Of a stretch of DNA of 64,000 bases, positions 1 to 64,000 are shown in pieces. The stretch spans positions 1-64,000 of IMG/VR virus record IMGVR_UViG_3300032240_001991; one strand, 5' to 3'. The notes under the pieces were generated by a model. The model worked only from the letters and a program-made list of their open reading frames with translations. It had not been told where the DNA came from and ran no database searches. The translations under genes were made by a program, and so were the position numbers. The number at the start of each line of letters is the position of its first letter. Positions within the stretch are counted from its first letter, which is position 1.

Positions 1-825
1 CTTGGTCCATTAGGCCCATTAGGTCCAATTGGTCCACAGGGTGTTCAGGGCCCACTTGGTCCGTTAGGTCCAATAGGCCCGCAAGGTACTCAAGGTCCAA
101 TAGGCCCGCAAGGTACTCAAGGCCCACTTGGTCCAATAGGATTCTCAGGCAGTCAAGGCCGAGATGGCCCATTAGGTCCACTTGGTCCACTAGGCCCATT
201 AGGTCCAATAGGATTTATTGGTAGCCAAGGTATTGGTCCAATTGGATTTATTGGTAGCCGTGGACCAGTTGGTCCACTAGGTCCGCAAGGTACTCAAGGC
301 CCACTTGGTCCGTTAGGCCCAATAGGATTTATTGGTAGCTTTGGAAACCTAGGTCCTCTAGGTCCTGCAGGACCCGGTACTAGTATCAATGCTACTGCGT
401 CAACGGCGGCAGGACCCTTCTTTGTTGTAGGCGTATCCGCTGCTGGCGGAGCAACACCTACTATATCAACAACCAGTCCTATCTCATTTAACGCAACTAG
501 CGGTACATTAAGTGCTGTAATACTTAATGCTACCTCAGATATTAATAAGAAAGTTAATATTTCTCAAATTAATAATGGATTAGAAATTGTAAATAGCTTG
601 ACAGGTGTTAAGTTTAACTGGAAACAAAATCAACTACCAAGTGCGGGACTAATTGCACAAGAAGTTGAACAAGTTCTGCCAGAATTGGTGTCAATTGATC
701 CAGACGGCAGCAAGGCACTTAACTATAACGGTATAATTGGTGCACTAGTTGAAGCAGTTAAGAGCTTAACCACAGAAGTTAATTCGTTGAAGCTAGAAAT
801 TGTAAATATTAAGAAAGGAAAGTAA
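1..825 (+). CDS. Collagen-like tail fibre/spike protein, 3' part (5'-truncated), with C-terminal peptidase S74-like intramolecular chaperone
   Basis: Frame 1 is open from base 1 and reads GPL/GPI/GPQ Gly-X-Y triplets to ~375. It then reads TSDINKKVNI...LTGVKFNW...AGLIAQEVEQVLPELV...LNYNGIIGALVEAVK plus a coiled coil, typical of S74 chaperone domains. The ORF-track start at 598 is internal. Confidence 0.85.
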   Translation, partial: LGPLGPLGPIGPQGVQGPLGPLGPIGPQGTQGPIGPQGTQGPLGPIGFSGSQGRDGPLGPLGPLGPLGPIGFIGSQGIGPIGFIGSRGPVGPLGPQGTQGPLGPLGPIGFIGSFGNLGPLGPAGPGTSINATASTAAGPFFVVGVSAAGGATPTISTTSPISFNATSGTLSAVILNATSDINKKVNISQINNGLEIVNSLTGVKFNWKQNQLPSAGLIAQEVEQVLPELVSIDPDGSKALNYNGIIGALVEAVKSLTTEVNSLKLEIVNIKKGK

Positions 826-828
826 TGA

Positions 829-1698
829 ATGCCATCTAATATACTAACTGGCTCGCCCGGTGTAGACATAGATAATAAACTTGCTCCATATGTTACTGGA
901 GGTAGTTACGGAGCAATACCTGCTGCTGCTGCTACAGGTATAACATCTGCTACATTTGATCTTAATACTAGATTTGCAGCTATTGCGAGAGGTACATCTT
1001 GGACTACTGCAACCAATATACAAAAAGCCGGGGCTGACATTAATACTATATTTGCTGGAAAAGGAACCGCAGTACTATCGTTTACTTCTACACAGGCTAC
1101 TAACGCAACTCCAATTAGCGGAACATTTACTATACCAACTATTTCGCCATCAAGTAGTGCAACTCTAGTTGTATATATGGCTGGAGGTGCAGGCGGAGGT
1201 GGCGCCGGTGTTACAACTGGTGGTAAACCCAACACAAACTACGGTGGTGGTGGCGGAGGTTCGTCTGCAATTTATAGATTTAACTATTCATTAACTTCAG
1301 CAAATAGCAGTCAAACTATAACTTATACCGCAGGTGGAGCTGGAACAACATCAACTGTTTCGGGAGGTAGCGGTAATCCTGGAGCATCTAGTGCTATTAC
1401 GGGAGGAACATTTAGTCCTACTTTATGGAATATTCCCGGAGGGGGCGGTGGTGGTGGTGCAACGGTAGCACCTGCTGCTGGCGGATCAGGAGGCTCAGCA
1501 GGCGGAGGATCTACAACAGGCACTTTAGTTGTAGTTGGACAAGCAGGAACTGCTGGCGCAGCTGGAACAACTGGTACAGGAGGAACCACATCATCTAATA
1601 GTATCGTAAGCACAGGTGGGCGAGGAGGATCCTCTGGATCATTGTTTAATGCAACTACCGGAACCGGGGGCCTTGTTGTTTTTACAATACTTTATTAA
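829..1698 (+). CDS. Glycine-rich virion (tail-fibre-associated) protein
   Basis: GGAGGGG/GGGGGG runs and a C-terminal GTGGLVVF motif; directly follows the fibre gene. Confidence 0.65.
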   Translation: MPSNILTGSPGVDIDNKLAPYVTGGSYGAIPAAAATGITSATFDLNTRFAAIARGTSWTTATNIQKAGADINTIFAGKGTAVLSFTSTQATNATPISGTFTIPTISPSSSATLVVYMAGGAGGGGAGVTTGGKPNTNYGGGGGGSSAIYRFNYSLTSANSSQTITYTAGGAGTTSTVSGGSGNPGASSAITGGTFSPTLWNIPGGGGGGGATVAPAAGGSGGSAGGGSTTGTLVVVGQAGTAGAAGTTGTGGTTSSNSIVSTGGRGGSSGSLFNATTGTGGLVVFTILY

Positions 1699-1710
1699 AA
1701 TGGAAAATTT

Positions 1711-2028
1711 ATGTTAACAAAAATTAGCAATGTTAAACTATATTTTGGTCTTACTGACACAGGATTACCAGATTGTTATGCCTGTAGAGATATTTTAGAT
1801 CAAGAACAAATTAGTTATGATATTATTCATTATACTGATGCTGCTCAATATAGCTTTGTATTTTCAGCTATAAATTCGTGGGGACTTGGCGAAGTAACAG
1901 ATTTTCCTTTTGTTACATGGGACGAAGAGTACGACGATCGTCCGGGGGAAGGATTTTGTAATATGGCTATAGGATCAACAGCACTACAATCAAGCACATT
2001 AGTTCAAAATAAAGGATTAATTCTATGA
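1711..2028 (+). CDS. Glutaredoxin/thioredoxin-fold-like small protein
   Basis: CYAC (CxxC) near the N-terminus and an FPFV cis-Pro-like motif; paralog of 2025..2348. Confidence 0.45.
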   Translation: MLTKISNVKLYFGLTDTGLPDCYACRDILDQEQISYDIIHYTDAAQYSFVFSAINSWGLGEVTDFPFVTWDEEYDDRPGEGFCNMAIGSTALQSSTLVQNKGLIL

Positions 2029-2348
2029 GTAATTTAGTTAAAATTTCTAACGTTACTATGTACTTTGGAGAAAATAATTTTTCAGAGCAATTTCAATGCA
2101 AAAATTTCTTAGATTCTAATAATATTCTTTATTCAAAAGTTATGATTATGGCAAATCCAAGTGATTTCTTTACATCTATGAGTCAAAATGTGTTTGGTGA
2201 TCTTTTTACGATGTATACCTTTTCTTCTTTTCCTATAATCACATGGACTGAATATTATGACGACTATGATAGATTTGATAACGTTTCTCAAAGTTTTTCA
2301 GAATTAACAACTAGTACACTAGTTACAAATGCTTCTTTAATTCGTTAA
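2025..2348 (+). CDS. Glutaredoxin-fold-like small protein (paralog of 1711..2028, single Cys)
   Basis: Shares KISNV.(L/M)YFG and FP(F/I)(V/I)TW.E.YDD motifs; ATGA overlap. Confidence 0.45.
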   Translation: MSNLVKISNVTMYFGENNFSEQFQCKNFLDSNNILYSKVMIMANPSDFFTSMSQNVFGDLFTMYTFSSFPIITWTEYYDDYDRFDNVSQSFSELTTSTLVTNASLIR

Positions 2349-2354
2349 TATAGC

Positions 2355-3044
2355 ATGTCTAATCCTTTTGATTTTTTTGATGAAATTTATTGTATAAATT
2401 TACCTAGCTCTGTTGAAAGATGGAATACGGTATCAGAAACATTCACTAAGTTAGGGATAATGCCTCGAGTTAAAAGAATTGTAGCAAGACCTCCAGATGC
2501 AGATATAATACAGGCTACTCCTGAAGGGCTGTTAAGATTAGGTATAAATTTTAATCCTATTGGAATGCTGGGCTGTAGCTTAAGCCATCTAAAAATTTTA
2601 ACTAAAGTTTTGAATAATCGTTCAAGTAATGTTTTAATCTTTGAAGACGATGTAATGTTTACTGATGTTTTTTCTTTTGAAAAATTAAATAACGCTATTT
2701 TAGAATTACCACCAACTTGGGATATCTTATTTTTAGGTGCTGATCCTGTACAACCAACTTTAAAATATTCAGAAAATCTTATTAAAGTTACTCATACATG
2801 GGGAAGCTATGCATATGCACTCAATCAGAAATGTATTTCACATATTTGTACTACAACAATAGATAATCTTACACAAGGTGGGCTTGATTATTGTTTATCA
2901 ATTTTTAGTTCAGACCTACTAGAAAAATTTTGCATTACTCCGCGAATGTGCACAGATTCGCCAGGAGTAAGTACAATGGACGGAATTTATCATGACTGGA
3001 ACATTGAATCAAATGCCAGATGGAACGAATTTGTGCCAAAATAA
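2355..3044 (+). CDS. Glycosyltransferase family 25
   Basis: IYCINL...ERW, GCSLSHL, LIFEDD and WDILFLG motifs. Confidence 0.85.
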   Translation: MSNPFDFFDEIYCINLPSSVERWNTVSETFTKLGIMPRVKRIVARPPDADIIQATPEGLLRLGINFNPIGMLGCSLSHLKILTKVLNNRSSNVLIFEDDVMFTDVFSFEKLNNAILELPPTWDILFLGADPVQPTLKYSENLIKVTHTWGSYAYALNQKCISHICTTTIDNLTQGGLDYCLSIFSSDLLEKFCITPRMCTDSPGVSTMDGIYHDWNIESNARWNEFVPK

Positions 3045-3054
3045 ATTAAAAGAC

Positions 3055-3540
3055 TTACTTTACAAATTGTCCGTGTTTTATAAGAATAATTTTAGCATCA
3101 CCAGATAATTCAATATCGTACTCTCTTGGTTTTAAATAATTTAATGCTCTAAGCGTTTTTCTATCTCCTGTACATTTACCTAATACACAATAAGCACCTA
3201 TGCCTTTTGGTAAAATAAATGTATCAGTAAGCCTTATAAATTCTGCTGTATAAGGTTTATAACTTGAAAAACATAACCAAGTCGTATCCTGAGGAAATAA
3301 CTCGTATGTATCAAAATTTAAAACAACACTGGTGTTTAAAAAAAATTCACCTTCAAAGATGTTGTTTAATTGAGCTGTTTTAGTTCTATATTCTTCTAAC
3401 CTTCCTCTATACATATAAGTAGCAAATAAATTTTTATCATATTCTCCTTGTCCTACTTCCCATATTCGACTACTATGATCGTTATGACCAACGACATTAA
3501 CTACAAACCCTGAATATTGAACAGTTAGAGTAGAGATCAT
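3055..3540 (-). CDS. Hypothetical protein
   Basis: 161-aa ORF coupled (ATGA overlap) to the upstream GNAT gene. Confidence 0.6.
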   Translation of the reverse strand: MISTLTVQYSGFVVNVVGHNDHSSRIWEVGQGEYDKNLFATYMYRGRLEEYRTKTAQLNNIFEGEFFLNTSVVLNFDTYELFPQDTTWLCFSSYKPYTAEFIRLTDTFILPKGIGAYCVLGKCTGDRKTLRALNYLKPREYDIELSGDAKIILIKHGQFVK

Positions 3541-4139
3541 AACTCAAAACTAAGCGGTTTAGCTTGCCCTTTTATATGACCTGATTGATTTATGGGCGTT
3601 GAAAACATTTCTAAAGTACTTAATAAGATATTAGTTGTAACTTCGCTAGCTTGATCTACATTAATATCTTGTAATAGTTTTAACCTTGCTGCATAATGCA
3701 AATAATCGTTATTATAAAGAATACTGATATTTAACGAGGATTCAAAATCAAACTCATTGTTGCGCGCATCATATGTGCCAACGACAATGTGCGACATGTT
3801 TATAATTTTCTTCCATATTGAGTTTGAATTTTTAGTCATCATAAAATCATTAACTACTGTGTATTTTTCTTTTTCTAAAAGATATCTATAAAAAAATGTA
3901 CCAATTCCTTGATTTTGATATGAATTGAGAACATGTATTTCGTACGCTTTAACGCAGTTCTTATAATCACGCATCTTCATTAACCAAAAATATCCTATCA
4001 AATTTTCATTATCGTACATTCCGTAATATATAGAAATATCAGTAATTTTTCGTTTTAATAAAAATTTATTAAAGAATGCAACTTCTGTTGCTCCTAAGAA
4101 CAGTTGAGATGCTTCGTCAAAATTTCTGAGATCTGTCAT
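3537..4139 (-). CDS. GNAT-family acetyltransferase
   Basis: IHVLNSYQNQGIGTFFY acetyl-CoA-binding motif A; start placed at MTDLRN (TAATG overlap with upstream stop). Confidence 0.7.
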   Translation of the reverse strand: MTDLRNFDEASQLFLGATEVAFFNKFLLKRKITDISIYYGMYDNENLIGYFWLMKMRDYKNCVKAYEIHVLNSYQNQGIGTFFYRYLLEKEKYTVVNDFMMTKNSNSIWKKIINMSHIVVGTYDARNNEFDFESSLNISILYNNDYLHYAARLKLLQDINVDQASEVTTNILLSTLEMFSTPINQSGHIKGQAKPLSFEL

Positions 4140-5416
4140 TAACCACATAATTTTTTTAACTCTTCTAATGCAGTTTCTATGTTTTGATAAACTAAAATTT
4201 TATTTTTGCGCAACACACGTATTCCAGGCGAATTGTTATGCCTACATACAAAAGCTGCTAGTTTACCGGTTAATAACTTTGCTATTTTTTTAGCAAATTC
4301 TTTTTCTTTCTTAGGATCTTCTTGCCCTGTTAAAAATAAAATTATTAAAAACGCATCTATACTAGTCTCATCTGCTAATAAAGAAATAATCTGATACGTT
4401 TTTTCAGAAAATCCAGCCGAAATACCAATTAAATCTATAGGATTGTTAATTTGGTTATTTGATCGATTTAAAATTTCTTGTATTTTTTGAACATCCGTTG
4501 TTGATATGTCAGTTAAATCAAATCCTTTAATTTCAGACTCACCGGCAGCAATTACTCCAAGCCCTCCGGTGTCGGTTATAATCATAATTTTCTTCTTTTC
4601 TTTTTGAAAATTATTAATAATAAGTAACGCAAATTCTTGAAGTGTAGATGCAACAACTGAATCAGCAATATTAATATTACCTAATTTAGACCCAGTATGC
4701 AATAAAGATGCTCTTTTTGATGCATTAGTAATCTTTGGTGATAAAAGTATCAGCGGTTTTGTTAATTTTATAAACGGAAGATTTATGCTTTCTTCTAAAT
4801 ATATAGCAATAACTTTAGTATCTTGATCTAAATTTAAGTAATCAATCATTGACGGAACTAGCGAAGTTTGATTTCCAATAGAAATAATTTTTGAAAATCC
4901 TAGTCCTGATGATGTTGTCATGCGCTCATGAAGATCAGCAATTACTCCGCCGCTCTGGGATATCATCCCAACGCTACCTGATACTGGAGATATTATTGGT
5001 AAACATTGAAACTTTTTTGACCAGACTCCTGCACAATTTGGGCCAATAAGCATACTACCTGCTTGAGAAATTTTTGATTTTATTCTGTTTTCAATATCAT
5101 AATTTCCGGTCTCTCGAAAACCAGTTGTAATTCCAATGATAACTTTTGTTCCGTGATTTAACAACTCGTCAATAACGGTTTCAAACACATACAGAGGAAC
5201 GGTAACAATAGCAACATCAATCTTTTCAGGTATTTCAGAAATTGAAGATAAAGAACGCTGATTAAAAATTAGTTCTCTTTGACGATTAATAAGATATACA
5301 TTTTTATCTTCAGTGTTTAATAATACTTGTTCAGTAATCCAATTTCCCCATTTTGTTACATTAGCAGACGCACCTACAACTGCAACAGATTTTGGAGAAA
5401 ATAAAACATCAAACAC
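4139..5416 (-). CDS. NDP-forming acyl-CoA synthetase (acetate-CoA ligase) alpha-subunit-like, CoA-binding protein
   Basis: LFSPKSVAVVGAS, LIGPNCAG, ISQSGG, ISIGN, LHTGS (phospho-His position), TDTGGLGV and NNPIDL motifs; GTG start at 5416 overlaps the upstream stop. Confidence 0.85.
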   Translation of the reverse strand: MFDVLFSPKSVAVVGASANVTKWGNWITEQVLLNTEDKNVYLINRQRELIFNQRSLSSISEIPEKIDVAIVTVPLYVFETVIDELLNHGTKVIIGITTGFRETGNYDIENRIKSKISQAGSMLIGPNCAGVWSKKFQCLPIISPVSGSVGMISQSGGVIADLHERMTTSSGLGFSKIISIGNQTSLVPSMIDYLNLDQDTKVIAIYLEESINLPFIKLTKPLILLSPKITNASKRASLLHTGSKLGNINIADSVVASTLQEFALLIINNFQKEKKKIMIITDTGGLGVIAAGESEIKGFDLTDISTTDVQKIQEILNRSNNQINNPIDLIGISAGFSEKTYQIISLLADETSIDAFLIILFLTGQEDPKKEKEFAKKIAKLLTGKLAAFVCRHNNSPGIRVLRKNKILVYQNIETALEELKKLCG

Positions 5417-5981
5417 GAATAATATCCCATCTTGCAACAGTGTACGGAGCATTTAATCTAAAATGAGTTCCAATATGTATCTTAGTACGTACAAATCCTA
5501 ACTTTTCAAACATTTTGTCGTATTCTTCAACTGATCGATGATATACTCCATATGGGTATGGTATACCTCTATAAGACCTTTCCATAATTTCTGCTAATAC
5601 AACGGTGTTGGTATTTTCGCATAGCCTTAGTATAATTTGATCTATTTCTTGATCATTAACCAGATGAGGACCGTTAATAAACATAGTTGTTTGACAAGGC
5701 GGTAATTCTAAAAAATTCCATGGTAAAAATCTATAAGATGGGTTTATGCGGGTTGCTTTTTTAACTGCTGACTCGCATATATCAAACCCAATATATGTTA
5801 ACGGATTAAAATTTTTAGCTAATCGACCATACCCACATCCAACATCTCTAACTGGGGAATCCCCAACAAATTCCATAACCGCTTTTACATTTTCTTCACC
5901 TTCGTAATATTCGTGACCGGTTGACCAACGAAAATAATTAATTCCTTCAGTTTTCCAAAAATTTACATCTATAGAAGTCAT
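5409..5981 (-). CDS. Class I SAM-dependent methyltransferase
   Basis: VRDVGCGYGR motif I and YIGFDI motif II; ATGA overlap start at 5981. Confidence 0.8.
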   Translation of the reverse strand: MTSIDVNFWKTEGINYFRWSTGHEYYEGEENVKAVMEFVGDSPVRDVGCGYGRLAKNFNPLTYIGFDICESAVKKATRINPSYRFLPWNFLELPPCQTTMFINGPHLVNDQEIDQIILRLCENTNTVVLAEIMERSYRGIPYPYGVYHRSVEEYDKMFEKLGFVRTKIHIGTHFRLNAPYTVARWDIIRV

Positions 5982-6736
5982 AGCTGATCCCATCCTCTTG
6001 CTATTAAATTATTTTTAAAGTCAATAGGAATTCTATCTAACACATCTAATTCTAATTTTCTTAAAAGGTCAGGTGGCGGTAATTCTTTATTTTTTACAGT
6101 TTCATATGTATTAACTTTTTCTTGAGGAAGACTTGTAACTGTTGGGAGAGAAAAGAAATTTAACATATCATTAAAATGATTCACGTCTAAAATTTTGTCA
6201 ATATTTGTTTCCCAACACAACGATCCTTTCTCTTTTGCGTAATTGTAATAATACTGTGCTCTTTTTTCGCATTCGCATGCATACCAAAAACAAAGTTGAT
6301 AGGTATGCGCCTTTTCCCAATTAGCAAACGGCAAAACATTTGGTTCGTTTGGAATATTAAACCAGCACATATAACCAGGATGTTTTCCAGGAATCCAATT
6401 TAGTTGAAAAAGGCTTGATGCTATTTTTCTAGGATTCCTACGCAATATCACAATTGTTGGAATTATGCCAAAGTCGTAAAAATATTCAAGACATCCCTTA
6501 GATACTGATTGATCTGTATTTGTGTAAGTTTTTCCTGGTAATTGTTGAATGTAGTTAAGATGTTCCTTAACAAATTTTTTTCCAATTTCAGGATTTAAAA
6601 TGTTTGCCTGTCTTACTGAGCTAAAGCTAGGTTCTCTTTCATGTTCTGAAAAATTATTAGGAACTTGAGCAAACAATCTGCTAAGTAAAAAAGTTCCAGA
6701 TCTTCCTGAAGAAATTGTTAGAGTAATTGGTTTCAT
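5978..6736 (-). CDS. Sulfotransferase-family (P-loop) protein
   Basis: ISSGRSGTFLL 5'-phosphosulfate-binding-like loop and LRRNPRKIASS 3'-phosphate-binding-like motif. Confidence 0.65.
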   Translation of the reverse strand: MKPITLTISSGRSGTFLLSRLFAQVPNNFSEHEREPSFSSVRQANILNPEIGKKFVKEHLNYIQQLPGKTYTNTDQSVSKGCLEYFYDFGIIPTIVILRRNPRKIASSLFQLNWIPGKHPGYMCWFNIPNEPNVLPFANWEKAHTYQLCFWYACECEKRAQYYYNYAKEKGSLCWETNIDKILDVNHFNDMLNFFSLPTVTSLPQEKVNTYETVKNKELPPPDLLRKLELDVLDRIPIDFKNNLIARGWDQL

Positions 6737-7326
6737 TATATTTCAATATACGATGAGTTAGCAATTGGTTTTTGCAAAGGGTCATATGCAAAACAAGTTA
6801 AAGAATATTTAATTCCTCTTTTAAGAGTATCGGTATGATGCCGATGAGTGAGCACTCCGGGCCAAAAAATTGCAGTACCTACAGGTAAATCTTTTGTGTT
6901 AAAGTTTTGACGAGGAAAATATAAATCACACCCACTAAAATCGTTATTAAGTTTAATATTACAAGAAATTAGACCAATATCAATATGAGACCTAATTTTA
7001 ACTGCGGTATCTAGGCTATATCGAAGGAAGTACGGACTAAAAAGTTTAAGATCATAAAAGAACCATTCTTTTTTAAGAAGTGGAACAACTTTAGTAAGAT
7101 AGTGATTTTTAAATTCTACAGTAAATTCTTGATCAAATGTAATTGAGTTTAAGTAGTATGTACTAAAATTCATGTCTACAGGATCTGGCGCAAACTGATG
7201 TTTTTGATTTTCAAGTCTTTCTACTAAATCTTGACAAAATTCTTTTGTCCAAAAAGGACATATTAGAATATCGTCTTTAATAGTATATTCTCCAAAATTA
7301 GAATCAATGGCACTAGTGTAATTCAT
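6736..7326 (-). CDS. 2OG-Fe(II) oxygenase, PLOD/lysyl-hydroxylase-like
   Basis: PFWTKEFC, YFLRY, HID, CNIKLNNDFSG, WPGVLTHRH and GIKYSL; HxD...H facial triad. Confidence 0.8.
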   Translation of the reverse strand: MNYTSAIDSNFGEYTIKDDILICPFWTKEFCQDLVERLENQKHQFAPDPVDMNFSTYYLNSITFDQEFTVEFKNHYLTKVVPLLKKEWFFYDLKLFSPYFLRYSLDTAVKIRSHIDIGLISCNIKLNNDFSGCDLYFPRQNFNTKDLPVGTAIFWPGVLTHRHHTDTLKRGIKYSLTCFAYDPLQKPIANSSYIEI

Positions 7327-7928
7327 GGTTTAAGAACAAAACTAACACCTGACGGATCAAACCATTGAAGAGGCGGCCAAGAAAAAGATACAAACGTATA
7401 TTTTTTCCCTTTAGTAAGTTCAGTTACATAATGAGGATGAGTTAGCATTCCCGGCCATATCATTGCATAACCAATTGGAACATCTTGTCCGCAAAACTTT
7501 TGTCGAGGAAAATGTAACTCACAGCCTTCATAATCGTCGTTTATTCTCATGTTTATAGTAATAACACCTTCGTCTGTATGTTTTAAAAGATCTCGATTTT
7601 CGTCCATTGAATAACGAACAAAATATGGAGTAAAAACACCAGGGACGTCCATTTGAACTGCTCGTTGAATCATCCATTCTTTTTTTAACATAGGAATAAT
7701 ACTATTTTTATAATGATCGGCAAAAGATACGACGTAATCTCGTCCTATATCATTTAATCTTAGTATGCGCATGTCGTCATAGGTAGTAACAAATCGGTCT
7801 GAATACCTTTCACATGCCTCAACCATTTCGGCACAAAATTCCTTTGTCCAAAAAGGAGTCACAATAATATCATTATGGATTTCATATTTTCCAAAATCAG
7901 GATGCAGACCGCTGTGGTAATGATTCAT
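7323..7928 (-). CDS. 2OG-Fe(II) oxygenase, PLOD/lysyl-hydroxylase-like (paralog)
   Basis: PFWTKEFCAEMVE, YFVRY, HTD, ITINMRINDDYEG, WPGMLTHPH and GKKYTFVSF. Confidence 0.8.
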   Translation of the reverse strand: MNHYHSGLHPDFGKYEIHNDIIVTPFWTKEFCAEMVEACERYSDRFVTTYDDMRILRLNDIGRDYVVSFADHYKNSIIPMLKKEWMIQRAVQMDVPGVFTPYFVRYSMDENRDLLKHTDEGVITINMRINDDYEGCELHFPRQKFCGQDVPIGYAMIWPGMLTHPHYVTELTKGKKYTFVSFSWPPLQWFDPSGVSFVLKP

Positions 7929-7985
7929 ACCTTACTCTTTTAATAATATACCTATTTATTTTCTAATAAAAAAGAATAAAATATT

Positions 7986-8426
7986 TTAAATTAATTCTAG
8001 CAATAACTCTAACTTAGTTTTAATGATCTTATTTGAAAGAGAAGTCTTAACACCGCGATGCAAGGGTTTAGGCCATGCATCATAATCGCACCATGCATAT
8101 CCTTGATGTTCAGAATTTAATACAGGAATAAATTCTTTATCTACCAACAACACATAGGTATTATACTGAAATCTCTGGTCCCTACTAACAAATAACTCTA
8201 AGGGAATTACTTTACTAATAGGCGGAGGGTTGCCTACCTCTTCAGCTACTTCTCTCATAAGAGTATCGTAAGGAGTAAAATCGGTTGGATCTTTTTTGCC
8301 TCCAATCAGTCCCCATGTATTGGCTGTTTTTCCGTGTGCCCTTAATAGAAATAAAAATCGTTTAGTATCTTTAGCTAAAAATAATCCGCCTGCACAGTTT
8401 ATTTCTATCATAATATCATACGCCAA
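7986..8426 (-). CDS. NUDIX hydrolase
   Basis: WGLIGGKK....TLMREVAEEVG Nudix box. Confidence 0.85.
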   Translation of the reverse strand: MAYDIMIEINCAGGLFLAKDTKRFLFLLRAHGKTANTWGLIGGKKDPTDFTPYDTLMREVAEEVGNPPPISKVIPLELFVSRDQRFQYNTYVLLVDKEFIPVLNSEHQGYAWCDYDAWPKPLHRGVKTSLSNKIIKTKLELLLELI

Positions 8427-9850
8427 TCTGTATTTTCATAAACACCGTCGTAAGACTTAGACCATTGCTCACCATTCCATTTATATTGTATATTTGTATA
8501 TGCGTTTGTAATATAAGTTGTAGATGTAGTTACAGTAGAATCAAACAGCACCCACCATTGAGTACCATCCCATTGTATTATATCGTTGGCGTTTGCTTTA
8601 ATTCCATGGGGTTGTCCAGTAACAGGCGCTATACTACTCCATGCGTCTGGCCCTTCTACAGTATCATTAAGCACTACGTCATCTAGTATTAGATATCTTC
8701 GATCAATGTTCTGGCCAGAAACAGAATGAGGATTAAATGTCTGAGGATTTACAATAGCATCTATTGTTCCTCTACTATAAGTATCAGTATGATCAGTTAA
8801 AATAGTATTAGCAGGAACGGTATCAACGTCAACCGACAAGTTCATTAAACAGGCATTAAAAGGATTCAACGACATGTAAGCTACAATTTCATGACCGTCT
8901 GGTTTGCCTAATCTTAGTTGACTTAATCCCGATGTAAATTTGCCAGGATATAGGTCTAGAATGTTTAACCACGAAGGACGATTTGGAACATTATCTACAG
9001 TAACCCATCCCGTACTGACATTGTCTTCTCCTACTGGAACTAGAACAGCGACATTATCTAAAATTAATAACTTATAATCTTGAGGAGTAAGGGTAACCCT
9101 AGCAGTTGGTTCTAATCCTCCAAAGATATTTCCTCCATGAAGAGCATCTTCATATCCTCCTGCCTTGCCTGTGCCAACAGGCTCTTCAAATATATTAGCA
9201 ATAATTTTTGTAATAATGCCTAACTTCTTAACCTTTGCAGGAGGTGTGATCCAAATAGGTGCAGTAAACTGTAAGGTAGCAATACTTAGATCGTTATTAA
9301 GACCTTGTGGAACTGTTTTACTTTCAAAAACACTACCTTCTGTAATTTCTAAATAACTTAAACTAGTCCAGTCAACGTAGTTGTCTGTTGTTTGGATCTC
9401 CATACTAGGGTTAAACAACACTGTGATCTGTTCCCATAGCTGAAATTTTTGATCAGTATTAGTGGTCCAAATATCTGCATTAAATGTAATTACATAGGGC
9501 GTAGGCATTAAACGTTCGATGGTGTAATTTGCACCTTGTGTGTTTAAATATTGTTGATTAGCATCGTCAAATGCTCTTTCTCTAATATGCATCTTATTAA
9601 CATATGTAGGATTCTGCATTCTTGGGCGATCAAATTTTATATCTTTAATGTAACAAGCAATAAATGGAGCACTCTGAAGAATGTTTTCTGTATTTTTGTT
9701 TAAAATAGTTCCTACTTGTCGAGTCATGTCACCATAACGAACCGGAACTTGTATAATCTTTCCTGAACTATCTTTATAGGCAAAGTTACTCATTAATCTC
9801 ATAAACTGAGTTAGGTAGCGTTTTACCTGCCCGTCATAAAAATGTTCCAT
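8408..9850 (-). CDS. gp15: Tail terminator / sheath stabiliser, T4 gp15-like, with C-terminal extension
   Basis: HFYDGQVKRYLTQF, VPVRYGD, MPTPY..TFNADIW and QKFQLWEQI.VLFNP resemble gp15-family motifs; next to neck genes. Confidence 0.65.
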   Translation of the reverse strand: MEHFYDGQVKRYLTQFMRLMSNFAYKDSSGKIIQVPVRYGDMTRQVGTILNKNTENILQSAPFIACYIKDIKFDRPRMQNPTYVNKMHIRERAFDDANQQYLNTQGANYTIERLMPTPYVITFNADIWTTNTDQKFQLWEQITVLFNPSMEIQTTDNYVDWTSLSYLEITEGSVFESKTVPQGLNNDLSIATLQFTAPIWITPPAKVKKLGIITKIIANIFEEPVGTGKAGGYEDALHGGNIFGGLEPTARVTLTPQDYKLLILDNVAVLVPVGEDNVSTGWVTVDNVPNRPSWLNILDLYPGKFTSGLSQLRLGKPDGHEIVAYMSLNPFNACLMNLSVDVDTVPANTILTDHTDTYSRGTIDAIVNPQTFNPHSVSGQNIDRRYLILDDVVLNDTVEGPDAWSSIAPVTGQPHGIKANANDIIQWDGTQWWVLFDSTVTTSTTYITNAYTNIQYKWNGEQWSKSYDGVYENTDWRMIL

Positions 9851-9851
9851 A

Positions 9852-11048
9852 TTAGTGATCTGCCTTTGGTTTCAATACTTTACTCAATGCTTGACGCTCC
9901 GGTACAACCTGACCTGCAATAGTTGCGGTATTATTGTTGTTAATAAAGCTGGTTTTCTGTGTTTGTCTAGATAGAGAATTATCAACGGGCATGCCGTCTG
10001 TTGGTTTATTAGTTAGAGTCATGCGCACATTGTCTTCGTAAGTAATCCAGTGTTTACCATTCCATCTATAAAGACGATTTGGAAAATAATCTGTACGTAA
10101 GTGAAATTGTCCAGTAACACTAGGCGTTACAAATTCAACTCCCATCGTATATGGAGCACCGTTAGGAGGCATTCCGTCTCCTGTAAGGTAACCAACATAG
10201 ATGTCTCTCTTAGGACTATTTAATATAATACTAGCATCCATTGCTGCTGTTTCACTATCAATTGTTATTGCAGTCATGCTAGCATCTGCAACATCTACAA
10301 TGCCAGATTCTCTTGTTGGTATAACATAATAACTAAAATTATCATAACCACTTAATGGAGCATCTGCTTCTGCTTGAGCAATAATAGCATTATTGATTTC
10401 AATATTCTTATTATAGGTACTAAGGATGTCTCGCAAGCTGCTGCCGTCACCAGCACCAGAATCTCCGTCCAATATTTCTTTAAATTCTTGACTATCAACT
10501 AGCGGTTGACATTTAGCACGTAATAAATGTGGATACCAAGTAGGACTATATCCTGTGCTAGGACGGGTAACTTCTATGATTACATAAAATCTTTTTAATG
10601 CAACCATAGCAGTATCTAACGCATACTCATCTTTTTGATGCGGAAGCTCGATAACATCGCCTGGCATTATTTTTCTACCAAGTGATTCTACTGTACCTCT
10701 TAAATGAAAGTGTACAAGAATTTCGTCATTACTTAAAAATAAACCAAATTGTGCTAGATTAAAAACACTATCCATCATAGTATAGATACCGCGCAATCTA
10801 TAGACGTCAGGATCATATTTCCTATCACGGTTTTCCATAAAAATTAGATCTTGAATACCTAATTCTGGTATAGGATTAGAGTTAATTGGAGTTCCAGGTG
10901 TGCTTTCTCCGCTAAGAGGGTCAGCTGGACCAAGATACTTGTGCACCATGCAATCAGTTCCGCCAACTTGAAATTGCTCGTTGATCAACCGATCAATTAA
11001 TTTAAAGTCATTGCCTTTTTCTGGTCGGTATAAACTTAAGCGTGGCAT
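9852..11048 (-). CDS. gp14: Neck/head-closure protein, T4 gp14-like, with C-terminal extension
   Basis: QDLIFMENRDRKY, LAQFGLFL and MPGDVIELPH; start placed at MPRLSLY. Confidence 0.65.
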   Translation of the reverse strand: MPRLSLYRPEKGNDFKLIDRLINEQFQVGGTDCMVHKYLGPADPLSGESTPGTPINSNPIPELGIQDLIFMENRDRKYDPDVYRLRGIYTMMDSVFNLAQFGLFLSNDEILVHFHLRGTVESLGRKIMPGDVIELPHQKDEYALDTAMVALKRFYVIIEVTRPSTGYSPTWYPHLLRAKCQPLVDSQEFKEILDGDSGAGDGSSLRDILSTYNKNIEINNAIIAQAEADAPLSGYDNFSYYVIPTRESGIVDVADASMTAITIDSETAAMDASIILNSPKRDIYVGYLTGDGMPPNGAPYTMGVEFVTPSVTGQFHLRTDYFPNRLYRWNGKHWITYEDNVRMTLTNKPTDGMPVDNSLSRQTQKTSFINNNNTATIAGQVVPERQALSKVLKPKADH

Positions 11049-11049
11049 A

Positions 11050-11622
11050 TTATCCCCATGAAATACTAGCGTCGTTTTCTTGAGCAAATTTAATTAATTC
11101 AATTAACTTGTCAATATAATGATTTACTTGATCTTGACTGCGTCCCATGTCTATCATCCTAGGTCCAGTTTTTCCAATATGTGTTACACCTTGATCGTCG
11201 GTGTGTTTTTTACCCATTGGACCTTGCATATCGCTAGGTTCTTGCGTATATTGATTAGTATCTTGATTTTTTAACTGGATGAGTCTACGCATGAATTTTG
11301 GCAAATCTCGGTTATGTATAATTCCAGAATAATCAGGATTTGTAACGCCCAGCATACGTTGTATTTCGTATCCGTTAGAATTACTTACTTGCAATTCTGG
11401 AGCTGCACTTACCCATTCTTCACTTTTACCTTTACCGTCACAACGTCGACATGGATATTCACCGTCGCTCCACGTTTCTTTTCCTGTACCATCACATGCA
11501 AAACACGGCTCTAGTTGTTTGGTCTCCCAGTCCGCACTAGACCAAACTTTTCGTCCATCATAATCTTTTAGCTTTGCCGCGGTAAAGGTCATGCCCTCAG
11601 TTATAAGATCTCGTATTTTCAT
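11050..11622 (-). CDS. Hypothetical protein with DnaJ-type CxxCxGxG zinc-finger pair
   Basis: CFACDGTG and CRRCDGKG; N-terminus MKIRDLITE; late promoter upstream. Confidence 0.6.
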   Translation of the reverse strand: MKIRDLITEGMTFTAAKLKDYDGRKVWSSADWETKQLEPCFACDGTGKETWSDGEYPCRRCDGKGKSEEWVSAAPELQVSNSNGYEIQRMLGVTNPDYSGIIHNRDLPKFMRRLIQLKNQDTNQYTQEPSDMQGPMGKKHTDDQGVTHIGKTGPRMIDMGRSQDQVNHYIDKLIELIKFAQENDASISWG

Positions 11623-11668
11623 CAGTGGTTCCAAAGTTTCAATATTGTATTTATGGCTAAATAATTGT

Positions 11669-12427
11669 ATGAATGAGCTAGATAATGAGCGTCAAGTTGT
11701 AATTGATTATATACGCACCTTCTTAGGTGACGGAATGGTTGATGTAGAATTGGATCCTATCCACTATAATACAGCTATTGATAAGGCACTAATGCGGTAT
11801 CGTCAACGCAGTCAAAATGCTACAGAAGAAAGTTTTGGGTTTATAACACTTCAAGTAGATCAAAACGAATACTTTATGCCTAAAGAAGTTATGCAAGTGC
11901 GTCAAGTTTTCCGTAGAAGTATTGGTTCTCGCTCAGGCGGCGGAGACGGTGGTTCTTTATTTGAACCGTTTAATTTAGCTTATACAAATACATATCTGTT
12001 AAGCAGTTCAAATATGGGAGGACTAGCAACATATTTTGCATTTGCTAGCTACCAAAATTTAGTTGGTAAGATGTTTGGAAGTTTTATTAATTTTGATTTT
12101 AACCCTACAACTAAAAAACTAAGAATATCGCAACGTCCGAGAACAGAAGAAAGCGTACTAATTTGGATGTATAATCATCGCCCAGATTTTAACTTGTTTC
12201 AAGACAACTATGCAGGTCTATGGATTAAGGATTATGCGTTAGCTCAGGCTAAAATCATGTTAGGCGAAGCACGCGAAAAGTTTGGAAATATTTCAGGACC
12301 ACAAGGTCAGGTAACTATTAACGGTCAGGCGCTTAAATCAGAAGGGCTAGCAATGACAGAAAAACTCGATGCTGAGTTAGTTAATAACTTTGATAACCAA
12401 CAACCGTTGACATTTGTTATAGGATAA
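11669..12427 (+). CDS. gp13: Neck protein, T4 gp13-like
   Basis: YIRTFLGDGMVDVELD, WIKDYALAQAKIMLGEAREKF and INGQALKSEG; start at MNELDN after TAAATA. Confidence 0.75.
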   Translation: MNELDNERQVVIDYIRTFLGDGMVDVELDPIHYNTAIDKALMRYRQRSQNATEESFGFITLQVDQNEYFMPKEVMQVRQVFRRSIGSRSGGGDGGSLFEPFNLAYTNTYLLSSSNMGGLATYFAFASYQNLVGKMFGSFINFDFNPTTKKLRISQRPRTEESVLIWMYNHRPDFNLFQDNYAGLWIKDYALAQAKIMLGEAREKFGNISGPQGQVTINGQALKSEGLAMTEKLDAELVNNFDNQQPLTFVIG

Positions 12428-12452
12428 CATAAAATAACTCAAAGGAGTTATT

Positions 12453-13172
12453 ATGATTATTGGCATCTTAGGTTTGATTGGTTCCGGAAAAGATACCGCT
12501 GCAGATTATCTTGTAAATCATCATAATTTTGAAAGAGAGAGCTTTGCTAAAAGCTTAAAAGACGCAGTCTCTAATGTTTTTGGGTGGGACAGAGAGATGC
12601 TTGAAGGAAAAACTGATCAATCTCGATTTTGGCGAGAACAAGAGGATCAGTGGTGGGCAAAGAGACTTAATAAACCTGGTCTTACTCCTCGATGGGTGCT
12701 ACAATATTGGGGCACTGAAGTGTGCCGTTCTGGATTTCATGACGATATTTGGATTGCTGGTTTAGAAAATCGTCTTAGAAATGTTAGTTCTAACATAGTC
12801 ATCTCTGATTGCCGATTTCCCAATGAGATTTCCGCTATTAAAAACTCTGGCGGAATTACAATTAGAGTAAAAAGAAGTGCAGAGCCAGAATGGTACGACA
12901 TTGCGTTAACGCAGTGTCGTGCATCTGTGGAAGAACTAGATAAATTAAAAAACTCTGGACTAGTAATGGAACAAATATATCCAGATGTACACTCTAGTGA
13001 GTGGGCATGGATTGGGTCAGAATTTAATTATATTATTGAAAATAACGGCAGCAAACAAGATCTGTTTAGTCAACTAGAGTCAATCATTAAAAATCCGGAA
13101 TTAGATCCCCTTGCCGCCAAGGTAGATGTAGCGTATGAAGCAGCCGTTGGCAATTGGCACAGATTGTCTTAA
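12453..13172 (+). CDS. Deoxynucleoside monophosphate kinase (T4 gp1-like)
   Basis: GLIGSGKDT P-loop, SFAKSLKD, PRWVLQYWGTE and ISDCRFPNE. Confidence 0.85.
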   Translation: MIIGILGLIGSGKDTAADYLVNHHNFERESFAKSLKDAVSNVFGWDREMLEGKTDQSRFWREQEDQWWAKRLNKPGLTPRWVLQYWGTEVCRSGFHDDIWIAGLENRLRNVSSNIVISDCRFPNEISAIKNSGGITIRVKRSAEPEWYDIALTQCRASVEELDKLKNSGLVMEQIYPDVHSSEWAWIGSEFNYIIENNGSKQDLFSQLESIIKNPELDPLAAKVDVAYEAAVGNWHRLS

Positions 13173-13422
13173 GATTACTATAACTGCAATTATTTAAATT
13201 TCCGTCTATGTGAAATACATTAAATTGCTCGCCCCATTTGCTATTGTAACCGCAACGATCACATTTTAACTTTTTCTTATAACCTGTTTTAGCCCATCGT
13301 GGAGTTCCTTCCTTAGATACACGAGCACAATGATCACATTGTGATCGATAATGTGTTACTCCGTCCTTATGATAATTGATAGCAACAGGCCGACAATTAC
13401 AGCTTTTACATAAGTCTCTCAT
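13087..13422 (-). CDS. Small zinc-binding HNH endonuclease-like protein
   Basis: CxxC pairs and HIDGNLNN...NLKTICANC. Confidence 0.7.
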   Translation of the reverse strand: MRDLCKSCNCRPVAINYHKDGVTHYRSQCDHCARVSKEGTPRWAKTGYKKKLKCDRCGYNSKWGEQFNVFHIDGNLNNCSYSNLKTICANCQRLLHTLHLPWRQGDLIPDF

Positions 13423-13523
13423 ATAATGCGCCCTTTAAAGGTGCCCTTTATGACTATTTAATCCGGTAAAAAATGTCAACAACCGATAAATAAAAACAAG
13501 TAATCCTTTAAGGAGATTTGTAA

Positions 13524-16500
13524 ATGGCAACATTAAATTCACCTGGTGTATTAGTTTCAGTAGTTGACGAAAGCTTTTACTTACCAGCGGCACCGGGAAC
13601 AATCCCACTAGTTTTTGTAGCTTCTGCTTCTAACAAACAGAATGCTAGCGGTACAGCTACAGCAGCAGGCACACTAGATGCTAATGCTGGCAAGGTCTGG
13701 ACCATCACAAGTCAGCGCGATTTAGCTGATACATTTGGTACTCCATATTTCCAAACTGACGCTAGCGGTAACCCCGTTAACGCTGGTGAACTAAACGAAT
13801 ATGGCCTACAAGCAACTTATAGTTTGTTAGGCGTAAGTAGTCGTGCTTTTGTTGTAAGAGCTGATGTTGATCTTGGGCAATTGCACGGTGAAAGTTCTAT
13901 TCCAAATGGTGATCCTGCTTCAGGCACCTACTGGGTAGATACTGCAAATTCTTTATATGGTATTAGCGAATGGGATGCTACAAATGCAGTATTTGTAAAT
14001 AAAATCCCATTAGTAATTGATAACGATAATAAAGACATGGTTGCAGCACTTGCTGTAGACGAATGGGTTCCAAACGCTAGTTTTGGTTCACAAGGAAACT
14101 ATGCAATTACTGTAACTAGTGAAAATACCAACCAAGTTTGGTATAAGAACACCGACAACGCATGGGTTAAGGTTGGATCCAACAACGAAGACTTTAGCAC
14201 ATCATGGCATGCAAGCACATGCTGGCAGACCAGCTGGCCGGTAGTATCAAGTACTGGATTCAATGCGGTCAACTCCAGCACATCCTTTAAAATAAACACA
14301 GTATCGGTTACATTAGGATCAAATGTTACTCCAGCAGGCGTTGCAAGTAGCATTAACTCACAGATGTACACTTACGGTGTTGGTGCTAGAGTTGTTAACA
14401 ATAAACTTGCTATATATGCAGATGCGGGTGCTACTTCAAACGGCAGCACTGCAGATGGTAAGATTGCAATCGCAGCTGTTGGAACAGCTACTCAGGTACT
14501 AACCTCATTAGGTCTTGCAGCAGGTACATACGGCAATGTTGACCTTGCAGTACAACCTCATACACAGGTACCAAGATTTGCAACAAATGCAAATCCAACA
14601 GGAAGTGTTTATATTAAGACCACTGCACCAAACACAGGTGCAAACTGGTCTGTCAAATACTTTAACGGTTCTACTAAAACATGGGGAACAGTGAGCACAC
14701 CGATTTATGCTTCGTCGGCAGCAGCACTTTATGCTTATGACAAAGCCGGTGGATTAAATGTTCCAGTTGGAACACTTTACATTGAAAGTAATTATGATCA
14801 CGGAACAGGTGACACAGTTTCATCTCCATTGTTTGGAGAGTTTAAGGTATACCGCAGAAATGCAGTATATCCAACTACAATCACTTACAGTGTTCCAAGT
14901 ACTTTCACAGGATTTGCTGCCACAACCAGCACATTCCAGATTAAAGAAACTGTAGCAAATAGCTCAGCGTTTTCAGCAGGTGTCACAGTTACACTAGCAG
15001 CAAATGCAACACTTACTGATTTTGTAACAGCGGTTAGTGCTGCTGGATTAACAAATGTAAGTGCTGAATACGATTCAACTGCTGATACAATTAGCCTTAG
15101 TCATGCACTAGGCGGAGATATCAAACTGTTAGATGGAACTAATACTCCGTTGACTGGTAATGGCGCTAACGCATTAGGATTTACTGCTTATAATATGAGC
15201 ACAGGGTTAGGAACCGCAAACCTATATGCAACAGGTGAGTACGAAACAGACGGATTTACACTAAAGGCGTCTAACTGGAAGCCGTTGGTATTTGAAGCTA
15301 AAACTACTGCTCCTTATACAACACCAGCAGATGGCCAGTTATGGTATAGCTCAGTTGTAAATGAAGTTGATATTATGTATCACAACGGATCTACATGGGT
15401 AGGATACAAAACAGCGTTTCCAACATCTGATCCAAAAGGCCCGCAGGTAACTGCTACTGCTCCAACTACACAAAGTGACGGAACTCCGTTAGTTGACGGT
15501 GACATTTGGATCAGTACTGCTGATATGGAAAACTACGGAAAAGTTGTTTATGTCTGGAATGGTTCTACTTTAAAGTGGATACTACAGGATGTAACTGATC
15601 AAGTAACTCCAAATGGTTGGCTATTTGCTGATGCTCGATGGGCTGCAAGCGGACAGGCTTCGGAACCAGCTACAATCAAAGCACTATTAAGTAGCAACTA
15701 CCTAGATCCAGACGCTCCAGATCCTGCACTATACCCAGAAGGTATGCGCTTATGGAATCTACGTCGTTCAGGATATAATGTTAAAAAGTATCATTCAAAC
15801 TACATTAATATCTATGCTAACGACGGGAAGAACATTCGTTACAATAACGATATTATGGATAATACAATGGATCCATACTTTGCTGATCGCTGGGTAAGCG
15901 CAAGTCCAAATAATGCAGACGGTAGTGGAACGTTTGGACGCCATGCACAACGCGGTGTAGTTGTAGCAGCATTTAAGTCACTAGTTGATACTAACACAGC
16001 AATTAGAGATACAGATACTCTTACATTTAACTTAATTGCTTGCCCTGGTTATCCAGAAGCTGTGCAAAACATGGTTGCGTTCAATATTGATCGCAAGCAA
16101 ACAGCATTTGTGTTAGGTGACACACCGTTTAGATTAGCGGCCAATGGTACTGATTTAGCAGCATGGGGCAATAATACTAATGGTGCATTAGATAATAATG
16201 ACGAAGGCGGTGTAACACACGATCAGTATATGGCATTCTACTATCCAAGTGGATATACCAATGACAATTTAGGCAACTATATTGTTGTTCCGCCAAGTCA
16301 CATGATGATGAGAACTATTGCTAAGAGCGACAGTGTAAGCTTCCCATGGTTTGCACCAGCAGGACTACGCAGGGGTATTGTTGACAACGCAACCGCAGTA
16401 GGTTATGTTGAGGCAACAACTGGTGAGTTTAAACAAGCATCATTGTACGAAAGCCTACGTGATGTTATGGCGCAGAATGGACATATTAATCCAATAGCTA

Positions 16501-16889
16501 CACTACCAGGAAGTGGTATTGTTGTAATGGGTCAGTATACTCGTGCAAGCGTAGCTAGCGCATTAGATAGAGTAAATGTTGCAAGACTTGTTGCTTACAT
16601 TCGCAAGCAGCTAGAAATTCTATCTCGTCCGTTCTTGTTTGAACCAAACGACAAGATTACACGCGATGAAATTAAAGCAGCAGCTGACAGTTTCTTACTT
16701 GAATTAGTAGGACAGCGTGCGTTGTACGACTTCATTACAGTTTGTGACGAGTCAAACAACACACCTGCAAGAATTGATCGCAGTGAACTTTGGATGGATA
16801 TTGCTATTGAGCCAGTTAAGGCCGTAGAGTTCATCTACATTCCACTCAGACTAGTTAACACTGGTGCGATTGCGGCTGGTAACGTATAA
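13524..16889 (+). CDS. gp18: Contractile tail sheath protein
   Basis: SPGVLVSVVDES N-terminus; FPWFAPAGLRRG, INPI, LDRVNVARL, FLFEPND and IEPVKAVEFIYI C-terminal sheath motifs. Confidence 0.95.
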   Translation: MATLNSPGVLVSVVDESFYLPAAPGTIPLVFVASASNKQNASGTATAAGTLDANAGKVWTITSQRDLADTFGTPYFQTDASGNPVNAGELNEYGLQATYSLLGVSSRAFVVRADVDLGQLHGESSIPNGDPASGTYWVDTANSLYGISEWDATNAVFVNKIPLVIDNDNKDMVAALAVDEWVPNASFGSQGNYAITVTSENTNQVWYKNTDNAWVKVGSNNEDFSTSWHASTCWQTSWPVVSSTGFNAVNSSTSFKINTVSVTLGSNVTPAGVASSINSQMYTYGVGARVVNNKLAIYADAGATSNGSTADGKIAIAAVGTATQVLTSLGLAAGTYGNVDLAVQPHTQVPRFATNANPTGSVYIKTTAPNTGANWSVKYFNGSTKTWGTVSTPIYASSAAALYAYDKAGGLNVPVGTLYIESNYDHGTGDTVSSPLFGEFKVYRRNAVYPTTITYSVPSTFTGFAATTSTFQIKETVANSSAFSAGVTVTLAANATLTDFVTAVSAAGLTNVSAEYDSTADTISLSHALGGDIKLLDGTNTPLTGNGANALGFTAYNMSTGLGTANLYATGEYETDGFTLKASNWKPLVFEAKTTAPYTTPADGQLWYSSVVNEVDIMYHNGSTWVGYKTAFPTSDPKGPQVTATAPTTQSDGTPLVDGDIWISTADMENYGKVVYVWNGSTLKWILQDVTDQVTPNGWLFADARWAASGQASEPATIKALLSSNYLDPDAPDPALYPEGMRLWNLRRSGYNVKKYHSNYINIYANDGKNIRYNNDIMDNTMDPYFADRWVSASPNNADGSGTFGRHAQRGVVVAAFKSLVDTNTAIRDTDTLTFNLIACPGYPEAVQNMVAFNIDRKQTAFVLGDTPFRLAANGTDLAAWGNNTNGALDNNDEGGVTHDQYMAFYYPSGYTNDNLGNYIVVPPSHMMMRTIAKSDSVSFPWFAPAGLRRGIVDNATAVGYVEATTGEFKQASLYESLRDVMAQNGHINPIATLPGSGIVVMGQYTRASVASALDRVNVARLVAYIRKQLEILSRPFLFEPNDKITRDEIKAAADSFLLELVGQRALYDFITVCDESNNTPARIDRSELWMDIAIEPVKAVEFIYIPLRLVNTGAIAAGNV

Positions 16890-16920
16890 TAGGTAAATAA
16901 AAGAGATAAGGAGCACTTAG

Positions 16921-17547
16921 ATGGCAATTTCCAGTTTGAGTAAGTTAGGAGTTCCACTAGAAGGAAACCAGAGCGCAAACAACCAAGGTTTATTAATGCC
17001 GAAGCTTTCATACCGCTTCCGTGTATTATTTCAAAACTTAGGTGTTAGCAAACCAACAACAGAACTAACCAAACAGGTTATGACTGCTGCAAGACCTTCG
17101 CCAGAATTTGATGATGTTGTACTAGATGTCTATAACAGCAGAATTAAACTTGCTGGTAAGGCTAAGTGGAACGACATTTCAATTGTCGTGCGTGACGATG
17201 CTCTTGGTTCAGTTAGCAAACTAGTTGGAGAACAGTTGCAGAAGCAGATGGATTTTTATGAACAAGCTTCAGCTGCTAGCGGCATCGATTATAAATTCAC
17301 AACCAAGATTGAAATTCTTGATGGTGGAAACGGTGCGTTTGATCCAACAGTGTTAGAAACATTTGAGGTATATGGTTGCTATCTAAGCAAAGCAGAATAC
17401 GCTCAGCTTGATTATAGTAAGAGTGATCCATTACAGATTACAATGACAATCAAGTACGACAATGCTCTACAGGTTAACACCGCAGGTGTACCAAACGGCA
17501 TTGGCGTAAATGTTGGACGCACAATACGTACTTTAGCTACAGGTTAA
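16921..17547 (+). CDS. gp19: Tail tube protein
   Basis: MPKLSYRFRV, KLAGKAKWNDISI and LDYSKSD...ITMTIKYDNA; follows the sheath gene. Confidence 0.9.
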   Translation: MAISSLSKLGVPLEGNQSANNQGLLMPKLSYRFRVLFQNLGVSKPTTELTKQVMTAARPSPEFDDVVLDVYNSRIKLAGKAKWNDISIVVRDDALGSVSKLVGEQLQKQMDFYEQASAASGIDYKFTTKIEILDGGNGAFDPTVLETFEVYGCYLSKAEYAQLDYSKSDPLQITMTIKYDNALQVNTAGVPNGIGVNVGRTIRTLATG

Positions 17548-17566
17548 TAGAAATCGTAGATCAAAG

Positions 17567-17595
17567 AAAGGGCGTAAAATTTACGCCCTTTTTTT
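17567..17595 (+). terminator. Intrinsic terminator after the tail tube gene
   Basis: AAAGGGCGTAA-loop-TTACGCCCTTT followed by a T-run. Confidence 0.8.
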
Positions 17596-17611
17596 ATGAC
17601 TAAATATTGTT

Positions 17612-18790
17612 ATGGCAAACGCATTTGTAAATTTTCTCTCAGGGGTGTTAAACGGTTCTGGTAATCTTAGAGATTATCAACATGCCTCAAGACTGTATGT
17701 AAGTAATACATACGAACTTGCACCAAAGAACGGATGGATTTATTATGTTGTAGTTAATATAAATCCAGATCTTGCAAATGCAATAACAGATAACACACTT
17801 AAAACTGAATTTAATGCTTGGTATAACAAATATAAAGGTATGGTTGGGTTATTAGCTAAACAAGTTGATAGTCCAAAGTTTACTGTAGAGACAGAGATAC
17901 TTAATCAATACAATAGAAAAACAGTTGTACAAAAGAGAATTAATTATGATTCCCTTTCAATTGTTTTTCACGACGATATGGCTAATGTTTCCACTAATTT
18001 ATGGAAAGCCTATTACCAATATTATTACGGAGACAGTAATGACTCTTCTTTTGGTGGCACTGTAAAAACTAAATCCGCCAAATATAGCGATAACAAGTAT
18101 AATGAATTTAACGGGCAGCAGACATACCGATACGGTTTAAATAATAGCCAGAGCATACCGTTTTTTGATTCAATTGACATCTATCAACTAAATCAGCGAC
18201 ATTATACTTCTTTTAAAATTGTCAATCCAATAATTAAAAGTTGGCAACACGATCAGTTAGATCAAACACAAGGTAATAGAGTATTAACTAGTAAGTTAGT
18301 AGTAGATTACGAAACTGTAATTTATGATACAAAAGATACAAATGCAGTTACAAAAGGAAATCCTGGATTTAATAAAAATCATTATGATACCACGCCTAGT
18401 CCATTAAGCATAGGCGGCCAAGGAACTACTAGCGTCCTTGGTCCAGGTGGTCTAGTTGCAGGAGCTAAATCAGTGTTTGGTACATTAACAAATCCAGGAG
18501 CTAGTCCATTAGATTTACTAAATGCTGCTATACAAACAGGTAATATTGTTCGCAATGCAAAGAATATTTCTACCGCAGGATTAAAAGAAGAGGGGACAGG
18601 AATATTAACTAGCGTATTATCTGGTATTGAACAATCACCTTCTATACCTGGACAAACTACTGGACAGAGAATTATTTCTGGAACTTTAAATGGGTTAAAT
18701 CAAACCTTAACTCCCGCAGGCATTAATGTTCCTACCGGCAATAAGACAACAAATAATTCAGTAAAAGCAACTCCGGTTACTATAGGATAA
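17612..18790 (+). CDS. Tail-tube-fold baseplate/tube junction protein (gp48/gp54-like)
   Basis: KQVDSPKF....NQYNRK....INYDSLSIVFHDD tube-like motif; position in the tail cluster. Confidence 0.55.
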   Translation: MANAFVNFLSGVLNGSGNLRDYQHASRLYVSNTYELAPKNGWIYYVVVNINPDLANAITDNTLKTEFNAWYNKYKGMVGLLAKQVDSPKFTVETEILNQYNRKTVVQKRINYDSLSIVFHDDMANVSTNLWKAYYQYYYGDSNDSSFGGTVKTKSAKYSDNKYNEFNGQQTYRYGLNNSQSIPFFDSIDIYQLNQRHYTSFKIVNPIIKSWQHDQLDQTQGNRVLTSKLVVDYETVIYDTKDTNAVTKGNPGFNKNHYDTTPSPLSIGGQGTTSVLGPGGLVAGAKSVFGTLTNPGASPLDLLNAAIQTGNIVRNAKNISTAGLKEEGTGILTSVLSGIEQSPSIPGQTTGQRIISGTLNGLNQTLTPAGINVPTGNKTTNNSVKATPVTIG

Positions 18791-18793
18791 GTC

Positions 18794-19171
18794 ATGTCTA
18801 ATCTTTACTCAAACATCCCACCAAGATCTTCAGCATCAAGCTCTAATCCTACGGTAGAAGTATTCAATAACTACTACAAGTTGCCTGTAAGCATTAGCAA
18901 TAACGACTTAGTCGCTATGATAGGATTTTTTGAAAGCAAAGGATTTGAGCCAGTATCAGCTGAAAGAACAGCAGTTATTATTCTTACGCAAGCCGCAAAA
19001 GACGGATACAGTGCTATGCAAGTAATGGATACACTAAAGGGATTAGATTCAATAGAAATTAGTGGACTAGTTGCTGAAATACTAAACTATAACAGAGTGA
19101 ATACTAGTCTGCTAGGAGTCGTACAATATTACTCTCCATCAGAAGAAGTTATACGTAACATAATTGCATGA
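18794..19171 (+). CDS. Hypothetical protein (tail cluster)
   Basis: ORF coupled to flanking genes. Confidence 0.6.
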   Translation: MSNLYSNIPPRSSASSSNPTVEVFNNYYKLPVSISNNDLVAMIGFFESKGFEPVSAERTAVIILTQAAKDGYSAMQVMDTLKGLDSIEISGLVAEILNYNRVNTSLLGVVQYYSPSEEVIRNIIA

Positions 19172-19605
19172 CACTAAAATTTGCACAAGGTACCTATAGA
19201 TTAAAAAATCCAGAGAAATATATTGGATTAGGATCCCCTACTTATAGAAGTAGTTGGGAATTTCAGGTAATGAAAATGTGCGACGAAAATATTGCAATTA
19301 AAGAATGGGCTAGTGAGAGTGTAAAAATTCCATATCGAGATCCGTTAACTGGAAAACAGACAGTTTATGTCCCAGATTTTTTAGTGGTATTTGTAGATAA
19401 AAATAACAAAAAACGTGCTGAGTTATGGGAAGTAAAACCAATTAGCCAAACATTGAGAGAACATGTTGGTAAAAATAAGTACAATCAAGCACAGTTTGTA
19501 AAGAATCAAGTCAAGTGGGCTACTGCAAGAAATTGGTGTAAACAAAACGGTGTGCATTTTAGAATTATTACTGAAAAAGAATTATTCCATACAGGTAAAA
19601 AATAA
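19168..19605 (+). CDS. gp4: Head completion nuclease, T4 gp4-like (TnsA-type PD-(D/E)xK)
   Basis: KNPEKY.G....YRSSWE, WASE...IPY, YVPDF, EVKP and FRIITEKEL. Confidence 0.85.
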   Translation: MTLKFAQGTYRLKNPEKYIGLGSPTYRSSWEFQVMKMCDENIAIKEWASESVKIPYRDPLTGKQTVYVPDFLVVFVDKNNKKRAELWEVKPISQTLREHVGKNKYNQAQFVKNQVKWATARNWCKQNGVHFRIITEKELFHTGKK

Positions 19606-20078
19606 TGACTAGAAAATTAGAAGAAATACTTAACATTGATTCTAAAGAAGAAACAGTAACTCCGGTTGTAGAAGAAGCATCTCCTCCTGCAACGATAGAC
19701 TTAGAAGCTAGATTAGAAGAGTTTGATAAAATTTCAGCAGCTCTTCCTAGAGTTAAAGGATTAGGAGATATTAGTGATGCAGAGTTAGATGCGTTAGGCG
19801 CCAAAGCAGAAAAAGCCTACGACGATTTAATGGATCTTGGCATGAATGTAGAGGCACGATACGGTGCTCGTATGTTTGAAGTAGCCGCTAATATGATGAA
19901 TGCTGCTATACAAGCTAAAAGTGCTAAGATTGACAAGAAGCTTAAGATGATTGATCTGCAAATTAAAAAACTAGCTCTCGATAAAAAGCACGGAACTGAA
20001 ACAGAAGAGATTGCTGGCGAGGGTTATATTATGACAGATCGCAATAGCATCTTAGAAAAACTAAAGAATTTGAAATAA
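19605..20078 (+). CDS. Helical hypothetical protein (possible terminase small subunit)
   Basis: All-alpha/coiled-coil 157 aa in the packaging region; function inferred only. Confidence 0.35.
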   Translation: MTRKLEEILNIDSKEETVTPVVEEASPPATIDLEARLEEFDKISAALPRVKGLGDISDAELDALGAKAEKAYDDLMDLGMNVEARYGARMFEVAANMMNAAIQAKSAKIDKKLKMIDLQIKKLALDKKHGTETEEIAGEGYIMTDRNSILEKLKNLK

Positions 20079-20100
20079 ATAAAGCATAGGGAACTATACT

Positions 20101-20694
20101 ATGACAAAGAATTTTAAAGAATATCTTGCAGAAAGTTGCAAAAAATGGGACTTCCGTATCAAAGTTGCGGGCGAATTTAATGAAGAAAAAGTTAAAACAA
20201 TGGAAGCTTTACTTAATAAATTCCAAGTTTCTAAATTTAAGAAAGTAGGTACTACTCCAATTCAGTCGTTACCTTTAGACTTTCCTAAGATTAGATTTGC
20301 TGAAGTTACAATTTTTGAAGCTGTAGTTGATTATCCAACTACTCAAATGGAATTGCAGGAATATCTTTGCACAAGTTTAGGCATTACAAAAGATGCATTA
20401 GTTGTTCGTCGTCCAGGAGAGCCATCTGAATCTTATCAAGAACCGCATGAGCCTCACGAAGGTGCATTATTAACTGATAGTGAATACAAAGAAGTTAAGA
20501 ATGCTAAGTTTGACGAGTACTACGGGGACAAGTATAACGAAAGTTTTCTTAAAGAATTAAACGATGTTCTTAAACTCCAGCGTAAAGCTCGAGGAGAAGA
20601 AATTCCTTCAGAAACTAAGGTTCACTTTAATACCGATGACAAGCCTAATAATAAAAGTCCTGTAGAACAGGCTGCAGATCCAAGAAAAAAGTAA
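20101..20694 (+). CDS. Putative virion-internal protein
   Basis: N-terminus MTKNFKEYLAE resembles the T4 capsid-targeting sequence; ATAAATA late promoter ~20075. Confidence 0.55.
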   Translation: MTKNFKEYLAESCKKWDFRIKVAGEFNEEKVKTMEALLNKFQVSKFKKVGTTPIQSLPLDFPKIRFAEVTIFEAVVDYPTTQMELQEYLCTSLGITKDALVVRRPGEPSESYQEPHEPHEGALLTDSEYKEVKNAKFDEYYGDKYNESFLKELNDVLKLQRKARGEEIPSETKVHFNTDDKPNNKSPVEQAADPRKK

Positions 20695-20696
20695 TC

Positions 20697-21365
20697 ATGA
20701 AAAAAACAACATCAAAGATAAAAAAAGAAGCAACAGTGACCTTTACAAAAAACGGTAAAGACATGACCCGTCCGGGCGGCGAACTTGATGTTGAATCTGA
20801 TCCTTTTACAACTAACGAACAAAACAAGAGAGAAAATACCATGGAAAATTTAGACACTAACGCATTGAAATACCTAGCAGGGGTTACAAAAACTATTACA
20901 GAATGCGGAATTCCAATGGCAGGTTCTCATTCTCCCGCAAGCATTAATATTACAGCTAGCAATGGACCAGAACTAACTGGCATGCTTAAGGATCTTATGG
21001 GTTTAGCAGGTATTCATAAATCAGCTGATCCTACAGCAGTGCTAACAACTACTCCAGGTCCAACTATGGCCGCAGCAGATACGGCAGAACCTAGAGAAAT
21101 GCCTTCTATGCAAGATTTAATTAAGAAGGTAACCGGCGGTGAACCAAATCCAGAAATGGTACAAGATAGTATGAACGATAATCGTGTTTATGATAATAGT
21201 CCAGATGAACAAGGTAAAGCAGATAGCAACTGGCCAATTGACGGTGATCGAGATAACAACTTGGTAGCAAACAAAGACATGGTAGTTGATAGAAATAAAG
21301 TAACTGCTGAGAGTTTATTTGCTGCGTACCAAGAATTTATTGCCGAAAATAAAAAAAAAGTTTAA
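20697..21365 (+). CDS. Putative prohead core/internal protein
   Basis: Acidic low-complexity 222 aa with LKYLAG, LMGLAG and ITE motifs; ends at an A9 tract. Confidence 0.5.
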   Translation: MKKTTSKIKKEATVTFTKNGKDMTRPGGELDVESDPFTTNEQNKRENTMENLDTNALKYLAGVTKTITECGIPMAGSHSPASINITASNGPELTGMLKDLMGLAGIHKSADPTAVLTTTPGPTMAAADTAEPREMPSMQDLIKKVTGGEPNPEMVQDSMNDNRVYDNSPDEQGKADSNWPIDGDRDNNLVANKDMVVDRNKVTAESLFAAYQEFIAENKKKV

Positions 21366-21964
21366 TTGAACATATAAACATTCGATTAAAAAATATTTTA
21401 AAAAAATACGGCGAAACACTTGGTGATACAACAACACTATCAATTCCTGTAACTGGAATCAATATACATGGGCAGCCTGTTACGGGTCTGTCATTAGTAC
21501 TAACAAAAGATGATGAGGATGATTTAGAATATTCAGGGGCCGGGTTAAATATATCGTACGACACTAATCTGCCTGAAAATGAAGCATTAGAACTTGTTCA
21601 AGCCATATACGAAGACGGCGCACTCCCTGCAGAAATAAAAAGATTTTTGATTATTTGCGGATTTAGTAAAAGGTCTATAGACTCATGCTTTACGAGTGAA
21701 TCTGGAATGCAAGACATTGGATATGCACATTACGATGCTGAGTCTTTAGAAAAAGAAATTGCTGATTTATTAATTGCCAATAACAAAAAAACTGAAGGCA
21801 TAGACATTTTTGGTGACGAGGACGATGTTGATGACACTGACGAACTTGCGCCAGACGAAACTTTAAAACTTTATAGATGTCCTACTTGCAAACGCCCTAA
21901 TTCTATAACAAGAAAAGATTTGCGGTACGGCATGAGTTGCGACGATTGCGAAACAGATATGTAA
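21353..21964 (+). CDS. Open frame without an ATG start; probable frameshift extension of 20697..21365
   Basis: Frame 2 is open from 21353 (KKSLIEHINIRL...) to TAA 21962-64; C-terminal CPTC/CDDC zinc ribbon. Confidence 0.55.
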   Translation, partial: KKSLIEHINIRLKNILKKYGETLGDTTTLSIPVTGINIHGQPVTGLSLVLTKDDEDDLEYSGAGLNISYDTNLPENEALELVQAIYEDGALPAEIKRFLIICGFSKRSIDSCFTSESGMQDIGYAHYDAESLEKEIADLLIANNKKTEGIDIFGDEDDVDDTDELAPDETLKLYRCPTCKRPNSITRKDLRYGMSCDDCETDM

Positions 21965-22006
21965 ATAAATTACCAAATAGCTGCATTTCTTTGATTAAAT
22001 ATAGGT

Positions 22007-23596
22007 ATGGCTAGTAAAAATCTTGACGGCGCCCTTGTTAAAAAGGCTCATACTAAACAACGATGGACTGAAAAAAATATTCAAGATCTGATGTTATGTC
22101 AAGATCCTGAAAACGGTCCAGAGTATTTTCTTAATAATTTCTTCTTTATTCAACATCCTACCCAAGGTAAGATACAATATAAAGCATACGAATATCAAAA
22201 AGAATTACTAGACAGCTATAATCTTCATCGTTTTAGTGTAAACATGCTAGGACGACAGATGGGTAAGACAACTACTGCGGTAGGCTTCTTACTATGGTAC
22301 GCTATGTTTATGGACAATAGCACTATTTTAATTGCCGCACACAAATATACAGGTGCACAAGAAATTATGCAACGTTTGCGATATGCATACGAAATGTGTC
22401 CTGATTTTATTCGAGCAGGTGTTACAAGTTATAATAAACAAAGTATTGAATTTGAAAACGGCAGTCGAATTGTAGCGCAAACGACTACTGAAACAACAGG
22501 ACGCGGTATGTCTGTTTCGTTATTATACTGCGACGAGTTTGCCTACGTTGAACCTAATATTGCTGTTGAATTTTGGACTTCAATTAGTCCTACGCTAGCA
22601 ACAGGTGGTAAAGCAATTATTACTTCTACTCCTAATAGCGACGAAGATCAGTTTGCTCAAATTTGGAATGAAGCTAATAAGAGATTTGACGAATACGGCA
22701 ATGAACAAACTCTAGGTCGAAACGGATTTTATCCTTATAAAGCAGTATGGAGTCAGCATCCTGATAGAGACGAAGTATGGGCTAATACAGAACGCAGTCG
22801 TGTAGGAGACGAGAGATTCCGCCGTGAGCACGAATGTGAATTCTTAGTATTTGATGAAACCTTAATTAATAGTATTAGTTTGTTAGATTTAGAAGGGCGA
22901 GATCCAATAATGAAAATGGGACAAGCTCGTTGGTACAAGAAAATTAATCCTGCAAGCACTTATATTTTTAGTCTAGACCCTAGTTTAGGCACAGGGGGAG
23001 ACTATGCTGCTATTGAAGTAATAGAAGTTCCTAGCATGGAGCAGGTAGCAGAATGGCATCATAACACCACTCCAATACAGTCACAGGTAAGAATACTAAA
23101 GGACATGATTAAGCATGTTGATGATCAGTGCACAGCAATGGGTGTAACTAGTAGCATTTACTATTCTGTAGAAAATAACTCAGTTGGTGAAAGCGCACTA
23201 GTATCTATCAACGAATTAGGTGAAGAAAGTTTTCCTGGGTTGTTTCTTAGCGAACCTATTAAAAAAGGGCACGTTAGACGTTTTCGTAGAGGATTCAACA
23301 CTACGCATTCTGCTAAAATTTCAGCATGTGCTAAATTAAAACAATTAATTGAAACAAAGCAGATTACTATTAATAGTAAAACTTTAATAAGTGAACTTAA
23401 AAGTTTCGTAGCAGCAGGAATAACATTTAAAGCTAAGTCTGGGCAGCACGACGACTTGGTATCTAGCTTATTACTATCTATACGTATGATAATGCTTTTG
23501 CAAGACTGGGATCCTTCTATATACGAAAAGATGAGAGACCATACCGGATTAGAAGAACACGACCTACCAATGCCCATTTATATTAGTACATTCTAG
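22007..23596 (+). CDS. gp17: Terminase large subunit
   Basis: LGRQMGKTT Walker A, LLYCDEFA Walker B, TSTPN, SLDPSLGTGGDY and HDDLV nuclease motifs. Confidence 0.95.
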   Translation: MASKNLDGALVKKAHTKQRWTEKNIQDLMLCQDPENGPEYFLNNFFFIQHPTQGKIQYKAYEYQKELLDSYNLHRFSVNMLGRQMGKTTTAVGFLLWYAMFMDNSTILIAAHKYTGAQEIMQRLRYAYEMCPDFIRAGVTSYNKQSIEFENGSRIVAQTTTETTGRGMSVSLLYCDEFAYVEPNIAVEFWTSISPTLATGGKAIITSTPNSDEDQFAQIWNEANKRFDEYGNEQTLGRNGFYPYKAVWSQHPDRDEVWANTERSRVGDERFRREHECEFLVFDETLINSISLLDLEGRDPIMKMGQARWYKKINPASTYIFSLDPSLGTGGDYAAIEVIEVPSMEQVAEWHHNTTPIQSQVRILKDMIKHVDDQCTAMGVTSSIYYSVENNSVGESALVSINELGEESFPGLFLSEPIKKGHVRRFRRGFNTTHSAKISACAKLKQLIETKQITINSKTLISELKSFVAAGITFKAKSGQHDDLVSSLLLSIRMIMLLQDWDPSIYEKMRDHTGLEEHDLPMPIYISTF

Positions 23597-23604
23597 TATA
23601 AATA
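23597..23604 (+). promoter_or_regulatory. T4-type late promoter TATAAATA
   Basis: Exact T4 late consensus 7 nt before ATG 23612. TAAATA also precedes starts at 11669, 13524, 16921, 17612, 20101, 22007, 33906, 37201, 38703 and 51102. Confidence 0.7.
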
Positions 23605-23611
23605 CAGTACT

Positions 23612-25306
23612 ATGGACGCTATTGAACTTATTTCTCAGGACCTTTTTGATAAAGTACGCAGTCGTTTTACCAACCTAGAAATGGGCGACGAAAACGGAAA
23701 CGTAACATCAGATCCAAGGCAAGCACGTTTCTTTGATTTTAATTTTACTATGGAAGGAACCGATCTTGGTCGGGTTAGTATTAGTATTAACGAAAGAGGT
23801 GCTCTTAAGCTTTATTACGGAAAAGGAATTTTAGAAGGACACGAACCGGGGACACAAAAAATCTGGTTTAGTTTCTTAAAAGAAATGCGCATGTTTGCCA
23901 AACGCAGACTATTAAGATTTGATACTAGAGATATTACTAAATCAAACTTAAACAAAGAAGATTTTCAATTTTTAGCGTCAACCGGAAGTAAGGAAGATAA
24001 TATGTCAGAAAGCAAAATGTTTGGTAGTAGTAAAACTAGTCACCGCATATTAGAAAAAACACGTTTAATTATTCGCCATAGCAGTCCTGTAGAAGAAGGA
24101 CAACGTCATCGTAATATACATGCAATTTATGTAGAAAATGCTGACGGAGAACGTTTTAAATATCCGTTTATACATTTAACAGGTGCAAAAGCCATGCAGC
24201 GTCATGTGGCTAATGGCGGTAGACCTCACGATGTACACGGCCTAGCTATTGTTAAAATGAGCGAAGAAATTGCTCAACTTTCTGCTTTCAAGAGACATGT
24301 TGGTCACAATCATGATACTATGCAAAATGAAGCTAACGAAATTATGGAACGTGCATGTTCTAAACTTGAAAGCTTAAAACATATGATGGAAAGAGTCTGC
24401 GGACAACGTGGATACGAAGAATGGAAAGGTGCTAACGATACCTTTGAAAACAATGATGTAGTAATGGACGAAGCCACGTTAGAAAGTTACAAAGATAAAT
24501 TTACAGTTAGAAATTTTAAAGAAGATCTAGCACAATACTTCCCGCTAATACATAAAATTATGCAGGAAACAAGTGAAGTAGACCTCGAAGAATACGTAGG
24601 TGAAACTAAAGAAGAAACCTGCAATGAATGTGGAATGCTTGAAAGCAGTTGCGAATGCGACCACGAAGAAAAAGATGTTAAAGAATTTGCAGAATTTGAA
24701 AGTTGGGTCAGTAAAATAATAGAAAATCGTTTACCCGACGACGTACTTGATAAACTCAAAGACCTACTAAGTCAAGACACAAAAGCTGGATTAGATGGAA
24801 CAAATGCTGTTCAATCTTTAAAAGGCATTGGTATTGACGACAGTGAACTTGAAGACATGATCGATAAAGCCGGGCCAGAAGGCGACCTTAAAACCATCGT
24901 TAACATCTGGTTGAATAATAAAGGTGATAAAGAATCAATTAAGTATCTAGGTCTACAATCAACACAAAGTGCTCCTGCACCAACACCGCCTCCGCAGGAA
25001 CAACCTCCTGCAGGTGCTGAGCCGGGAACAAATCCTCCGTCTCCAGTTGAAGAAAAAGAAGATACCGAGGAAAATAAAAATCCTAGCTTAAAAGATATTG
25101 CAGAAATGGTAAAAAGTTTTTATGATAGAGAAACTGGTAAATTCCCACTAGGAGAAACTGGCGTTGTAACTAAAATTAGAAAAGAGCTAGGCGAATGGGC
25201 TGGAGACTTAGCAGAAAAATTAGTAAACAAGCTATCCAAAAAAGATGAACCATTGCATACCGAATCAATCGAAAGACTCAAATTTTTATCTGGTTTGAAA
25301 AAATAA
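23612..25306 (+). CDS. Large hypothetical protein (late)
   Basis: 564-aa ORF after a late promoter; acidic and Pro-rich linkers; C-terminal ERLKFLSGL. Confidence 0.65.
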   Translation: MDAIELISQDLFDKVRSRFTNLEMGDENGNVTSDPRQARFFDFNFTMEGTDLGRVSISINERGALKLYYGKGILEGHEPGTQKIWFSFLKEMRMFAKRRLLRFDTRDITKSNLNKEDFQFLASTGSKEDNMSESKMFGSSKTSHRILEKTRLIIRHSSPVEEGQRHRNIHAIYVENADGERFKYPFIHLTGAKAMQRHVANGGRPHDVHGLAIVKMSEEIAQLSAFKRHVGHNHDTMQNEANEIMERACSKLESLKHMMERVCGQRGYEEWKGANDTFENNDVVMDEATLESYKDKFTVRNFKEDLAQYFPLIHKIMQETSEVDLEEYVGETKEETCNECGMLESSCECDHEEKDVKEFAEFESWVSKIIENRLPDDVLDKLKDLLSQDTKAGLDGTNAVQSLKGIGIDDSELEDMIDKAGPEGDLKTIVNIWLNNKGDKESIKYLGLQSTQSAPAPTPPPQEQPPAGAEPGTNPPSPVEEKEDTEENKNPSLKDIAEMVKSFYDRETGKFPLGETGVVTKIRKELGEWAGDLAEKLVNKLSKKDEPLHTESIERLKFLSGLKK

Positions 25307-25318
25307 TTTAAAAAGGTC

Positions 25319-25353
25319 TTGCAAATATAAATAAAAGTGCGTATAGTAACTCA
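25319..25353 (+). promoter_or_regulatory. Overlapping sigma70-like (TTGCAA-17-TATAGT) and late (TATAAATA 25326-33) promoters of gp32
   Basis: Sequence cTTGCAAatataaataaaagtgcgTATAGT. Confidence 0.6.
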
Positions 25354-25426
25354 TACGCACTTTTTCTTTTTAGTCAGTTGGCTAAGAAGAAGTGGCAAAC
25401 TAAAGGCAACATTAAGGAGAAATATT

Positions 25427-26416
25427 ATGGCAACTTTAGCAGAAATTCGAGCAAAACTTCAGGCTTCTAGTCAGCAAGGCGCTGGCAACTCAACTGGCGG
25501 TGATAACGCAATTTATCCTCACTGGAATATTCCAGAAAACAGCACCGCCACTGTACGATTCCTTCCAGACGGCGATCCAAATAACACTTTCTTTTGGGTT
25601 GAACGTGCAATGATCAAATTGCCCTTCGCTGGTGTTAAGGGTGAGACATCTAGCAAGCCAGTAACTGTGCAGGTTCCTTGCATGGAAATGTGGGGTGAAA
25701 CTTGTCCAGTCCTTACAGAGGTACGTCCTTGGTTTAAGGATAAGAGCCTTGAAGATATGGGACGCAAGTATTGGAAGAAGAAGAGTTATTTGTTCCAAGG
25801 GTTTGTTGTTGAAAGCAAACTTCAGGAAGATGGTAAGGTTCCGGAAAATCCGGTTCGTCGATTTATTATTGGTAGTCAGATCTTCAACATTATCAAGAGT
25901 GCAATTATGGATCCAGAAATGGAAGAATTGCCAACTGATTATGTTCGCGGCGTTGATTTTAAGATCTCTAAGACGGCCAAAGGGCAGTATGCCGATTACA
26001 GCACTTCTAATTGGGCGCGGCGTGAACGTGCATTGAGTGATAGCGAACAGGCTGCTATTAAGCAGCATGGTTTGTTTACTCTCAAGGACTTCCTACCTAA
26101 GAAGCCAACTGAAGTTGAGCTTAAGGTCATTAAGGAGATGTTTGAAGCATCTGTTGATGGAGAAGCATTTGACATGGAACGCTGGGGTCAGTATTACAAG
26201 CCGTCCGGCTATGGTAATAGTGTAAACTTTGCTAGCGATGCACAACCTGTTAAGGCTACCGCAGCTAAGGCAGTGTCTGAAGACGAGGATCCTCCTTTTG
26301 AGGCGGATACCAAACCAACTGCAACCGCTGCTCCGTCACCAGCTCCAGTTGCTGATGGCGCAAGCTCACGTGCTCAGGATATCTTGGCAGCAATTCGCAA
26401 TCGTAAACAACAGTAA
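25427..26416 (+). CDS. gp32: Single-stranded DNA-binding protein
   Basis: ATVRFLPDGD, CMEMWGETCPV, RKYWKK, GVDFKISK and YADYSTS; acidic tail; start placed at MATLAEIR. Confidence 0.9.
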   Translation: MATLAEIRAKLQASSQQGAGNSTGGDNAIYPHWNIPENSTATVRFLPDGDPNNTFFWVERAMIKLPFAGVKGETSSKPVTVQVPCMEMWGETCPVLTEVRPWFKDKSLEDMGRKYWKKKSYLFQGFVVESKLQEDGKVPENPVRRFIIGSQIFNIIKSAIMDPEMEELPTDYVRGVDFKISKTAKGQYADYSTSNWARRERALSDSEQAAIKQHGLFTLKDFLPKKPTEVELKVIKEMFEASVDGEAFDMERWGQYYKPSGYGNSVNFASDAQPVKATAAKAVSEDEDPPFEADTKPTATAAPSPAPVADGASSRAQDILAAIRNRKQQ

Positions 26417-26430
26417 TTTAGGAGAAGTCA

Positions 26431-27489
26431 ATGGCAAAAACATTTGATATCTCTAAATTTCGAAAGAGTATTACGAAGTCTATTGACGGCCTTGGGATTG
26501 GATTTAACGATCCCACAGACTGGGTTTCAACTGGTAATTACGCTTTAAACTATCTAATCTCAGGGGACTTCTTTCGAGGAGTCCCTTTGGGTAAGGTAAC
26601 TGTATTTGCAGGTGAATCAGGTGCCGGCAAGAGTTATATCTGTGCTGGCAATATTGTAAGGCATGCTCAGGAACAAGGTATTTTTGTTATCTTAGTTGAT
26701 ACAGAAAATGCGTTGGATGAAGCATGGTTGCATGCACTTGGCGTAGATACATCAGAAGAAAAACTACTTAAACTTAATATGGCAATGATTGACGATGTAG
26801 CTAAAACTATCTCGGAATTCATGAAAGAATATAAGAGCATGCCTGCGGAAGATCGTCCTAAGGTTATGTTTGTTATTGACAGTTTAGGTATGTTGTTGAC
26901 ACCAACTGACGTAAATCAGTTTGAAGCAGGAGAAATGAAGGGAGACATGGGCCGTAAGCCTAAGGCCTTAACATCTCTTGTTCGTAATTGTGTAAATATG
27001 TTTGGTTCGTATAATGTAGGTATGGTATGCACCAATCATACTTATGCTAGCCAAGACATGTTTGACCCAGATGATAAGATTTCCGGTGGGCAAGGGTTTA
27101 TCTATGCATCTAGTATTGTAGTTGCTATGAAAAAACTTAAGCTCAAAGAAGATGAAGATGGAAACAAGGTCAGTGATGTATTAGGTATTCGCAGTGCCTG
27201 TAAGATTATGAAGACTAGGTATGCTAAGCCTTTTGAAACTGTGCAGGTTAAGATTCCATATTCAACCGGAATGAGTCCTACGTCCGGTCTAGTTGACATG
27301 TTTGAGAAAATGAATGTATTATCCAAGGTAGGCAACAAGTTAGCCTATACAGATAAAGAAACAGGTGAAATTATTGCTGAGTTCCGTAAAAACTGGACTG
27401 AAGATAAGTTAACGCTTATCATGAAACAGTGGGATGAAAGCAGTGTAAATCCTGTAGTAGATTCTGAAAATTCAACTGAGGAAGAATAA
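26431..27489 (+). CDS. uvsX: RecA-like recombinase
   Basis: AGESGAGKS Walker A, VIDSLG, TNHTY and SGGQG..YASS. Confidence 0.95.
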   Translation: MAKTFDISKFRKSITKSIDGLGIGFNDPTDWVSTGNYALNYLISGDFFRGVPLGKVTVFAGESGAGKSYICAGNIVRHAQEQGIFVILVDTENALDEAWLHALGVDTSEEKLLKLNMAMIDDVAKTISEFMKEYKSMPAEDRPKVMFVIDSLGMLLTPTDVNQFEAGEMKGDMGRKPKALTSLVRNCVNMFGSYNVGMVCTNHTYASQDMFDPDDKISGGQGFIYASSIVVAMKKLKLKEDEDGNKVSDVLGIRSACKIMKTRYAKPFETVQVKIPYSTGMSPTSGLVDMFEKMNVLSKVGNKLAYTDKETGEIIAEFRKNWTEDKLTLIMKQWDESSVNPVVDSENSTEEE

Positions 27490-27731
27490 TGGACGAGAGT
27501 TTAATTGTTGAAATTTGGGATACCTTTAAGCAATATATTCCTGAAAAGAACCGTAACAACGCTGCTGAACAGTATGTTGACTGGCTTCTAGGTAAGGAGT
27601 TTACGTCGGAAGACCTTGAAGGTTACTTAGGATATGATCCTCATCTAGACGATGCTATTTCTGCCATTCTTGAAGGCGGGGAGTATGAAGAGGACGAGGA
27701 ATACGATCAGGAAGATGGCGAGGACTATTAA
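27489..27731 (+). CDS. Small acidic hypothetical protein
   Basis: Translationally coupled between uvsX and uvsY. Confidence 0.6.
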   Translation: MDESLIVEIWDTFKQYIPEKNRNNAAEQYVDWLLGKEFTSEDLEGYLGYDPHLDDAISAILEGGEYEEDEEYDQEDGEDY

Positions 27732-28189
27732 TGTCTTTGTGGTATTCCAAGGTGAGCAAGGATATTGCTCACCTTCCTGATTGTATTGAACATTTCTACA
27801 AAGAGATAGAAATTGCCAGACGAGAAGTCAGAATACACGGCAACGTTGAAAAAGCAGCTTCTTCACTACCAGGTATTGTTGAGCAAAGATTTAATCAGCT
27901 TCAAGAAATTGAAGCTATTTTAGAATATCTTAACATTGAATTAAGACGAGTAAGAAGTAAAACCTTTAAAAAGTTTTTAGAGAATTATCAAAGAGCCCTT
28001 AGTTCTCGAGATGTTGAAAAATATGTAGACGGTGAGGCTGATGTAGTTGATATGGAAAAAATTATCAACGAATTTGCTCTTTTGAGAAATCAATGGTTGG
28101 GTATCATTAAGGCCATCGATCAGAAGCAATGGCAAATTACTAATATTGTTAAATTAAGAGCCGCTGGCCTAGAGGATGTAACAGTATAA
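27731..28189 (+). CDS. uvsY: Recombination mediator UvsY-like
   Basis: ALSSRDVEKYVDGEADVV...GIIKAID.K.WQITNIVKLR. Confidence 0.75.
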   Translation: MSLWYSKVSKDIAHLPDCIEHFYKEIEIARREVRIHGNVEKAASSLPGIVEQRFNQLQEIEAILEYLNIELRRVRSKTFKKFLENYQRALSSRDVEKYVDGEADVVDMEKIINEFALLRNQWLGIIKAIDQKQWQITNIVKLRAAGLEDVTV

Positions 28190-29379
28190 TGCACATTGAA
28201 GACTTAATTGAACGTCTAGCAGGATCAGGTAATTTTATATTTACTACTCCAATTCCGTTGTCGTCGTTTGATGATAAAATCATTCACAGCTTTTCTCATC
28301 AAATTATGACGGGTAATGCCTTTACTAAAAAGCAAAGAGAACTTGCTTTAAAATTAGTAAACAAATATAAAAAATCTTTAAAACAAGAACTATCAATAGA
28401 TATTGAAAGTATCTTAAAAGCACCTTCTTTCAGAATGCCTGAAAGGACTATTTCAAGTGCAAAACAAATTTCAATTAACCTTGATTCGCAGGGAATTAAA
28501 ACAATCTTTGTAAAATTTCCTTATGATAATGCGTTAGTTGAAATGATAAAAGATTTCAGAAAGCGGTCAATTAACATTGAACGAAGTTTAATTGCATGGA
28601 ATTCTGAACAGAGAGTTTGGGAATTTGGATTGAGCGAAGGGAATATCTTATTCCTCTCGTCTTTTTTAGATCACGGATTTGTTGCCGATGAACAATTTAT
28701 TGAATTCTTAAATGAAATTAAAATCATTGTAGGTAACATTGAAGGATACGTTCCGATGTTAGTTCGTACAGGAGATCAATTTACTTTTGTAAATCTGCCA
28801 TCAAATGTACATAACGAGACGTATTCTAATCTAACAGAAGCACTACTAAGTGCACGGCGACGAGGAGTATCGTGCTGGGATGACCAAGTTAATTCAGTAT
28901 TGAAATCCCAATATAAAGAATCAGTTATTAACTTCTTTGAAAATAAATCAGAAGAACAGCGTAATAATTCTCTTGCTGATTTTCAAGAAATAATCAAGTA
29001 TTCAAAAAACGTTTTGTTTGTTATACCTGGAGGGCATGAACTTAAGATACTTCGGCCAGTTCACCAACTTTTAAAAACTATTCAAAATGACTTTGATAAT
29101 ATTTCAGTTTTGTTTAGACTTGACAGTGGTTTAGGAACCGTGTTTAATGACTATGTTAAAGAGAATTCACTTAATCAGCCGTTGACTAATGATACAAAAT
29201 ATATCTTTGTTAGTGGTAAGTTACCTAAAACTATTGTAGAGTCAAACAAATACTTTGATCTTGTATTTCAGTTTGGGTTAAATTCTGCGCATTACGGTCT
29301 AAAGAAATTTGTAAAATTACATCAAAACGTAATTGTTATAGATTCTGTAGGAGAAACACAGGAGTTTAAATTTGGCTAA
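28189..29379 (+). CDS. Hypothetical protein
   Basis: 396-aa ORF coupled to neighbours. Confidence 0.65.
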   Translation: MHIEDLIERLAGSGNFIFTTPIPLSSFDDKIIHSFSHQIMTGNAFTKKQRELALKLVNKYKKSLKQELSIDIESILKAPSFRMPERTISSAKQISINLDSQGIKTIFVKFPYDNALVEMIKDFRKRSINIERSLIAWNSEQRVWEFGLSEGNILFLSSFLDHGFVADEQFIEFLNEIKIIVGNIEGYVPMLVRTGDQFTFVNLPSNVHNETYSNLTEALLSARRRGVSCWDDQVNSVLKSQYKESVINFFENKSEEQRNNSLADFQEIIKYSKNVLFVIPGGHELKILRPVHQLLKTIQNDFDNISVLFRLDSGLGTVFNDYVKENSLNQPLTNDTKYIFVSGKLPKTIVESNKYFDLVFQFGLNSAHYGLKKFVKLHQNVIVIDSVGETQEFKFG

Positions 29380-30844
29380 TTGTACTATAATCATACTTGA
29401 CGAAGTTAATGTTAAGATCACTAACTTAGATCTTGACACTCGTAAAGCATTGGTTAAAAAATTTAAACTAGAAGATCCTACCGCTCGATTTAGGCCTTCT
29501 TATAAATTAGGAAGATGGGATGGCTCTGTTAGTTTCTTTAATATTGGAGGAACTACATACTTCAATATGCTTGAAAAAATATTGGCAGAATTAGAAAATA
29601 GAAATTATGAAATCAATGTAGACGATCGTCGCAATAGTCCTCAATTAGAATTTGATAGAATTACTGAAGATTTTTGGGGTGAAAAATGTTGGCCAAAAGG
29701 TCATCGATTTGAAGGACACCCTATTAGATTGAGAGACGACCAAGTTGAAGTCGTTAACAACTTTCTTGCCAATCCACAAAGTTTGCAGGAAGTTGCTACC
29801 GGTGCTGGTAAAACTATTATGACTGCAACTTTATCAAAAATTTGCGAAAAATACGGAAGAACTATTACAATCGTACCTAATAAAAGCCTAGTTGAACAGA
29901 CAGAAGAAGACTTTATTAATGTAGGATTGGATGTAGGTGTTTACTACGGAAATAGAAAGGATCTTAATAAAACACATACTATTTGTACGTGGCAAAGCCT
30001 TAACATCTTAGATAAAAAATCATTTGATAATGATTCAGAAATTTTAACACTAGCAGAATTTCTAGAAGGCGTTGGCACAGTAATCGTTGACGAAGTACAT
30101 ATGGCTAAAGCTGATGTACTCAAGAAACTTTTAACAAATAATCTTGCAAATGCACCTATTCGTTGGGGACTAACTGGCACTATTCCAAAGGAAGAAATTA
30201 ATTTTGAAAACATTCGCGTATCGATTGGCGACGTAGTTGGTCGTGTTAGTGCACATGAATTACAACAAAAAGGAATACTTAGCCAGTGTCATGTGAATAT
30301 TATTCAGACAGGCGAATGGAAGGAATTTCGTAGCTATGCTGAAGAATTAAAGTATCTTGTAACAAATTCTGAAAGAATAGAGTTTGTTTCTAAGAAAATT
30401 TCGGCAATATCTAACACAGGTAATACACTTATTTTGGTTGATAGAATTGAGTGCGGTCAAATGCTAAAAGACAGTTTAACAAAACTTACAGGAAACGAAG
30501 TAGCATTTGTTTCTGGTGCAGTTAAAACTAAAGACCGTAAAGAAGAATACGACGAAGTATCAACTAGCTCTAATAAAATTATTGTAGCAACTTACGGCGT
30601 AGCTGCTGTTGGTATTAATATACCTCGTATTTTTAACCTTGTTCTCATTGAACCCGGAAAAAGCTTTGTTCGTGTTATACAAAGTATTGGGCGCGGAATA
30701 AGAAAAGCAGAAGATAAAGATTTTGTGCAAATTTGGGACATAACCGCAGCTTGTAAGTTTGCTAAACGACACTTAACTGAAAGAAAGAAATTTTATAAAG
30801 ACGCACAATATCCATTTACAATAGAAAAGGTACAATATCAATAA
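29372..30844 (+). CDS. uvsW: SF2 DNA helicase UvsW
   Basis: ATGAGKT, VDEVH, GLTGT, VGINIP and QSIGRGIR. Confidence 0.92.
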   Translation: MANCTIIILDEVNVKITNLDLDTRKALVKKFKLEDPTARFRPSYKLGRWDGSVSFFNIGGTTYFNMLEKILAELENRNYEINVDDRRNSPQLEFDRITEDFWGEKCWPKGHRFEGHPIRLRDDQVEVVNNFLANPQSLQEVATGAGKTIMTATLSKICEKYGRTITIVPNKSLVEQTEEDFINVGLDVGVYYGNRKDLNKTHTICTWQSLNILDKKSFDNDSEILTLAEFLEGVGTVIVDEVHMAKADVLKKLLTNNLANAPIRWGLTGTIPKEEINFENIRVSIGDVVGRVSAHELQQKGILSQCHVNIIQTGEWKEFRSYAEELKYLVTNSERIEFVSKKISAISNTGNTLILVDRIECGQMLKDSLTKLTGNEVAFVSGAVKTKDRKEEYDEVSTSSNKIIVATYGVAAVGINIPRIFNLVLIEPGKSFVRVIQSIGRGIRKAEDKDFVQIWDITAACKFAKRHLTERKKFYKDAQYPFTIEKVQYQ

Positions 30845-31347
30845 TGCAAATTTTAACTTTAGAAAATCAGACTTTTTATCTAAATGATCTACCAGAAGAG
30901 GTAGACGATGATATGAGATTTTCGGTATTAGATAATAGCGATCCGTCTAACACTGATTACTTTTTTATCCCTTTAATTTTTCTAGAAAGTTTTACAGCAC
31001 CTGCCGCTGTGCTACAAATTGGTTCTTATGAATTGACAATGCCGCTTGATTGGTGTGCATTGGTTGGGGATCCAGAGTGTTCAGAAATGGAAGTATTACC
31101 ATTAACTAGTTTAAATGATCGAGGATTTAAGGTTTTTTGTTTTAATCCTCTTTCATCTTTTAGACCGTCATTCTTAGACATTGATATTATTAATGTATAC
31201 CAAGAAGTTAAATGGTATTTTCCAAAGGTTAAACCTGGTCAATTACTAACTACTCCCTTACATAGCGGTCCTTCTCCAATCTGCACTTATTTTGTAAAAG
31301 AGATTAGCCGTCAAAGCGAGCTTGTTGATTATACTAAGTGTTGGTGA
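30844..31347 (+). CDS. Hypothetical protein
   Basis: 167-aa ORF coupled to uvsW. Confidence 0.65.
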   Translation: MQILTLENQTFYLNDLPEEVDDDMRFSVLDNSDPSNTDYFFIPLIFLESFTAPAAVLQIGSYELTMPLDWCALVGDPECSEMEVLPLTSLNDRGFKVFCFNPLSSFRPSFLDIDIINVYQEVKWYFPKVKPGQLLTTPLHSGPSPICTYFVKEISRQSELVDYTKCW

Positions 31348-31350
31348 TTT

Positions 31351-31596
31351 ATGGGGACATTAAATCCAGGAGCAACATACATATACGAAAACGACGGTAA
31401 CAGGATCTATGCTAGGGAAGCAGGATCATTGCATAGGGTATGTATTGGTGTAAATTTTATTGAAGCACAACGCTTTAAAGAAGAAATGAAGATTTGGGAA
31501 AAAATTATTGAAGATGCTAAAACAGATCCTACTTTACAAGAAGAGCTAGATCGTGTTAAAGTAACGTATTATCTGAGAAAAGAAAATGGCACTTGA
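31351..31596 (+). CDS. Hypothetical protein
   Basis: 81-aa ORF in the operon. Confidence 0.6.
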   Translation: MGTLNPGATYIYENDGNRIYAREAGSLHRVCIGVNFIEAQRFKEEMKIWEKIIEDAKTDPTLQEELDRVKVTYYLRKENGT

Positions 31597-32041
31597 TATT
31601 AAAAGAGAACTTGCTGCTGTAGATTTAAGAAACTATAATTTCTTTAATAGCCTTACAGACGAAGAAAAGAAATCCTTTAGTCCTTACGTATTGATGAGAT
31701 ATACTAGTAATGTTCAAGGAGATAGCGACATTCAAGAATGGTTCGTTGAAATGACTAACGAGTTAGTCAATAAAGACCATTGGACGTTAAGTAAAAACCA
31801 TAAAGGACTGTTATGGAAATTATTTGCTAGTACAGGAGCAGGAGTAAAATGTTTTCACCCTTATCTTGCTCAGGGTAAAAAAGCCAAAGTAGATAAGATA
31901 GAAAAACTTATAGCAGAACTTAACCCTGCTATGAAAATGAATGAAGTTAAGTTACTAGCTTCTATGATGACTAAGCAAGACATAAAGGAACTGTTTGATA
32001 ATTTAGGGTTTGATAAAAAGCAGAGAAAGGATTATGAATGA
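31586..32041 (+). CDS. Possible clamp-loader small subunit (gp62-like)
   Basis: FSPYVLMRY...EMTNE helical pattern; in the replication cluster. Confidence 0.4.
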   Translation: MALDIKRELAAVDLRNYNFFNSLTDEEKKSFSPYVLMRYTSNVQGDSDIQEWFVEMTNELVNKDHWTLSKNHKGLLWKLFASTGAGVKCFHPYLAQGKKAKVDKIEKLIAELNPAMKMNEVKLLASMMTKQDIKELFDNLGFDKKQRKDYE

Positions 32042-32234
32042 ACCGCAGGATGTCTGTGAATGTTACCAATGCATCTTAGATAATAATTTAACACAAAATG
32101 GATGGCCGCTATATTTGGTCAAATTTATCTTATGTACAGAATGTGGTAATAAACGTTGTCCAAAAGCAACAGATCATAGGCATAAGTGCACCGGAAGTAA
32201 CGAGACCGGCCAACCAGGAAGTCGATTTCAATGA
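32034..32234 (+). CDS. Small Cys-rich protein
   Basis: CECYQC...CTECGNKRCPKATDHRHKC. Confidence 0.55.
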   Translation: MNEPQDVCECYQCILDNNLTQNGWPLYLVKFILCTECGNKRCPKATDHRHKCTGSNETGQPGSRFQ

Positions 32235-32926
32235 TTGATTTAGTAGAACAACCGTTTAATTGCGTACATTGCGGAAAGAGTTTTATGAAAGAAAAAACTC
32301 TTGTGGCTCATATGTGCGAAAATAAAAGACGCGCTTTACAAAAGGATGAAAAGCGTGTTCAGGCTGGATTCATGGCCTACAATCGTTTCTATCAATTAAC
32401 ACAAAATGCTAAAAAAGCTAAGACTTATGACGATTTTTGTAAGAGTTCTTACTATAATGCATTTGTTAAGTTTGGTAGCTTTATTAATAACGTTAATCCA
32501 TTATACCCTGATAAGTTCATTGACTTTGTTATTAAAAGTGGTGTAAAATTGGACCATTGGTGTAGAGACGAACTTTACGAAAAGTATCTTTACGAAACAA
32601 TCAAAGTTGAACCGGTAGAATCTGCTGTGCAAAGAAGTCTGCAAACAATGATGGACTGGGGTGACATCAGTCAAGCACAGTTTAATCATTATTTTAGATA
32701 TGTAAATCATAATCGCGCTGTCCATGATATACTTAATGGAAAAATTAGTCCTTGGTTAATACTTAATACTAAGAGCGGCAAAGATATGGTATCAGGCTTC
32801 AACGACGAGCAGCTAAACTTAATTGCACCAGCATTTGATGTATCATATTGGCTTAAAAAATTTAAAGATCGAGTTGACGATGTTACGCTTGTCAAAGAAA
32901 TCTGTAAAGAAGCAGGCATCAAATGA
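32231..32926 (+). CDS. Hypothetical protein with N-terminal C2H2-like zinc finger
   Basis: CVHCGKSF...LVAHMC. Confidence 0.6.
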   Translation: MIDLVEQPFNCVHCGKSFMKEKTLVAHMCENKRRALQKDEKRVQAGFMAYNRFYQLTQNAKKAKTYDDFCKSSYYNAFVKFGSFINNVNPLYPDKFIDFVIKSGVKLDHWCRDELYEKYLYETIKVEPVESAVQRSLQTMMDWGDISQAQFNHYFRYVNHNRAVHDILNGKISPWLILNTKSGKDMVSGFNDEQLNLIAPAFDVSYWLKKFKDRVDDVTLVKEICKEAGIK

Positions 32927-33519
32927 CTAAAGTAAGTTGTGACGTTGACATTGATTTTGCAAATCGAGATGATATTTTAAATAAATTACAATATATATCA
33001 GCATATCGTGTTGAAAGAGGCGAAGGAAAACGGCATAATACTGGCGTATATATGCACAAAATTCCTTTTAATCCAATAACTAATACCGCAAGCATTGAAT
33101 ACGAAGAAGCAGAAGGCCGCGGTTATTTTAAGTTTGATTTTTTAAATGTTAGCATTTATAAAGACATAAAAAACGAAGAACATTTAATTGAGTTAATGAA
33201 TAAGGAGCCATTATGGGAACTTTTACTTCAAGAGGAATTTGTAAATCTGTTATTTCATTTAAAGGGCCACTCGGCGGTTCTGAAGAAAAATTGCCCCACT
33301 TCAGTGGAACAATTAGCTGCGGTCCTAGCGATGATACGCCCCGCGAAACGTTATCTGATTGGGAAAGATTGGACGACGATTATGAAGGAGATTTGGGAGA
33401 AACCTGAGCATAACGAGTATTACTTTAAACGTGCACACGCTATTAGCTATGCATTTCTTGTAGTAGTGCACATGAACTTATTATGCGAAAATTTTGAAAA
33501 AGTTACTTCAGTCTCTTAA
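32923..33519 (+). CDS. Minimal DnaE (DNA polymerase III alpha)-like palm-domain protein
   Basis: CDVDIDF, RHNTGVY, KFDFLNV, LAMIRPA and FKRAHAISYA match DnaE motifs in order within 198 aa. Confidence 0.75.
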   Translation: MTKVSCDVDIDFANRDDILNKLQYISAYRVERGEGKRHNTGVYMHKIPFNPITNTASIEYEEAEGRGYFKFDFLNVSIYKDIKNEEHLIELMNKEPLWELLLQEEFVNLLFHLKGHSAVLKKNCPTSVEQLAAVLAMIRPAKRYLIGKDWTTIMKEIWEKPEHNEYYFKRAHAISYAFLVVVHMNLLCENFEKVTSVS

Positions 33520-33883
33520 CTGTACGTACTAGCTGAATTGATTTTCTTTTAACTCTTTTTTCAGCTAGTTCACTTAAATTAACAACAGGCCCAAATATTA
33601 ATTTAACATCTTTAGAATTAAATGTTTTGATATAATCTCTAAATAATATCATATCTTTTTTAAGGAAAATATTAATAGGAATTTTTCTATTACTTTCCCA
33701 CCACCAAATATCACCTAACTCTAAGAATTTCTGACGTTCGTCGTCTGATTTAATACAGGAAAAGTCGTAGATACTCGTTACATAGGAATCAAAATTGAGA
33801 ATGATTCCCACGTATTCAACATCGCTTGATTTGATGCATGTTATGAATGGAAAATTCTTTTGAATGTTGTCTTTAGTAGTCAT
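33503..33883 (-). CDS. Hypothetical protein
   Basis: 126-aa ORF convergent with the mini-DnaE gene. Confidence 0.6.
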   Translation of the reverse strand: MTTKDNIQKNFPFITCIKSSDVEYVGIILNFDSYVTSIYDFSCIKSDDERQKFLELGDIWWWESNRKIPINIFLKKDMILFRDYIKTFNSKDVKLIFGPVVNLSELAEKRVKRKSIQLVRTVKRLK

Positions 33884-33905
33884 TAATTATAAAATAAATA
33901 CACAC

Positions 33906-34751
33906 ATGAAATTACCAGTTTATTTATACCCCAATACGTTTGAAATAGTATTGGATTTGGATAACAATAACAGGATTTACCAAGTTATGTATCAAAAAAA
34001 CCTTAAGGTTCAAAAAGGCGTCAAAAATACTATTCAGCTTCAATTTAAAAACAGCGATCAAAAATTTTTAAATGTTTCTTCAAGCACCTTTGTGTTTGTT
34101 TTATTTGATGCAGACGATCAACGAAATTTAATACAAAAACCTGTAACAATTTTAGATGTAGGGTCTACCTCAACAGTTTATCCAACTAAAGGACTAGGAC
34201 AAGTAGTATTAACTGAAAGCGATTTACAGGCCTGTGAAAGCACTTTTTATAAAATTGGCATTAAGGCTTTAGATTCTAGCGGCAGTTTTGTTCCTGCATA
34301 TGCTAATACCTATTACGATGTTGCAGGCACATTAGAAGTAAGACACGATTTATATCCAACACTTTTACCAAGTCAAGATATAACACATTTCCTTCCTTAC
34401 TATAACGCAAATGTTGGTGCACAGCAGTACGAATATTACAGTGGTAATTTAGATGCAGCTCCGCAATTTAAATCGAATGTGGCATTACATACTGTAGCGG
34501 TATACATGACAGATTATAAGGGACATGTCTTAATTGAAGGTACTTTAGAAAACGATCCTGCAACTTTTGGCAACTATGCTCTAATTAGCAATAAATCCTA
34601 TGACGGCTTTAGTGGCATTGATTACACTAATTTTAATGGTATTTTTTCAAAAGTTCGAATTCGTTACATACCTGCTAAAAATCCAGTGACTCAACAAAAC
34701 AACGACACTGCGTATGCAGGAACAGTTGACAGGGCGTTATATAGAAGTTAA
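33906..34751 (+). CDS. Hypothetical (probably structural, late) protein
   Basis: ATAAATA directly upstream of MKLPVYL; beta-rich composition. Confidence 0.6.
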   Translation: MKLPVYLYPNTFEIVLDLDNNNRIYQVMYQKNLKVQKGVKNTIQLQFKNSDQKFLNVSSSTFVFVLFDADDQRNLIQKPVTILDVGSTSTVYPTKGLGQVVLTESDLQACESTFYKIGIKALDSSGSFVPAYANTYYDVAGTLEVRHDLYPTLLPSQDITHFLPYYNANVGAQQYEYYSGNLDAAPQFKSNVALHTVAVYMTDYKGHVLIEGTLENDPATFGNYALISNKSYDGFSGIDYTNFNGIFSKVRIRYIPAKNPVTQQNNDTAYAGTVDRALYRS

Positions 34752-34760
34752 AATTTCTGT

Positions 34761-35756
34761 ATGAACCTTATACAGGGTACCGTACAGTCATTTTTACCTT
34801 CAAGAAGAAAAACAACCTCAGGCGGTTGGATTTCTTTTAATGCTCCCTGTTGTCAACATCGAGGCGAAAATCAGGATAAAAAAAGCCGAGGTGGAATTAT
34901 TTTTGAAAAAGACGGCTTTGTATATAATTGTTTTAATTGCGGTTATAAAGCAGGATGGGTACCTGGTAAAAATCTTTCAAAGAATGCTAAAGAGTTGATG
35001 CGTTGGCTAGGAATGCCAGACACTGAAATTAACAAACTTTCTTTAGAAGCGTTAAAAGAAAAAGATGCTATCCCAGTAGCTAAAAAAGAGCTTGTATTTG
35101 ATTTACAAGACGAAGATCTTCCAGATAATTGCATTAGTGTATCTGAATGGATTGCACATGGATGCGAAGATTCTTACATGCTAGATTGTATTGAGTATAT
35201 AATAAGCAGAGGATTAAGTTTAGACGACTATAATTGGCATTGGTCTCCAGAACTTGGTTATCGAGATAGAATCATTTTACCATTTTATTATCAAAATAGA
35301 ATAGTAGGTTGGACAGGAAGAAAAATTAATGACGGAAAACCTAAGTATTTGACAAAAACTCAGGCAGGCTACGTTTTTAATTTAGACGCACAAGTCTATG
35401 AGAGAAAGTTTGTTGTAGTTGTTGAAGGCCAGTTTGATGCTATTGCCATCGATGGCGTTGCTATTATGCATAATGAACCAAATGAAGTTCAATGTGCAAG
35501 AATTAATGGTCTAGAAAAGGAAGTGATTGTAGTTCCAGACAGAGATCGAGCAGGTGCAAAGTTGTTAAAATCGGCACTTGAACACGGATGGAGTGTAAGT
35601 TTACCTCCGTGGGGAGATCATATTAAAGACGTTGCGGATGCAGTTAAAGAATACGGTAAAATTTATGTATTAGCCGCAATTTTACACTATAGAGAGCACA
35701 ATAGGATAAAAATAGAACTAATGAAAAAGAAGCTGGAGAAATTAAATGTCAAATAA
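34761..35756 (+). CDS. gp61: DNA primase (zinc-binding + TOPRIM)
   Basis: CCQH...CFNCG zinc site; VVEGQFDA and PDRDRAG TOPRIM motifs. Confidence 0.85.
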   Translation: MNLIQGTVQSFLPSRRKTTSGGWISFNAPCCQHRGENQDKKSRGGIIFEKDGFVYNCFNCGYKAGWVPGKNLSKNAKELMRWLGMPDTEINKLSLEALKEKDAIPVAKKELVFDLQDEDLPDNCISVSEWIAHGCEDSYMLDCIEYIISRGLSLDDYNWHWSPELGYRDRIILPFYYQNRIVGWTGRKINDGKPKYLTKTQAGYVFNLDAQVYERKFVVVVEGQFDAIAIDGVAIMHNEPNEVQCARINGLEKEVIVVPDRDRAGAKLLKSALEHGWSVSLPPWGDHIKDVADAVKEYGKIYVLAAILHYREHNRIKIELMKKKLEKLNVK

Positions 35757-37191
35757 AACAGATTACAGTTATGAGATTCAAAAAATCTACTTGGAAATGT
35801 TTTTAAGCGACGCTGAGACATTTATTCGATGCCAAAATATCTTTAATCCTGAGAATTTTGACCAAAAATTACGTAATGCGGCAGAATTCCTGACAACGTA
35901 TGTTGACAAATATAAAGTTATGCCTGAAGCTAATATTGTAAATGCTCAATGTAGAACACAGCTAGAGCCGGTATCAGTAGCTAAAGAAAACTATGTCTGG
36001 TTAATGGACGATTTTGAAAGATTTAGCCGACATAAATCGCTAGAACGTGCAATTATTACTAGCAGCGACCTGCTTGAAGCGGGAGACTATGGCCCTGTTG
36101 AAAAATTAATTAAAGAGGCTATTGCGATTAGTTTACAGAAAGACATGGGCACAGACTACTGGGAAGATCCTCGAGCTCGATTGATGAAATTAAAGGAAAA
36201 TAACGGCCAAATTAGCACTGGATGGCCTAGTGTTGATAAAAAACTATACGGCGGGTTTAAGCGGGGAGAACTTGACATTTGGTGCGCAGGATCAGGTGGT
36301 GGTAAGAGTTTATTCTTGGCTAACCTTGGTGTAAATTTTGCGCTTGCTGGATTAAATGTTATCTATTTTACGTTTGAATTAAGTGAAGAACTTGTGGGTA
36401 TGCGTATTGATAGTATGGTCACGGGCATCTCAACTAGAGAAGTGTTTAAGAATCTAGATGACGTTGAAATGAAGGTTAAGATGATAGGGAAGAAGTCTGG
36501 TAGTATACAGATAAAATACCTTCCTTCTGGCAAAAATTGTAATGATTTGAGGTCATTTTTGAAGGAATATCAGGTCAAAACTGGCAAAAAAGCTGACATT
36601 TTATTAGTGGACTACTTAGACCTTATGTTGCCTCTTAGTATTAAGATTAGTCCTGCTGATCTTTATGTGAAAGACAAATACGTTAGTGAAGAATTGCGTA
36701 ATTTAGCCATGGAAACGCAGACCGTTGTAGTAACTGCAAGTCAGTTAAACCGTTCTGCTGTTGAAGAAATTGAGTTTGACCATAGTCATATTTCAGGCGG
36801 ATTGAGTAAGATTCAAACAGCAGATAATGTCATAGGAATCTTTACAAGTCGCGCGATGAAGGAACGAGGCCGCTATCAAATTCAGTTTATGAAAACACGT
36901 AGTAGTAGCGGTGTTGGACAAAAAGTTGACCTAGAATTTAATGTTGACACACTGAGAATTAACGACCTTGGAGAAGAGGAAGAATCTAGCTTTAATCAGC
37001 AACGAGCCAATTCTTCTACTAGTAATATCGTAAATCAGTTTAAAAAAACCAGCACTATTAAAGAACCTGAACCAGACGAAAATCGTAACGTAGATCCTGC
37101 AGTTGGCGTGCCGGTTGGTAAAGTTAAAGCTACGTCTGATAGCTCTCGTATACGAGCAATGTTGGCTAATCTTAATAGTGAAAAGGATTAA
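35746..37191 (+). CDS. gp41: DnaB-like replicative helicase
   Basis: AGSGGGKS, FTFELSE, LVDYLDL, TASQLNR and QFMKTR. Confidence 0.92.
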   Translation: MSNKTDYSYEIQKIYLEMFLSDAETFIRCQNIFNPENFDQKLRNAAEFLTTYVDKYKVMPEANIVNAQCRTQLEPVSVAKENYVWLMDDFERFSRHKSLERAIITSSDLLEAGDYGPVEKLIKEAIAISLQKDMGTDYWEDPRARLMKLKENNGQISTGWPSVDKKLYGGFKRGELDIWCAGSGGGKSLFLANLGVNFALAGLNVIYFTFELSEELVGMRIDSMVTGISTREVFKNLDDVEMKVKMIGKKSGSIQIKYLPSGKNCNDLRSFLKEYQVKTGKKADILLVDYLDLMLPLSIKISPADLYVKDKYVSEELRNLAMETQTVVVTASQLNRSAVEEIEFDHSHISGGLSKIQTADNVIGIFTSRAMKERGRYQIQFMKTRSSSGVGQKVDLEFNVDTLRINDLGEEEESSFNQQRANSSTSNIVNQFKKTSTIKEPEPDENRNVDPAVGVPVGKVKATSDSSRIRAMLANLNSEKD

Positions 37192-37200
37192 ATATATGAT

Positions 37201-37884
37201 ATGCCAAAGTATACTGCACCAATTGGAATTCACGATACCTTAAATCCTAAAATATGGGACGGAGAAAGCCTCCGTCCTGAAGTTAAGAAATCTCTATTAA
37301 GAATTGCAAAAGAATTTTACAAATTTCTTAAAGTTTCTTCTCCTGTTCAGGATGTATTGTTAACTGGAAGTCAGGCCAATTACAACTATTCAAGAAACTC
37401 TGATATTGATTTGCACTTAGTTTTTGATTTTGAAAATATTGCTTGCGACGAGCCTATAAGCGAGTTGTTTGACACTAAAAGAAAGCTATGGAAAGAAAAA
37501 CATGACATCGACATCTACGGAATCCCTGTAGAAGTCTACGGCGAAGATTCAAATAATCCGTCTGTAAGTTCTGCTTATAGTCTTATTAAAGATGCATGGG
37601 TAAGAAACCCAAGTGATCCTGTAATTTCTTATAATAAAGATCGGGTAGAATACCTAACAGCTTTATGGATTAAGCTTATGGAAATATCCATTGAAAGCAA
37701 AAATCTAAAGATTTGTAATATAGTGCAACAGCTATTAGCAGACTATAGAAAAATGGGTTTGAAGGTCTACGGAGAATTTGGAGTACCAAATTTAGTATAC
37801 AAAAGTTTAAGAAATATTGGTATTATTAAACACATGAGCGATACAATTATTATGCTCACAGATGACGATTTAAGCCTTGACTAA
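37201..37884 (+). CDS. DNA polymerase beta-superfamily nucleotidyltransferase
   Basis: LTGSQANYNY...SDIDLHLV (GS + DxD) and VEVYGED. Confidence 0.75.
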   Translation: MPKYTAPIGIHDTLNPKIWDGESLRPEVKKSLLRIAKEFYKFLKVSSPVQDVLLTGSQANYNYSRNSDIDLHLVFDFENIACDEPISELFDTKRKLWKEKHDIDIYGIPVEVYGEDSNNPSVSSAYSLIKDAWVRNPSDPVISYNKDRVEYLTALWIKLMEISIESKNLKICNIVQQLLADYRKMGLKVYGEFGVPNLVYKSLRNIGIIKHMSDTIIMLTDDDLSLD

Positions 37885-37912
37885 CTGCTATTAAGATTAT
37901 ATATTACAGGTT

Positions 37913-38431
37913 ATGAAACACACAATTTATTTAGATATGGACGGCGTTGTAGCTGACTGGAACGCAGGCGTTCGAGATATTTTAGGTTATACTAAAGAAG
38001 ATCCAAACGCACACTATCCTGACGAAGACTGGAACAGAATCAAAACTAATGAACGCATGTATCGTGACCTTCCGGTTATGAAAAATGCTCAAGATTTGGT
38101 TAATATTGCAAGGCAGTTTCGAGACCGTTTAGGATGGAGATTGCTTTTTCTAACCGCGGTTCCTAAGGGTAATGACGTTCCTTGGGCATTCTGGGATAAG
38201 TGCAATTGGGCACAGAAAAATTTTCCTGATGTACCGGTACACTTTGGACCTTTTGCAAAAGATAAGCAGGTACATGCTGTAGAAGGGGATATCTTAGTTG
38301 ATGATCGTCGTAGCAATGTTGAACAGTGGCGTAGCAAGGGCGGAGTTGGAATCGAGGTCACTGAAGGTGATCTAGGCGCTGCTATTATTAAACTAAGATT
38401 ACTGTTTGATCAGAAGTTATCAGGGCGATAA
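37913..38431 (+). CDS. 5'(3')-deoxyribonucleotidase, HAD family
   Basis: IYLDMDGVVADW, FLTAVP and ILVDDR.SN..QW...GG.GI. Confidence 0.85.
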   Translation: MKHTIYLDMDGVVADWNAGVRDILGYTKEDPNAHYPDEDWNRIKTNERMYRDLPVMKNAQDLVNIARQFRDRLGWRLLFLTAVPKGNDVPWAFWDKCNWAQKNFPDVPVHFGPFAKDKQVHAVEGDILVDDRRSNVEQWRSKGGVGIEVTEGDLGAAIIKLRLLFDQKLSGR

Positions 38432-38625
38432 TCATTCATTTTTTCAATAGTGGCAATTAATTTGTCCTGGTTGGGAAATAAGCTCATTCCTCTATCTCCT
38501 AGGGGACTCTGCCATTTTAAAAACCACACATCGTTAATTTCTGCTACCATAAAAACCCAACCAAATCTATTACCTATAGGACCTAAGGTATAGAACAGTA
38601 TTGGTTTAAAATCATGATCTAACAT
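38410..38625 (-). CDS. Hypothetical protein
   Basis: 71-aa ORF filling the gap between genes. Confidence 0.4.
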   Translation of the reverse strand: MLDHDFKPILFYTLGPIGNRFGWVFMVAEINDVWFLKWQSPLGDRGMSLFPNQDKLIATIEKMNDYRPDNF

Positions 38626-38702
38626 CGCTATGATATTTAGTTTTTTTGGAGTTAGATTAAGGTATAAATTACATAAATAATTAAAATACGAGGTATTTAG
38701 AT

Positions 38703-38918
38703 ATGAGAGCTAAGGACTTTAGCAAAGGTAAAGGATCATCTACTAAACAAGTTAGTACTGCTCCAATTCCAGTTCAAAGGGTTGAAATCCCGTCAGTAGC
38801 AGCAAATCCGTCAAGTAATAATCAGGAACCTATTTTTGGTGTTGATGATAATGATTGGGTTGATGGGTTAAAAGAAACAAATTACTCTGCGTATCTAAAT
38901 TTACGAAACTGGGATTAA
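38703..38918 (+). CDS. Small late protein preceding the AAA gene (same frame)
   Basis: CATAAATA promoter and GAGG SD; MRAKDF N-terminus. Confidence 0.55.
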   Translation: MRAKDFSKGKGSSTKQVSTAPIPVQRVEIPSVAANPSSNNQEPIFGVDDNDWVDGLKETNYSAYLNLRNWD

Positions 38919-38921
38919 AAA

Positions 38922-41486
38922 ATGACTCCAGCTGATCCAACAAATAATCAACAACAGGCTACTCAACAAGCCCAACAACAGGCTCCTCAACAAGCTCCAA
39001 AACTAGCATCACCTGACTTTCAGAGTCAAATAGATTTTATGGCAGGTGTTATCGATAACATGCTATCCGGAGCTAATAAAAGAATTTTAGTTGGAGGAAA
39101 AACTGGTCTAGGTAAAACATCTTTTGTAAAACAGTTTGCTAAAGTTTTTGGATTTCCAACCATTATAGTTGAAATTCCTCATATTGTTGAAGAACAAATG
39201 ATTAACATCCCCTTTGTTATCTTTGATAAAAATGGTCAAAGCTCACAAGGGTACGATCAGGTTAAAATGGAAAAGGAAGGTTCTAGTCCTAAGGTTGAAT
39301 TAGGTAGTTCTTATCTTGCTACAAAATTAGCAAACTTAACAAAACTATCTGATGTTGAATACCGTACAAAAGTTAATAGTTACGACTCAACACTAAAAGA
39401 ATTAATACGTCAATTTGAAGAACAGTATCCTGGAACTATAGCTAAAGTTCGTTCAAAATACGATAAAATTTTATTCTTAGACGAATACTTTAGACAAACA
39501 ACACCCGCCATTAGAAATATTCTTAGAAATATATTAAACGACAGAATTGGTAATGACATTATACCTGCAGGTACATATGTAATGTACGCTTCTAACTTAG
39601 AAGATGTTTCAGGTAGTATTGATCCGCAATCTTCTCACACAACATTCTTTCAGAAAAAGTTTAAGGCTCCAACCAAATCTCAATGGTTATCTTATACTGT
39701 AAGCTCAGCCGTTGGCCAAGGCGTACACATTAAACAAGAAGTAGTAGATGCGTTTGATAAATCTCTTAAAGATGAACACGTTAGCTATGATGATTTAAAT
39801 TTAGAAATAAGAACAAGTCCTAGAAGATGGAGTGACATTTTTATATACATAAACAATGCCTTCCCATTTAAGAGCCCAGATGAGCTAGGAATTTTAAAAA
39901 CAACAATTAAGAAACAATTTCAAAACGATCAAGGAAACACTTCTGATCTATACAATGTAGTAGAAGCATTGCTAGCTAGACTAGCTATTCAATCAAATAT
40001 AGATCCTAAAAAAGTAAAAGAAGTATCCCCCGAGCAGTGGAGAGATGTGTTAGCCCAACAAGTTATGACCGTCATGCAAAGTAAAGGCATGAAGAAATAT
40101 GTTCCAGTCATACAAGGATTGCCCGGTGTAGGTAAGACTGCGATCGGCGGAACTTTTGAGAATCCGCCGTACAACATGAGATTTATTCCAATACTAGCAA
40201 CAACATTGTCTCGTGATAGCGTTGTGGGTATTCCTTTGCCTAAAGAGCAAAATAAACAAATGGGTGTAGAGTTTGCTAAACCAGAATTAGCTATTAAAAT
40301 AGATGACGATATTGAAAGAGCAAATAAGTCCTATTTTAACAGGCTACAGAAAAGAGAAAAAGAAGGCAAGCTAAACGGTAAAACTGCACAAGAAGCTTAT
40401 AGAGATTTTGAAAATCAAGAATACAAATATCTAATTTTTATTGACGAAATTAATCGTGTTAAAGATGTTGCTATCTTTAACAGTTTAAGAAGATTAATAT
40501 TAGAAAAAGAATTCAATGATCAATACAAGCTGCCTAAAGGGGCAGTAGTTGTTGCAGCAATGAATCCGTCGGACCTTGGTACAATTCCAATGACGTCTCA
40601 CTTTAGAGATGCTATTGATCTTATTGACGTTGAACCTAGTTGGAAAGATACAATCAAGTTTATTAAGAACCAAGTTGTTCCTTACCTAAAGAACGAGTAC
40701 AATCCTAGTGACATTGCACTTGATACGTCTTTACAAATTGTTGAAACGTTTCCACAAAACTTCTCTTTAGGAAGAAGACGAACCGCTAAAGAATTTTACA
40801 TTGCAATTGGAGGTTCAGAAGAACTTTACCTAAGTCCTAGAGACTATGACAATATGTTTAAAGTAATTGTCTCTGCAATTGATCGAGTTGCAAACTCACT
40901 TAAAGAGCAAATTAAACGTGGTAAAACTTTCTCACAAGACGAAGTTAACAATCGTATTATTCGTGCAGCAGCTGAAGTAATTGAAAGTACATTTGACGAT
41001 TTATTTTATAAGGCAGGAATGGGAACGCCACCGGGTTGGGATGACCGAGTTCTTAATTTCTTAAATAAGATCGTTGATGTTTCATTACAAATGAAATCAA
41101 CTAAAGCAGGACTAGGATCTTTATTAGACGATGTTATTGCAGGAACAACACAACTAAAAGACGACATAGATTTTGACAACTACATGGCAGATTATATGCC
41201 GGCAAAGTTCCAAAAGGACTTTGACGAATATCTGCACAATATGATCAAAACTACAGAGAACATTCAAGATGTTGTTGACAGTTTAAAAATAATTATAACT
41301 CAATTTGGAACAGCAATTAGAGAAAATCAATTAAATCCTGATGTGTTAAATCGTATAGAAAATACGATACATGTAAACTTTAATGAAGTTCTAAAATCAA
41401 CCGAAGGTAGTGAACAAGAAGACGCTGCTAGATATCTAGCTAAGAATTATAGCGATCTATTAGATATGCTAGGCGTAGATGCGTAA
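38922..41486 (+). CDS. Tandem-domain MoxR/dynein-related AAA+ ATPase
   Basis: Two modules: GGKTGLGKT/LFLDEY/ASN/SPRRW and GLPGVGKT/IFIDEINR/AAMNP/SPRDY. Confidence 0.85.
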   Translation: MTPADPTNNQQQATQQAQQQAPQQAPKLASPDFQSQIDFMAGVIDNMLSGANKRILVGGKTGLGKTSFVKQFAKVFGFPTIIVEIPHIVEEQMINIPFVIFDKNGQSSQGYDQVKMEKEGSSPKVELGSSYLATKLANLTKLSDVEYRTKVNSYDSTLKELIRQFEEQYPGTIAKVRSKYDKILFLDEYFRQTTPAIRNILRNILNDRIGNDIIPAGTYVMYASNLEDVSGSIDPQSSHTTFFQKKFKAPTKSQWLSYTVSSAVGQGVHIKQEVVDAFDKSLKDEHVSYDDLNLEIRTSPRRWSDIFIYINNAFPFKSPDELGILKTTIKKQFQNDQGNTSDLYNVVEALLARLAIQSNIDPKKVKEVSPEQWRDVLAQQVMTVMQSKGMKKYVPVIQGLPGVGKTAIGGTFENPPYNMRFIPILATTLSRDSVVGIPLPKEQNKQMGVEFAKPELAIKIDDDIERANKSYFNRLQKREKEGKLNGKTAQEAYRDFENQEYKYLIFIDEINRVKDVAIFNSLRRLILEKEFNDQYKLPKGAVVVAAMNPSDLGTIPMTSHFRDAIDLIDVEPSWKDTIKFIKNQVVPYLKNEYNPSDIALDTSLQIVETFPQNFSLGRRRTAKEFYIAIGGSEELYLSPRDYDNMFKVIVSAIDRVANSLKEQIKRGKTFSQDEVNNRIIRAAAEVIESTFDDLFYKAGMGTPPGWDDRVLNFLNKIVDVSLQMKSTKAGLGSLLDDVIAGTTQLKDDIDFDNYMADYMPAKFQKDFDEYLHNMIKTTENIQDVVDSLKIIITQFGTAIRENQLNPDVLNRIENTIHVNFNEVLKSTEGSEQEDAARYLAKNYSDLLDMLGVDA

Positions 41487-41495
41487 GGGCACAGT

Positions 41496-42596
41496 ATGAG
41501 ATTTTTTGAATTTAGACCTGTTATAAATGAAATCCTTTCTAAGAAGGGTGTTGAAAAAGGCAAAGTTGCCTTTAAACGGTCTGACATCTCCGATGCTTAT
41601 ATTGCAAAAGTAATACAACAAGTGTCTACAGAGACTGGTGTACCTTATAATGATCTTATCAACGAAATGACTGCTGATATTGAAAAATTTAAAGAGGTTG
41701 GTAAGTACAGCCCCTTGCTATACGATACAATTATTCAAAACTATGCAGAAAATTCAGCATTTAAATTAATTTGGAAATCAAAGCATCCGGTAAAAAAAGA
41801 AAATTATAAATTAGATGTTGGTGTGTTTAAAGAGCTTTTACGTCTAGTTCAGATGGACCATGAATCTTTTTTTCCTTTAAGAGCGCCCGACGGTTTACAA
41901 ATAATAAACAGAATATCTCCAATTTTAGTTCCGTCTCAGAGACAAGAATATGTAAAGGCAGGGTTCAATACCATTGAAACTGCGGCCGTAACAAATACCG
42001 GCGAATTCATTTTTAATGTACCGTTTTTAGAAAGTTTGCTATATTACGGAACTGCCGTGGATGTAAAGCCACAAGGTAAGAAATATGTAGACAATGGCGG
42101 TACTATTCCTAATAATTATTGCTATATTGAATTTATTATAGTACATGAAATATTACACTGGGCATATGGAGATTTCTTTGCCGGTAACAGATTTAAGCAG
42201 TATTCAGGCAGAGCACACAACATTGCTAGCGATTTAAGATCAAATTATCTTTTAGTAAAGAACGGTTACGAGCAACTGCCGCTAGGCCTATTCAGCGATG
42301 ATTTAAACTTTGATAGACCAGAAACTAATTCTTATCAAAAATTAATTGCTGTAGTTGACAGAGAACTGAAGAAAATGCCAAAGCAGTTGCAAGCATGGAT
42401 TGAAGAAACCACAGGCGGAGATGTGCATCCTCCGGGTGATCCATGGAAACCAAAACCTGGAGAAATCTGCCTTAATAATAAAACAGGCGGGTTTGTGATG
42501 ATTACTAAAGACAACGGCGACGGCACATACGAATCAAACGATTTGACAAAAGAGCAAGTAGAAGCTATCCTTGGAAAAACTGTTAATGTGGGTTAA
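41496..42596 (+). CDS. HExxH metallopeptidase-like protein (DUF2201 N-terminal type)
   Basis: TAAVT....FIFN..F, IIVHEILH and HNIASDLRSN. Confidence 0.7.
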   Translation: MRFFEFRPVINEILSKKGVEKGKVAFKRSDISDAYIAKVIQQVSTETGVPYNDLINEMTADIEKFKEVGKYSPLLYDTIIQNYAENSAFKLIWKSKHPVKKENYKLDVGVFKELLRLVQMDHESFFPLRAPDGLQIINRISPILVPSQRQEYVKAGFNTIETAAVTNTGEFIFNVPFLESLLYYGTAVDVKPQGKKYVDNGGTIPNNYCYIEFIIVHEILHWAYGDFFAGNRFKQYSGRAHNIASDLRSNYLLVKNGYEQLPLGLFSDDLNFDRPETNSYQKLIAVVDRELKKMPKQLQAWIEETTGGDVHPPGDPWKPKPGEICLNNKTGGFVMITKDNGDGTYESNDLTKEQVEAILGKTVNVG

Positions 42597-42602
42597 TTTA
42601 AT

Positions 42603-43808
42603 ATGAGAGTTTCAATTAACGATTTATCACCAATTCAATCAAAAGGCGACGGACCGGGCGGCGACGAAGGCGAAGGTGATCAACCAGGCGGCGATCAACC
42701 AGGCGGCGGCGAAGGCGAAGGTGATCAACCAGGCGGCGATCAACCCGGAAAAGGTAAGGGAAAAGGCAAAGGTAAGGGAGAAGGGCCCGGCGAAGGAGAA
42801 GGCGAGGGAGAAGGCGAGGGAGAAGGGCCCGGCGAAGGAGAAGGAGAAGGAGAAGGCGAAGGCGAGGGCAAGGGTAAAGGAAAGGGCAACGGTACCGGTA
42901 ATTCAGGCGGCGGTGATGACGGCGGTGACGGTGATTGGTTAAATCCTAACAAGGGCGGTGGATCCGGAACAGCAAAAACACCAGAAGAGCAAGATATAGA
43001 AAACAAGTTATCTAAACGGGGCGATAACAATGTTGAAGACTTAAAAAAGCGGCAAGGAGAGCAACAGAAAGCTACTCCTCAAGGTAGTCCACAAAGTGGA
43101 AATCAACAAATAACTAGAACTGACGTTGATATCCGTCCAAAGTTTAGTTGGAGAGATTTAGTACGCCAATTTGTGGCAAATTCTAAACCTCCTGAGACTA
43201 CTTATACTCGCCCTTCAAATAGAGCTGCTACGCAGGTTAGTATTGCTCAGCAGACTGGTGCGGCAGCTATTAAACCTGGTGAAAGACCAGGTGAAGAAAT
43301 TTACAAGTTAGCCTTTGTTTTTGATACTTCGGGTAGCATGTACGGAGCTATAGGTCCAGCACTAGCGGAAACAAGAAATTTATTAAAACAACAAAAAGCA
43401 TCTACAGAATCAACATTAGGAATATGCTTTTTTGCAAGTAGATATCTATTAATAGAAGCTAACTTAATGTCTAATAAAGCATGGAAAGTTGCTTCTTTTA
43501 AGAATATGGGAAAACCAGTACCAGAAACAGCAAAGAAATCTCTTGACGATGTTCTTAGAAGCAGCGATACTGGAGGAACCTACTTTGGACCTGAGTTAGC
43601 ATCAGAACTAGCATCAATTGCTTCAACAGGATTCAATGTTATAATCTTCTCAGACAGCGATATGCTAGACAGCAAAAACTGGAATAATTTCTTAAGTCTT
43701 TATCAACGTTACAAACGACAGGTATTTTTTATTGCTCCCGATTTAAATACGTATAAACAAATAGTTAAAAAATTAGGTATACAACCTAACACCTTTGGAC
43801 ACATGTAA
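42603..43808 (+). CDS. Gly/Glu-rich linker + vWA (MIDAS) domain protein
   Basis: GEGE/GKGK low complexity, then VFDTSGSM (DxSxS), TGGT and IFSDSD. Confidence 0.85.
   Translation: MRVSINDLSPIQSKGDGPGGDEGEGDQPGGDQPGGGEGEGDQPGGDQPGKGKGKGKGKGEGPGEGEGEGEGEGEGPGEGEGEGEGEGEGKGKGKGNGTGNSGGGDDGGDGDWLNPNKGGGSGTAKTPEEQDIENKLSKRGDNNVEDLKKRQGEQQKATPQGSPQSGNQQITRTDVDIRPKFSWRDLVRQFVANSKPPETTYTRPSNRAATQVSIAQQTGAAAIKPGERPGEEIYKLAFVFDTSGSMYGAIGPALAETRNLLKQQKASTESTLGICFFASRYLLIEANLMSNKAWKVASFKNMGKPVPETAKKSLDDVLRSSDTGGTYFGPELASELASIASTGFNVIIFSDSDMLDSKNWNNFLSLYQRYKRQVFFIAPDLNTYKQIVKKLGIQPNTFGHM
42648..42925 (+). repeat. Coding low-complexity repeats (GEGE / GDQPGG / GKGK)
   Basis: Repeated units such as GGCGAAGGTGATCAACCAGGCGGCGATCAACC and GAAGGCGAG. 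Confidence 0.85.
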
Positions 43809-43809
43809 T

Positions 43810-44517
43810 ATGAAACTTAAACAAATTATAAAAGAAAATGAAGATACTTCTTTAATCAAGAAATACTTTGATGAGAGTGGGTTTAGCAAAATAGAAGTTA
43901 CGCCTGACGGGGTTAATGTTGAGGGAGATCTTATATTTCGTAGCGAGACATTACAGGTTGAAGAATTACCAGTAAAATTAAATATTGTAACTGGCAACGT
44001 CGACCTTATGGGGTCAGGAATTAAAACATTAAAAAATATTCCTAACTCTTGTAATTCATTAAATGTAAGTTATAATGGATTAACTTCATTGGCAACTGAT
44101 ACTCCATTAGTCGTTAATTCGTTAGCCGCTGACGGCACAAACATAACAGATTTATCAGGAATAAAACTTAATGGTTTACAATATCTAACTTTAGAATACT
44201 GCGAACAATTAAGAACTCTCAAAGGTCTCGAAGGAGTTGCTGTTAAGGAATTAACACTAAAAGGATGTCCTCTTTTTGAAGACGATCTTAGCAGATATAA
44301 TATTGATATAGTAGATATAGAACTTGCTGATTGTAAAAATATGCCCTTAGTTTTCCTTGTAGCATTTGGAAAACCTCATATTAAAGAAGTAGGACGGGAT
44401 ACCAGTCCTCTAATAAAAATTGCTAAAAAATATTTAGATAAAGGTCCGTCGGTCGTACTTGATCTCGTTAGAGAATTGAGAGACCAAGGATTTAAAAACT
44501 CAGCTAAAGTCCTTTAA
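43810..44517 (+). CDS. Leucine-rich-repeat protein
   Basis: LKNIP...LNVSYNGLTSL, LTLEYCEQLRTLKGL and LTLKGCP; start MKLKQIIKE. Confidence 0.65.
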   Translation: MKLKQIIKENEDTSLIKKYFDESGFSKIEVTPDGVNVEGDLIFRSETLQVEELPVKLNIVTGNVDLMGSGIKTLKNIPNSCNSLNVSYNGLTSLATDTPLVVNSLAADGTNITDLSGIKLNGLQYLTLEYCEQLRTLKGLEGVAVKELTLKGCPLFEDDLSRYNIDIVDIELADCKNMPLVFLVAFGKPHIKEVGRDTSPLIKIAKKYLDKGPSVVLDLVRELRDQGFKNSAKVL

Positions 44518-44527
44518 AAGGCTAATA

Positions 44528-45574
44528 TTACCTATTAGCCTTTGCTTCTAATTGAGTTCTAACTGCTTTTAAAAGAGGAGATAGAACTTTACTTGACCCT
44601 TTAGCAGCTAATCTAGCTGCTACAAGCTCATCTGAAGATTTATCGCCTGTTTCTTGTCGATATTGATCAACGTCAGCTTTAACTGCATTTAAAAATTCGT
44701 CGCTAGTTACAGCTTGTTCAACTGCTTCAAACCAGCTAGCACTATACTGATCTGGTTGCTGTTCCCAATTTTTAATTATAAGATTGTTTTTATCGCCAGC
44801 ACGGATACGGCGTATTTTGACTTGTTTTAACACCTTATCTTTAATTCTGCCTAATCTCGCTGATATACGATTTATTGCTGAGTGTATATCATCCTTGTCT
44901 TTCATGGCAGCACGGACGTCAATTTTTCTTCTTTGCACACTAGCTTTGGTTGGCATATCACCGCTACGACGACCCATTAGCTGTGAAGCTGGTAGTTTTT
45001 CAACTTCTTCTGGATCACGCTCCATTAGTCTATAAACACTGATTGGCTTTTCGCCAATAAAATGTTTGAGCTGATCTGCAATTGTTGCTTTAGTAACTTC
45101 TTTCTTTTCTTTCTTATTATAAGCACCACCGCGTGTGCCTACAATTTCTTTTTCTTGGATACCCTGACCATCTTTCAAACTGAATATACCTGTATATTTG
45201 ATAGTTCTGTCTTTAGCTGGATTATAACCTGGCATTTGTAGCATGCGTTGCAAATACTCTTCTTGAGGCTTAAATGCAGCCCAACCATTTGGTCCTTTTA
45301 GGATCATGAAGTTATCATAATGTCCCTTAAACGTTTCTAGGTCTAAATTTCCTGTAGGGTGTGTAAATGGCACTAATACAGCTTGATCACTAACCTTGTA
45401 TGTTTTATGTAGATACTTGGCTAATCTAACACCTTGCTCATCTCGTCCAAAGGTATTGATTAACGGACTAGCTTCAAACATCAATTCAAGCTCTTCCATT
45501 AGCTCCTGGTCAAACTGAGCATCTTCTTCTATTAGATCTAAGCGATCGCGCATTTCTTGTATTATATTCTTCAT
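44528..45574 (-). CDS. Hypothetical late protein (putative head-packaged)
   Basis: TATAAATA at 45603-10 (minus); N-terminus MKNIIQEMRDRLDLIEE. Confidence 0.6.
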   Translation of the reverse strand: MKNIIQEMRDRLDLIEEDAQFDQELMEELELMFEASPLINTFGRDEQGVRLAKYLHKTYKVSDQAVLVPFTHPTGNLDLETFKGHYDNFMILKGPNGWAAFKPQEEYLQRMLQMPGYNPAKDRTIKYTGIFSLKDGQGIQEKEIVGTRGGAYNKKEKKEVTKATIADQLKHFIGEKPISVYRLMERDPEEVEKLPASQLMGRRSGDMPTKASVQRRKIDVRAAMKDKDDIHSAINRISARLGRIKDKVLKQVKIRRIRAGDKNNLIIKNWEQQPDQYSASWFEAVEQAVTSDEFLNAVKADVDQYRQETGDKSSDELVAARLAAKGSSKVLSPLLKAVRTQLEAKANR

Positions 45575-45610
45575 ACTAGGTTATTCCCTAACGTTGTTAG
45601 TATATTTATA

Positions 45611-46162
45611 TTATTGTGTTTGATCTTTTTGAGATAATCGTTGCTTCTGTTTCCATGCATACTGAGCTGCGCGGTTTATTTCTGATACAAAACTATTATT
45701 GATCTGCATTCTTACTGATATACGATATATGCTAACCGATTCAATTTCAAATAACTTGACTTTACTAGCAGCTGAACTAAATCCTGATTGCTGTAACTCA
45801 GTAGATATCGCATTAGCAAACTCTGGTGTTTTTACCAACAATTCAAATTCTTCAGTAGGAATTTTATCATAAAATGGAGTGTTAACGCTTACTGATAATA
45901 AGGTTGCTGGATTTTCAGACCAAGGAATAAGTTGACCATCTTTAATCGTTCCTATAGCAAAAATAAGATAAGAAAGAAATAGGGGTGTATCTAAATTAAG
46001 TTTGTGCTCGTCATACGATGTATAAGATTTTTGAAAAGCGCAATGATAGTCGTTTCCTTCCTTGTGCTGAAACACAATACGCCTACTGAGGATTCCTGTA
46101 TTTCCCTGGCTTTCAATTAATCGCATAGTCTGCATTAATTTTTGAAATTCTTGATTATTCAT
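45611..46162 (-). CDS. Hypothetical protein, paralog 3 of tandem triplet
   Basis: MNNQEFQKL...LIESQGN.G, LQQSGFS and RAAQYAWK; ATGA overlap. Confidence 0.65.
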   Translation of the reverse strand: MNNQEFQKLMQTMRLIESQGNTGILSRRIVFQHKEGNDYHCAFQKSYTSYDEHKLNLDTPLFLSYLIFAIGTIKDGQLIPWSENPATLLSVSVNTPFYDKIPTEEFELLVKTPEFANAISTELQQSGFSSAASKVKLFEIESVSIYRISVRMQINNSFVSEINRAAQYAWKQKQRLSQKDQTQ

Positions 46163-46713
46163 TTCCTGTGCCTTAATTTCCAAGCAAGGTTTACTGCTCT
46201 TTCCAATGTTTTGCGTAATTCTTCATTAGAATTGTGCCAATGGTAAAGGGCAGAATGCTTGCCGATACTTGCTGATGTAAGCTTGTCGTCATCTAGTGCA
46301 AGTATTTCATCTTTAATAAACATATCAGCACTAAAGCCTGACGCTTGTAGATTCTTAGCAGTAACATCTAACAGCTTTTTTTTAAATTCTTCCGACTGCG
46401 ATAGTTCTTGAAATTGTTCTCTAGTCATTCCTGTATATTTAACGACTATCATTATGCGTAACGGATTGGGTGGTATCCGAAATTGACTAAGTCTTTCCTT
46501 AGACAGCAGATGGATATTAATATCTGTAACGAGAACATTATTAAAGATTTCACCATTTTCAATTTTATCTCTGATAAATGTTGCACGTACAAAGCTTGAA
46601 AAATTAGTATCCGCATCTGCAAACTTTATAAATCTACTGACGATTCCTGAATTGCCTTGACTTTCTAATAGGCGAATAGTTTCTGTTAATTTTTGAAACT
46701 CTTGATTATTCAT
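46159..46713 (-). CDS. Hypothetical protein, paralog 2 of tandem triplet
   Basis: MNNQEFQKL...LLESQGN.G, LQASGFS and RAVNLAWK; ATGA overlap. Confidence 0.65.
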   Translation of the reverse strand: MNNQEFQKLTETIRLLESQGNSGIVSRFIKFADADTNFSSFVRATFIRDKIENGEIFNNVLVTDINIHLLSKERLSQFRIPPNPLRIMIVVKYTGMTREQFQELSQSEEFKKKLLDVTAKNLQASGFSADMFIKDEILALDDDKLTSASIGKHSALYHWHNSNEELRKTLERAVNLAWKLRHRK

Positions 46714-47234
46714 CGCATACGCCTTAATTTCCATGCATGCTTACATGCACGGATTGCTTCTTTTTTAAATTCTTCCGTAACTGACATTTCTATAGATATA
46801 TTGTACTTGTCAGCCCATTCAATATCTGTAAGAGAAACTTCGCTAGCAACTAGACTAAAGCCTATCTTTTGCAAATGCTTAGATATCTCGCCAGAAAATT
46901 GATCAGTACTTGTCATGATCTTGTGGTCAAGCTCAGTACGCTCTTTGTTAGAGATAGGCCAATAACCAAGTTTTATATTTAGGTCTCTATGCCAAAATTG
47001 AATATCGCTGCCATTTGTAGTAACTCCTACAGGATACATAAAAGAAAGTAAGTAATATCCGTCAAATAAATTAACCTCGTTATGATTATATCTCCGGCCA
47101 ACGGTATAGTTGTAACTGTTATTAAATGCAGGATCAATAATAATTGATCTAGTAAGGAGTCCTATGTTACCCTGATTTTCCAGTAACGCTAGTCGCTGCA
47201 TTAGTCTTTGATAAGTTTGTTCTTTGTTACTCAT
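46710..47234 (-). CDS. Hypothetical protein, paralog 1 of tandem triplet
   Basis: LLENQGNIG, LQKIGFS and RACKHAWK; GTAAATA upstream. Confidence 0.65.
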   Translation of the reverse strand: MSNKEQTYQRLMQRLALLENQGNIGLLTRSIIIDPAFNNSYNYTVGRRYNHNEVNLFDGYYLLSFMYPVGVTTNGSDIQFWHRDLNIKLGYWPISNKERTELDHKIMTSTDQFSGEISKHLQKIGFSLVASEVSLTDIEWADKYNISIEMSVTEEFKKEAIRACKHAWKLRRMR

Positions 47235-47260
47235 AGTGGGTCAGAATTGCTGTTAATTGT

Positions 47261-47278
47261 AATATTTACCTATAAATA
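47261..47278. promoter_or_regulatory. Back-to-back late promoters (GTAAATA leftward, TATAAATA rightward)
   Basis: aaTATTTACcTATAAATA between divergent genes. Confidence 0.6.
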
Positions 47279-47302
47279 TCTCGCTACTAGCATTAAGGAT
47301 TT

Positions 47303-47968
47303 ATGAATTCTCAATACGTTAAAAGATTGCTAACACCCAGAAATATTGGTCATGAAAAGATTCGTATAGGACCCAAACATGACGGCGGTTATGTGATCAG
47401 CAAGACCTGTTTAGATCAAACTAGCGCAGTTTATTCATTGGGTATAGGTGACGAGGTAGGTTTTGATATAGATATAGCTGATCGAGGTCTAACAGTCTAT
47501 CAGTACGACGGTACCATATCTGGTACGCCCCATCCTCATAACAATTTTAAATTCAAAAGTCTTATGATGAGTTCTCAAACTCTAGCAGAAGAACTAACGG
47601 CCAATGGACATATAGATCGTAAAGATTTAATGTTAAAGATGGATATTGAAGGCGCTGAATACGAACTACTCTATCACTTGGACTGGCAGCTACTAGACTG
47701 CTTTAATCAAATTGTACTTGAACTGCATCATGTCACTAACTTTGCTATGTCAGGTACGATGTTACAGAAATTCTGTACGCAGTTTATACCTATACACGTA
47801 CACGCTAACAATAATGACTATCGTAGTGTAGATGGAGTTCCCAACATGTTAGAACTAACATTTGTCAATACCAATATGCTGGTTACGGCAGACTCATGCC
47901 CTATGCCAGGATTAGACTATCGCAACTTTGATAACTTTCACGAATTTTACCTAGACTGGTGGAAATAA
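47303..47968 (+). CDS. FkbM-like methyltransferase
   Basis: RIGPKHDGGY, YSLGIG, LKMDIEGAEY and QIVLELH. Confidence 0.75.
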   Translation: MNSQYVKRLLTPRNIGHEKIRIGPKHDGGYVISKTCLDQTSAVYSLGIGDEVGFDIDIADRGLTVYQYDGTISGTPHPHNNFKFKSLMMSSQTLAEELTANGHIDRKDLMLKMDIEGAEYELLYHLDWQLLDCFNQIVLELHHVTNFAMSGTMLQKFCTQFIPIHVHANNNDYRSVDGVPNMLELTFVNTNMLVTADSCPMPGLDYRNFDNFHEFYLDWWK

Positions 47969-47973
47969 AAATT

Positions 47974-48642
47974 ATGGATACTCAACTGATTGAAAAATTA
48001 ATTTCTCAGGTAGAAACTGCTATTACCCTTGCTGAACAAGGTCAAACTCAATTAACAGAAAAAGAACTGACCTTAGAAGGTATGAGCAGCAGAAAGAATC
48101 GTATTTTTTTAAACGAGCTAGTAAAAAATCCTAACACTCGTTATTTAGAAATTGGTACTTGGCGCGGCAGCACTTTGGTCTCAGCACTATACCGTAACAG
48201 TCCCCAATTAGCTGTAGCTATTGATAATTTTAGCCAGTTTGATGCTGACCAATCTCAGCTACTAACCAACTGTAAAAATAGCGGACTGGAAGAAGGTAAA
48301 GATTTTCAGTTTATCAATCAAGATTGTTTTAACCTAACACCAGAACAAAAAGCTCAAATCAAAGATATCACCGTATACTTTTATGACGGTGACCATAGGC
48401 CTATAGATCAAGAAATGGCACTGACTTACTATCTAGATCACATGGCGGATTATTTTATATTCATAGTAGATGATTGGGATTACTCTGAAGTAAAACAAGG
48501 TACTAGATCAGCACTATATAAAATGCCAGTATCTGTGCACAAAGAGTGGCAGCTGCTCGGAGGTTGGCCTCACAACACAGCTAACACTTGGTGGAATGGA
48601 TTATACGTGGGCGTATTAAGTAAAAAATCTCTAGGAAGATAA
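47974..48642 (+). CDS. Class I SAM methyltransferase (Methyltransf_24-like)
   Basis: YLEIGTWRGST, AIDNFS, YFYDGDH and IVDDW. Confidence 0.75.
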   Translation: MDTQLIEKLISQVETAITLAEQGQTQLTEKELTLEGMSSRKNRIFLNELVKNPNTRYLEIGTWRGSTLVSALYRNSPQLAVAIDNFSQFDADQSQLLTNCKNSGLEEGKDFQFINQDCFNLTPEQKAQIKDITVYFYDGDHRPIDQEMALTYYLDHMADYFIFIVDDWDYSEVKQGTRSALYKMPVSVHKEWQLLGGWPHNTANTWWNGLYVGVLSKKSLGR

Positions 48643-48646
48643 AATT

Positions 48647-49300
48647 ATGCAGATCAGTTACGGACCAATTGAATTAGGCAGACATCAGATAAGGCAAGAG
48701 ATCATAAAGGCAAAGACTGCTACTACAGCAGAATGTCGAGTTATAGATCTTGGTGCCGTAGCAGGACAAGGATGGGCCAGTGATTTAACTGATTTAGTAA
48801 TAGATATCAATGCTAATCCTTTAGACAGTCGCGCACTGGCGTTAGACATATGTGATCCTGAAACATGGGATCAGCTGTTTGATCTAGTAGAAAAGCAGGG
48901 TCTTTTTGACTATGCCATATGCACACATACCTTAGAAGATCTGTATGATCCTATAATGGCTCTGCGATATCTACCCAAAATTGCCAAAGCTGGAGCTATA
49001 TCTATGCCCAGCCTACAGACTGAGCTCTGCAGAGAAGATGATCCTAGATTTTTAGGCTACATACATCATCGTTGGCTTTTTGATCAAGAAGATGGTCAAA
49101 TGCTGTTAGCACCTAAACTTACTTGCTTAGAATCCATCATGAATCCGCCCACTAAGTATAATCCACAACATCAAGAAATACTCTATCGATGGCAGGGTTC
49201 TATTCCCTATAAGATGTTTATGAACAACTATCTAGGCCCGGATACTAATACGGTTATGAACACGTTTAGACAGTTTATCAAGGACAGGGTAACCTTTTAG
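48647..49300 (+). CDS. Methyltransferase-like protein
   Basis: VIDLGAVAG and FDYAICTHTLEDL.DP. Confidence 0.55.
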   Translation: MQISYGPIELGRHQIRQEIIKAKTATTAECRVIDLGAVAGQGWASDLTDLVIDINANPLDSRALALDICDPETWDQLFDLVEKQGLFDYAICTHTLEDLYDPIMALRYLPKIAKAGAISMPSLQTELCREDDPRFLGYIHHRWLFDQEDGQMLLAPKLTCLESIMNPPTKYNPQHQEILYRWQGSIPYKMFMNNYLGPDTNTVMNTFRQFIKDRVTF

Positions 49301-50109
49301 CTGTTTATTTTATTAAAAAATTCTTCAGTAGCCCACTTACTAAAAATAACCTGTTCAGAATTAGGTTCCCTATAAAATCTAACCATAACCTTTATATTAT
49401 GGTCAGCAAAGGTATATTCTTTGCTATTATGTAGATGATAGTGCAGCAGACACTCAGGGATTGGTGTAACATCGTTTTTTAAGTATTGATCTAGATATAA
49501 TACCAAATTTGAATAGTAGGTCATAGCAGCACCGGATCCCATAGCAAACACATCATTGATCTCTTTAAATTCACAGGGTTCTTTAGGCAGTGGCAGTATG
49601 TCAGGAAAAGAGCCTGGTACTAACGGAGGAGGGATTAACAGTGTATTTTCTAGCACAGGCACGTTTAGCTGACCTCGGATAACAGAATCAGGACGCAGGC
49701 GTATTACAAGATCAAATTGCCAACCCTGCTGATTTTCATAGCCTGTGCGCATTTGATTGACCTTATATAACGCCCAAAGCTGTTTATAAAATCTAGGTAC
49801 TAGTCCTAGAGGAACCACGCAAGATTCGTCTGATTCTGATATGATAGACGACGTTACCGTTCCGGGAAACACAGCAGACAGTCTTCTATGGGCTAGCTCA
49901 GGTGTAAGAGATCTCCAAACAGGAGCAACTGAACTTAGCCTACCCCATTTATGACCATTGTAGCTGTGATCATCGTTTTGCTCGTCCCATAGGGCAAAAA
50001 ACCAATACAACTGATCTTGAGCAAAGTGATGTTTAATATAGGCTATGAGATCGCTGGTATCTTGACAGAATCTAGGTTGTCCAGAAATCATCAATGCTAT
50101 GCGTGCCAT
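49297..50109 (-). CDS. Putative glycosyltransferase-like protein
   Basis: IALMISGQPRF, FDLVIRLRPD, INDVFAMG and PECLL. Confidence 0.55.
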   Translation of the reverse strand: MARIALMISGQPRFCQDTSDLIAYIKHHFAQDQLYWFFALWDEQNDDHSYNGHKWGRLSSVAPVWRSLTPELAHRRLSAVFPGTVTSSIISESDESCVVPLGLVPRFYKQLWALYKVNQMRTGYENQQGWQFDLVIRLRPDSVIRGQLNVPVLENTLLIPPPLVPGSFPDILPLPKEPCEFKEINDVFAMGSGAAMTYYSNLVLYLDQYLKNDVTPIPECLLHYHLHNSKEYTFADHNIKVMVRFYREPNSEQVIFSKWATEEFFNKINS

Positions 50110-50139
50110 ACTTGACCTTTATAGCTATTATTATTACTA

Positions 50140-50400
50140 TTACTTACTGTCTGATTGAAAAATGTACCACAGCTTGTTGATGTCACGACCCATATAGTGA
50201 TCTTGACCATAGAGTTCAAAGGCCCGTTTGATCGTTAACACTTGATCTCGTTCACCAGCTTTGGCCTCTGCTTCTTCCTGAGAATACAGCATGGGCTCCA
50301 GTGCAAACCCTCCACGTATGATCACATGATCTCTAATAGGTCTTGGAGCAAACTGCTTACGCCTTGCTTCTGTAGTTTTTGCAAATTCATGTAGACGCAT
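50140..50400 (-). CDS. Small late hypothetical protein
   Basis: MRLHEF N-terminus; ATAAATA upstream on the minus strand. Confidence 0.55.
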   Translation of the reverse strand: MRLHEFAKTTEARRKQFAPRPIRDHVIIRGGFALEPMLYSQEEAEAKAGERDQVLTIKRAFELYGQDHYMGRDINKLWYIFQSDSK

Positions 50401-50658
50401 ATAACAGTTATTTATTGGCGCAGGGCGGAACCCTAGTTCTAAGCGCGAAGCGCGAAGCGGTTTTTAAAAATTTTTTTAGCAGTTATCTACGCTGATAACT
50501 TGGCGTCCACCAAGTGATTAAGTCTATGAAATATGTAGTTGATCAAGCGTATGCCAAAGAACGTAGCTAGAACAGTGATAGACAATTATTTAAGAAAAAT
50601 CTTGCGATCTTTTACTGGTGAGTTTACTATAAATAACTTTCTAAGCGAGCACACAAAC

Positions 50659-50994
50659 ATGACTGACTTAAGAAAACTAGTAAAGCTAATAGAATCCATT
50701 GAATCCAATCTAGGCCAAGAAGACATAGATCTAATTAAGCAGGCTATGGAATATCAACTGGCGCATCCACGCAAAGCTGTGGTAAGTGGTGAAATGGCAT
50801 TTGTATCCAATCGTCTTAACAGTGAATATAATAGACCAGACTTGGGCATGCTGGCATGGCAATGGGCTTGTAACACGCACAGTGGACGAGTATTAGACGA
50901 CTACCCTGAGCTAGTAGCACTTAAAGACAAACTACGCGATATTGATCAGGAAAGCCAAAAAAACTTTCCTGACTGGGGCACTTCTGGTACCTAA
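50659..50994 (+). CDS. Small late hypothetical protein
   Basis: TATAAATA at 50628-35; start MTDLRKLVKLIE. Confidence 0.55.
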   Translation: MTDLRKLVKLIESIESNLGQEDIDLIKQAMEYQLAHPRKAVVSGEMAFVSNRLNSEYNRPDLGMLAWQWACNTHSGRVLDDYPELVALKDKLRDIDQESQKNFPDWGTSGT

Positions 50995-51012
50995 GCATTT
51001 AGACGATTAAAC

Positions 51013-51057
51013 CAAGGCCGGTCTATACTAGCCCAAAATTTTGCTGCAAAAAAATTT
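51013..51057 (+). repeat. Direct repeat copy 1 (flanks the flavodoxin-like gene)
   Basis: CAAGGCCGGTCTATACTAGCCCAAAATTTTGCTGCAAAAAAA. Confidence 0.8.
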
Positions 51058-51101
51058 TTAAACCCCAGAATCTAGATTGGTGAGAAATAAATAACAGCTA
51101 T

Positions 51102-51674
51102 ATGCGTGCATTAATAGTAGAAGCTAGTCTTAAACCTTTAGATCAAGAGAGTAATACTCGTGCGGTATGCCGTGTTGCTCAACAGAGTTTGAAAGGATTA
51201 GGTGTTGATACTTTGGTACAACATTTAAAAGGTATGCAGTATGATTTTTCTACAGAAATAGTAAATGATCAAGGTCAAGCCGATGATATGACTCAACTGT
51301 TAAAAACAGTACTAGACGCTGACATACTGGTTATAGCAACACCCATATGGTGGGGTATACACAGCAGTCTAGCACAGAGCTTTATTGAGCGTATGGACAA
51401 GTTTGATGACTGGTCTCAAAAAAAGAATACCAATGTCATGGGCCTTAAAACACTGGGCACTATAGTTAGTGGTAGCGGTGATGGATTCCAACACATACAC
51501 GGCCTACACTCAGCATTTGCCAGCTATCTGGGATTCACTGTACCACCCAAAAGCATGCTGGAGTGTAACACGCAGGGCTATAAAAAAATACTGCAAGATC
51601 GCGAACTAAAAACACAAGCATCTAAATGGGCAGAGAATCTAGTACGCTGCTCCCGTCAACTACAACAACGTTAA
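51102..51674 (+). CDS. NADPH-dependent FMN reductase / WrbA-like flavodoxin
   Basis: ASLK....SNT, ADILVIATPIWWG and FIERMD. Confidence 0.8.
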   Translation: MRALIVEASLKPLDQESNTRAVCRVAQQSLKGLGVDTLVQHLKGMQYDFSTEIVNDQGQADDMTQLLKTVLDADILVIATPIWWGIHSSLAQSFIERMDKFDDWSQKKNTNVMGLKTLGTIVSGSGDGFQHIHGLHSAFASYLGFTVPPKSMLECNTQGYKKILQDRELKTQASKWAENLVRCSRQLQQR

Positions 51675-51675
51675 G

Positions 51676-51720
51676 CAAGGCCGGTCTATAGTAGCCTAAA
51701 AATCTGCGCTGCAAAAAAAA
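51676..51720 (+). repeat. Direct repeat copy 2
   Basis: CAAGGCCGGTCTATAGTAGCCTAAAAATCTGCGCTGCAAAAAAA. Confidence 0.8.
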
Positions 51721-51981
51721 TAGAGAGTGGAGAACCGTACCCCTGGTGATTTTACTACCTTGGTTTTAAAAAACGGCTGCTGCTGCTTAAGTTGCTAATC
51801 TGCGCTAACGCAAGCCTTTTCCTCGGGGTCCACCAGACCCCACCTCAACCAGGGAGACCACCAGACCCCACTATTTCAGCTTTAGCAGAATTTTTGAATT
51901 TTTTTGGTTGACAGAGGAGATGAGAGGGCGCACACGCCCCTCTCAAGCGTGTGCGCTCTGCAGTCTATAAGCAGTGTAGTG

Positions 51982-52215
51982 TTAGGCTGCGTGCTCTATA
52001 GCGGGCAGCGGAAACTCCTTACGCTGATAGTACTCTACCAGCTGCCGCATGATAACAGCGATCTGCTCGCCTTCTTCGCTAACAGTGAAGCGCACGGGAC
52101 TGTGGCGCCAGCTGTTGGTACGCATGAACTCTGTAAACAATCGACGGTGGCGGTTGTTGTTGACATCAAAGTGTGTGATGGGACGCACGGTGCGTGCTGT
52201 AGCAATGTTACGCAT
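51982..52215 (-). CDS. Small early hypothetical protein (paralog of 61612..61821)
   Basis: RP...FD..N..HRR.FT.FMRT..W.H.PVRF shared; own promoter. Confidence 0.65.
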   Translation of the reverse strand: MRNIATARTVRPITHFDVNNNRHRRLFTEFMRTNSWRHSPVRFTVSEEGEQIAVIMRQLVEYYQRKEFPLPAIEHAA

Positions 52216-52250
52216 AGTAGTTGTCCTGGGTTGTTATGTTAACGACTACA

Positions 52251-52279
52251 GTTATACAGTCTAGCCGCTGAGTCCGCAA
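52251..52279 (-). promoter_or_regulatory. sigma70-like early promoter
   Basis: TTGCGG-17-TATAAC. Confidence 0.55.
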
Positions 52280-52435
52280 TGGGTTTATGGGGTGGGCCCC
52301 ATAAAAAAATAACGGTTGCAGACCTGCTGATGAGATGCTAGCGGTGCCCCAGACGCCTACGGGAGGACGCGGGCTTAACACCGTGCGGGCAGGGTTGCAA
52401 GCAATATTTTTTTACGCAAGTGTAAAAAAATATAG

Positions 52436-52464
52436 TTGCACAAGCACTAGCATGGCGCTACTAT
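52436..52464 (+). promoter_or_regulatory. sigma70-like early promoter
   Basis: TTGCAC-17-TACTAT. Confidence 0.55.
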
Positions 52465-52505
52465 TAACGGGCTGCAATGTAGCAGCGCACTAGTAGTACA
52501 AGCAT

Positions 52506-52820
52506 ATGCAAACACAAGCACAAACAACAACAGCCACTGCGCCGCGCGTAAAGCGCAAGTATACAAAGCGTAGCCTGCGCATTGTTACCGCTAACGACGC
52601 CAACACTGCAACCGCTACTGCAAAGCGCAACAGCGCACTGCACACGCAGCGTATGTTAAACTTTGCTACTGCGCAAAGCGCACAGCAAATTAACAAAGCA
52701 CTGTATACAAGCAAAGTACGCTACCTGCAGGCCTGCATTGCGCACAACACAGCAATGCAGCAGTTGCAAGCGCAAATTACTGCGCACTTGCTAAACGTAG
52801 CAGCGCACATACAGTACTAA
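52506..52820 (+). CDS. Small basic early protein (no Glu, one Asp)
   Basis: 104-aa ORF between a promoter and a terminator hairpin. Confidence 0.55.
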   Translation: MQTQAQTTTATAPRVKRKYTKRSLRIVTANDANTATATAKRNSALHTQRMLNFATAQSAQQINKALYTSKVRYLQACIAHNTAMQQLQAQITAHLLNVAAHIQY

Positions 52821-52837
52821 CTGCTACTGCACTGCAC

Positions 52838-52873
52838 AAAACGCACACGCTATGCAAGTAGCGTGTGCGTTTT
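52838..52873. terminator. Perfect 15-bp hairpin, probable bidirectional terminator
   Basis: AAAACGCACACGCTA-tgcaag-TAGCGTGTGCGTTTT. Confidence 0.7.
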
Positions 52874-53455
52874 CGCGTCTGCCCGCTGCACACACTGCAA
52901 AACAACAACTTACGCGCTGGCTAGCTCTGGGGCGCGCTGATCTACTGTATATATGCACAGTAGCAAAACTTTGCAGTCGTTGGGCCTGGGGCACTGCTAA
53001 ACAAGTTTGTGCTGTGGTGAGCGGGCTGAGTGCACTCTGCTGGGGCATCAGCAATCCCATGAATACTGCAGATATCTGTACAACAATACAGTGTGTTTGC
53101 GTGCCTAAGCACAGTAATAGCCGCCCTAAATTAAAAATTTAAGCAGCAGTTTCTTTGTCGTAGTTGTGGGGCAGGATCGTAGGTCTAGTTACTACAAAGT
53201 AAGAGATCTTACCCGGTGGTCGTGGGGACATTAGAGGCCAAACGCGCAAAATTTTTTTACAGATCAGTAAATGCAGAGCTCTCGGTCATGGGGCGTGCAG
53301 ACCCCACTGATCGCTGGAATTAGGCCTAAGAGAGGGCGGTCTGCGGACCCCAGGCAGCAGAAAGCATGAGCAGAGGTTACCCCATAGTACCCAAAATACC
53401 AGCGAGAGATACCCCATGTTGCACAAAAAATCCAGCAAAATATCCCAGAAAACAG

Positions 53456-53483
53456 TTGCGTGCAGCAGCAAAGAGTGTATAGT
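53456..53483 (+). promoter_or_regulatory. sigma70-like early promoter
   Basis: TTGCGT-16-TATAGT with TG immediately upstream of the -10 hexamer. Confidence 0.55.
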
Positions 53484-53524
53484 AACTGGGCTGCAACGTA
53501 GCAGCGACACTAGCAGTAGTAAAA

Positions 53525-54082
53525 ATGCAACAAAACGACGTAGCGCAACAAGTAGCGCAGTTGTTGGCTAACACAAGCGTGACCTTTGCTTGTGTGGCCT
53601 ACAGCACCCCGGTTAAACTAGCGGCTAAAAACAAGCACTTAACTGTGCAGAAGCACACTGTGGCAAACGTGCAACTGTTTGCTAACATTAACGCAGCAAC
53701 CAGCGTGTACGCTAATGCAGTTAAGCGTAGTGCAGCCACACACACCACAAACAGCCCCGCAGCAGTCGCAGAGTTCGCTGCGCAGAGTAACTACTACGAG
53801 CACACTGACTGCTACAGCATTGTGCAGCATAAAAACAACAGTAACCTGTACTTGTACTGCATTTATAACCGCGCACGCAGCAGTTACACCATTGACGGCG
53901 CCCCGGCTAGCCGACAAGATGTAGCAGCCCTGCTAACACCCAGCGCAGCAGAGCAGTTGTTGCATAGCAACAACGTAGTGCATAATGCCGCGCATAACAT
54001 TACGCATAGCGTAATCGTGCGTACTATTGCACTTAGCAACATCAAGCAAATCCGTGCTCGCCGGCAGCAACTGACTTTTTAG
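53525..54082 (+). CDS. Early hypothetical protein
   Basis: 185-aa ORF with an upstream promoter and a downstream hairpin (54109-54137). Confidence 0.65.
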   Translation: MQQNDVAQQVAQLLANTSVTFACVAYSTPVKLAAKNKHLTVQKHTVANVQLFANINAATSVYANAVKRSAATHTTNSPAAVAEFAAQSNYYEHTDCYSIVQHKNNSNLYLYCIYNRARSSYTIDGAPASRQDVAALLTPSAAEQLLHSNNVVHNAAHNITHSVIVRTIALSNIKQIRARRQQLTF

Positions 54083-54217
54083 CAAAAAGCAGCAGCAGCT
54101 GGCGTTAGTAGTAGCGGGGCATCGCGTCCCGCTACTAGTGCTGAGTGCAGGAAACTTCGCCCAGCAAGGGTTCGTTGGGCTGGTGGGGTTTGCCCCAGAC
54201 TTCTCAGAAACCCAACG

Positions 54218-54246
54218 TTGACTACTGGTACTTTTTGCTATACACT
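54218..54246 (+). promoter_or_regulatory. sigma70-like early promoter
   Basis: TTGACT-17-TACACT. Confidence 0.6.
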
Positions 54247-54275
54247 AAACACATACAAGGACATAGGAGCCCACA

Positions 54276-54506
54276 GTGATTGCAACTATTGTGTATGCGC
54301 GTAATCCGCGCCAGCCTAATCCAATCGAAGGCTTTACCTCGTTCGCTCCCTCTGCTGCACACGCACAACGCCGCTTGCAGCAGTTGCAGCGCGACATTGC
54401 TTCCGGGCAGTGGCGTACTTGGACGGGTGAATCCCGGCGGCACTTCGTGGCTCGCGCACAGCGCAACGGCTGGGCGATTGAAGTCAAACAGGCTGTTATT
54501 GTCTAA
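54276..54506 (+). CDS. Small hypothetical protein
   Basis: AGGAG SD + GTG start. Confidence 0.55.
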   Translation: MIATIVYARNPRQPNPIEGFTSFAPSAAHAQRRLQQLQRDIASGQWRTWTGESRRHFVARAQRNGWAIEVKQAVIV

Positions 54507-54519
54507 CAAGGAACTGAAC

Positions 54520-54651
54520 ATGATCCGCAGCATACTAGATCAGTTTGCCAGCATCCCGCGTGATGAATGGCTGCACTTGGCGTCTTTGTTGTTCTTGTCG
54601 TTTGCAATTTCTGCTCTGCTTTACTTTGCACTGATGCTGTTGCTAAACTAA
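54520..54651 (+). CDS. Small membrane protein
   Basis: AAGGA SD; hydrophobic C-terminal helix. Confidence 0.5.
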   Translation: MIRSILDQFASIPRDEWLHLASLLFLSFAISALLYFALMLLLN

Positions 54652-54992
54652 CCCAAGTTTACACAAAGTTTTAAGCTGGCGCGCTCCGTAGCAGTATGGG
54701 GCGCGCGGCCTCACCTCTCCTGGCTCAAAAAATCTGTCTCTCTCAAAATGTAAACACTTACTGGTTCAAGGGGTATACCCCACAACCTAAGGTGGACCTA
54801 GTGCACAGTTTTTGTTTGTTAGTTCTAGTACGCACAACTTAGCAGTTGCCTAAACAACAAACTGTTAGCACACGCGATCTTCCAGTGATAGCGGGGTATG
54901 TGTGCCCCTATAGGCAGCTTGAAGAACGGCAACGGGCTTAAAAATTGTTATAGCAACGCTCACCGCACGCACACGTTAGCTCGGGAAACCAT

Positions 54993-55021
54993 TTGACCAC
55001 TATTCGTTGGCGTGTTATAAC
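54993..55021 (+). promoter_or_regulatory. sigma70-like promoter of csrA
   Basis: TTGACC-17-TATAAC. Confidence 0.6.
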
Positions 55022-55056
55022 ATAACTGCGTTTAACTTAAACAAGGAAGTCTGCAT

Positions 55057-55248
55057 ATGCTAGTGCTCACACGGCGCCCCGAGGAAGGCATCTGGCTGGG
55101 AGAAGACATCTGCATACGAATTGTTGCTATCAAAGGCAACCAAGTCCGTATTGCTATCGACGCCCCTAGTACAGTAAAGATACTGCGTACAGAACTATTA
55201 GACTTGACAGAAACTGTACAAAAACAGTTGACACACAAACACTACTAA
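55057..55248 (+). CDS. csrA: Carbon storage regulator CsrA/RsmA RNA-binding protein
   Basis: MLVLTRRPEEGI...I.IRIVAIKGNQVRIAIDAP.TVKILR.EL matches the CsrA consensus; AAGGA SD. Confidence 0.92.
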   Translation: MLVLTRRPEEGIWLGEDICIRIVAIKGNQVRIAIDAPSTVKILRTELLDLTETVQKQLTHKHY

Positions 55249-55256
55249 GGTACTAT
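55228..55256 (+). promoter_or_regulatory. sigma70-like early promoter
   Basis: TTGACA-17-TACTAT. Confidence 0.65.
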
Positions 55257-55262
55257 TAGCAC

Positions 55263-55418
55263 ATGAACACTGAACACGACGACGAAGAGCTTGACTACTA
55301 CAAGCGCAAAGTTGCTAAAGCGGATGCTACCCTGGATCTGCTGATTGACTGCTTGGGCATTGGCCTAACGCTGTTCGTTGCATACCAACTGTTTCAACTG
55401 GTTCGCGCTTGGCTATGA
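55263..55418 (+). CDS. Small membrane protein
   Basis: MNTEHDDEELDYY...LGIGLTLFVAYQLF; 51 aa, read manually. Confidence 0.5.
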   Translation: MNTEHDDEELDYYKRKVAKADATLDLLIDCLGIGLTLFVAYQLFQLVRAWL

Positions 55419-55627
55419 TCGACATCAACTTTGACCAATTACTGAAGTTAGCCTCGCGCTCCGGTAACAGCATGGTATCCCGCACAGAATGCTTTGGCTG
55501 CGGCAGCAAGCAACGCTTGACACTGACCAGTGATGCGGGTTATCGTCTGTGCCAGAGCTGCCAGGTTGAAGACCCGGAGCTGGCTGACAGTTTCCGTCCC
55601 GAACCTGACTTCTTCGAATACCGCTAG
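55415..55627 (+). CDS. Small zinc-ribbon protein
   Basis: CFGC...CQSC; ATGA overlap. Confidence 0.55.
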   Translation: MIDINFDQLLKLASRSGNSMVSRTECFGCGSKQRLTLTSDAGYRLCQSCQVEDPELADSFRPEPDFFEYR

Positions 55628-56037
55628 CACCACTTCCTCACCTCCTTCCTTCTTTTTCTGGTGCTAGTGCTTTGCGGGCTGCTTAGTAGCCCGCTTTTTT
55701 TTGACCGCAAATTCTGATCGCCATAGAAAGGACGTGGATCCATTCCTGATAAGAATCCATGTTCATGGCTAGCGGGGTATCCTAAGTTCTTACACCTTAG
55801 ATCAAAAAATCTAATCATCTTGTTGTTGGTGTGTAAATTTTAAGTCCGCTAAGTCTTTGATTTATAAGAGGCTGACCCCACAGAATACAGTTTGAATTGC
55901 CAAAGATCGGATAAGATCAGATAAGATATCTGCAGCGAACCTGGGGTAAAGAACGATCCTCTTAGACCCTCTCAAACAAATATGGTAAGTATGTAGATGC
56001 TCTCTTGGGGTTATTGGGCAGCATCTACATTAACTTT

Positions 56038-56065
56038 TTGTAATGTTTAAGCGTTATGTTATAAT
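56038..56065 (+). promoter_or_regulatory. Strong sigma70-like promoter with no downstream ORF
   Basis: TTGTAA-16-TATAAT with extended TG. Confidence 0.55.
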
Positions 56066-56069
56066 TTGC

Positions 56070-56225
56070 AAAATAACAACAACACACGACGCCGTACGAC
56101 TTACGTGGTGAGCTAGAGTTTGCCGGGGTCCGCAACCCTACGTAGCAAGCGCATTTTTAGTACGCATTAGTAGTTACACACGCACATAGCGGACTCCTGT
56201 ACCGATGGGGTTATTGGTACTGTTG
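56070..56225 (+). ncRNA. Candidate structured non-coding RNA
   Basis: Helix GGGGTCCGC (56125-33)/GCGGACTCC (56189-97) and hairpin 56199-56220; no ORF. Confidence 0.3.
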
Positions 56226-56669
56226 TGCATTAAGTTTTTTTAATGTTGTGCGCTGTAAGAAACCCCAAGATAGCCTCTTGCGTACTGCTGTGCAGTTGTG
56301 CTATAAATTAACTTAATGCAGCGCAACTTAACTTAACGTAGCAACATAATATGTTGCAACGCACAAAGACAAGTGCTGTAGCGATGGGAGGAAAAAAACA
56401 GCGACGGGACTGAACAGCCCCTCACCGGCGGCGGTTCTGTAGAGACAGGCGCCTTCGTGGCGCGAGATCTGGCTAGGGCCAGTAGTCCTGACCCCGCCCT
56501 GCGCAGCTAGAAGCCTATCAACGATTTCTCAAGGACCAAGAACCCGGATGTTTCCATTGCAGTCAACGCTACAACAGAGATAACAATAAAGACTGCGATC
56601 TTAGATACAAAGGCAGTAAAGCGTACCATGTGCGTGTGTCCCGTTGGGTAGAGCTTGCGAATTCTTGCG

Positions 56670-56870
56670 TTAGCGGACTTTGTGAATCCAGCAGACTTGA
56701 TTGTTGTGATCGGCAGCAAAGATCACTTCGCGGCGGCGAGCAACACCCAAGTGCTGATTGGGAGCAATCTCTTCCCAAAGGTGCTGAAGAAGAGTAGCAC
56801 GGTAAATGGCATAGCGAGCGAAGTTGCGGTCGTAGTAGCCCATTCGTTCACGGCGGATGTGAAGTTCCAT
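56670..56870 (-). CDS. Small hypothetical protein
   Basis: AAGGA SD; promoter TTGCAA-17-TATATT at 56929-56957. Confidence 0.55.
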   Translation of the reverse strand: MELHIRRERMGYYDRNFARYAIYRATLLQHLWEEIAPNQHLGVARRREVIFAADHNNQVCWIHKVR

Positions 56871-57098
56871 AGTCGGTAGTTCCTTGTAGAAGTTTTAGGT
56901 GGAATCTATTGCGTCTCTCAACAAGCGCAATATATGACTATTTAACTTAAGTTGCAAGTTTTCTCTTGTTAAGACTAAGAATCTCTAGCTTGGCCGTGGG
57001 GTAGAAATCCTAGATAGAAATTCCTTCTAGGGTATTCTAGCAAGCAGCGGGGTATTTGCAGGTCCTGGGTGGATCCCAGGACCCGCTAGGGTTTCTGT

Positions 57099-57389
57099 TT
57101 AGCGATTACGATCCAAGCGATCTACATAGTCCATACGATGTAGATCGCAGTTGCCAAACCAAATGCTGTAACACCAAAAGAACAAGGACGCCCATAGGAC
57201 TTCAAACAAGATGTCGTTGGCTTTATCGTAATGTAAGAAGCCGGTTACTATCCATCCCAACCAGACTGTGATGGCAATCACACCCGAGGTCTTGTATAAG
57301 CGTGAGGCACGCCGATAGCGTGCAATGTCAGCTTCAGTCATTTGTTTCTTTAGGATAGCATCAATAGTTTCTTGACTTGGACGATACAT
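57099..57389 (-). CDS. Small membrane protein
   Basis: Two hydrophobic segments. Confidence 0.5.
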   Translation of the reverse strand: MYRPSQETIDAILKKQMTEADIARYRRASRLYKTSGVIAITVWLGWIVTGFLHYDKANDILFEVLWASLFFWCYSIWFGNCDLHRMDYVDRLDRNR

Positions 57390-57393
57390 AGTG

Positions 57394-57684
57394 CTACACC
57401 AATCGTATGTTCGCGGACAGGTACTTGAGAACTTTGGGATACCCGTGCTTGTCTAGCATCAAGTCCAGCATAGCATTAGCTGAAGTGTCCCGTGCTTCAT
57501 AGCCCAAGCGATCAGCATCAATGCAGCACTCTATTGCGCTGTCGTTGTCAATGCGCTCGCCTATCGTTTCGGCATCGCGCATGACATCTGGGGCTACCAT
57601 GCCCCAGACCTTCAGGATGGGCTTCTTCATGCGCTCTACAAACTCGGAATTAAGAGCGATTGCAGCAATCTTTTTTGGAGCCAT
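57394..57684 (-). CDS. Hypothetical protein
   Basis: Part of a compact leftward run of small genes. Confidence 0.55.
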   Translation of the reverse strand: MAPKKIAAIALNSEFVERMKKPILKVWGMVAPDVMRDAETIGERIDNDSAIECCIDADRLGYEARDTSANAMLDLMLDKHGYPKVLKYLSANIRLV

Positions 57685-57689
57685 CGTAG

Positions 57690-57935
57690 TTACCATCCCA
57701 TCGCTGTCAGCTTACCACGCAACTTAATCTGCGCTTCAGTCAGTTCAACTGTGTGCCACACCCCATTGGCATCCTGCGCACGAGCTATATCGTGTGCATA
57801 AACGCTGCCAATTTCCTTAAAGAAGCCCTCAACTTCAACTAAGCGGAGGTTGCCCTTCTTGCTATCGTACATAGTCCCATACCAGCCGTTCCGCTGCTGG
57901 ACTCGTTGCCCTTTCTTAATGTCGTTGGTCTTCAT
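57690..57935 (-). CDS. Hypothetical protein (SH3-like beta pattern)
   Basis: IKKGQRV...G.M.D...GSVYAHDI. Confidence 0.6.
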   Translation of the reverse strand: MKTNDIKKGQRVQQRNGWYGTMYDSKKGNLRLVEVEGFFKEIGSVYAHDIARAQDANGVWHTVELTEAQIKLRGKLTAMGW

Positions 57936-57942
57936 AACAGTA

Positions 57943-58164
57943 TTACTCCGTGTCTGCTGTTACAATATTAGTGTGCTGCTTTGCGTAGGTTTCGTCAAGA
58001 ACAGTATAGCCTTTGCCGCGGAATTCTTTAGCGAAAGCGGCAACCAGTAGCCAGTTATCAACACTAAGAGCCATCTTCCAGATCTTGTGATGTCCCCAAG
58101 TGACATCAATGGTCTTCTGCGTGTTGCTGATGCGATAAACATTCTTGTTCATGTACTGCATCAT
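57943..58164 (-). CDS. Hypothetical protein
   Basis: Part of the leftward small-gene run. Confidence 0.5.
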   Translation of the reverse strand: MMQYMNKNVYRISNTQKTIDVTWGHHKIWKMALSVDNWLLVAAFAKEFRGKGYTVLDETYAKQHTNIVTADTE

Positions 58165-58301
58165 CCTAATGGCACTGCTACGTTGCAGTAAGCTCATAGT
58201 AACATAATATATAACTTCTGCAACCTTTTTAAAACTGTTTACACTTGGATCTTGGGGTAGGACCCCATGTTTCTACGAATCAAAAAAATTTTTTTTACTG
58301 G

Positions 58302-58330
58302 TTGACAAGTTTTGCTGCGAGTCGTATGTT
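58302..58330 (+). promoter_or_regulatory. sigma70-like promoter (rightward, no clear gene)
   Basis: GGTTGACA-17-TATGTT. Confidence 0.55.
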
Positions 58331-58500
58331 CAATAGATGATTAAACATAATTCGCTGCAACGCAACATAACGTGTAGCGCAACAACAGATCATATGGAGG
58401 AGTGGGGTACGCACCCCACAGAGGACTCACAAAGACATCGCTGAAACAGGGGGGACAATCCACGACTTTTTGATTGAGACGGCCTAGTCTAGCCACGGCC

Positions 58501-58537
58501 AAAAAAACACCCTCGGAGAGGTCTCTCAACGAGGGTG
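58501..58537 (-). terminator. Intrinsic terminator for leftward genes
   Basis: CACCCTCG...CGAGGGTG stem followed by T7 on the minus strand. Confidence 0.65.
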
Positions 58538-58580
58538 AGGGGCCACGTTCGCCCCAAATCAAATTTTCTGAACTGCTAGA

Positions 58581-58790
58581 CTAGATCCAGTAGTCTTCGG
58601 AGTAGTAGTGATCCTGCTCCAACAGGATACGATCGTACTCTGCGCCGCCCGCCGCAACAAAACGCTCCCAGTCGTCCTGTTCCTGTGCTGCGATCGCATC
58701 GTCTGCAAAGCCCTGCTCGTCCAGCCACTGCTGGTACTCGGCATCAAACTCTGCCGCTTCGTCCTGCGCCATTGCCCAAAGCTCGTCCAT
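58581..58790 (-). CDS. Small highly acidic protein
   Basis: AAGGAG SD, start MDELWAM; own promoter. Confidence 0.6.
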   Translation of the reverse strand: MDELWAMAQDEAAEFDAEYQQWLDEQGFADDAIAAQEQDDWERFVAAGGAEYDRILLEQDHYYSEDYWI

Positions 58791-58829
58791 TGCCAGCTCC
58801 TTGTCTGCTGTTGCTACTAACGTGCGTGT

Positions 58830-58858
58830 ACTATAGCAGGCAGTGCACCCGCTGTCAA
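58830..58858 (-). promoter_or_regulatory. sigma70-like early promoter whose -35 box supplies the upstream gene's TGA stop
   Basis: GGTTGACA-17-TATAGT. Confidence 0.7.
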
Positions 58859-59067
58859 CCAGTTTTACTGCGGATGTCTGCCAAGGCAAGGTCATAGGCG
58901 CGGTCCACACGCTCTTCGTAGAACAGCTTGGCAAAAGGCCGATCATAATAGCGATTGCAAAGATACTGACCAAAGCGAAGACCTTGGGAATCTCTCCCCA
59001 TGCCACACTTGTTGATCCACTTAAGGTATTCACTTGATAGCAGTTCCGTTGTTAGATCTTGTAGCAT
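58855..59067 (-). CDS. Small hypothetical protein
   Basis: LRFGQYLCN...LFY pattern. Confidence 0.55.
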   Translation of the reverse strand: MLQDLTTELLSSEYLKWINKCGMGRDSQGLRFGQYLCNRYYDRPFAKLFYEERVDRAYDLALADIRSKTG

Positions 59068-59111
59068 AATCTTTAGCTTAGTCTTCTGTGGCGCAGCGGG
59101 GTATTTACAGC

Positions 59112-59699
59112 CTACCGAAACCTAGGCCCCGCAATCCAAACTACCAAGGTCCGCCTAACTCCGCGAGTCACAGGAGTAACACGATGTGCTACCCAACTTG
59201 GGAACACGTAGGCCATGCCTCGTGCCTTACGAGCAACTATGGGAGGATCCTGTATACCAAACTCCAAGTCCCCACCATCGTAGTCTGCAGGGTCTGACAA
59301 CTGTATCACTACGCTTAACTTTCTAGGCGACGCAGTAAGTATACCGCGATCAGTATGCCACGAGTAATGGGAACCTTCTTCGTCATAGACCGTATACTGA
59401 AAGTCCTCTACAAAGCCAAATAGATCAAACTGAAAGTATTGTCCGTTAGCGGTAGCAGCCACGTTCCTAATAGTGTTGTAAATGAAGTCAGTTTCATCGT
59501 TATGCGGAAGCCAAGCAACCTTGCTCTTCCTACGAGGATCACTGGGGCCGTCTGTAGTGTGTGCAGTTATCAGCGTCTGTGCTTGACCAATCTCAACAAT
59601 GCGATCCAGCTCTTGCTCTGTAAAGGTCTGCTCGCAGCAGGCGTATTCTAACTCACCTCCTGCGAGACTGGGCGAGGGTGGGAACAGGTATACTGACAT
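59112..59699 (-). CDS. PKHD-type 2OG-Fe(II) oxygenase
   Basis: YSWHTD, RKLSVVIQL, YDGGDLEF, FPSWVAHRVTPVTRGVRRTLVVW. Confidence 0.88.
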   Translation of the reverse strand: MSVYLFPPSPSLAGGELEYACCEQTFTEQELDRIVEIGQAQTLITAHTTDGPSDPRRKSKVAWLPHNDETDFIYNTIRNVAATANGQYFQFDLFGFVEDFQYTVYDEEGSHYSWHTDRGILTASPRKLSVVIQLSDPADYDGGDLEFGIQDPPIVARKARGMAYVFPSWVAHRVTPVTRGVRRTLVVWIAGPRFR

Positions 59700-59700
59700 A

Positions 59701-59979
59701 TTAGGTATTATGCAGTCCCTGAAGGACTTTGTCAATCCACTCCCCGTGACCCTTGTGAGCATCTTCTGCTGTGTAGTAACGCTCTACCACACGGCTATCC
59801 CCGTCATCAAAGAACAAGCAGGTCTCCCAAGTGGGCTTTTTGATAAGACCGCCCGGAGTGACCATTAGGCGTACAGTACTGATATCAACATCATGTACAG
59901 TATCATGCCCAACGAGCACAGTGGGATCATTGTGGTGCTCAGCGATACACTTGGCCAAAACATCTAGATCGATTGGCAT
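59701..59979 (-). CDS. Hypothetical protein
   Basis: WETCLF...RY.T.EDA.KGH pattern. Confidence 0.55.
   Translation of the reverse strand: MPIDLDVLAKCIAEHHNDPTVLVGHDTVHDVDISTVRLMVTPGGLIKKPTWETCLFFDDGDSRVVERYYTAEDAHKGHGEWIDKVLQGLHNT
59707..59735 (-). promoter_or_regulatory. sigma70-like promoter with an inverted repeat in the spacer
   Basis: TTGACA-17-CATAAT; spacer contains AGTCC-n5-GGACT. Confidence 0.6.
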
Positions 59980-60031
59980 TGCCAGCTCCCAAAAAATACG
60001 GTTGACCTATACACCGTAAGGTATTAGTGGA

Positions 60032-60232
60032 CTAGCAGTCGGGATCGTAGTCGTGCCACTCCAAGGACTCGTCCACGCTGTCGTAGCGGTCGTCGTAGCG
60101 GTCGTCCTCGTCCTCGTCCTCGTCCTCGTCGTCGCGGAAGGTGCGCTCGTCCAGCTCCTTGTCCTCAGGCAGGTCAAAGTCGCCAGTGTTGTCGTCATCC
60201 AGGACGTCGTCAAAGCTCTTGTAACGCGGCAT
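60032..60232 (-). CDS. Small highly acidic protein
   Basis: D/E-rich; AGGAG SD; promoter TTGACA-16-TAAAAT at 60267-60294. Confidence 0.55.
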   Translation of the reverse strand: MPRYKSFDDVLDDDNTGDFDLPEDKELDERTFRDDEDEDEDEDDRYDDRYDSVDESLEWHDYDPDC

Positions 60233-60486
60233 TGCATTTCTCCTATGTGCTGTGCCTACAGTTCCAATTTTACGTCTTTGCTAACGGTTGTCAACCATTT
60301 TTTGAAAAGATTTTTAGTGTGTTTGGAGCCAAGCAATCATAGCGTTGATCAACGCAAAGATGTGCATGATACCCCACCCAACAAAGATAGCTAGAGCCAC
60401 TGTGCAGACTGCCCAGCCTGCCACAGCCCATTTAAACAAGTTATTAATATTTGGAGTCTTCTGCATGACAACTTCCTCAAAAAAAG

Positions 60487-60562
60487 TGGTGGGTCCTGAG
60501 GGGTTCGAACCCTCGACAAACGGATTAAAAGTCCGCTGCTCTACCGACTGAGCTAAGGACCC
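60487..60562 (-). tRNA. trnK: tRNA-Lys (anticodon TTT) with encoded CCA
   Basis: GGGTCCTTAGCTCAGTCGGTAGAGCAGCGGACTTTTAATCCGTTTGTCGAGGGTTCGAACCCCTCAGGACCCACCA folds as a 76-nt cloverleaf. Confidence 0.95.
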
Positions 60563-60569
60563 AAAAATC

Positions 60570-60740
60570 TTATTCGTTGGTGTCCCAATTCAGCCCATAC
60601 TTGGGCTTACGTTTGTAGTCGTGCTTGCGGTCACGATGCGTGTCCGCACGGTTGAAAGTGTTAAGATTACGGGCCACGGGATTGCGACGGCTAATCACGT
60701 CAGCCTTGAGAAGAAACATTGGTGCGTTTGAATTCTTCAT
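60570..60740 (-). CDS. Small basic hypothetical protein
   Basis: 56 aa read manually (RNPVARNL..FN....HRDRK.DYKRK); promoter upstream. Confidence 0.55.
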   Translation of the reverse strand: MKNSNAPMFLLKADVISRRNPVARNLNTFNRADTHRDRKHDYKRKPKYGLNWDTNE

Positions 60741-60769
60741 ATCAATCACTCAGTTACTGTATGTGTAGT

Positions 60770-60866
60770 AATGTAGCAGGTTATTTACCACTTGTCAACC
60801 TTTATTTCGATAACTCTGTACTATCTGCACTAGGATTACTATAGCAATACCCCACGCAAAAGTCAA
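60770..60866 (-). promoter_or_regulatory. Two tandem sigma70-like promoters
   Basis: TTGACT-17-TATAGT (60838-66) and GGTTGACA-17-TACATT (60770-98). Confidence 0.65.
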
Positions 60867-60893
60867 GCCAAGGCCCTGAACTGTCATGGGGCA

Positions 60894-61154
60894 CTACCGT
60901 TTAGGTCGCGGAACGACGCGTTTGAGCATACGCTGTAGCATGGCGTTGAGACTCCTAAGATCTTCCTTATCCCGTTCTGATCGTTCTAGCCTAGCTTCTA
61001 GAGCTTCAATCTTGATCTTGAGACGGCGCATATCAAGCTCTAGCTCTTGATTTTTCTTGCGTACGGCAGTAGCATCCGCCCGATGTAGATCTCGATGCCG
61101 CATGGCTGCGGATAGCAGCTCATTGAGGTGTCCAAATGTCAGCCCCTCGCTCAT
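60894..61154 (-). CDS. Coiled-coil hypothetical protein
   Basis: Heptad pattern; coupled to the upstream gene. Confidence 0.55.
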   Translation of the reverse strand: MSEGLTFGHLNELLSAAMRHRDLHRADATAVRKKNQELELDMRRLKIKIEALEARLERSERDKEDLRSLNAMLQRMLKRVVPRPKR

Positions 61155-61360
61155 CGGGAGACCTTGATCTGTAGCAGCCCCTTAACGATCACGATCGCAC
61201 ACCAAGTCTCCAGTGTGTAGGGTATTAGCAGTAGGCTACCAAACAGGGTGTTCCACGCCCATATGGCCAGCAGGGGACCAAAGATAATGCTTAGGATCCC
61301 CAGCAGCAGCATTGCTGTGGCTGTGGCTTCTGTATCAGTAGTGGTGTCGCGATCCGACAT
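61151..61360 (-). CDS. Small membrane protein
   Basis: Hydrophobic helices; P.L..WAWNTLF pattern. Confidence 0.6.
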   Translation of the reverse strand: MSDRDTTTDTEATATAMLLLGILSIIFGPLLAIWAWNTLFGSLLLIPYTLETWCAIVIVKGLLQIKVSR

Positions 61361-61559
61361 AATTGAAGTCCTCTAGTATTAGATCACTATCTTCTTCGTC
61401 CTCAATCTCCTGATCAAGGTCAAAGAACTCGTTAGTGTGACAGAGGTCTTTGACTTCGCTTTCGCTCATGTACTTGACACAGGCCGTAATCACAGTGTCC
61501 TTGTCCAGGACGCCCTCTTCAATCAGCTCTAGCAAGCGATTAGTGTATTCACGAACCAT
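61335..61559 (-). CDS. Small hypothetical protein
   Basis: REYTNRLLEL.EEG.LD.D.VI.AC.KYMSE.EV; AAGGAG SD. Confidence 0.6.
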   Translation of the reverse strand: MVREYTNRLLELIEEGVLDKDTVITACVKYMSESEVKDLCHTNEFFDLDQEIEDEEDSDLILEDFNYVGSRHHY

Positions 61560-61586
61560 CAGCTGCTCCTTACTAACTATGCGGGT

Positions 61587-61615
61587 ACTATACAGCCATT
61601 TGCGGCCAATGTCAA
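61587..61615 (-). promoter_or_regulatory. sigma70-like early promoter overlapping the upstream stop codon
   Basis: GGTTGACA-17-TATAGT. Confidence 0.7.
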
Positions 61616-61821
61616 CCAAACTCTCGTTCAGCGTAGTACTCTAGGATCTGCCGCTGAATGTTAGGGATCAGTTCCCCGTCCTCCTTGACTTCAAAGCGTA
61701 CAGGGCAATGACCCCACGCAGAGGTCCTCATGAAGTCCGTGAACCACCGGCGGTGGTCCGTGTTCTGGGCATCAAAGATCACAAGCGGACGTTTGACAAA
61801 GGCCAGTTTAGAACGTAGCAT
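61612..61821 (-). CDS. Small hypothetical protein (paralog of 51982..52215)
   Basis: Shared RP..FD..N..HRR.F..FMRT..W..PVRF motif; start placed at MLRSKL. Confidence 0.65.
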   Translation of the reverse strand: MLRSKLAFVKRPLVIFDAQNTDHRRWFTDFMRTSAWGHCPVRFEVKEDGELIPNIQRQILEYYAEREFG

Positions 61822-61858
61822 TAGGGTATCCTCTGCAGCGGGGTATTCTAGGGAGTTG

Positions 61859-62140
61859 TTAGGCAAACTCAGCAGCGGCAGTCTTGGTAGTAGCAGCGGT
61901 GCCGCGCTTGATCTGCTCTTCTTCTAGAGCCCGTCGTACCTGCTGATTGCCGTTATCAAAGCTGTTGGCCAGCAAATAGTCTACAGCTTCAGCTTTGGTC
62001 ATGGGATGGATCAAGGGCAGGATATCAATGTTGGTATGCCCGTTGGCCGCTAGTACCTTGATACGAGTAATATCGTTAGCAAACCGAACTCGAATCTTAC
62101 CGTTAAGGGTGCTGACACCCGCGTGTGTATAAGTCGTCAT
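61859..62140 (-). CDS. Hypothetical protein
   Basis: GAGG SD; promoter TTGACT-17-TAATAT at 62185-62213; leader palindrome GTTAGGAC-T-GTCCTAAC (62161-77). Confidence 0.65.
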   Translation of the reverse strand: MTTYTHAGVSTLNGKIRVRFANDITRIKVLAANGHTNIDILPLIHPMTKAEAVDYLLANSFDNGNQQVRRALEEEQIKRGTAATTKTAAAEFA

Positions 62141-62193
62141 ATGTAGCCTCTCTGTGTTGTGTTAGGACTGTCCTAACAGTTAATATATTACTA

Positions 62194-62412
62194 TCATGCT
62201 AGATCAAAGTCAACCACTAGTATCAACTCAGCTTCCCAAAGTCTAAGAGCAAAGGTGCTAGAGCCCACTCTAACGGCGAGGGGTCCGCCCCTCGCAGCGC
62301 GAGCCAGTACTACCACACGCTCGCCCGCAACAAACCCCAAGTCAGCCCAACGACCACTAGGAGCAGAAGTAATTCTATAGGCACATCCCTGCACCGCTTC
62401 CGCTAAGGTCAT
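62194..62412 (-). CDS. feoA: FeoA-domain protein
   Basis: MTLAE...RI.....RWADLGFVAGERV.V...A..GGPLAVRVGSSTFALR..EA..I.V. Confidence 0.75.
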   Translation of the reverse strand: MTLAEAVQGCAYRITSAPSGRWADLGFVAGERVVVLARAARGGPLAVRVGSSTFALRLWEAELILVVDFDLA

Positions 62413-63572
62413 GCGACTCGTAACAGTACTGTGTGCTCGTTAGTACGCGGTTTCATAGTGTGCTCCACGCCCTTGATCGCGTCAAACCACTTACGCAGTT
62501 GATTCTTGCCCAGCTTCATAAACTCTGCCAGCTGAGTTTCGGGCTTACGCAGAGTCTTCTGTATGCAGCCTTTATTAGCAATGCCCACAAGACTGGTGCC
62601 TTTAGCCATAATGCTCTTGTCAAATTCCCCACGATATACGCCCAGCTTGCGCCGCCGTACATCATAAACCCACACTTCTGAAGCACCCAAGACTTCTATG
62701 GGCTTGATGCTGGTGATCTTGAGTTCCTTATGCTCCCCAAGATACTTGAGCTTGCGTACCAACTTAGCACGATCTACGGGTTTGGCCTTGCGTACACGAG
62801 CCACTTTCTTTTCAATAGCCAAACGACCCGCACTGGCTTCACAGTCATCTAGAAACGCTATAGCAGCCTTAAGACTCTTGGCACTGACGAATCTGTAGCC
62901 CTCTAAGAGCTGCTGTGTGCTGTTATCATGATCTCGGCTGGTACGAGCCTCCGCTAGTTCGCGAAGTTCCGCTGTAGACCCTGCTAGTGCTGCTGCCAGC
63001 TTCTTAAAGTGTATGGCACTAAAGCGAGCAAATCCTGTGATGTTAGCAGTCTTGCCTTCACGTACAACACCCCGTAGAATGCTGCCCACAATCTCTTCTA
63101 TTTCTATTACTGCTTGATTGACCTGCAGATCCATGCGTTCCTGCACCCCAATGCGCTCTGCAGGCTGCTGCTGTACAGCAGGAGTGTCTTCCGCTACTTC
63201 TACACGGCGTGCTGCAGACTCTGCTATACTAGACCATATGCGAGCCTGCTCAGAGTCTGTAATAGCAAAGCCTTTGACCTGCAGGCGTGCTAGATAGCTC
63301 ATGCTGGTGCTAAGATGTCGATCGCTAGCGCGTGCTAGGATCTTGAGATCTTGACCAGCAGATTCCCCACGATACAGCGTGATCCAGTCTTCAAAGAACC
63401 GTCGCGAGTCCTTGCTGTCACAGGCATAGTTATACCAGTTGAGTGCTCGTATCAAGAGCCCCATGCGTGTGGACTCTGTAACAGCAACACCTTCCCACTG
63501 AGGTTCATAGCCTCGCGTGTGTATAGTATCTGCTGATACCTTAAGATCGTAAGGTTTGAATGCTCGTGCCAT
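62409..63572 (-). CDS. Hypothetical protein (early)
   Basis: 387 aa; promoter TTGACT-18-TAAAAT at 63636-63665. Confidence 0.7.
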   Translation of the reverse strand: MARAFKPYDLKVSADTIHTRGYEPQWEGVAVTESTRMGLLIRALNWYNYACDSKDSRRFFEDWITLYRGESAGQDLKILARASDRHLSTSMSYLARLQVKGFAITDSEQARIWSSIAESAARRVEVAEDTPAVQQQPAERIGVQERMDLQVNQAVIEIEEIVGSILRGVVREGKTANITGFARFSAIHFKKLAAALAGSTAELRELAEARTSRDHDNSTQQLLEGYRFVSAKSLKAAIAFLDDCEASAGRLAIEKKVARVRKAKPVDRAKLVRKLKYLGEHKELKITSIKPIEVLGASEVWVYDVRRRKLGVYRGEFDKSIMAKGTSLVGIANKGCIQKTLRKPETQLAEFMKLGKNQLRKWFDAIKGVEHTMKPRTNEHTVLLRVA

Positions 63573-63769
63573 AGTTAGTATACCTTGTTTAAAAACAGTC
63601 TAAAAAGACACCAAAAACTGTCTCTTTAGGCGGTTATTTTACCACTATTTAGACCAAAAAGTCAAGAAACTGAGCAAATTTTGGTAAAAAATAATTTGGT
63701 TGACAGTGGGGAAGAGAGGCATAGTTAAAATGGTGCCAACCAGTTTCCCCTCAAACCTCACCTCAAACC

Positions 63770-63952
63770 TCACCCCAAATCCGTTTTATAGCGAATGTGT
63801 ACAGCAAAGTCATAGGCTGCTTCAGGATCCAAACCTTTGGCTACAGCCCATCCCAGAGTCAAACTAAACCAATCTTGTTCGCTGTCTGGGTCAATTGCTA
63901 GTGCTCTATCGGAGCATTCGGTTTTGAACAGTTCGATCAATTGTTCGTTCAT
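63770..63952 (-). CDS. Small hypothetical protein
   Basis: GAGG SD + ATG; 60 aa. Confidence 0.5.
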   Translation of the reverse strand: MNEQLIELFKTECSDRALAIDPDSEQDWFSLTLGWAVAKGLDPEAAYDFAVHIRYKTDLG

Positions 63953-64000
63953 TGGTTGCCCTCGGCCATGTCGTTAATAGCGGCCGCTGTTTGGATTCCC

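Follow-up and report, generated by a model that had tools for sequence, protein, structure and literature searches.

Does a phage with a collagen-like tail fibre also encode the enzymes that modify it? The locus lies at the start of a 64,000-nt stretch of DNA (the window), part of a 326,658-base contig (G000) from a jumbo T4-like myophage. A sequence-only reading had noted a collagen-like fibre, a GT25 glycosyltransferase and two 2-oxoglutarate/Fe(II) oxygenases within 8 kb, and had proposed that the phage hydroxylates and glycosylates its own fibre. In animals PLOD and COLGALT, and in mimivirus L230, make hydroxylysine in collagen and then glycosylate it. All four genes were found in place, among the following features.

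1 to 825, plus strand: collagen-like tail fibre, C-terminal 274 amino acids (Pfam Collagen and Peptidase_S74)
829 to 1698, plus strand: Gly/Thr/Ser/Ala-rich protein of 289 amino acids, no family match, probably a fibre or tail-tip component
1711 to 2028, plus strand: P0003, small protein of 105 amino acids with a CYAC motif, paralogue of P0004
2025 to 2348, plus strand: P0004, small protein of 107 amino acids, tandem paralogue of P0003
2355 to 3044, plus strand: P0005, stand-alone GT25 glycosyltransferase, 229 amino acids
3055 to 3540, minus strand: P0006, cassette protein with an all-beta bicupin-like fold, conserved in relatives L001, L093 and L181
3537 to 4148, minus strand: P0007, GNAT acyltransferase by family match
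4139 to 5452, minus strand: P0008, alpha-type subunit of an NDP-forming acyl-CoA synthetase (CoA_binding_2 and Succ_CoA_lig, HTGS motif present)
5409 to 5993, minus strand: class I SAM-dependent methyltransferase, weak matches only
5978 to 6736, minus strand: P0010, sulfotransferase-fold protein, assigned by fold
6736 to 7326, minus strand: P0011, predicted lysyl-hydroxylase (LH)-type 2OG/Fe(II) oxygenase (HID...H, Lys at His+10)
7323 to 7928, minus strand: P0012, predicted LH-type 2OG/Fe(II) oxygenase (HTD...H, Lys at His+10)
7986 to 8426, minus strand: NUDIX hydrolase, first gene of the minus-strand row, missing from relative L001
8408 to 9850, minus strand: T4 gp15-like tail-sheath stabiliser, a marker of the structural module next to the cassette
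59112 to 59762, minus strand: prolyl-4-hydroxylase (P4H)-type oxygenase (2OG-FeII_Oxy_3), 51 kb from the cassette

P0011 and P0012 are intact paralogues, 39-40% identical. In both, the HxD...H triad is present and Lys stands ten residues past the distal His; the alignment shows conservation of the triad and of a basic residue at His+10. The PLOD/LH motifs recognised earlier aligned column by column with human LH3 and with L230, the bifunctional collagen lysyl hydroxylase/glucosyltransferase of mimivirus. With L230 and animal PLOD/LH1-3 the two proteins share the LH-domain fold at about 25% identity, the iron triad, the basic His+10 and an N-terminal helix motif with a conserved Cys (FWTKEFC). 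In sequence searches P0012 matched the LH domain of L230 with an E of 8e-13 and LH3 with 1e-7, P0011 matched LH3 with 7e-4, and no Pfam oxygenase model reached its cut-off. When an AlphaFold model of the oxygenase (pLDDT 93.8) was searched with Foldseek, each of the top 15 matches was to L230 or LH3 (E 2.7e-13 to 9e-11, TM 0.69-0.77). P4H-type structures followed with E values of at least 8e-8 and a TM of about 0.5. L230 and LH3 are the closest solved relatives. Judged by sequence and predicted fold, P0011 and P0012 are lysyl-hydroxylase-type enzymes and not of a nucleotide- or small-molecule-acting type. They differ from L230 and the LH enzymes in being stand-alone proteins of about 200 amino acids that lack a glycosyltransferase or accessory domain, in being encoded by a bacteriophage, with sulfotransferase, methyltransferase and acyltransferase genes in their operon, and in lying near a collagen that has no Lys. 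Furthermore, the 2OG-binding residue at His+10 is Lys, whereas it is Arg in LH3 and L230; this, like the lack of a Pfam oxygenase match above cut-off, counts somewhat against an action on fibre proteins. A description of LH-type enzymes in phages was not found in the literature.

The GT25 assignment of P0005 also held: PF01755 matched with 40.7 bits (cut-off 24 bits) and the FEDD motif is present. Among solved structures, P0005 is best matched by the catalytic GT25 domain of human COLGALT1 (GLT25D1), a collagen hydroxylysine galactosyltransferase of CAZy family GT25, with which it shares the FEDD motif; P0005 differs in having a single domain. A profile of close P0005 relatives matched the COLGALT1 domain with an E of 5e-10 and bacterial GT25 with 6e-7. 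Because the latter is just about three orders of magnitude weaker, the acceptor specificity of P0005 cannot be read from its sequence.

Is the adjoining fibre a suitable substrate? Its reading frame (+1) has the first stop at 823. Gly-X-Y repeats cover about nt 1-420 (Pfam Collagen, E 4.9e-16), and an intramolecular endosialidase-chaperone domain (Peptidase_S74) follows at about nt 535-690 (E 1.1e-13). The caveat in the sequence-only reading was reproduced: the triplets in the window have 26 Pro in X, none in Y, and no Lys. The 5' part of the fibre, suggested earlier as a place to look for Lys-Gly sites, is probably G000 325452-326657 at the opposite contig end; it adds 104 triplets, likewise Lys-free. 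The reading frame does not continue across the two ends, which are 2 bases short; therefore the assembly probably broke within the collagen repeat. Both parts together have 0 Lys in about 145 triplets. Thus the canonical X-Lys-Gly substrate is missing, and with no lysine the fibre is an unlikely target of Lys hydroxylation. That the hydroxylases make hydroxylysine on this fibre, including its 5' part, and that the GT25 then galactosylates it is very improbable, in spite of LH-type oxygenases, a firm GT25 membership, the presence of every element within 8 kb and the fusion proteins that adjoin collagen fibres in other phages (below). The hydroxylases also belong to a different, convergent operon on the minus strand, separate from that of the fibre and the GT25.

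The genome contains at least five collagen-like genes, and we estimate that about a quarter of random positions fall within 7 kb of one; proximity to a collagen gene is therefore weaker evidence by itself. Its collagens hold 14 Lys in about 700 triplets, all in Y, i.e. 2% of Y positions. Thirteen of the 14 are in the motif G-S-K-G, spread over four other collagen-like proteins. Eight such sites are in a protein of 1363 amino acids (G000 316507-320595), whose gene, given a circular contig, would lie about 6 kb ahead of the window start. The Lys caveat is thus partly relieved by the Y-position Lys of these four collagens, yet it stands for the adjoining fibre.

What do relatives of the oxygenases accompany? 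In the LH-like family the domain is often joined to GT25 and GT_PLOD in one protein (GT25 + GT_PLOD + LH-like). Such fusions occur in the Synechococcus phages S-CAM9, S-PRM1 and S-8S53/55/56 and in Roseobacter phage CRP-6, annotated as 'hypothetical protein' or '2OG-Fe(II) oxygenase'; the LH-like domain is 27-37% identical to that of the window. As in the window, Lys is present at His+10, the genes lie in structural/fibre modules of marine phages, and hydroxylase and GT25 are coupled in function. At six phage loci (cultured cyanophages, a roseophage and metagenomic phages) the fusions adjoin Lys-rich collagen fibres: 26 Lys in CRP-6 gp60, 23 in S-PRM1, 22 in S-CAM9, and 29, 102 and 65 in the IMG/VR loci L074, L082 and L089. 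Lys is found in Y only and makes up 26-46% of Y positions; no Lys-rich collagen was seen in about 150 control loci. The fusions unite three activities in one polypeptide of 590-690 amino acids, whereas the window has split parts and its genome has no GT_PLOD domain. In the tree, the window oxygenases are in the stand-alone half, in a clade of stand-alone proteins, which is a point against the proposed fibre modification. The window collagens are Lys-poor, and the low share of Lys in Y speaks against fibre modification here.

The proposed link of GT25 and hydroxylase was borne out, as the fusions and as a repeated neighbourhood. A relative of the window oxygenase occurs in just 11 of 50,697 phage records, and in many relatives a GT25 is fused or adjacent to the LH-like domain; for these reasons the combination is not due to chance. 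In the window, the operon partners of the hydroxylases are the sulfotransferase, the methyltransferase, the acyl-CoA-synthetase alpha subunit (ACS-alpha), the GNAT and the bicupin. In the closest relative, L001/L097 (oxygenase 79% identical), these same genes adjoin non-collagen fibres, and no GT25 was seen in the 18.8 kb covered. The sequence-only reading had named retention of the cluster in relatives that lack collagen fibres as evidence against it. This was seen in part, and it further diminishes the case for the adjoining fibre as substrate. Elsewhere the cassette recurs with shuffled gene order, mostly beside fibre genes. L093 has a GT25, ACS-alpha, GNAT, two sulfotransferases, bicupin, a P4H-type oxygenase and a tailspike. 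L181 has the layout of the window (fibre, ACS-alpha, GNAT, sulfotransferase, bicupin, then gp13-15) with neither oxygenase nor GT25. On short contigs with no fibre seen, L094 (3.7 kb) has GT25, sulfotransferase and oxygenase, and L179 (5 kb) has an oxygenase and a sulfotransferase accompanied by radical SAM and HD/MIOX genes. P0003 relatives occur with the cassette in L001, L093 and L181, and close relatives of P0005 adjoin the cassette sulfotransferase in L091-L094. P0010 is the most constant partner of oxygenases and GT25. The hydroxylase slot is filled by LH-type or P4H-type enzymes, both peptidyl hydroxylases. The oxygenase at 59112 to 59762 is 49% identical to the P4H-type enzyme inside the L001 cassette region; it is located in a region of 49% GC.

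Some bacterial P4H-type enzymes act on translation factors or ribosomal proteins. Could the window hydroxylases similarly target host or phage non-structural proteins in a host takeover unrelated to fibres? Collagen genes were essentially absent within 10 kb of about 70 stand-alone relatives on viral contigs, which also had no cassette genes, and a 280-kb phage contig with such a relative had no collagen run; both observations also speak against fibre modification. One relative sits between portal and prohead protease genes. Among the P4H structures that the model matched is an enzyme modifying EF-Tu (5v7y). P0008 followed by P0007 has the domain order of the Pat/PatZ lysine acetyltransferases, an NDP-forming acyl-CoA-synthetase-like domain plus GNAT; these modify cellular enzymes, and from sequence the pair resembles a split Pat-type acetyltransferase. 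P0008 aligned with Pat proteins of solved structure over their N-terminal domain (E about 1e-7); the match to genuine alpha subunits of acetate-CoA ligase is far stronger (TIGR02717, E 2e-71). Unlike in Pat/PatZ, the two are separate genes with no ATP-grasp part, and no ATP-grasp partner was found in the genome, a point against fibre modification as well. A non-structural target is rather improbable, as the cassette is conserved beside fibre genes and the constant pairing with a sulfotransferase and GT25 better suits decoration of surface proteins.

Somewhat stronger, though still unlikely, is the explanation that the cassette serves to synthesise or alter a small molecule, or a glycan of the host envelope (LPS or capsule, for instance). 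A non-protein substrate would be hydroxylated, sulfated, acylated, methylated and glycosylated, e.g. to block superinfection or to prevent re-adsorption of virions to debris, and fibre proximity would reflect only a hypervariable region. GT25 is known above all as a family of LPS biosynthesis, and relatives are labelled accordingly. The nearest folds of P0006, which lacks an invariant His, include the small-molecule enzymes BacB and AerE, and HutD. NUDIX, radical SAM, HD/MIOX and CoA-ligase-type proteins are typical of metabolite pathways. The L181 core occurs with no hydroxylase, and GC is low across the region (30-32%, an island within surroundings of 36-44%). The bicupin folds, the companions in L179 and the L181 core likewise detract from fibre modification. 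Against a non-protein substrate, the oxygenases are by a wide margin nearest to peptidyl-lysine hydroxylases in fold and sequence, the alternative enzyme in the slot is also peptidyl, the fusions adjoin Lys-rich collagens, and fibre or tailspike genes are neighbours in four of four long contexts.

A precedent exists in bacteria. Iyer, Abhiman, de Souza and Aravind (2010; PMC2938197) predicted that operons of dioxygenase and sulfotransferase, with methyltransferase and acetyltransferase in some, act on co-encoded collagen-like or tail-collar proteins, first by hydroxylation and then by sulfation. The window resembles these operons in its 2OG dioxygenases, which accompany the same enzymes beside collagen-like/tail-fibre-type proteins. 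There, the dioxygenases belong to the beta-hydroxylase and PhyH families and a PAPS synthetase is often present; here they are LH-type and phage-borne, and a GT25 is added. A PAPS-synthesis gene was not found in the genome, which is a further point against sulfation of fibres.

The proposal that the phage modifies its own fibre therefore stands in part. It is favoured by the LH-type enzymes, the GT25 link and the Lys-rich collagens beside fusions, but the adjoining fibre is Lys-free, the operons are separate and L001/L097 keep the cassette beside non-collagen fibres. We prefer, tentatively and as somewhat less than probable, a tail-fibre-associated protein-modification cassette which carries out hydroxylation, then sulfation and/or glycosylation. 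The sequence data show the gene content, the family and fold of the oxygenases with intact catalytic residues, the GT25 membership, the sulfotransferase fold and the recurring neighbourhoods; the substrates, the order of steps and every chemical activity we infer as follows. Using Fe(II), 2-oxoglutarate and O2, the oxygenases would hydroxylate X-Lys-Gly lysines of virion fibre proteins. The new hydroxyl would be O-sulfated by the adjoining sulfotransferase with host PAPS and/or O-glycosylated by the GT25, and the methyltransferase and the ACS-alpha/GNAT pair may attach further groups. The likeliest collagen substrates would be the 13 G-S-K-G sites in the four other collagen-like proteins; non-collagen fibre proteins may also serve as substrates.

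Two convergent rows of genes stand at the start of the window. The plus-strand row consists of a collagen-like fibre, a glycine-rich protein, two small paralogues and a GT25 glycosyltransferase. The minus-strand row reads NUDIX, two 2OG/Fe(II) oxygenases, a sulfotransferase-fold protein, a methyltransferase, an acyl-CoA synthetase subunit, a GNAT protein and a bicupin-like protein. The oxygenases share no transcript with the fibre or with the GT25. The Gly-X-Y fibre, the GT25 and the two oxygenases reported by the sequence-only reading were all confirmed.

Genes of the window discussed in the text
1-825, plus strand: collagen-like fibre
829-1698, plus strand: glycine-rich protein (P0002)
1711-2348, plus strand: two small tandem paralogues (P0003, P0004)
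2355-3044, plus strand: GT25 glycosyltransferase (P0005)
3055-3540, minus strand: bicupin-like protein (P0006)
3537-4148, minus strand: GNAT protein (P0007)
4139-5452, minus strand: acyl-CoA synthetase, alpha-type subunit (P0008)
5978-6736, minus strand: sulfotransferase-fold protein (P0010)
6736-7326, minus strand: oxygenase (P0011)
7323-7928, minus strand: oxygenase (P0012)
8408-9850: T4 gp15-like sheath stabiliser
23612-25306: 564-aa structural protein whose matches, in jumbo phages of the PA5oct and RaK2 types, are distant (~26% identity)

The oxygenases are paralogues of about 200 aa with 39-40% identity. In a sequence search of all solved structures collagen lysyl hydroxylases (LH) were the sole significant matches. 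P0012 matched the LH domain of mimivirus L230 at 8.3e-13 and human LH3 at 1.2e-7; P0011 matched LH3 at 7e-4. An AlphaFold model of P0012 was built from 40 relatives (pLDDT 93.8), and its double-stranded beta-helix fold is nearest to the solved LH domains. When this model was compared with the PDB by Foldseek, ranks 1-15 were all L230 or LH3 (E 2.7e-13 to 9e-11, TM 0.69-0.77); bacterial and eukaryotic prolyl hydroxylases came next (E >= 8e-8, TM ~0.5). With LH enzymes as the only significant matches by sequence and at the top Foldseek ranks, the comparison of PLOD with other 2OG families favours PLOD, and the alignments with LH3 and L230 cover the motifs from which the sequence-only reading had proposed this kinship. 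A nucleotide- or DNA-modifying oxygenase (TET/JBP or AlkB type) was considered and rejected, as the fold search ranked such families far below LH. Pfam gave one OGFOD2-like match to P0011, below its cut-off (18.1 bits against 31), and none to P0012, and NCBIfam matched neither. In PHROGs both belong to the large phage family phrog_61, '2OG-Fe(II) oxygenase' (1e-13 and 7.5e-12). A word-based protein search returned two close relatives of P0012 and no more.

The Fe(II) triad is intact, with H117, D119 and H166 in P0012 and the equivalents in HID and THRH of P0011. Across the 40 relatives both His are invariant and the Asp nearly so. At His+10, the contact to the C5-carboxylate of 2OG, LH3 and L230 have Arg whereas P0011 and P0012 have Lys (GKKY, GIKY), as do most phage relatives, including those in which the domain is fused to glycosyltransferases. 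In prolyl 4-hydroxylases (P4H) Lys serves as the 2OG-carboxylate-binding residue; therefore, Lys at His+10 may still be compatible with catalysis.

HMMER was run exhaustively against 1.84 billion representative proteins and yielded 546 clusters at E <= 0.001. The best 150 of these comprised 56 stand-alone proteins (170-270 aa) and 77 of at least 300 aa. Ten long proteins were scanned. Seven had an N-terminal GT25, a central PLOD-type glycosyltransferase (PF25342) and a C-terminal LH-like domain, one had a GT25 only and two had just a weak oxygenase match. Judged by its domains, the fusion would constitute the entire animal pathway in a single polypeptide, i.e. hydroxylase, galactosyltransferase family and glucosyltransferase domain. 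The fusions are phage genes which adjoin gp13/gp14/gp15 or gp25/gp6 in marine T4-like contigs. Cultured carriers are Synechococcus phages S-CAM9, S-PRM1 and S-8S53/55/56 and Roseobacter phage CRP-6, in which the gene is annotated as hypothetical protein or generic oxygenase. P0011 and P0012 are placed in the mostly stand-alone half of the tree (136 domains), in a nine-member subclade (SH-aLRT 89) apart from the fusions.

Loci with a fusion and a collagen-like gene
L008, 33029-36641: CRP-6 gp58-gp60
L009, 13001-21845: S-PRM1
L010, 12983-21842: S-CAM9

The 45-kb genome of CRP-6 has a single collagen-like gene, gp60 (Pfam Collagen 2.9e-46), and it lies one gene away from the fusion. Its repeats are of the G-A-K-G-Q-K-G-E type, and all 26 Lys are in Y. 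In S-PRM1 and S-CAM9 a fibre lies three genes upstream of the fusion, with 23 and 22 Y-position Lys, respectively, in 59 triplets. In the collagen-like fibres near the fusion in these three phages Lys accounts for 26-39% of Y positions. In three IMG/VR loci (L074, L082 and L089) the collagen ORFs end 0-85 bases from the fusion; they have 29, 102 and 65 Lys in Y, respectively. As controls served 80 phage GT25 loci and ~70 stand-alone oxygenase loci; none of these ~150 had a comparable Lys-rich collagen neighbour. At the level of the family, the proposal that phages may hydroxylate and glycosylate their own collagen-like fibres has good comparative support.

For the adjacent fibre of the window the same proposal found little support. 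Frame +1 of 1-825 encodes Gly-X-Y repeats (Pfam Collagen, 4.9e-16) and then a C-terminal endosialidase-chaperone domain (1.1e-13), the usual architecture of a trimeric phage fibre. The window is the initial 64 kb of one 326,658-base virus contig (G000), classed as linear in IMG/VR, with a low CheckV completeness estimate of 36% for 326 kb. Collagen-like repeats of like style are present at both contig ends, and an in-frame join is missed by two bases. The assembly break is therefore probably inside one repeat-rich fibre gene, and a circular or circularly permuted genome is likely. The Gly-X-Y triplets of 1-825 contain no Lys, nor do those of the probable 5' part (325452-326657), where the sequence-only reading had advised looking for Lys-Gly sites. 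Pro is restricted to X in both, so the earlier caveat (no Lys, Pro only in X) extends to the probable 5' part. That the adjacent fibre itself is the hydroxylated and galactosylated substrate is suggested by its proximity to the GT25 and the oxygenases; in view of its composition we regard this as highly improbable.

The Pfam model confirms at least five collagen-like genes in the genome. Among ~700 collagen triplets there are 14 Lys, every one in Y (2% of Y positions). Thirteen are in G-S-K-G, usually within G-Y/F-x-G-S-K-G-D-x-G, and are spread over four proteins.

Lys-bearing collagen-like proteins with the G-S-K-G motif (G000 coordinates)
316507-320595
83990-85180
215924-217039
257559-259079

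The first of these proteins (1363 aa, 316507-320595) has nine of the 14 (eight as G-S-K-G), all between residues 185 and 449; it would lie ~6 kb ahead of the window start provided the contig is circular. The long GPLGPIG-type stretches of the genome contain zero Lys. This pattern is very unlike the Lys-rich collagens adjoining fusions: Lys occupies 0% of Y positions in the adjacent fibre and 2% in the genome versus 26-46% beside fusions. A sparse, stereotyped G-S-K-G pattern would suit a site-specific modification. X-position Pro is abundant in the collagen-like fibres of this genome. Besides the LH-type pair the genome encodes at least three further P4H-type oxygenases (2OG-FeII_Oxy_3).

P4H-type oxygenases
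window 59112-59762, minus strand: 49% identical to a P4H-type gene in the cassette region of a related locus, L001
G000 190040-190690, plus strand
G000 190940-191200, plus strand

In contrast to the trifunctional phage fusion with three domains in one polypeptide, GT25 and oxygenases are separate proteins here, of 229 and ~200 aa. A search of the genome with the GT_PLOD model gave no match; control genomes were equally silent for this model. The GT25 scores 40.7 bits with PF01755 (cut-off 24), and its FEDD motif aligns with FEDD of COLGALT1. Hydroxylysine is a putative acceptor on indirect grounds only, namely the LH-like fusion partner in relatives and an LH-like neighbour in the window and in locus L094. 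The Atlas model of P0010 (pTM 0.88) has a sulfotransferase fold, with TM 0.75-0.83 to sulfotransferase clusters and feature scores of 0.95-0.98. A weak PF13469 match at residues 8-39 spans an SGRSGT loop, the N-terminal PAPS-binding loop. P0008 is an NDP-forming acyl-CoA synthetase alpha-type subunit (TIGR02717 2e-71; PDB 2csu 2e-38); an ATP-grasp_5 search of the genome for the beta partner was negative. Its gene overlaps the GNAT gene by 10 bases. Together, P0008 and the GNAT look like a split Pat-type protein acetyltransferase. P0006 has a bicupin fold without conserved His. The tandem paralogues P0003 and P0004 (105 and 107 aa, CYAC motif in the first) had no family match, with weak signs of a thioredoxin-like fold (SH3BGR); relatives stand alongside the cassette in L001, L093 and L181.

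Megablast of window 1-8000 against phage records gave no match. Relatives of the cassette were found in several loci. In L001 and L097 a single oxygenase (79% identical) precedes sulfotransferase, methyltransferase, synthetase-alpha, GNAT and bicupin, arranged as in the window. A P4H-type oxygenase and an unrelated gene are at the place of the GT25, and the neighbouring fibres (314 and 1040 aa) are without Gly-X-Y repeats. L094 has GT25, sulfotransferase and LH-type oxygenase inside 2 kb; L091 and L092 have P4H-type oxygenase, sulfotransferase and GT25. L093 combines a GT25 (52% identical) with synthetase-alpha, GNAT, two sulfotransferases, bicupin, a P4H-type oxygenase, the small paralogues and a tailspike. 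In L179 the sulfotransferase is accompanied by an LH-type oxygenase (49% identical) and by genes of HD/MIOX-like and radical SAM type. In L181, a 176-kb T4-like contig, fibre, synthetase-alpha, GNAT, sulfotransferase, bicupin and a small paralogue precede gp13-gp15, with neither oxygenase nor GT25. The core of the cassette is synthetase-alpha, GNAT, sulfotransferase and bicupin, and it adjoins fibre genes in all four long contexts. LH- and P4H-type oxygenases, GT25 and methyltransferases are variable, and the sulfotransferase is their steadiest partner. Cassette genes were absent beside 80 IMG/VR oxygenase loci, gathered with a 10-sequence alignment, and beside 80 more distant phage GT25 loci. 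Modification of non-structural proteins, to which a protein acetyltransferase might be put, appears rather improbable next to a core that adjoins fibre genes.

Bacterial operons of dioxygenase and sulfotransferase beside collagen-like or tail-collar proteins were described earlier, and a hydroxylation-first logic was predicted (Iyer et al., 2010; PMC2938197). Similarly, window 5978-7928 has dioxygenase and sulfotransferase in one operon adjoining a fibre, a pairing also seen in L001, L094 and L179; the dioxygenase family differs, however, from that of the published operons.

Some stand-alone relatives of the oxygenases come from phage DNA in which collagen is absent, e.g. from a 280-kb contig estimated to be 79% complete. 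Therefore, collagen cannot be the sole substrate of the clade. An alternative for the cassette is a pathway which acts on small molecules or the host envelope; with the cassette core next to fibre genes, we consider it unlikely, if deserving of some weight. A link of the oxygenases to P0002-like glycine-rich proteins was rejected: a Gly-rich ORF is upstream in 20 loci, yet no alignment was significant. In marine IMG/VR loci (L011-L073) stand-alone LH-like oxygenases are commonly flanked by 2OG-oxygenase-like paralogues, fibre-like and Gly-rich proteins, which suggests that oxygenase-rich islands beside fibre genes are common among marine phages. In L006 and L007, both T4-like marine contigs, a stand-alone LH-like oxygenase is located between portal and prohead-protease genes, and the same 20 kb also encode tryptophan halogenases (three genes) and two further 2OG oxygenases. 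Iyer et al. (2010; PMC2938197) noted dioxygenase/halogenase clusters in cyanophages, of which this is reminiscent.

The identities, folds and catalytic residues of the gene products and their recurrent neighbourhoods were observed; all substrates and reactions of the following scheme are inferred. The LH-type enzymes would hydroxylate Lys in X-Lys-Gly context of fibre proteins. The new hydroxyl would be modified by the sulfotransferase and/or the GT25; methyl and acyl transfer are further options. Host PAPS is invoked because an APS kinase search of the genome was negative. We favour this scheme tentatively, at somewhat below an even chance. The system would be a collagen-type lysine modification in split form, set within a sulfotransferase/acyltransferase cassette of a phage. 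The earlier interpretation is partly supported, the underlying observation being confirmed.

By its structural genes the phage groups with large T4-like myophages. The cassette region is a low-GC island (30-32%). Window 52000-64000 has ~49% GC versus 33-42% over most of the remaining window, contains mainly short ORFs, many on the minus strand, the P4H-type oxygenase at 59112-59762 and the window's single tRNA (tRNA-Lys UUU, 60487-60562); it resembles a module of early genes or one that was acquired separately. A promoter/terminator scan performed no better than chance level.

Possibly, environmental phages, marine ones included, use two forms of collagen/fibre-lysine chemistry, a joint reading which we consider speculative and on balance doubtful. 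In the first, one-polypeptide fusions would hydroxylate and glycosylate Lys-rich collagen-like tail fibres of cultured cyanophages and a roseophage. In the second, the form of this window, a split set of LH, sulfotransferase and GT25 would decorate hydroxylysine in fibre proteins with O-sulfate and/or sugar. We know of no modification of this second kind from any collagen; if true, it could tune host recognition or shield the fibre.

To our knowledge, collagen lysine hydroxylation and glycosylation outside animals are established only for mimivirus, and a literature search found no paper on LH-type enzymes or on these collagen modifications in bacteriophages. The most useful by-product of this analysis is a set of cultured phages with complete GT25, GT_PLOD and LH fusions adjoining collagen fibres rich in Lys, so that mass spectrometry of virions could test the general hypothesis directly. 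If the enzymes act as proposed, the small stand-alone lysyl hydroxylases and a GT25 might be used in the production of modified recombinant collagens. If true, S-CAM9, S-PRM1 and CRP-6 would offer simple, cultured systems for work on the evolutionary origin of PLOD and COLGALT, and many marine-phage "2OG-Fe(II) oxygenase" genes would acquire a function. If the phage enzymes hydroxylate, glycosylate or sulfate fibres, receptor binding and stability would not be predictable from the fibre sequence alone.

What the first reader, a model, noticed from the sequence alone, without database searches (positions are those of the whole stretch)
11050..50994. Many accessory proteins begin with T4 capsid-targeting-like leaders: a putative injected-protein cargo set
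Seen N-termini: MTKNFKEYLAE (20101), MKIRDLITE (11622-), MRFFEFRPVINE (41496), MKLKQIIKE (43810), MKNIIQEMRDRLDLIEE (45574-), MNNQEFQKL...RL(I/L)E (46162-, 46713-), ...LALLE (47234-), MRLHEF (50400-), MTDLRKLVKLIE (50659), MRAKDF (38703) and MTDLRNFDE (GNAT, 4139-). Most have a TAAATA late promoter just upstream or head a late operon. Known: T4 internal proteins carry a ~10-aa capsid-targeting sequence (e.g. MKTYQEFIAE), removed by gp21 after (I/L)-X-E. Inference: the phage packages and injects a peptidase, an LRR protein, a zinc-finger protein and a variable paralog family for immediate host takeover or anti-defence.
Basis: partly seen in the sequence, partly recalled or inferred. Interest (0 to 1): 0.7.

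Follow-up and report, generated by a model that had tools for sequence, protein, structure and literature searches.

The report
Capsid-targeting leaders on jumbo-phage proteins

Summary
The window is the first 64 kb of a 326,658-bp Rak2/GAP32-like jumbo myophage that encodes a T4 gp21-type (Peptidase_S77) prohead protease and a gp23-type capsid protein. The listed N-termini are all there. A narrower leader, M-[KR]-Φ-x-[EDQ]-[ILF]-[ILM]-x-E, is strongly enriched: 8 observed vs 0.07 expected. A matrix trained only on relatives finds 10/380 N-termini vs 2/1599 internal Met sites. The leader sits on otherwise unrelated proteins (54 proteins, 39 families in six contigs). Its codons vary synonymously, and it matches the mapped targeting (4, 7) and processing (8, 10) residues of the T4 CTS, MKTYQEFIAE.

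In the window:
- 11050(-), 43810 and 20101 are well supported. The 20101 family reads MK[NQT]FK[ED]YL[SA]E|S, and F, L and E are invariant in 109 homologues.
- 41496, 38703 and 50140(-) carry partial leaders.
- 44528(-), the three orphan paralogues, 50659 and the GNAT are not supported.

Packaging, cleavage and injection are inferred. The only experimental support is virion mass spectrometry of two phage PA5oct counterparts. I rate this a new member of a known kind.

The parts
11050..11622 (-). 190-aa Cys-pair (zinc-ribbon-like) protein with a strict 9-mer leader, MKIRDLITE|G. The leader codons are 11596-11622.
   Evidence: PSSM 19.8 bits. All 26 homologues (44-83% id) keep M[RK]xx[ED][LFI][IL]xE, and E9 is invariant. 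In the AF2 model (pLDDT 86.6), residues 1-7 are below 50 and the fold starts at residue 10. The G001 orthologue sits at a different genomic place. No PDB fold match.
11648..11654 (-). ATAAATA late-promoter-like box, 25 nt upstream of the 11050(-) gene
   Evidence: ATAAATA is the predicted late promoter of CBB and GAP32 (PMC5259590).
20101..20694 (+). 197-aa conserved virion-protein family with a T4-type leader, MTKNFKEYLAE|S. It lies in the stretch between the tail-tube genes and the large terminase.
   Evidence: 1180 homologues. In the 120 best the consensus is MK[NQT]FK[ED]YL[SA]E|S, with F 109/109, Y 105/109, L 109/109 and E 109/109. The PA5oct homologue EST35_0202 is annotated 'structural protein, ESI-MS/MS'. 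In the AF2 model the leader is a low-confidence helix (residues 5-11) ahead of a domain that starts at residue 16. An ATAAATA box at 20075-20081 lies 19 nt upstream.
20697..21365 (+). 222-aa neighbour of 20101. Its C-terminus ends ...YQEFIAE-NKKKV (nt 21327-21347), the exact core of the T4 CTS.
   Evidence: The G005 homologue ends LFAEYRKFVGE. The next PA5oct gene, EST35_0203, is also an MS-detected structural protein; its homology to 20697 was not tested.
38703..38918 (+). 71-aa protein with a partial leader, MRAKDF: the targeting half is present but there is no [IL]xE. It is the first gene of a late operon, with a CATAAATA box at 38673-38679.
   Evidence: PSSM 1.1 bits. No homologue in G001-G005.
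38922..41486 (+). Context only: an 854-aa AAA_5 (MoxR-like) ATPase in the same operon. It has no leader.
   Evidence: Pfam AAA_5, 1.3e-12; phrog_1297 ATPase.
41496..42596 (+). 366-aa HExxH protein with a partial leader, MRFFEFRPVINE|I (the [IL]xE comes three residues late)
   Evidence: PSSM -3.9 bits. No relatives in IMG/VR.
42603..43808 (+). Context only: a 401-aa Gly/Glu/Pro-rich protein with a weak VWA hit. Its N-terminus, MRVSINDL, is not a leader match.
43810..44517 (+). 235-aa LRR-like protein with a strict 9-mer leader, MKLKQIIKE|N. Its ATG follows the stop codon of 42603 after one base.
   Evidence: PSSM 11.8 bits. LRR hits are below the Pfam cut-off. No relatives found.
44528..45574 (-). 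348-aa late protein (TATAAATA at 45603-45609), N-terminus MKNIIQEMRDRLDLIEE. It is not a leader match.
   Evidence: PSSM -16.5 bits. No family hits. Only a partial 31% match to the middle of a 688-aa G001 protein. No IMG/VR relatives.
45611..47234 (-). Three orphan paralogues (45611-46162/46183, 46159-46734, 46710-47234) that share an N-terminal block with RL[IL]E|[SN]QGN. Whether the site is cleaved cannot be tested.
   Evidence: The alignment (A2) keeps L15, E17, Q19, G20 and N21 invariant across the putative site. No homologues anywhere. PSSM -11 to -19 bits.
50140..50400 (-). 86-aa protein with a partial leader, MRLHEF (no [IL]xE). An AATAAATA box at 50409-50415 ends 8 nt before the ATG.
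   Evidence: PSSM 0.5 bits.
50659..50994 (+). 111-aa reading from an internal Met (MTDLRKLVKLIE|S), with TATAAATA at 50629-50635. It is probably a late gene, but not a leader match.
   Evidence: PSSM -21.6 bits.
3537..4148 (-). It has no I/L at P3, no late box and no leader, so it is not part of the set.
   Evidence: The family assignment was not tested here.

Best explanation
The phage uses a T4-type capsid-targeting propeptide. A short N-terminal leader comes in two forms: a 9-mer, M-[KR]-Φ-x-[EDQ]-[ILF]-[ILM]-x-E, and a T4-length 10-mer, M-K-x-F-x-[ED]-Y-L-x-E. It is attached to many otherwise unrelated late proteins.

By analogy with T4 IPI-III, the two hydrophobic residues (T4 CTS positions 4 and 7) would dock the protein to the scaffolding core while the prohead is built. 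The gp21-type protease would then cut after the [IL]-x-E (T4 positions 8 and 10), leaving the mature protein inside the head with the DNA.

Shown here: the leader exists, is non-random and is conserved at the peptide level. It is shared by unrelated proteins, lies outside the folded domain, is linked to late-promoter boxes, and co-occurs with an S77 protease.

Inferred: core binding, cleavage, retention in the virion, and ejection into the host.

In the window this applies firmly to 11050(-), 20101 and 43810. It applies as 'possibly targeted, perhaps uncleaved' to 38703, 41496 and 50140(-). It does not apply on present evidence to 44528(-), the three paralogues, 50659 or the GNAT.
For: 1. Machinery. 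Peptidase_S77 at G000 301697-302329 is 33% identical to T4 gp21. The head module has T4's gene order: portal, small protein, 331-aa acidic protein, protease, scaffold-position protein, gp23-type capsid protein. The capsid protein carries LAE|A, and the CBB capsid protein carries LRE|S, before the first conserved block.
2. Enrichment. In 80 head-module loci of relatives, 18 of 19 six-frame matches are ORF starts, and three permuted control patterns give 0 hits. The same DNA pattern gives 8, 8 and 6 hits in G000-G002 against 1, 0 and 1 for the reversed control.
3. Modularity. 54 leader proteins fall into 39 families once residues 1-12 are removed. The 17 in G000 are all unrelated to each other.
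4. Peptide-level selection. Arg is encoded by CGT, CGA, CGC, AGA and AGG, and Ile, Leu and Glu codons also vary.
5. Match to T4. The T4 CTS is MKTYQEFIAE (PMC8442874). Residues 4 and 7 serve targeting and residues 8 and 10 serve processing (PMC9026906). The 20101 family keeps F4, Y7, L8 and E10 invariant or nearly so. The 9-mer keeps Φ3, Φ6, [IL]7 and E9. T4 gp21 (MNEPQLLIE) and gp22 (MLKEQLIAE) show the same 9-mer plan.
6. Structure. In both AF2 models the leader is low-confidence and the domain begins just after the predicted cut.
7. Late and basic. 8/10 strict-leader genes have ATAAATA within 60 nt, against 49/370 other genes (p=6e-6). 6/10 have pI>=9.4, against 38/370 (p=3e-4). T4 internal proteins are likewise basic.
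8. Experiment in a relative. PA5oct EST35_0202 (the 20101 homologue) and EST35_0150 (MKINDIITE, the small protein after the portal) are annotated as virion proteins by ESI-MS/MS.
9. Variable islands. Window 38.7-51.7 kb has no counterpart in the closest relative G001, which carries different leader genes at the same place. This resembles the variable internal-protein genes of the T-even phages.
Against: - There is no proteomic, N-terminal or genetic evidence for this phage or for any strict-leader protein.
- The PA5oct MS list also contains DNA ligase and ClpP, so it is not specific to the virion.
- The PA5oct homologue of 20101 lacks the LxE (MKSFRDYYDA).
- Cultured relatives (CBB, PA5oct, Vibrio 2.275.O, XaC1, Phosso) have only 1-4 pattern hits each against 0-2 for the control. 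The expansion is therefore clade-specific and cannot be checked against the published virion proteomes.
- The two strict in-window members are acidic (pI 5.6 and 5.1), unlike T4 internal proteins.
- 41496 and 43810 sit in an operon with a MoxR-like ATPase and a VWA-like protein, which could equally be an intracellular enzyme system.
- A pattern derived from T4 alone is not significant in G000 alone (2/380 vs 2/1576), only when six contigs are pooled (11/1242 vs 4/5777, p=3.5e-6).
Confidence: 0.7

Rival explanations
1. The shared N-terminus is a translation-start feature, not a targeting signal. Many late genes here have the ATAAATA box only 4-8 nt before the ATG, so their mRNAs may be leaderless and may need particular first codons.
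For: 6/17 leader genes have the abutting box, against 13/367 other genes (p=6e-5). N-terminal codons are A-rich in general (column composition).
Against: 13 of the 19 abutting-box genes in G000 have unrelated N-termini. Leaders also occur on genes with ordinary 17-29-nt spacing and on operon-internal genes, for example the G002 run at 112-121 kb and gene 43810. The codons vary synonymously while the residues are kept. E9 is invariant across homologues of 44-83% identity. An mRNA feature would not reproduce the T4 map of targeting and processing residues.
Confidence: 0.08
2. The leader is a real peptide signal but for another purpose: docking to a different assembly (tail, baseplate, portal), an N-degron or chaperone tag, or a conserved first helix that is never removed.
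For: The receptor of the CTS was not found in the literature read here, even for T4. Some leader proteins look like cytoplasmic or exported enzymes: the HExxH protein in the MoxR/VWA operon, and a Tat-signal protein in G001 that starts MRIYEI. Partial leaders lack the cut site.
Against: The end of the leader always supplies [ILM]-x-E, the gp21-type site. The same plan heads T4 gp21 and gp22 and the small protein after the portal in PA5oct, which is found in virions. Leader genes lie within and beside the head module (293871, 300309, 304715). Mature parts are often small and very basic, like T4 internal proteins.
Confidence: 0.15
3. Chance or composition: K/R at position 2 plus common Ile, Leu and Glu give such strings without any function.
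Against: Column-preserving shuffles expect 0.07 and 8 were observed, with 0 of 2000 shuffles reaching that. Permuted patterns give 0 hits in 925 kb of relatives' sequence, against 19 for the real pattern. The held-out part of the genome reproduces the enrichment.
Confidence: 0.03

Closest known systems
[quoted passage not shown]
   Same: An N-terminal leader of about 10 aa on otherwise unrelated, often basic, late proteins. Hydrophobic or aromatic residues at positions 4 and 7, then I/L-x-E. A gp21-type protease in the same genome. Genes that vary between related phages.
   Different: Most copies here are one residue shorter, prefer Arg at position 2 and Ile at position 3, and number about 10-18 per genome rather than 3. 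They include enzymes and non-basic proteins. One leader family (20101) is a conserved core gene with more than 1000 homologues rather than a dispensable variable one. No experimental evidence.
N-terminal propeptides of the T4 head-core proteins gp21 and gp22 (and Alt)
   Same: T4 gp21 starts MNEPQLLIE and gp22 starts MLKEQLIAE. This is the same 9-mer plan, x-x-x-[QE]-L-[LI]-x-E. The review notes LIE-9 as a likely gp21 autocleavage and targeting site.
   Different: Those are scaffold and protease components that are degraded or expelled. Here the plan is spread over accessory proteins.
Propeptide-bearing inner-body and ejection proteins of phiKZ, 201phi2-1 and SPN3US
   Same: Jumbo phages that load many proteins into the head and trim them with a gp21-related protease after a Glu.
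   Different: In those phages the reviewed cleavage logos show few determinants other than the Glu, often with several cuts per propeptide, and no short shared leader was described in the papers read here. No sequence similarity to the proteins here.
Inner body of Rak2-like phages (phAPEC6, 121Q; PMC7247149)
   Same: Same phage group (capsid protein 68% identical). Bubblegrams show an internal protein rod whose components are unknown.
   Different: No link has been shown. The cultured members sampled here (CBB, PA5oct, XaC1, Phosso, Vibrio 2.275.O) have few strict leaders.

Membership tests
T4-type CTS-tagged head-internal proteins | A gp21-type (Peptidase_S77) prohead protease encoded by the same phage | tested here: met
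   Pfam PF03420, 86.7 bits (cut-off 27) at G000 301697-302329. 33% identity to T4 gp21, with the conserved H-P and S-S-R-G blocks aligned.
T4-type CTS-tagged head-internal proteins | An N-terminal leader of about 10 residues with hydrophobic or aromatic residues at CTS positions 4 and 7 (the targeting determinants) | tested here: met
   20101 family: F 109/109 and Y 105/109. 9-mer class: I/A/L/V at position 3 and L/I/F at position 6. The determinants are taken from PMC9026906.
T4-type CTS-tagged head-internal proteins | I/L at P3 and Glu at P1 of the cut site (CTS positions 8 and 10) | tested here: met
   Met for 11050(-), 43810, 20101 and the eight strict leaders outside the window. Not met for 38703 and 50140(-). 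Displaced by three residues in 41496.
T4-type CTS-tagged head-internal proteins | The leader is shared by proteins that are otherwise unrelated | tested here: met
   54 proteins fall into 39 families at E<1e-4 after removal of residues 1-12.
T4-type CTS-tagged head-internal proteins | Late expression | tested here: inconclusive
   ATAAATA lies within 60 nt of 8/10 strict-leader genes against 49/370 others. The box is only a predicted late promoter in this phage group. No RNA data exist: only DNA runs hold the sequence.
T4-type CTS-tagged head-internal proteins | Small, basic mature proteins | tested here: inconclusive
   6/10 strict-leader proteins have pI>=9.4 (p=3e-4). The in-window members 11050(-), 43810 and 20101 are acidic (pI 5.1-5.8).
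T4-type CTS-tagged head-internal proteins | Presence in the virion with the leader removed | not testable with these tools
   Indirect only: PA5oct EST35_0202 and EST35_0150 are annotated as found by ESI-MS/MS. No N-terminal peptide data.
T4-type CTS-tagged head-internal proteins | Ejection into the host with the DNA | not testable with these tools
   None.
Rak2/GAP32-like jumbo myophages | T4-like core genes with close similarity to the group's capsid protein | tested here: met
   Capsid protein 68-71% identical to Vibrio phage 2.275.O, Phosso, XaC1, GAP32 and CBB. Sheath, tube, terminase, gp32 and UvsX PHROG hits.

The most novel reading that the evidence does not exclude
In this uncultured branch of the Rak2-like jumbo phages, the T4 capsid-targeting peptide has become a general cargo-loading tag. 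Ten to eighteen unrelated proteins per genome carry it, and many of them are clustered in variable islands. They include very basic small proteins, a leader-HExxH-GH19 wall hydrolase, an LRR-like protein, a zinc-ribbon protein and, in a relative, a weak PARP-like candidate. Several appear to be made from leaderless late mRNAs. On this reading they are loaded into the head, trimmed and ejected. That would make them the so far unidentified inner-body and ejected proteins of this phage group, and the tag would predict packaged effectors directly from metagenomic sequence.
Probability: 0.4. Interest if true: 0.75.

Novelty: new member of a known kind. Interest (0 to 1): 0.55.

Why it matters
Rak2-like jumbo phages have an internal protein body of unknown composition (PMC7247149). 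Packaged and ejected phage proteins are also a known source of anti-restriction factors, such as T4 IPI*. A sequence tag that can be read from DNA alone would give a short, testable list of candidate head cargo for a whole clade of uncultured 300-kb phages. It would also extend the T4 CTS concept to a distant lineage, and offer alternative loading tags for phage-capsid cargo delivery.

Tried and rejected
- Megablast of the window's terminase-to-gp32 stretch (22007-26416) against isolate phages: no match.
- tblastn of the 293871 protein against isolate phages: no match.
- Plan to test the leader against the CBB virion proteome. I dropped it after 71 kb of CBB, including its head module, showed no strict leader. 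The whole-genome pattern scan later gave only 3 hits in CBB.
- Complex prediction of the protease with the 73-aa leader protein 304715: no verdict, so it counts neither for nor against.
- Profile search with the three paralogues: only the paralogues themselves were found.
- The search for related loci for 41496, 43810 and 44528: no relatives.
- Foldseek against the PDB. The 11050 model gave nothing significant. The 20101 model gave only a generic S6-like alpha/beta sandwich.
- DUF6321, which follows a leader in one relative's fused gene call, is absent from this genome.
- Sequencing runs: only DNA metagenomes hold the sequence, so transcript starts could not be checked and read laying was not used.
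- BLAST alignment of the capsid protein with T4 gp23 is gapped around the cleavage region, so the equivalence of LAE|A with the T4 gp23 cleavage site is positional, not residue-exact.

Full report
**What the window is.** The 64-kb window is the left end of a 326,658-bp IMG/VR virus record. PHROG scans identify a tail sheath, tail tube, large terminase, gp32-type ssDNA-binding protein and UvsX. Elsewhere the genome has a Peptidase_S77 (T4 gp21-type) prohead protease at 301697-302329 (86.7 bits). It also has a gp23-type capsid protein at 303468-304643. That capsid protein is 68-71% identical to those of Vibrio phage 2.275.O, Sinorhizobium phage Phosso, Xanthomonas phage XaC1, GAP32 and CBB. So this is an uncultured member of the Rak2/GAP32-like jumbo myophages, which are distant relatives of T4. 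The head module keeps T4's gene order: portal, an 83-aa protein, a 331-aa acidic protein, the protease, a 365-aa protein in the scaffold position, then the capsid protein. The protease is 33% identical to T4 gp21. The capsid protein has L-A-E|A about a dozen residues before its first conserved block. In CBB the same place reads L-R-E|S. This is consistent with gp21-like (I/L)-x-E specificity.

**Checking the observation.** I called genes over the whole genome with a self-trained hexamer, RBS and start-codon model, which gave 384 genes. I then compared true N-termini with internal windows that begin with Met.

When K/R is required at position 2, an [IL]xD control is just as enriched, so that signal is ordinary N-terminal composition.

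Clustering the N-termini exposed a much narrower recurring leader: M-[KR]-Φ-x-[EDQ]-[ILF]-[ILM]-x-E. Examples are MRITEIITE, MRITEILLE, MRINEILNE, MRAQEFISE, MKIRDLITE and MKLKQIIKE.
- Its first half occurs in 17/380 N-termini vs 6/1511 internal sites (p=3e-8).
- Shuffling residues within N-terminal columns, which keeps positional composition, expects 3.9 for the first half. For the full leader it expects 0.07, against 8 observed. No shuffle in 2000 reached either observed value.

**Independent data from relatives.** The portal protein retrieved 80 head-module loci from IMG/VR. I also fetched five large related contigs in full, G001-G005. G001 is 328 kb and its portal is 86% identical.
- In the 80 loci (925 kb), the strict pattern occurs 19 times in six frames, and 18 of these are at ORF starts. 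Three permuted control patterns occur 0 times.
- Most of those hits head one syntenic gene about 4-5 kb upstream of the portal. This is the counterpart of G000 293871, which starts MRITQLLNE. BLAST similarity in that family is confined to the first ~60 residues.
- G001 has 18 and G002 has 11 proteins with the first-half pattern. In G002, nine of them lie in one same-strand cluster between 112 and 121 kb.
- A position matrix trained only on these relatives scores >=8 bits for 10/380 G000 N-termini vs 2/1599 internal Met sites.
- In a six-frame scan of the whole genome, 10 of 13 such hits are the starts of long ORFs.

**Is it a peptide signal?** Four lines of evidence say yes.
- With residues 1-12 removed, the 54 leader proteins of the six contigs fall into 39 families with no detectable similarity. 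The 17 in G000 are all unrelated to each other. Common descent therefore does not explain the leader.
- The leader codons vary freely at synonymous sites. There are five Arg codons, and the Ile, Leu and Glu codons differ too. Selection is on the peptide, not on a DNA or mRNA element.
- In the family of the in-window gene 11050(-), 26 homologues of 44-83% identity all keep the leader, and E9 is invariant.
- AlphaFold models of two in-window families place the leader outside the fold. In the 11050 model (pLDDT 86.6), residues 1-7 are below 50 and the first strand starts at residue 10, right after E9. In the 20101 model the leader is a low-confidence helix at residues 5-11 and the domain starts at residue 16.

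**Comparison with T4.** The T4 CTS is MKTYQEFIAE (PMC8442874). Suppressor analysis mapped targeting mainly to residues 4 and 7, and processing to residues 8 and 10. Asp at position 10 blocks processing but not targeting (PMC9026906).

The in-window gene 20101 (MTKNFKEYLAE|S) belongs to a family of 1180 homologues. In the 120 best, the N-terminus reads M-K-[NQT]-F-K-[ED]-Y-L-[SA]-E|S, with F 109/109, Y 105/109, L 109/109 and E 109/109. That is the T4 decapeptide position for position.

The commoner 9-mer is the same plan one residue shorter: Φ3, Φ6, [IL]7, E9. T4's own gp21 (MNEPQLLIE) and gp22 (MLKEQLIAE) have this 9-mer plan. The review names LIE-9 of gp21 as a likely autocleavage and targeting site.

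**Other properties of the strict set in G000.**
- Eight of ten genes have ATAAATA within 60 nt upstream, against 49/370 other genes (p=6e-6). ATAAATA is the predicted late promoter of CBB and GAP32 (PMC5259590).
- Six of ten proteins have pI>=9.4, against 38/370 (p=3e-4). This recalls the basic T4 internal proteins.
- One (105714) combines the leader with an HExxH motif and a GH19 lysozyme-like domain.
- One (304715, 73 aa) follows the capsid gene directly, and its G001 orthologue keeps the leader.

**Experimental hints from a relative.** The only experimental hints come from Pseudomonas phage PA5oct, whose close relative MIJ3 has a capsid protein 68% identical to this phage's. Its homologue of 20101 (EST35_0202) is annotated as found in virions by ESI-MS/MS. 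So is its small post-portal protein EST35_0150, which starts MKINDIITE. That MS list also contains obvious non-structural proteins, so it is weak support.

- Supported: 11050(-) (19.8 bits), 43810 (11.8 bits) and 20101 (T4-type 10-mer).
- Partial: 41496 (MRFFEF, with INE three residues late), 38703 (MRAKDF) and 50140(-) (MRLHEF). These have the targeting half but no, or a displaced, cut site. By the T4 Asp-10 precedent they could be targeted but uncleaved. That is speculation.
- Not supported: 44528(-), 50659 and the GNAT. All score far below zero, and their LxE or FDE is what background gives.
- Not testable: the three paralogues at 45611-47234(-). They share a conserved N-terminal block that runs across the proposed RL(I/L)E|(S/N)QGN site, and they have no homologue anywhere. 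Their true starts are also uncertain.

**Context of the in-window candidates.** Window 38.7-51.7 kb is a variable island that follows the conserved block 7986-38625. None of its genes has a syntenic counterpart in G001, and G001 carries other leader genes at the same place (49175, 51029, 51394). Gene 11050(-) is inserted, with its own late box, between two genes that are adjacent in G001, while its G001 orthologue lies elsewhere. This mobility resembles the variable internal-protein genes of the T-evens.

Against a simple 'cargo' reading, 38703, 41496 and 43810 share an operon with an AAA_5 MoxR-like ATPase and a weak VWA protein. That operon could be an intracellular system.

**Cultured relatives.** They have few strict leaders, 1-4 DNA-pattern hits each against 0-2 for the control. 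G000, G001 and G002 have 8, 8 and 6 hits against 1, 0 and 1. The expansion is therefore specific to this environmental branch and cannot be tested against the published CBB, phAPEC6 or PA5oct proteomes.

**Conclusion.** I put the existence of a non-random, peptide-level, modular leader at about 0.97. Its reading as a T4-type capsid-targeting and cleavage propeptide is the best-supported mechanism, at about 0.7. It rests on the co-occurring protease, the positional match to mapped CTS residues, the late-promoter link, the placement outside the folded domain, and the use of the same plan by head-core proteins. Ejection into the host and a takeover or anti-defence role remain inference. The system is a new member of a known kind, with an unusually large and varied putative cargo set.

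Noticed in passing
whole genome; in the window, genes 23612 (box 7 nt from the ATG), 50140(-) (8 nt) and 51102 (8 nt): The ATAAATA late-promoter-like box ends only 4-8 nt before the start codon of 19 genes in G000 and 23 in G001. A separate class has 13-29-nt spacing. By T4 late-promoter geometry, the short class would give leaderless or nearly leaderless late mRNAs with no Shine-Dalgarno sequence. Leader-bearing genes are over-represented among them (6/17 vs 13/367).
   Followed up: partly
window 21327-21347 (C-terminus of 20697-21365): The 222-aa neighbour of 20101 ends ...YQEFIAE-NKKKV. That is the exact seven-residue core of the T4 CTS, but at a C-terminus. The G005 homologue ends LFAEYRKFVGE. 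It may be a C-terminal propeptide or core-binding helix. The review notes that T4 Alt and gp21 are also processed at the C-terminus.
   Followed up: partly
window 38703-44517: A late operon encodes a 71-aa protein, an 854-aa AAA_5 (MoxR-like) ATPase, a 366-aa HExxH protein, a 401-aa Gly/Glu/Pro-rich protein with a weak VWA hit, and an LRR-like protein. It looks like a MoxR/VWA/metallopeptidase-type module and is absent from the closest relative.
   Followed up: partly
window ~52000-64000 (continuing to ~70 kb in the genome): GC is 0.48-0.50 against 0.35-0.40 elsewhere. The region holds many short minus-strand ORFs and a tRNA-Lys(UUU) at 60487-60562(-). Several of the ORFs are shared with G001, so this is not contamination.
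   Followed up: no
window 829-7928: A block of about 12 genes has no counterpart in G001-G005. It includes paralogue pairs (1711/2025 and 6736/7323). It looks like a second variable island at the contig end.
   Followed up: no
G000 105714-107024 (L009): A 436-aa protein combines the strict leader MRITEILLE|G, an HExxH motif at residue 80 and a C-terminal GH19 lysozyme/chitinase domain (Pfam 3.9e-14; phrog_181 endolysin). Its ATAAATA box lies 4 nt from the ATG. It may be a head-packaged wall hydrolase.
   Followed up: partly
G001 49175-49972(-) and 51394-52281(-) (L110): In the closest relative's island, one leader protein (MRLNELLLE) has a sub-threshold PARP-catalytic hit immediately after the leader. 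Another starts MRIYEI and continues as a Tat signal peptide.
   Followed up: no
whole record: CheckV completeness is given as 36% for this 326.7-kb record but 92% for the collinear 328-kb relative G001. The 36% figure is probably an underestimate.
   Followed up: no
window 47303-49300: Three consecutive small methyltransferase-like genes (FkbM-type Methyltransf_21, _24 and _23) lie inside the variable island.
   Followed up: no

What the first reader, a model, noticed from the sequence alone, without database searches (positions are those of the whole stretch)
20697..21964. A9 tract joins two ORFs: candidate programmed -1 frameshift or transcriptional slippage
Seen: ORF 20697 ends AAT AAA AAA AAA GTT TAA (nine A at 21351-59). 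The -1 frame is open from 21353 to 21964 (about 200 codons, ending in a zinc ribbon) and has no ATG. A -1 ribosomal slip on A_AAA_AAA, or insertion of one A, gives ...ENKKKSLIEHINIRL..., a ~420-aa fusion. Known: phages use -1 shifts to make two forms of assembly proteins, and A9 runs support RNA polymerase slippage. No obvious stimulatory hairpin follows, so a homopolymer sequencing error remains possible.
Basis: partly seen in the sequence, partly recalled or inferred. Interest (0 to 1): 0.62.

Follow-up and report, generated by a model that had tools for sequence, protein, structure and literature searches.

The report
Poly-A run splits phage protein gene
In an uncultured giant phage, a run of nine A's separates a conserved, floppy protein gene from a real protein-coding tail that has no start codon of its own, so polymerase or ribosome slippage probably makes a minor long form; this is a known kind of trick and could not be proven here.

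Summary
ORF 20697-21365 (222 aa) ends AAT AAA AAA AAA GTT TAA. The -1 frame is closed by TAA at 21350-52, then open from 21353 to 21964 (203 codons), with no ATG/GTG/TTG for 98 codons.

The downstream frame is real coding sequence. Its codon usage is typical, and residues ~18-142 match a family of small phage proteins. AlphaFold places a confident fold across the start-less part, and the end is a zinc ribbon.

The upstream ORF is the disordered core of a family of at least 503 jumbo-phage proteins encoded just before the large terminase. About 90% of listed members carry in-frame, swappable C-terminal tails. A related phage carries the same domain in frame inside the gene after the terminase.

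A9 is the longest kind of homopolymer in the 326-kb genome. It is the only one of 21 lysine runs written AAA AAA AAA.

My best reading (about 0.45) is that slippage at A9 adds the tail to a minority of molecules, giving 222-aa and 422-aa forms.

Rivals:
- an ATT start overlapping the stop (TAATT, where the genome often has TAATG);
- a fresh break;
- a true A10.

The parts
20697..21365 (+). Upstream ORF P0001 (222 aa). It is the conserved core of a large family of jumbo-phage proteins encoded just upstream of the large terminase. It is predicted mostly disordered, with short conserved helices.
   Evidence: 503 relatives; mean pLDDT 59.7, helices 90-103 and 204-220. Same position as PA5oct gp281, a virion protein by mass spectrometry, but similarity there is limited to one weak motif.
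21351..21359 (+). A9 run encoding KKK. It holds the in-phase slippery heptamer A_AAA_AAA at 21353-21359 and is the candidate site of RNA polymerase slippage or a -1 tandem tRNA-Lys slip.
   Evidence: one of three 9-mers, none longer; the only all-AAA KKK of 21 lysine runs.
21350..21352 (+). TAA in the -1 frame. It closes that frame just before the run, so entry into the downstream frame is possible only within the run.
21363..21365 (+). 0-frame TAA stop of P0001, one codon after the run. It lies at the place where short-form relatives also stop.
21353..21964 (+). -1-frame ORF P0002 (203 codons plus stop) with no ATG/GTG/TTG in its first 98 codons.
   Evidence: the leader 21353-21646 scores as coding: 0.316 against 0.386 +/- 0.108 for real genes.
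21404..21778 (+). Alpha/beta domain of unknown fold (P0002 residues ~18-142; motif GFS..SE.GMQD.G.A.YDA). It is homologous to stand-alone small phage proteins and to an in-frame insert in the post-terminase protein of a related phage.
   Evidence: E 7e-9 to L015; pLDDT 87-92 over residues 11-50; no known fold.
21848..21952 (+). C-terminal zinc ribbon (CPTC...CDDC), preceded by an acidic linker.
   Evidence: P0018, 56% identity over residues 166-200; weak Lar_restr_allev hit, E 0.071. Low pLDDT.
21365..21367 (+). ATT in the P0002 frame, overlapping the P0001 stop by one base (TAATT). It is the rival candidate for a non-canonical or former start; further ATA at 21374 and ATT at 21380.
   Evidence: no Shine-Dalgarno; 19 TAATG junctions in this genome; the homologs' Met aligns to P0002 residues ~10-14.
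21361..21390 (+). Weak A/U hairpin starting 2 nt after the run. It is not a credible frameshift stimulator.
   Evidence: -6.4 kcal/mol, z -0.8.
21707..21964 (+). 85-aa ORF that public gene callers report here (P0011). It starts inside the conserved domain and so truncates it.
22007..23596 (+). Large terminase subunit, the anchor of the conserved gene order.
23612..25306 (+). Post-terminase protein (564 aa). Its ortholog in L015 (803 aa, 55% identity) carries the P0002-type domain in frame where this one has only a 20-residue Cys-rich insert.
60487..60562 (-). Phage-encoded tRNA-Lys(UUU), the tRNA that reads AAA in both frames at the slip site.

Best explanation
The two ORFs form one expression unit. 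P0001 is the disordered, motif-bearing core of a protein family that uncultured jumbo phages encode just before the large terminase. That family normally ends in an in-frame, exchangeable C-terminal tail module. In this phage the tail is a new alpha/beta domain, an acidic linker and a zinc ribbon, and it lies in the -1 frame right after an A9 run. Standard decoding gives the 222-aa short form, which ends where short-form relatives end. A minority of molecules gain the tail in one of two ways. Most likely, RNA polymerase adds one extra A while transcribing the nine-A tract. Alternatively, two tRNA-Lys slip back one base on A_AAA_AAA. Either route gives a 422-aa long form, ...ENKKK-SLIEH.... Shown here: the sequence anatomy, that the tail is coding and conserved, that it lacks a canonical start, that the family has tails, and that the same domain is fused in frame in a related phage. 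Inferred: that slippage happens, at what rate, and that the long form is useful.
For: (1) The tail frame is coding from its first codons: codon model, homologs aligned from residue ~18, and an AlphaFold fold spanning residues 4-148 with pLDDT 87-92 over 11-50. The first ATG/GTG/TTG is at codon 99, and no candidate start has a Shine-Dalgarno, although 37% of this genome's genes have one against 8% background. (2) The frame opens exactly inside the run, and the heptamer is in phase. (3) A9 is the longest class of homopolymer in 326 kb. The genome otherwise breaks up lysine runs (commonest pattern AAA AAG AAA), and this is the sole all-AAA run of 21. (4) In the P0001 family, 96 of 109 listed members with the end motif have in-frame tails of 31-263 aa and only 10 stop there. 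Tails are modular: ClpS in P0097, and a 70-aa basic module shared with the post-terminase protein of L015 (E 2e-19). (5) The same domain sits in frame inside the post-terminase protein of related phage L015. (6) The 203 codons remain open despite a very long branch, which argues for translation through most of its history. (7) A9 is the same in a Logan contig that is 100% identical over 6,669 nt, and the exact 222-aa product is held by JGI/IMG, ENA and Logan. No other long start-less ORF exists in the genome. (8) Literature: runs of 9 A or T slip efficiently with bacterial RNA polymerase (PMC5009743). The closest precedent is C. rodentium tssM1, which has a poly-A run just before its stop and makes two length variants (PMC4256274). 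No RNA polymerase gene was found in the record, and distant kin PA5oct uses the host enzyme (PMC7318152). Near-cognate starts give only 0.02-3% of AUG in E. coli (bioRxiv 10.1101/063800), so slippage would be the larger route.
Against: No relative shares the shift site or the downstream ORF. All short-form relatives go straight to the terminase, so there is no evolutionary conservation. No stimulatory structure follows the run, and no upstream Shine-Dalgarno-like element is visible. A_AAA_AAA is less shift-prone than A_AAA_AAG in E. coli (PMC5009743), and E. coli RNA polymerase slipped only weakly on A8 in one reporter study (PMC6260861). Most relatives of the tail domain are stand-alone ATG genes (12 of 13 IMG/VR loci), and their Met aligns about 10 residues after the junction. 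An in-frame ATT overlaps the stop in the genome's habitual coupling geometry. None of 120 family members has this domain as a tail. P0002 departs from the near-invariant GRASYDA motif (GYAHYDA) and has a very long branch, which could mean decay. No DNA or RNA reads were seen.
Confidence: 0.45

Rival explanations
1. P0002 is a separate gene that starts at a near-cognate codon. The candidates are ATT at 21365, overlapping the P0001 stop as TAATT, or ATA at 21374 or ATT at 21380. It would be translated by ribosomes that terminate on P0001 and reinitiate. The A9 would then be only the lysine-rich end of P0001.
For: Stand-alone ATG homologs are the rule, and their Met aligns to P0002 residues ~10-14. 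TAATG one-base overlaps are the second commonest gene junction in this genome, with 19 cases, one of them three genes upstream at 19605. The P0001 stop sits where short-form relatives stop. The family end is lysine-rich in many members.
Against: No Shine-Dalgarno. No other gene in the genome appears to need a non-canonical start. Near-cognate initiation is 0.02-3% of AUG in E. coli, and only two such genes are confirmed there (bioRxiv 10.1101/063800). This reading leaves it to coincidence that the only all-AAA lysine run lies 6 nt upstream, in phase.
Confidence: 0.2
2. The locus is freshly broken and the tail is not purposefully expressed. Either a once-fused gene lost one A from an A10 run, or a once-separate gene lost its ATG (ATG to ATT). 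Any slippage product would be incidental.
For: The arrangement is a singleton. P0002 has a very long branch and departs from two near-invariant residues. Homopolymers are the most indel-prone sites. The truncated P0001 keeps the whole conserved core, so the break would be harmless.
Against: 203 codons stay open in a 38% GC genome. Codon usage is typical and the fold is confidently predicted, so the break would have to be very recent. It is the only such case in about 300 genes. The state is identical in several assemblies.
Confidence: 0.15
3. The true genome, or much of the phage population, has A10 and one continuous 422-aa gene. A9 would be a homopolymer miscall or a minority allele fixed by the assembler.
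For: The frame break lies exactly in the longest homopolymer. The fused architecture is the family norm. The reading frames differ by a single A.
Against: A Logan contig built by a different assembler is 100% identical over 6,669 nt, including the A9. The exact 222-aa product is held by JGI/IMG, ENA and Logan, and no 422-aa product turned up in the HMMER search of 1.84 billion representatives. No other broken gene in 326 kb points to error-prone data. The genome has no run of 10 or more anywhere. It is not known whether these assemblies come from different samples.
Confidence: 0.1

Closest known systems
Citrobacter rodentium tssM1 transcriptional frameshifting (poly-A run just before the stop; PMC4256274)
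   Same: A run of A's lies just upstream of a premature stop. The C-terminal domain is encoded in another frame, and insertion of an extra A restores it. Short and long forms come from one locus.
   Different: The run is A11 there and A9 here. In tssM the downstream part is the canonical, conserved C-terminal domain of the same protein; here the tail is a lineage-specific module found nowhere else on this family. Slippage and the need for both forms were shown experimentally there and are only inferred here.
Thermus thermophilus dnaX transcriptional slippage at a nine-base run (reviewed in PMC5009743)
   Same: Same run length (9), which matches the RNA-DNA hybrid length. Slippage gives a mixed mRNA population and two protein forms with a shared N-terminus.
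   Different: In dnaX the long form is the 0-frame product and slippage gives the short form; here it is the reverse. dnaX recoding is conserved across relatives, and this site is not.
Phage structural proteins with frameshift-made C-terminal extensions (T7 capsid 10A/10B, Listeria phage PSA capsid and tail proteins, tail assembly chaperones G/GT; from my own knowledge and PMC5009743)
   Same: A late-region phage gene gives a major short form and a minor C-terminally extended form with a shared N-terminus, set by a slippery site near the end of the short ORF.
   Different: Those sites are conserved within their phage groups, and several have stimulators. The protein here is a disordered protein of unknown role, not a capsid, tail or chaperone protein with a defined function, and its virion association rests only on its position matching PA5oct gp281.
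AUU-initiated genes (E. coli infC, pcnB) and TAATG-type translational coupling
   Same: An in-frame ATT overlaps the upstream stop by one base, the same geometry as this genome's 19 TAATG junctions.
   Different: No Shine-Dalgarno, and no other non-canonical start in the genome. infC's AUU serves autoregulation by IF3, and nothing similar is evident here.

Membership tests
Programmed -1 ribosomal frameshift site | Slippery heptamer X_XXY_YYZ in phase with the 0 frame | tested here: met
   A_AAA_AAA at 21353-21359 with 0-frame codons AAA (21354-56) and AAA (21357-59).
Programmed -1 ribosomal frameshift site | Stimulatory hairpin or pseudoknot about 5-9 nt downstream, or an upstream Shine-Dalgarno-like element | tested here: not met
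   Only a 10-bp A/U hairpin, starting 2 nt after the run, -6.4 kcal/mol, z -0.8. No GGAG/AGGA in the 20 nt upstream.
Programmed -1 ribosomal frameshift site | Shift site and overlapping ORF conserved in relatives | tested here: not met
   Relatives L003-L006, L015 and L029-L034 lack both. No other genome holds a P0002-like ORF after a P0001-like gene.
Productive transcriptional slippage site | Homopolymeric A or T run of about 9 or more in the coding strand | tested here: met
   A9 at 21351-21359. The threshold comes from PMC5009743.
Productive transcriptional slippage site | The 0-frame stop is close to the run, and a long ORF lies in the frame reached by one inserted base | tested here: met
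   Stop at 21363-65. The -1 frame is open for 203 codons from 21353.
Productive transcriptional slippage site | mRNA population with varying run length while the DNA is uniform | not testable with these tools
Non-canonical (AUU/AUA) start with stop-start coupling | Near-cognate codon in frame at or next to the upstream stop | tested here: met
   ATT at 21365-67 overlaps TAA at 21363-65. There are 19 TAATG junctions in the genome.
Non-canonical (AUU/AUA) start with stop-start coupling | Ribosome-binding site, or other genes of the genome using such starts | tested here: not met
   No Shine-Dalgarno before any candidate. No other long start-less ORF that looks coding.
Homopolymer assembly error | Run length differs between independent assemblies or reads | tested here: inconclusive
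   The Logan contig and the ENA and IMG products all carry A9. It is not known whether they are independent samples. No length variants were found in IMG/VR or JGI contigs, with the window's own record excluded. Reads were not available.
P0001 family (pre-terminase disordered protein of uncultured jumbo phages) | Conserved motifs (..PASINITA.SGPELTGMLKD.M.LAG.., DSMND, YDNSP.E, Y..F[VI].E..KK) and a position between the gp282-like gene and the large terminase | tested here: met
   Alignments A1, A3 and A4; E 6e-76 to the profile; gene order.
P0002 domain family (small phage proteins with GFS..SE.GMQD.GRASYDA) | The conserved C-terminal helix-loop motif plus the N-terminal beta sheet | tested here: met
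   15 invariant columns are kept; E 2.7e-5 to 9.5e-4 library-wide; E 7e-9 pairwise to L015. It departs at two near-invariant residues (GYAHYDA in place of GRASYDA).

The most novel reading that the evidence does not exclude
The pre-terminase disordered protein family is a general carrier that takes exchangeable cargo domains (ClpS-like, zinc-binding, the new GMQ domain) into the virion or assembly machinery of jumbo phages. This phage would use slippage at A9 to set a fixed low ratio of cargo-bearing to cargo-free carrier, that is, frameshift-dosed cargo loading.
Probability: 0.1. Interest if true: 0.7.

Novelty: new member of a known kind. Interest (0 to 1): 0.4.

Why it matters
If slippage is confirmed, this would be a clear natural case of a poly-A slippage site in a jumbo phage that attaches a folded domain to only a fraction of a disordered, probably virion-associated protein. 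That would add to the few recoding events in phages outside the tail-chaperone and capsid genes.

The work also has practical value whatever the mechanism. Public gene calls here (a 222-aa ORF and an 85-aa ORF) miss two thirds of a conserved domain.

It also defines two uncharacterised families. One is a carrier family of at least 503 members with swappable tails next to the terminase. The other is a small domain with no known fold. Both can be tested in cultured relatives such as PA5oct-like phages.

Tried and rejected
- **P0001 and P0002 against the phage collection:** tblastn found nothing.
- **P0002 as a single protein in IMG/VR and the word search:** nothing. Only the full HMMER search found relatives.
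- **Pfam and PHROGs:** no family for either ORF beyond weak hits.
- **Fold searches with the P0002 model:** no credible match. Foldseek PDB best E 0.14; VIA-align best Z 4.4; ESM Atlas best TM 0.35.
- **PDB profile search with the P0001 family:** only low-complexity matches to designed armadillo repeats.
- **PA5oct gp281 against P0001 and P0002:** no significant BLASTP match. hhalign found a single short motif at 3% probability, so the link rests on gene order.
- **P0002 against the acidic tail of the closest P0001 relative (P0003):** no similarity.
- **Exact-pattern scans for A-run length variants (6-13 A) in IMG/VR and JGI metagenome contigs:** no match, with the window's own record excluded.
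- **Other long start-less stretches (71406, 83491, 192625):** they look like non-coding shadow frames, not further split genes.
- **Tree of the domain:** it places P0002 beside the embedded L015 copy, but with weak support (46/63) and a very long branch. I do not use it as evidence.
- **The fused 422-aa sequence:** not folded or searched, because it has no reference. It cannot be read letter for letter from the DNA.

Full report
**What the window is.** The window is the first 64 kb of a 326,658-bp IMG/VR virus record with 38% GC. Its large terminase is about 65% identical at the DNA level to those of Pseudomonas jumbo phage PA5oct and its kin, and more distantly related to Rak2-like phages. 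The gene order around the finding matches PA5oct: tail tube genes, small genes, a gp282-like gene (20101-20694; 35% identity, E 2e-16), the finding, the large terminase (22007-23596), then a virion-type protein (23612-25306).

**The observation.** It is correct.
- ORF 20697-21365 (P0001, 222 aa) ends GAA AAT AAA AAA AAA GTT TAA, with nine A's at 21351-21359.
- In the -1 frame a TAA at 21350-52 closes the frame. It then stays open from 21353 to the stop at 21962-64 (P0002, 203 codons).
- The two frames therefore overlap by only ten bases, essentially the run itself.
- The first ATG/GTG/TTG in the -1 frame is TTG at codon 99 (21647), and the first ATG is at codon 119 (21707).
- A -1 tandem slip on the in-phase heptamer A_AAA_AAA, or one extra A in the mRNA, gives the same 422-aa product.

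**Is the downstream frame a gene?** Yes, and from its first codons.
- A codon model trained on 187 long ORFs of the same genome scores the start-less leader (21353-21646) at 0.316. Real genes score 0.386 +/- 0.108, and the other two frames score about -1.
- A full HMMER search of 1.84 billion representatives found small proteins of 97-145 aa that align to P0002 residues ~20-140 and share a motif of the form GFS..SE.GMQD.GRASYDA. It also found an 87-aa protein whose zinc ribbon is 56% identical to residues 166-200.
- AlphaFold2 with these relatives gives a confident alpha/beta fold over residues 4-148, with pLDDT 87-92 over residues 11-50.
- The 85-aa ORF that public gene callers report (from ATG 21707) therefore cuts a conserved domain in two.
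- No known fold or family matched, so the domain's function is unknown.

**What the upstream ORF is.**
- A profile word search found 503 relatives of 172-650 aa, all from metagenomes. Where I looked, each lies between the gp282-like gene and the large terminase.
- AlphaFold predicts P0001 to be mostly disordered (mean pLDDT 59.7, pTM 0.20), with short helices at the conserved motifs. The last helix (204-220) runs into the lysines.
- The conserved core ends at a motif Y..F[VI].E followed by lysines. Of 109 listed members with this motif, 10 stop within six residues of it, as P0001 does, and 96 continue in frame with tails of 31-263 aa.
- The tails are a mix of modules: Cys/His-rich motifs, a ClpS domain in P0097 (E 3.5e-9), and a 70-residue basic module that is also the C-terminus of the post-terminase protein of locus L015 (63% identity, E 2e-19).
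- Modules therefore move between the two genes that flank the terminase.

**The key relative, L015.**
- Its P0001 homolog is a short form that stops after ...QKKR.
- Its post-terminase protein (803 aa; 55% identical to the window's 564-aa protein over 335 residues, E 4e-126) carries the P0002-type domain in frame at residues 345-469 (E 7e-9). At that point the window's protein has only a 20-residue Cys-rich insert.
- So this domain is used as an in-frame module of a terminase-flanking protein in this phage group.
- The other 12 IMG/VR relatives are stand-alone ATG genes of 152-171 aa, as are the HMMER hits. They sit among small genes.

**How special is the A9?**
- The genome has three homopolymers of nine and none longer.
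- Lysine is written AAA 67% of the time. Yet of 21 runs of three or more lysines in 294 ORFs, only this one is AAA AAA AAA; the commonest pattern is AAA AAG AAA, and about six all-AAA runs would be expected.
- The genome therefore avoids long A-runs in genes, and the one all-AAA lysine run sits at this junction.
- Two neutral points soften this. The family end is lysine-rich in many members, and slippage a few codons before a stop costs little. One other A9 also lies in frame inside an ORF at 186572.

**Is it an assembly error?**
- Indirect evidence argues against error. A Logan contig from run ERR2848513, made by a different assembler, is 100% identical over 6,669 nt, including the A9.
- The exact 222-aa product is held by JGI/IMG, ENA and Logan.
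- No 422-aa product turned up in the HMMER search.
- The rest of the genome shows no other split gene.
- Whether these assemblies come from different samples is unknown.
- Even if the DNA were A10, slippage on such a run would still be expected to give both forms, only in a different ratio.

**Mechanism.** No stimulatory RNA structure follows. The only hairpin is A/U-rich, starts 2 nt after the run and is no better than shuffled sequence. There is no Shine-Dalgarno-like element upstream.

Transcriptional slippage needs neither.
- Runs of nine A or T are reported to slip efficiently with bacterial RNA polymerase, as in Thermus thermophilus dnaX (PMC5009743).
- C. rodentium tssM1 has the same layout of a poly-A run just before a stop, with the C-terminal domain out of frame (PMC4256274).
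- One reporter study found only weak slippage by E. coli polymerase on A8, and far more by T7 polymerase (PMC6260861), so the rate here is uncertain.
- No RNA polymerase gene was detected in the record, and PA5oct relies on the host enzyme (PMC7318152). The acting polymerase is therefore probably the host's, but this is inference.
- Ribosomal -1 slippage is possible, because AAA re-pairs perfectly and the phage encodes two tRNA-Lys(UUU). A_AAA_AAA is, however, less shift-prone than A_AAA_AAG in E. coli (PMC5009743).

**The main rival.** An in-frame ATT (21365-67) overlaps the P0001 stop as TAATT.
- TAATG is the second commonest gene junction in this genome (19 cases, after 35 ATGA overlaps), and one lies three genes upstream at 19605.
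- The Met of the stand-alone homologs aligns only about 10 residues after the junction.
- P0002 may therefore be, or have been, a separate coupled gene whose ATG is now ATT.
- Against this as the working route: there is no Shine-Dalgarno, no other gene here needs such a start, and near-cognate codons initiate at 0.02-3% of AUG in E. coli (bioRxiv 10.1101/063800).
- By that measure, slippage on a well-expressed late gene would deliver more tail than the ATT would, whatever the locus's history.

**Fresh decay.** It cannot be excluded. The arrangement is a singleton, since every short-form relative goes straight to the terminase. P0002 also sits on a very long branch and departs from two near-invariant residues. 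But 203 open codons with normal codon usage in an AT-rich genome mean that any loss of translation must be very recent.

**Verdict.**
- My weights: slippage-made long form 0.45; ATT reinitiation 0.20; fresh break 0.15; true A10 0.10.
- This would be a new member of a known kind of recoding, not a new kind.
- The by-products are useful whichever reading is right: a large modular 'carrier' family next to the terminase, a new small domain, and a corrected gene model.

Noticed in passing
window 24608-24667 (inside ORF 23612-25306): A 20-residue Cys-rich acidic mini-insert (C..CG....C.CDHEE) sits exactly where the L015 ortholog has the P0002-type domain. Similar Cys-rich motifs occur in the P0001 homologs of L003 (internal) and P0006 (N-terminal), as if small metal-binding knuckles are swappable inserts in these proteins.
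   Followed up: partly
P0023 residues 567-636; L015:2969-5377 residues 730-799: A 70-residue basic module (KPSAGLS...AAAAMWK) is shared between tails of the pre-terminase family and the C-terminus of the post-terminase protein (63% identity, E 2e-19). It recurs in several other tails (P0045, P0096).
   Followed up: partly
P0097 residues 360-429: One member of the pre-terminase family carries a ClpS (Clp protease adaptor) domain in its tail (PF02617, E 3.5e-9, above the curated cut-off).
   Followed up: partly
window 21973-21981; L003-L006 between the P0001 homolog and the terminase: Relatives share a conserved G+C hairpin followed by a T-run (a terminator-like element, CCAAATAGCCTC...GAGGCTATTTTTTT) just before the terminase start. 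The window keeps only the CCAAATAGC part and has lost the stem.
   Followed up: partly
G000 60487-60562 (window, - strand) and G000 73893-201404: ARAGORN finds 31 tRNA genes, including two tRNA-Lys(UUU) and one tRNA-Lys(CUU). It also finds a tmRNA-like gene at 121241-121629 with tag ANDDVYAMELAA.
   Followed up: no
G000 186572-186580 and 107853-107861 (outside the window): These are the other two 9-base homopolymers. The A9 at 186572 lies in frame inside an ORF (..EQKKT..) with no frame break. The T9 at 107853 seems to lie at a gene boundary.
   Followed up: partly
window 19168-19605: A 145-aa protein with a TnsA-like endonuclease N-terminal domain (PF08722, from precomputed hits on relatives) is kept in the same place in all relatives. 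The PA5oct gene at the same position is annotated 'head closure'.
   Followed up: no
L004 3850-3905: In the closest relative, the frame of the P0001 homolog continues after its stop with a short stretch ending ..SC..C....stop. It faintly resembles the last knuckle of the P0002 zinc ribbon and may be a remnant, but it is not significant.
   Followed up: no
G000 as a whole: CheckV's completeness estimate for this 326-kb record is only 36%. That would imply a far larger genome, or more likely a poor reference for this clade.
   Followed up: no
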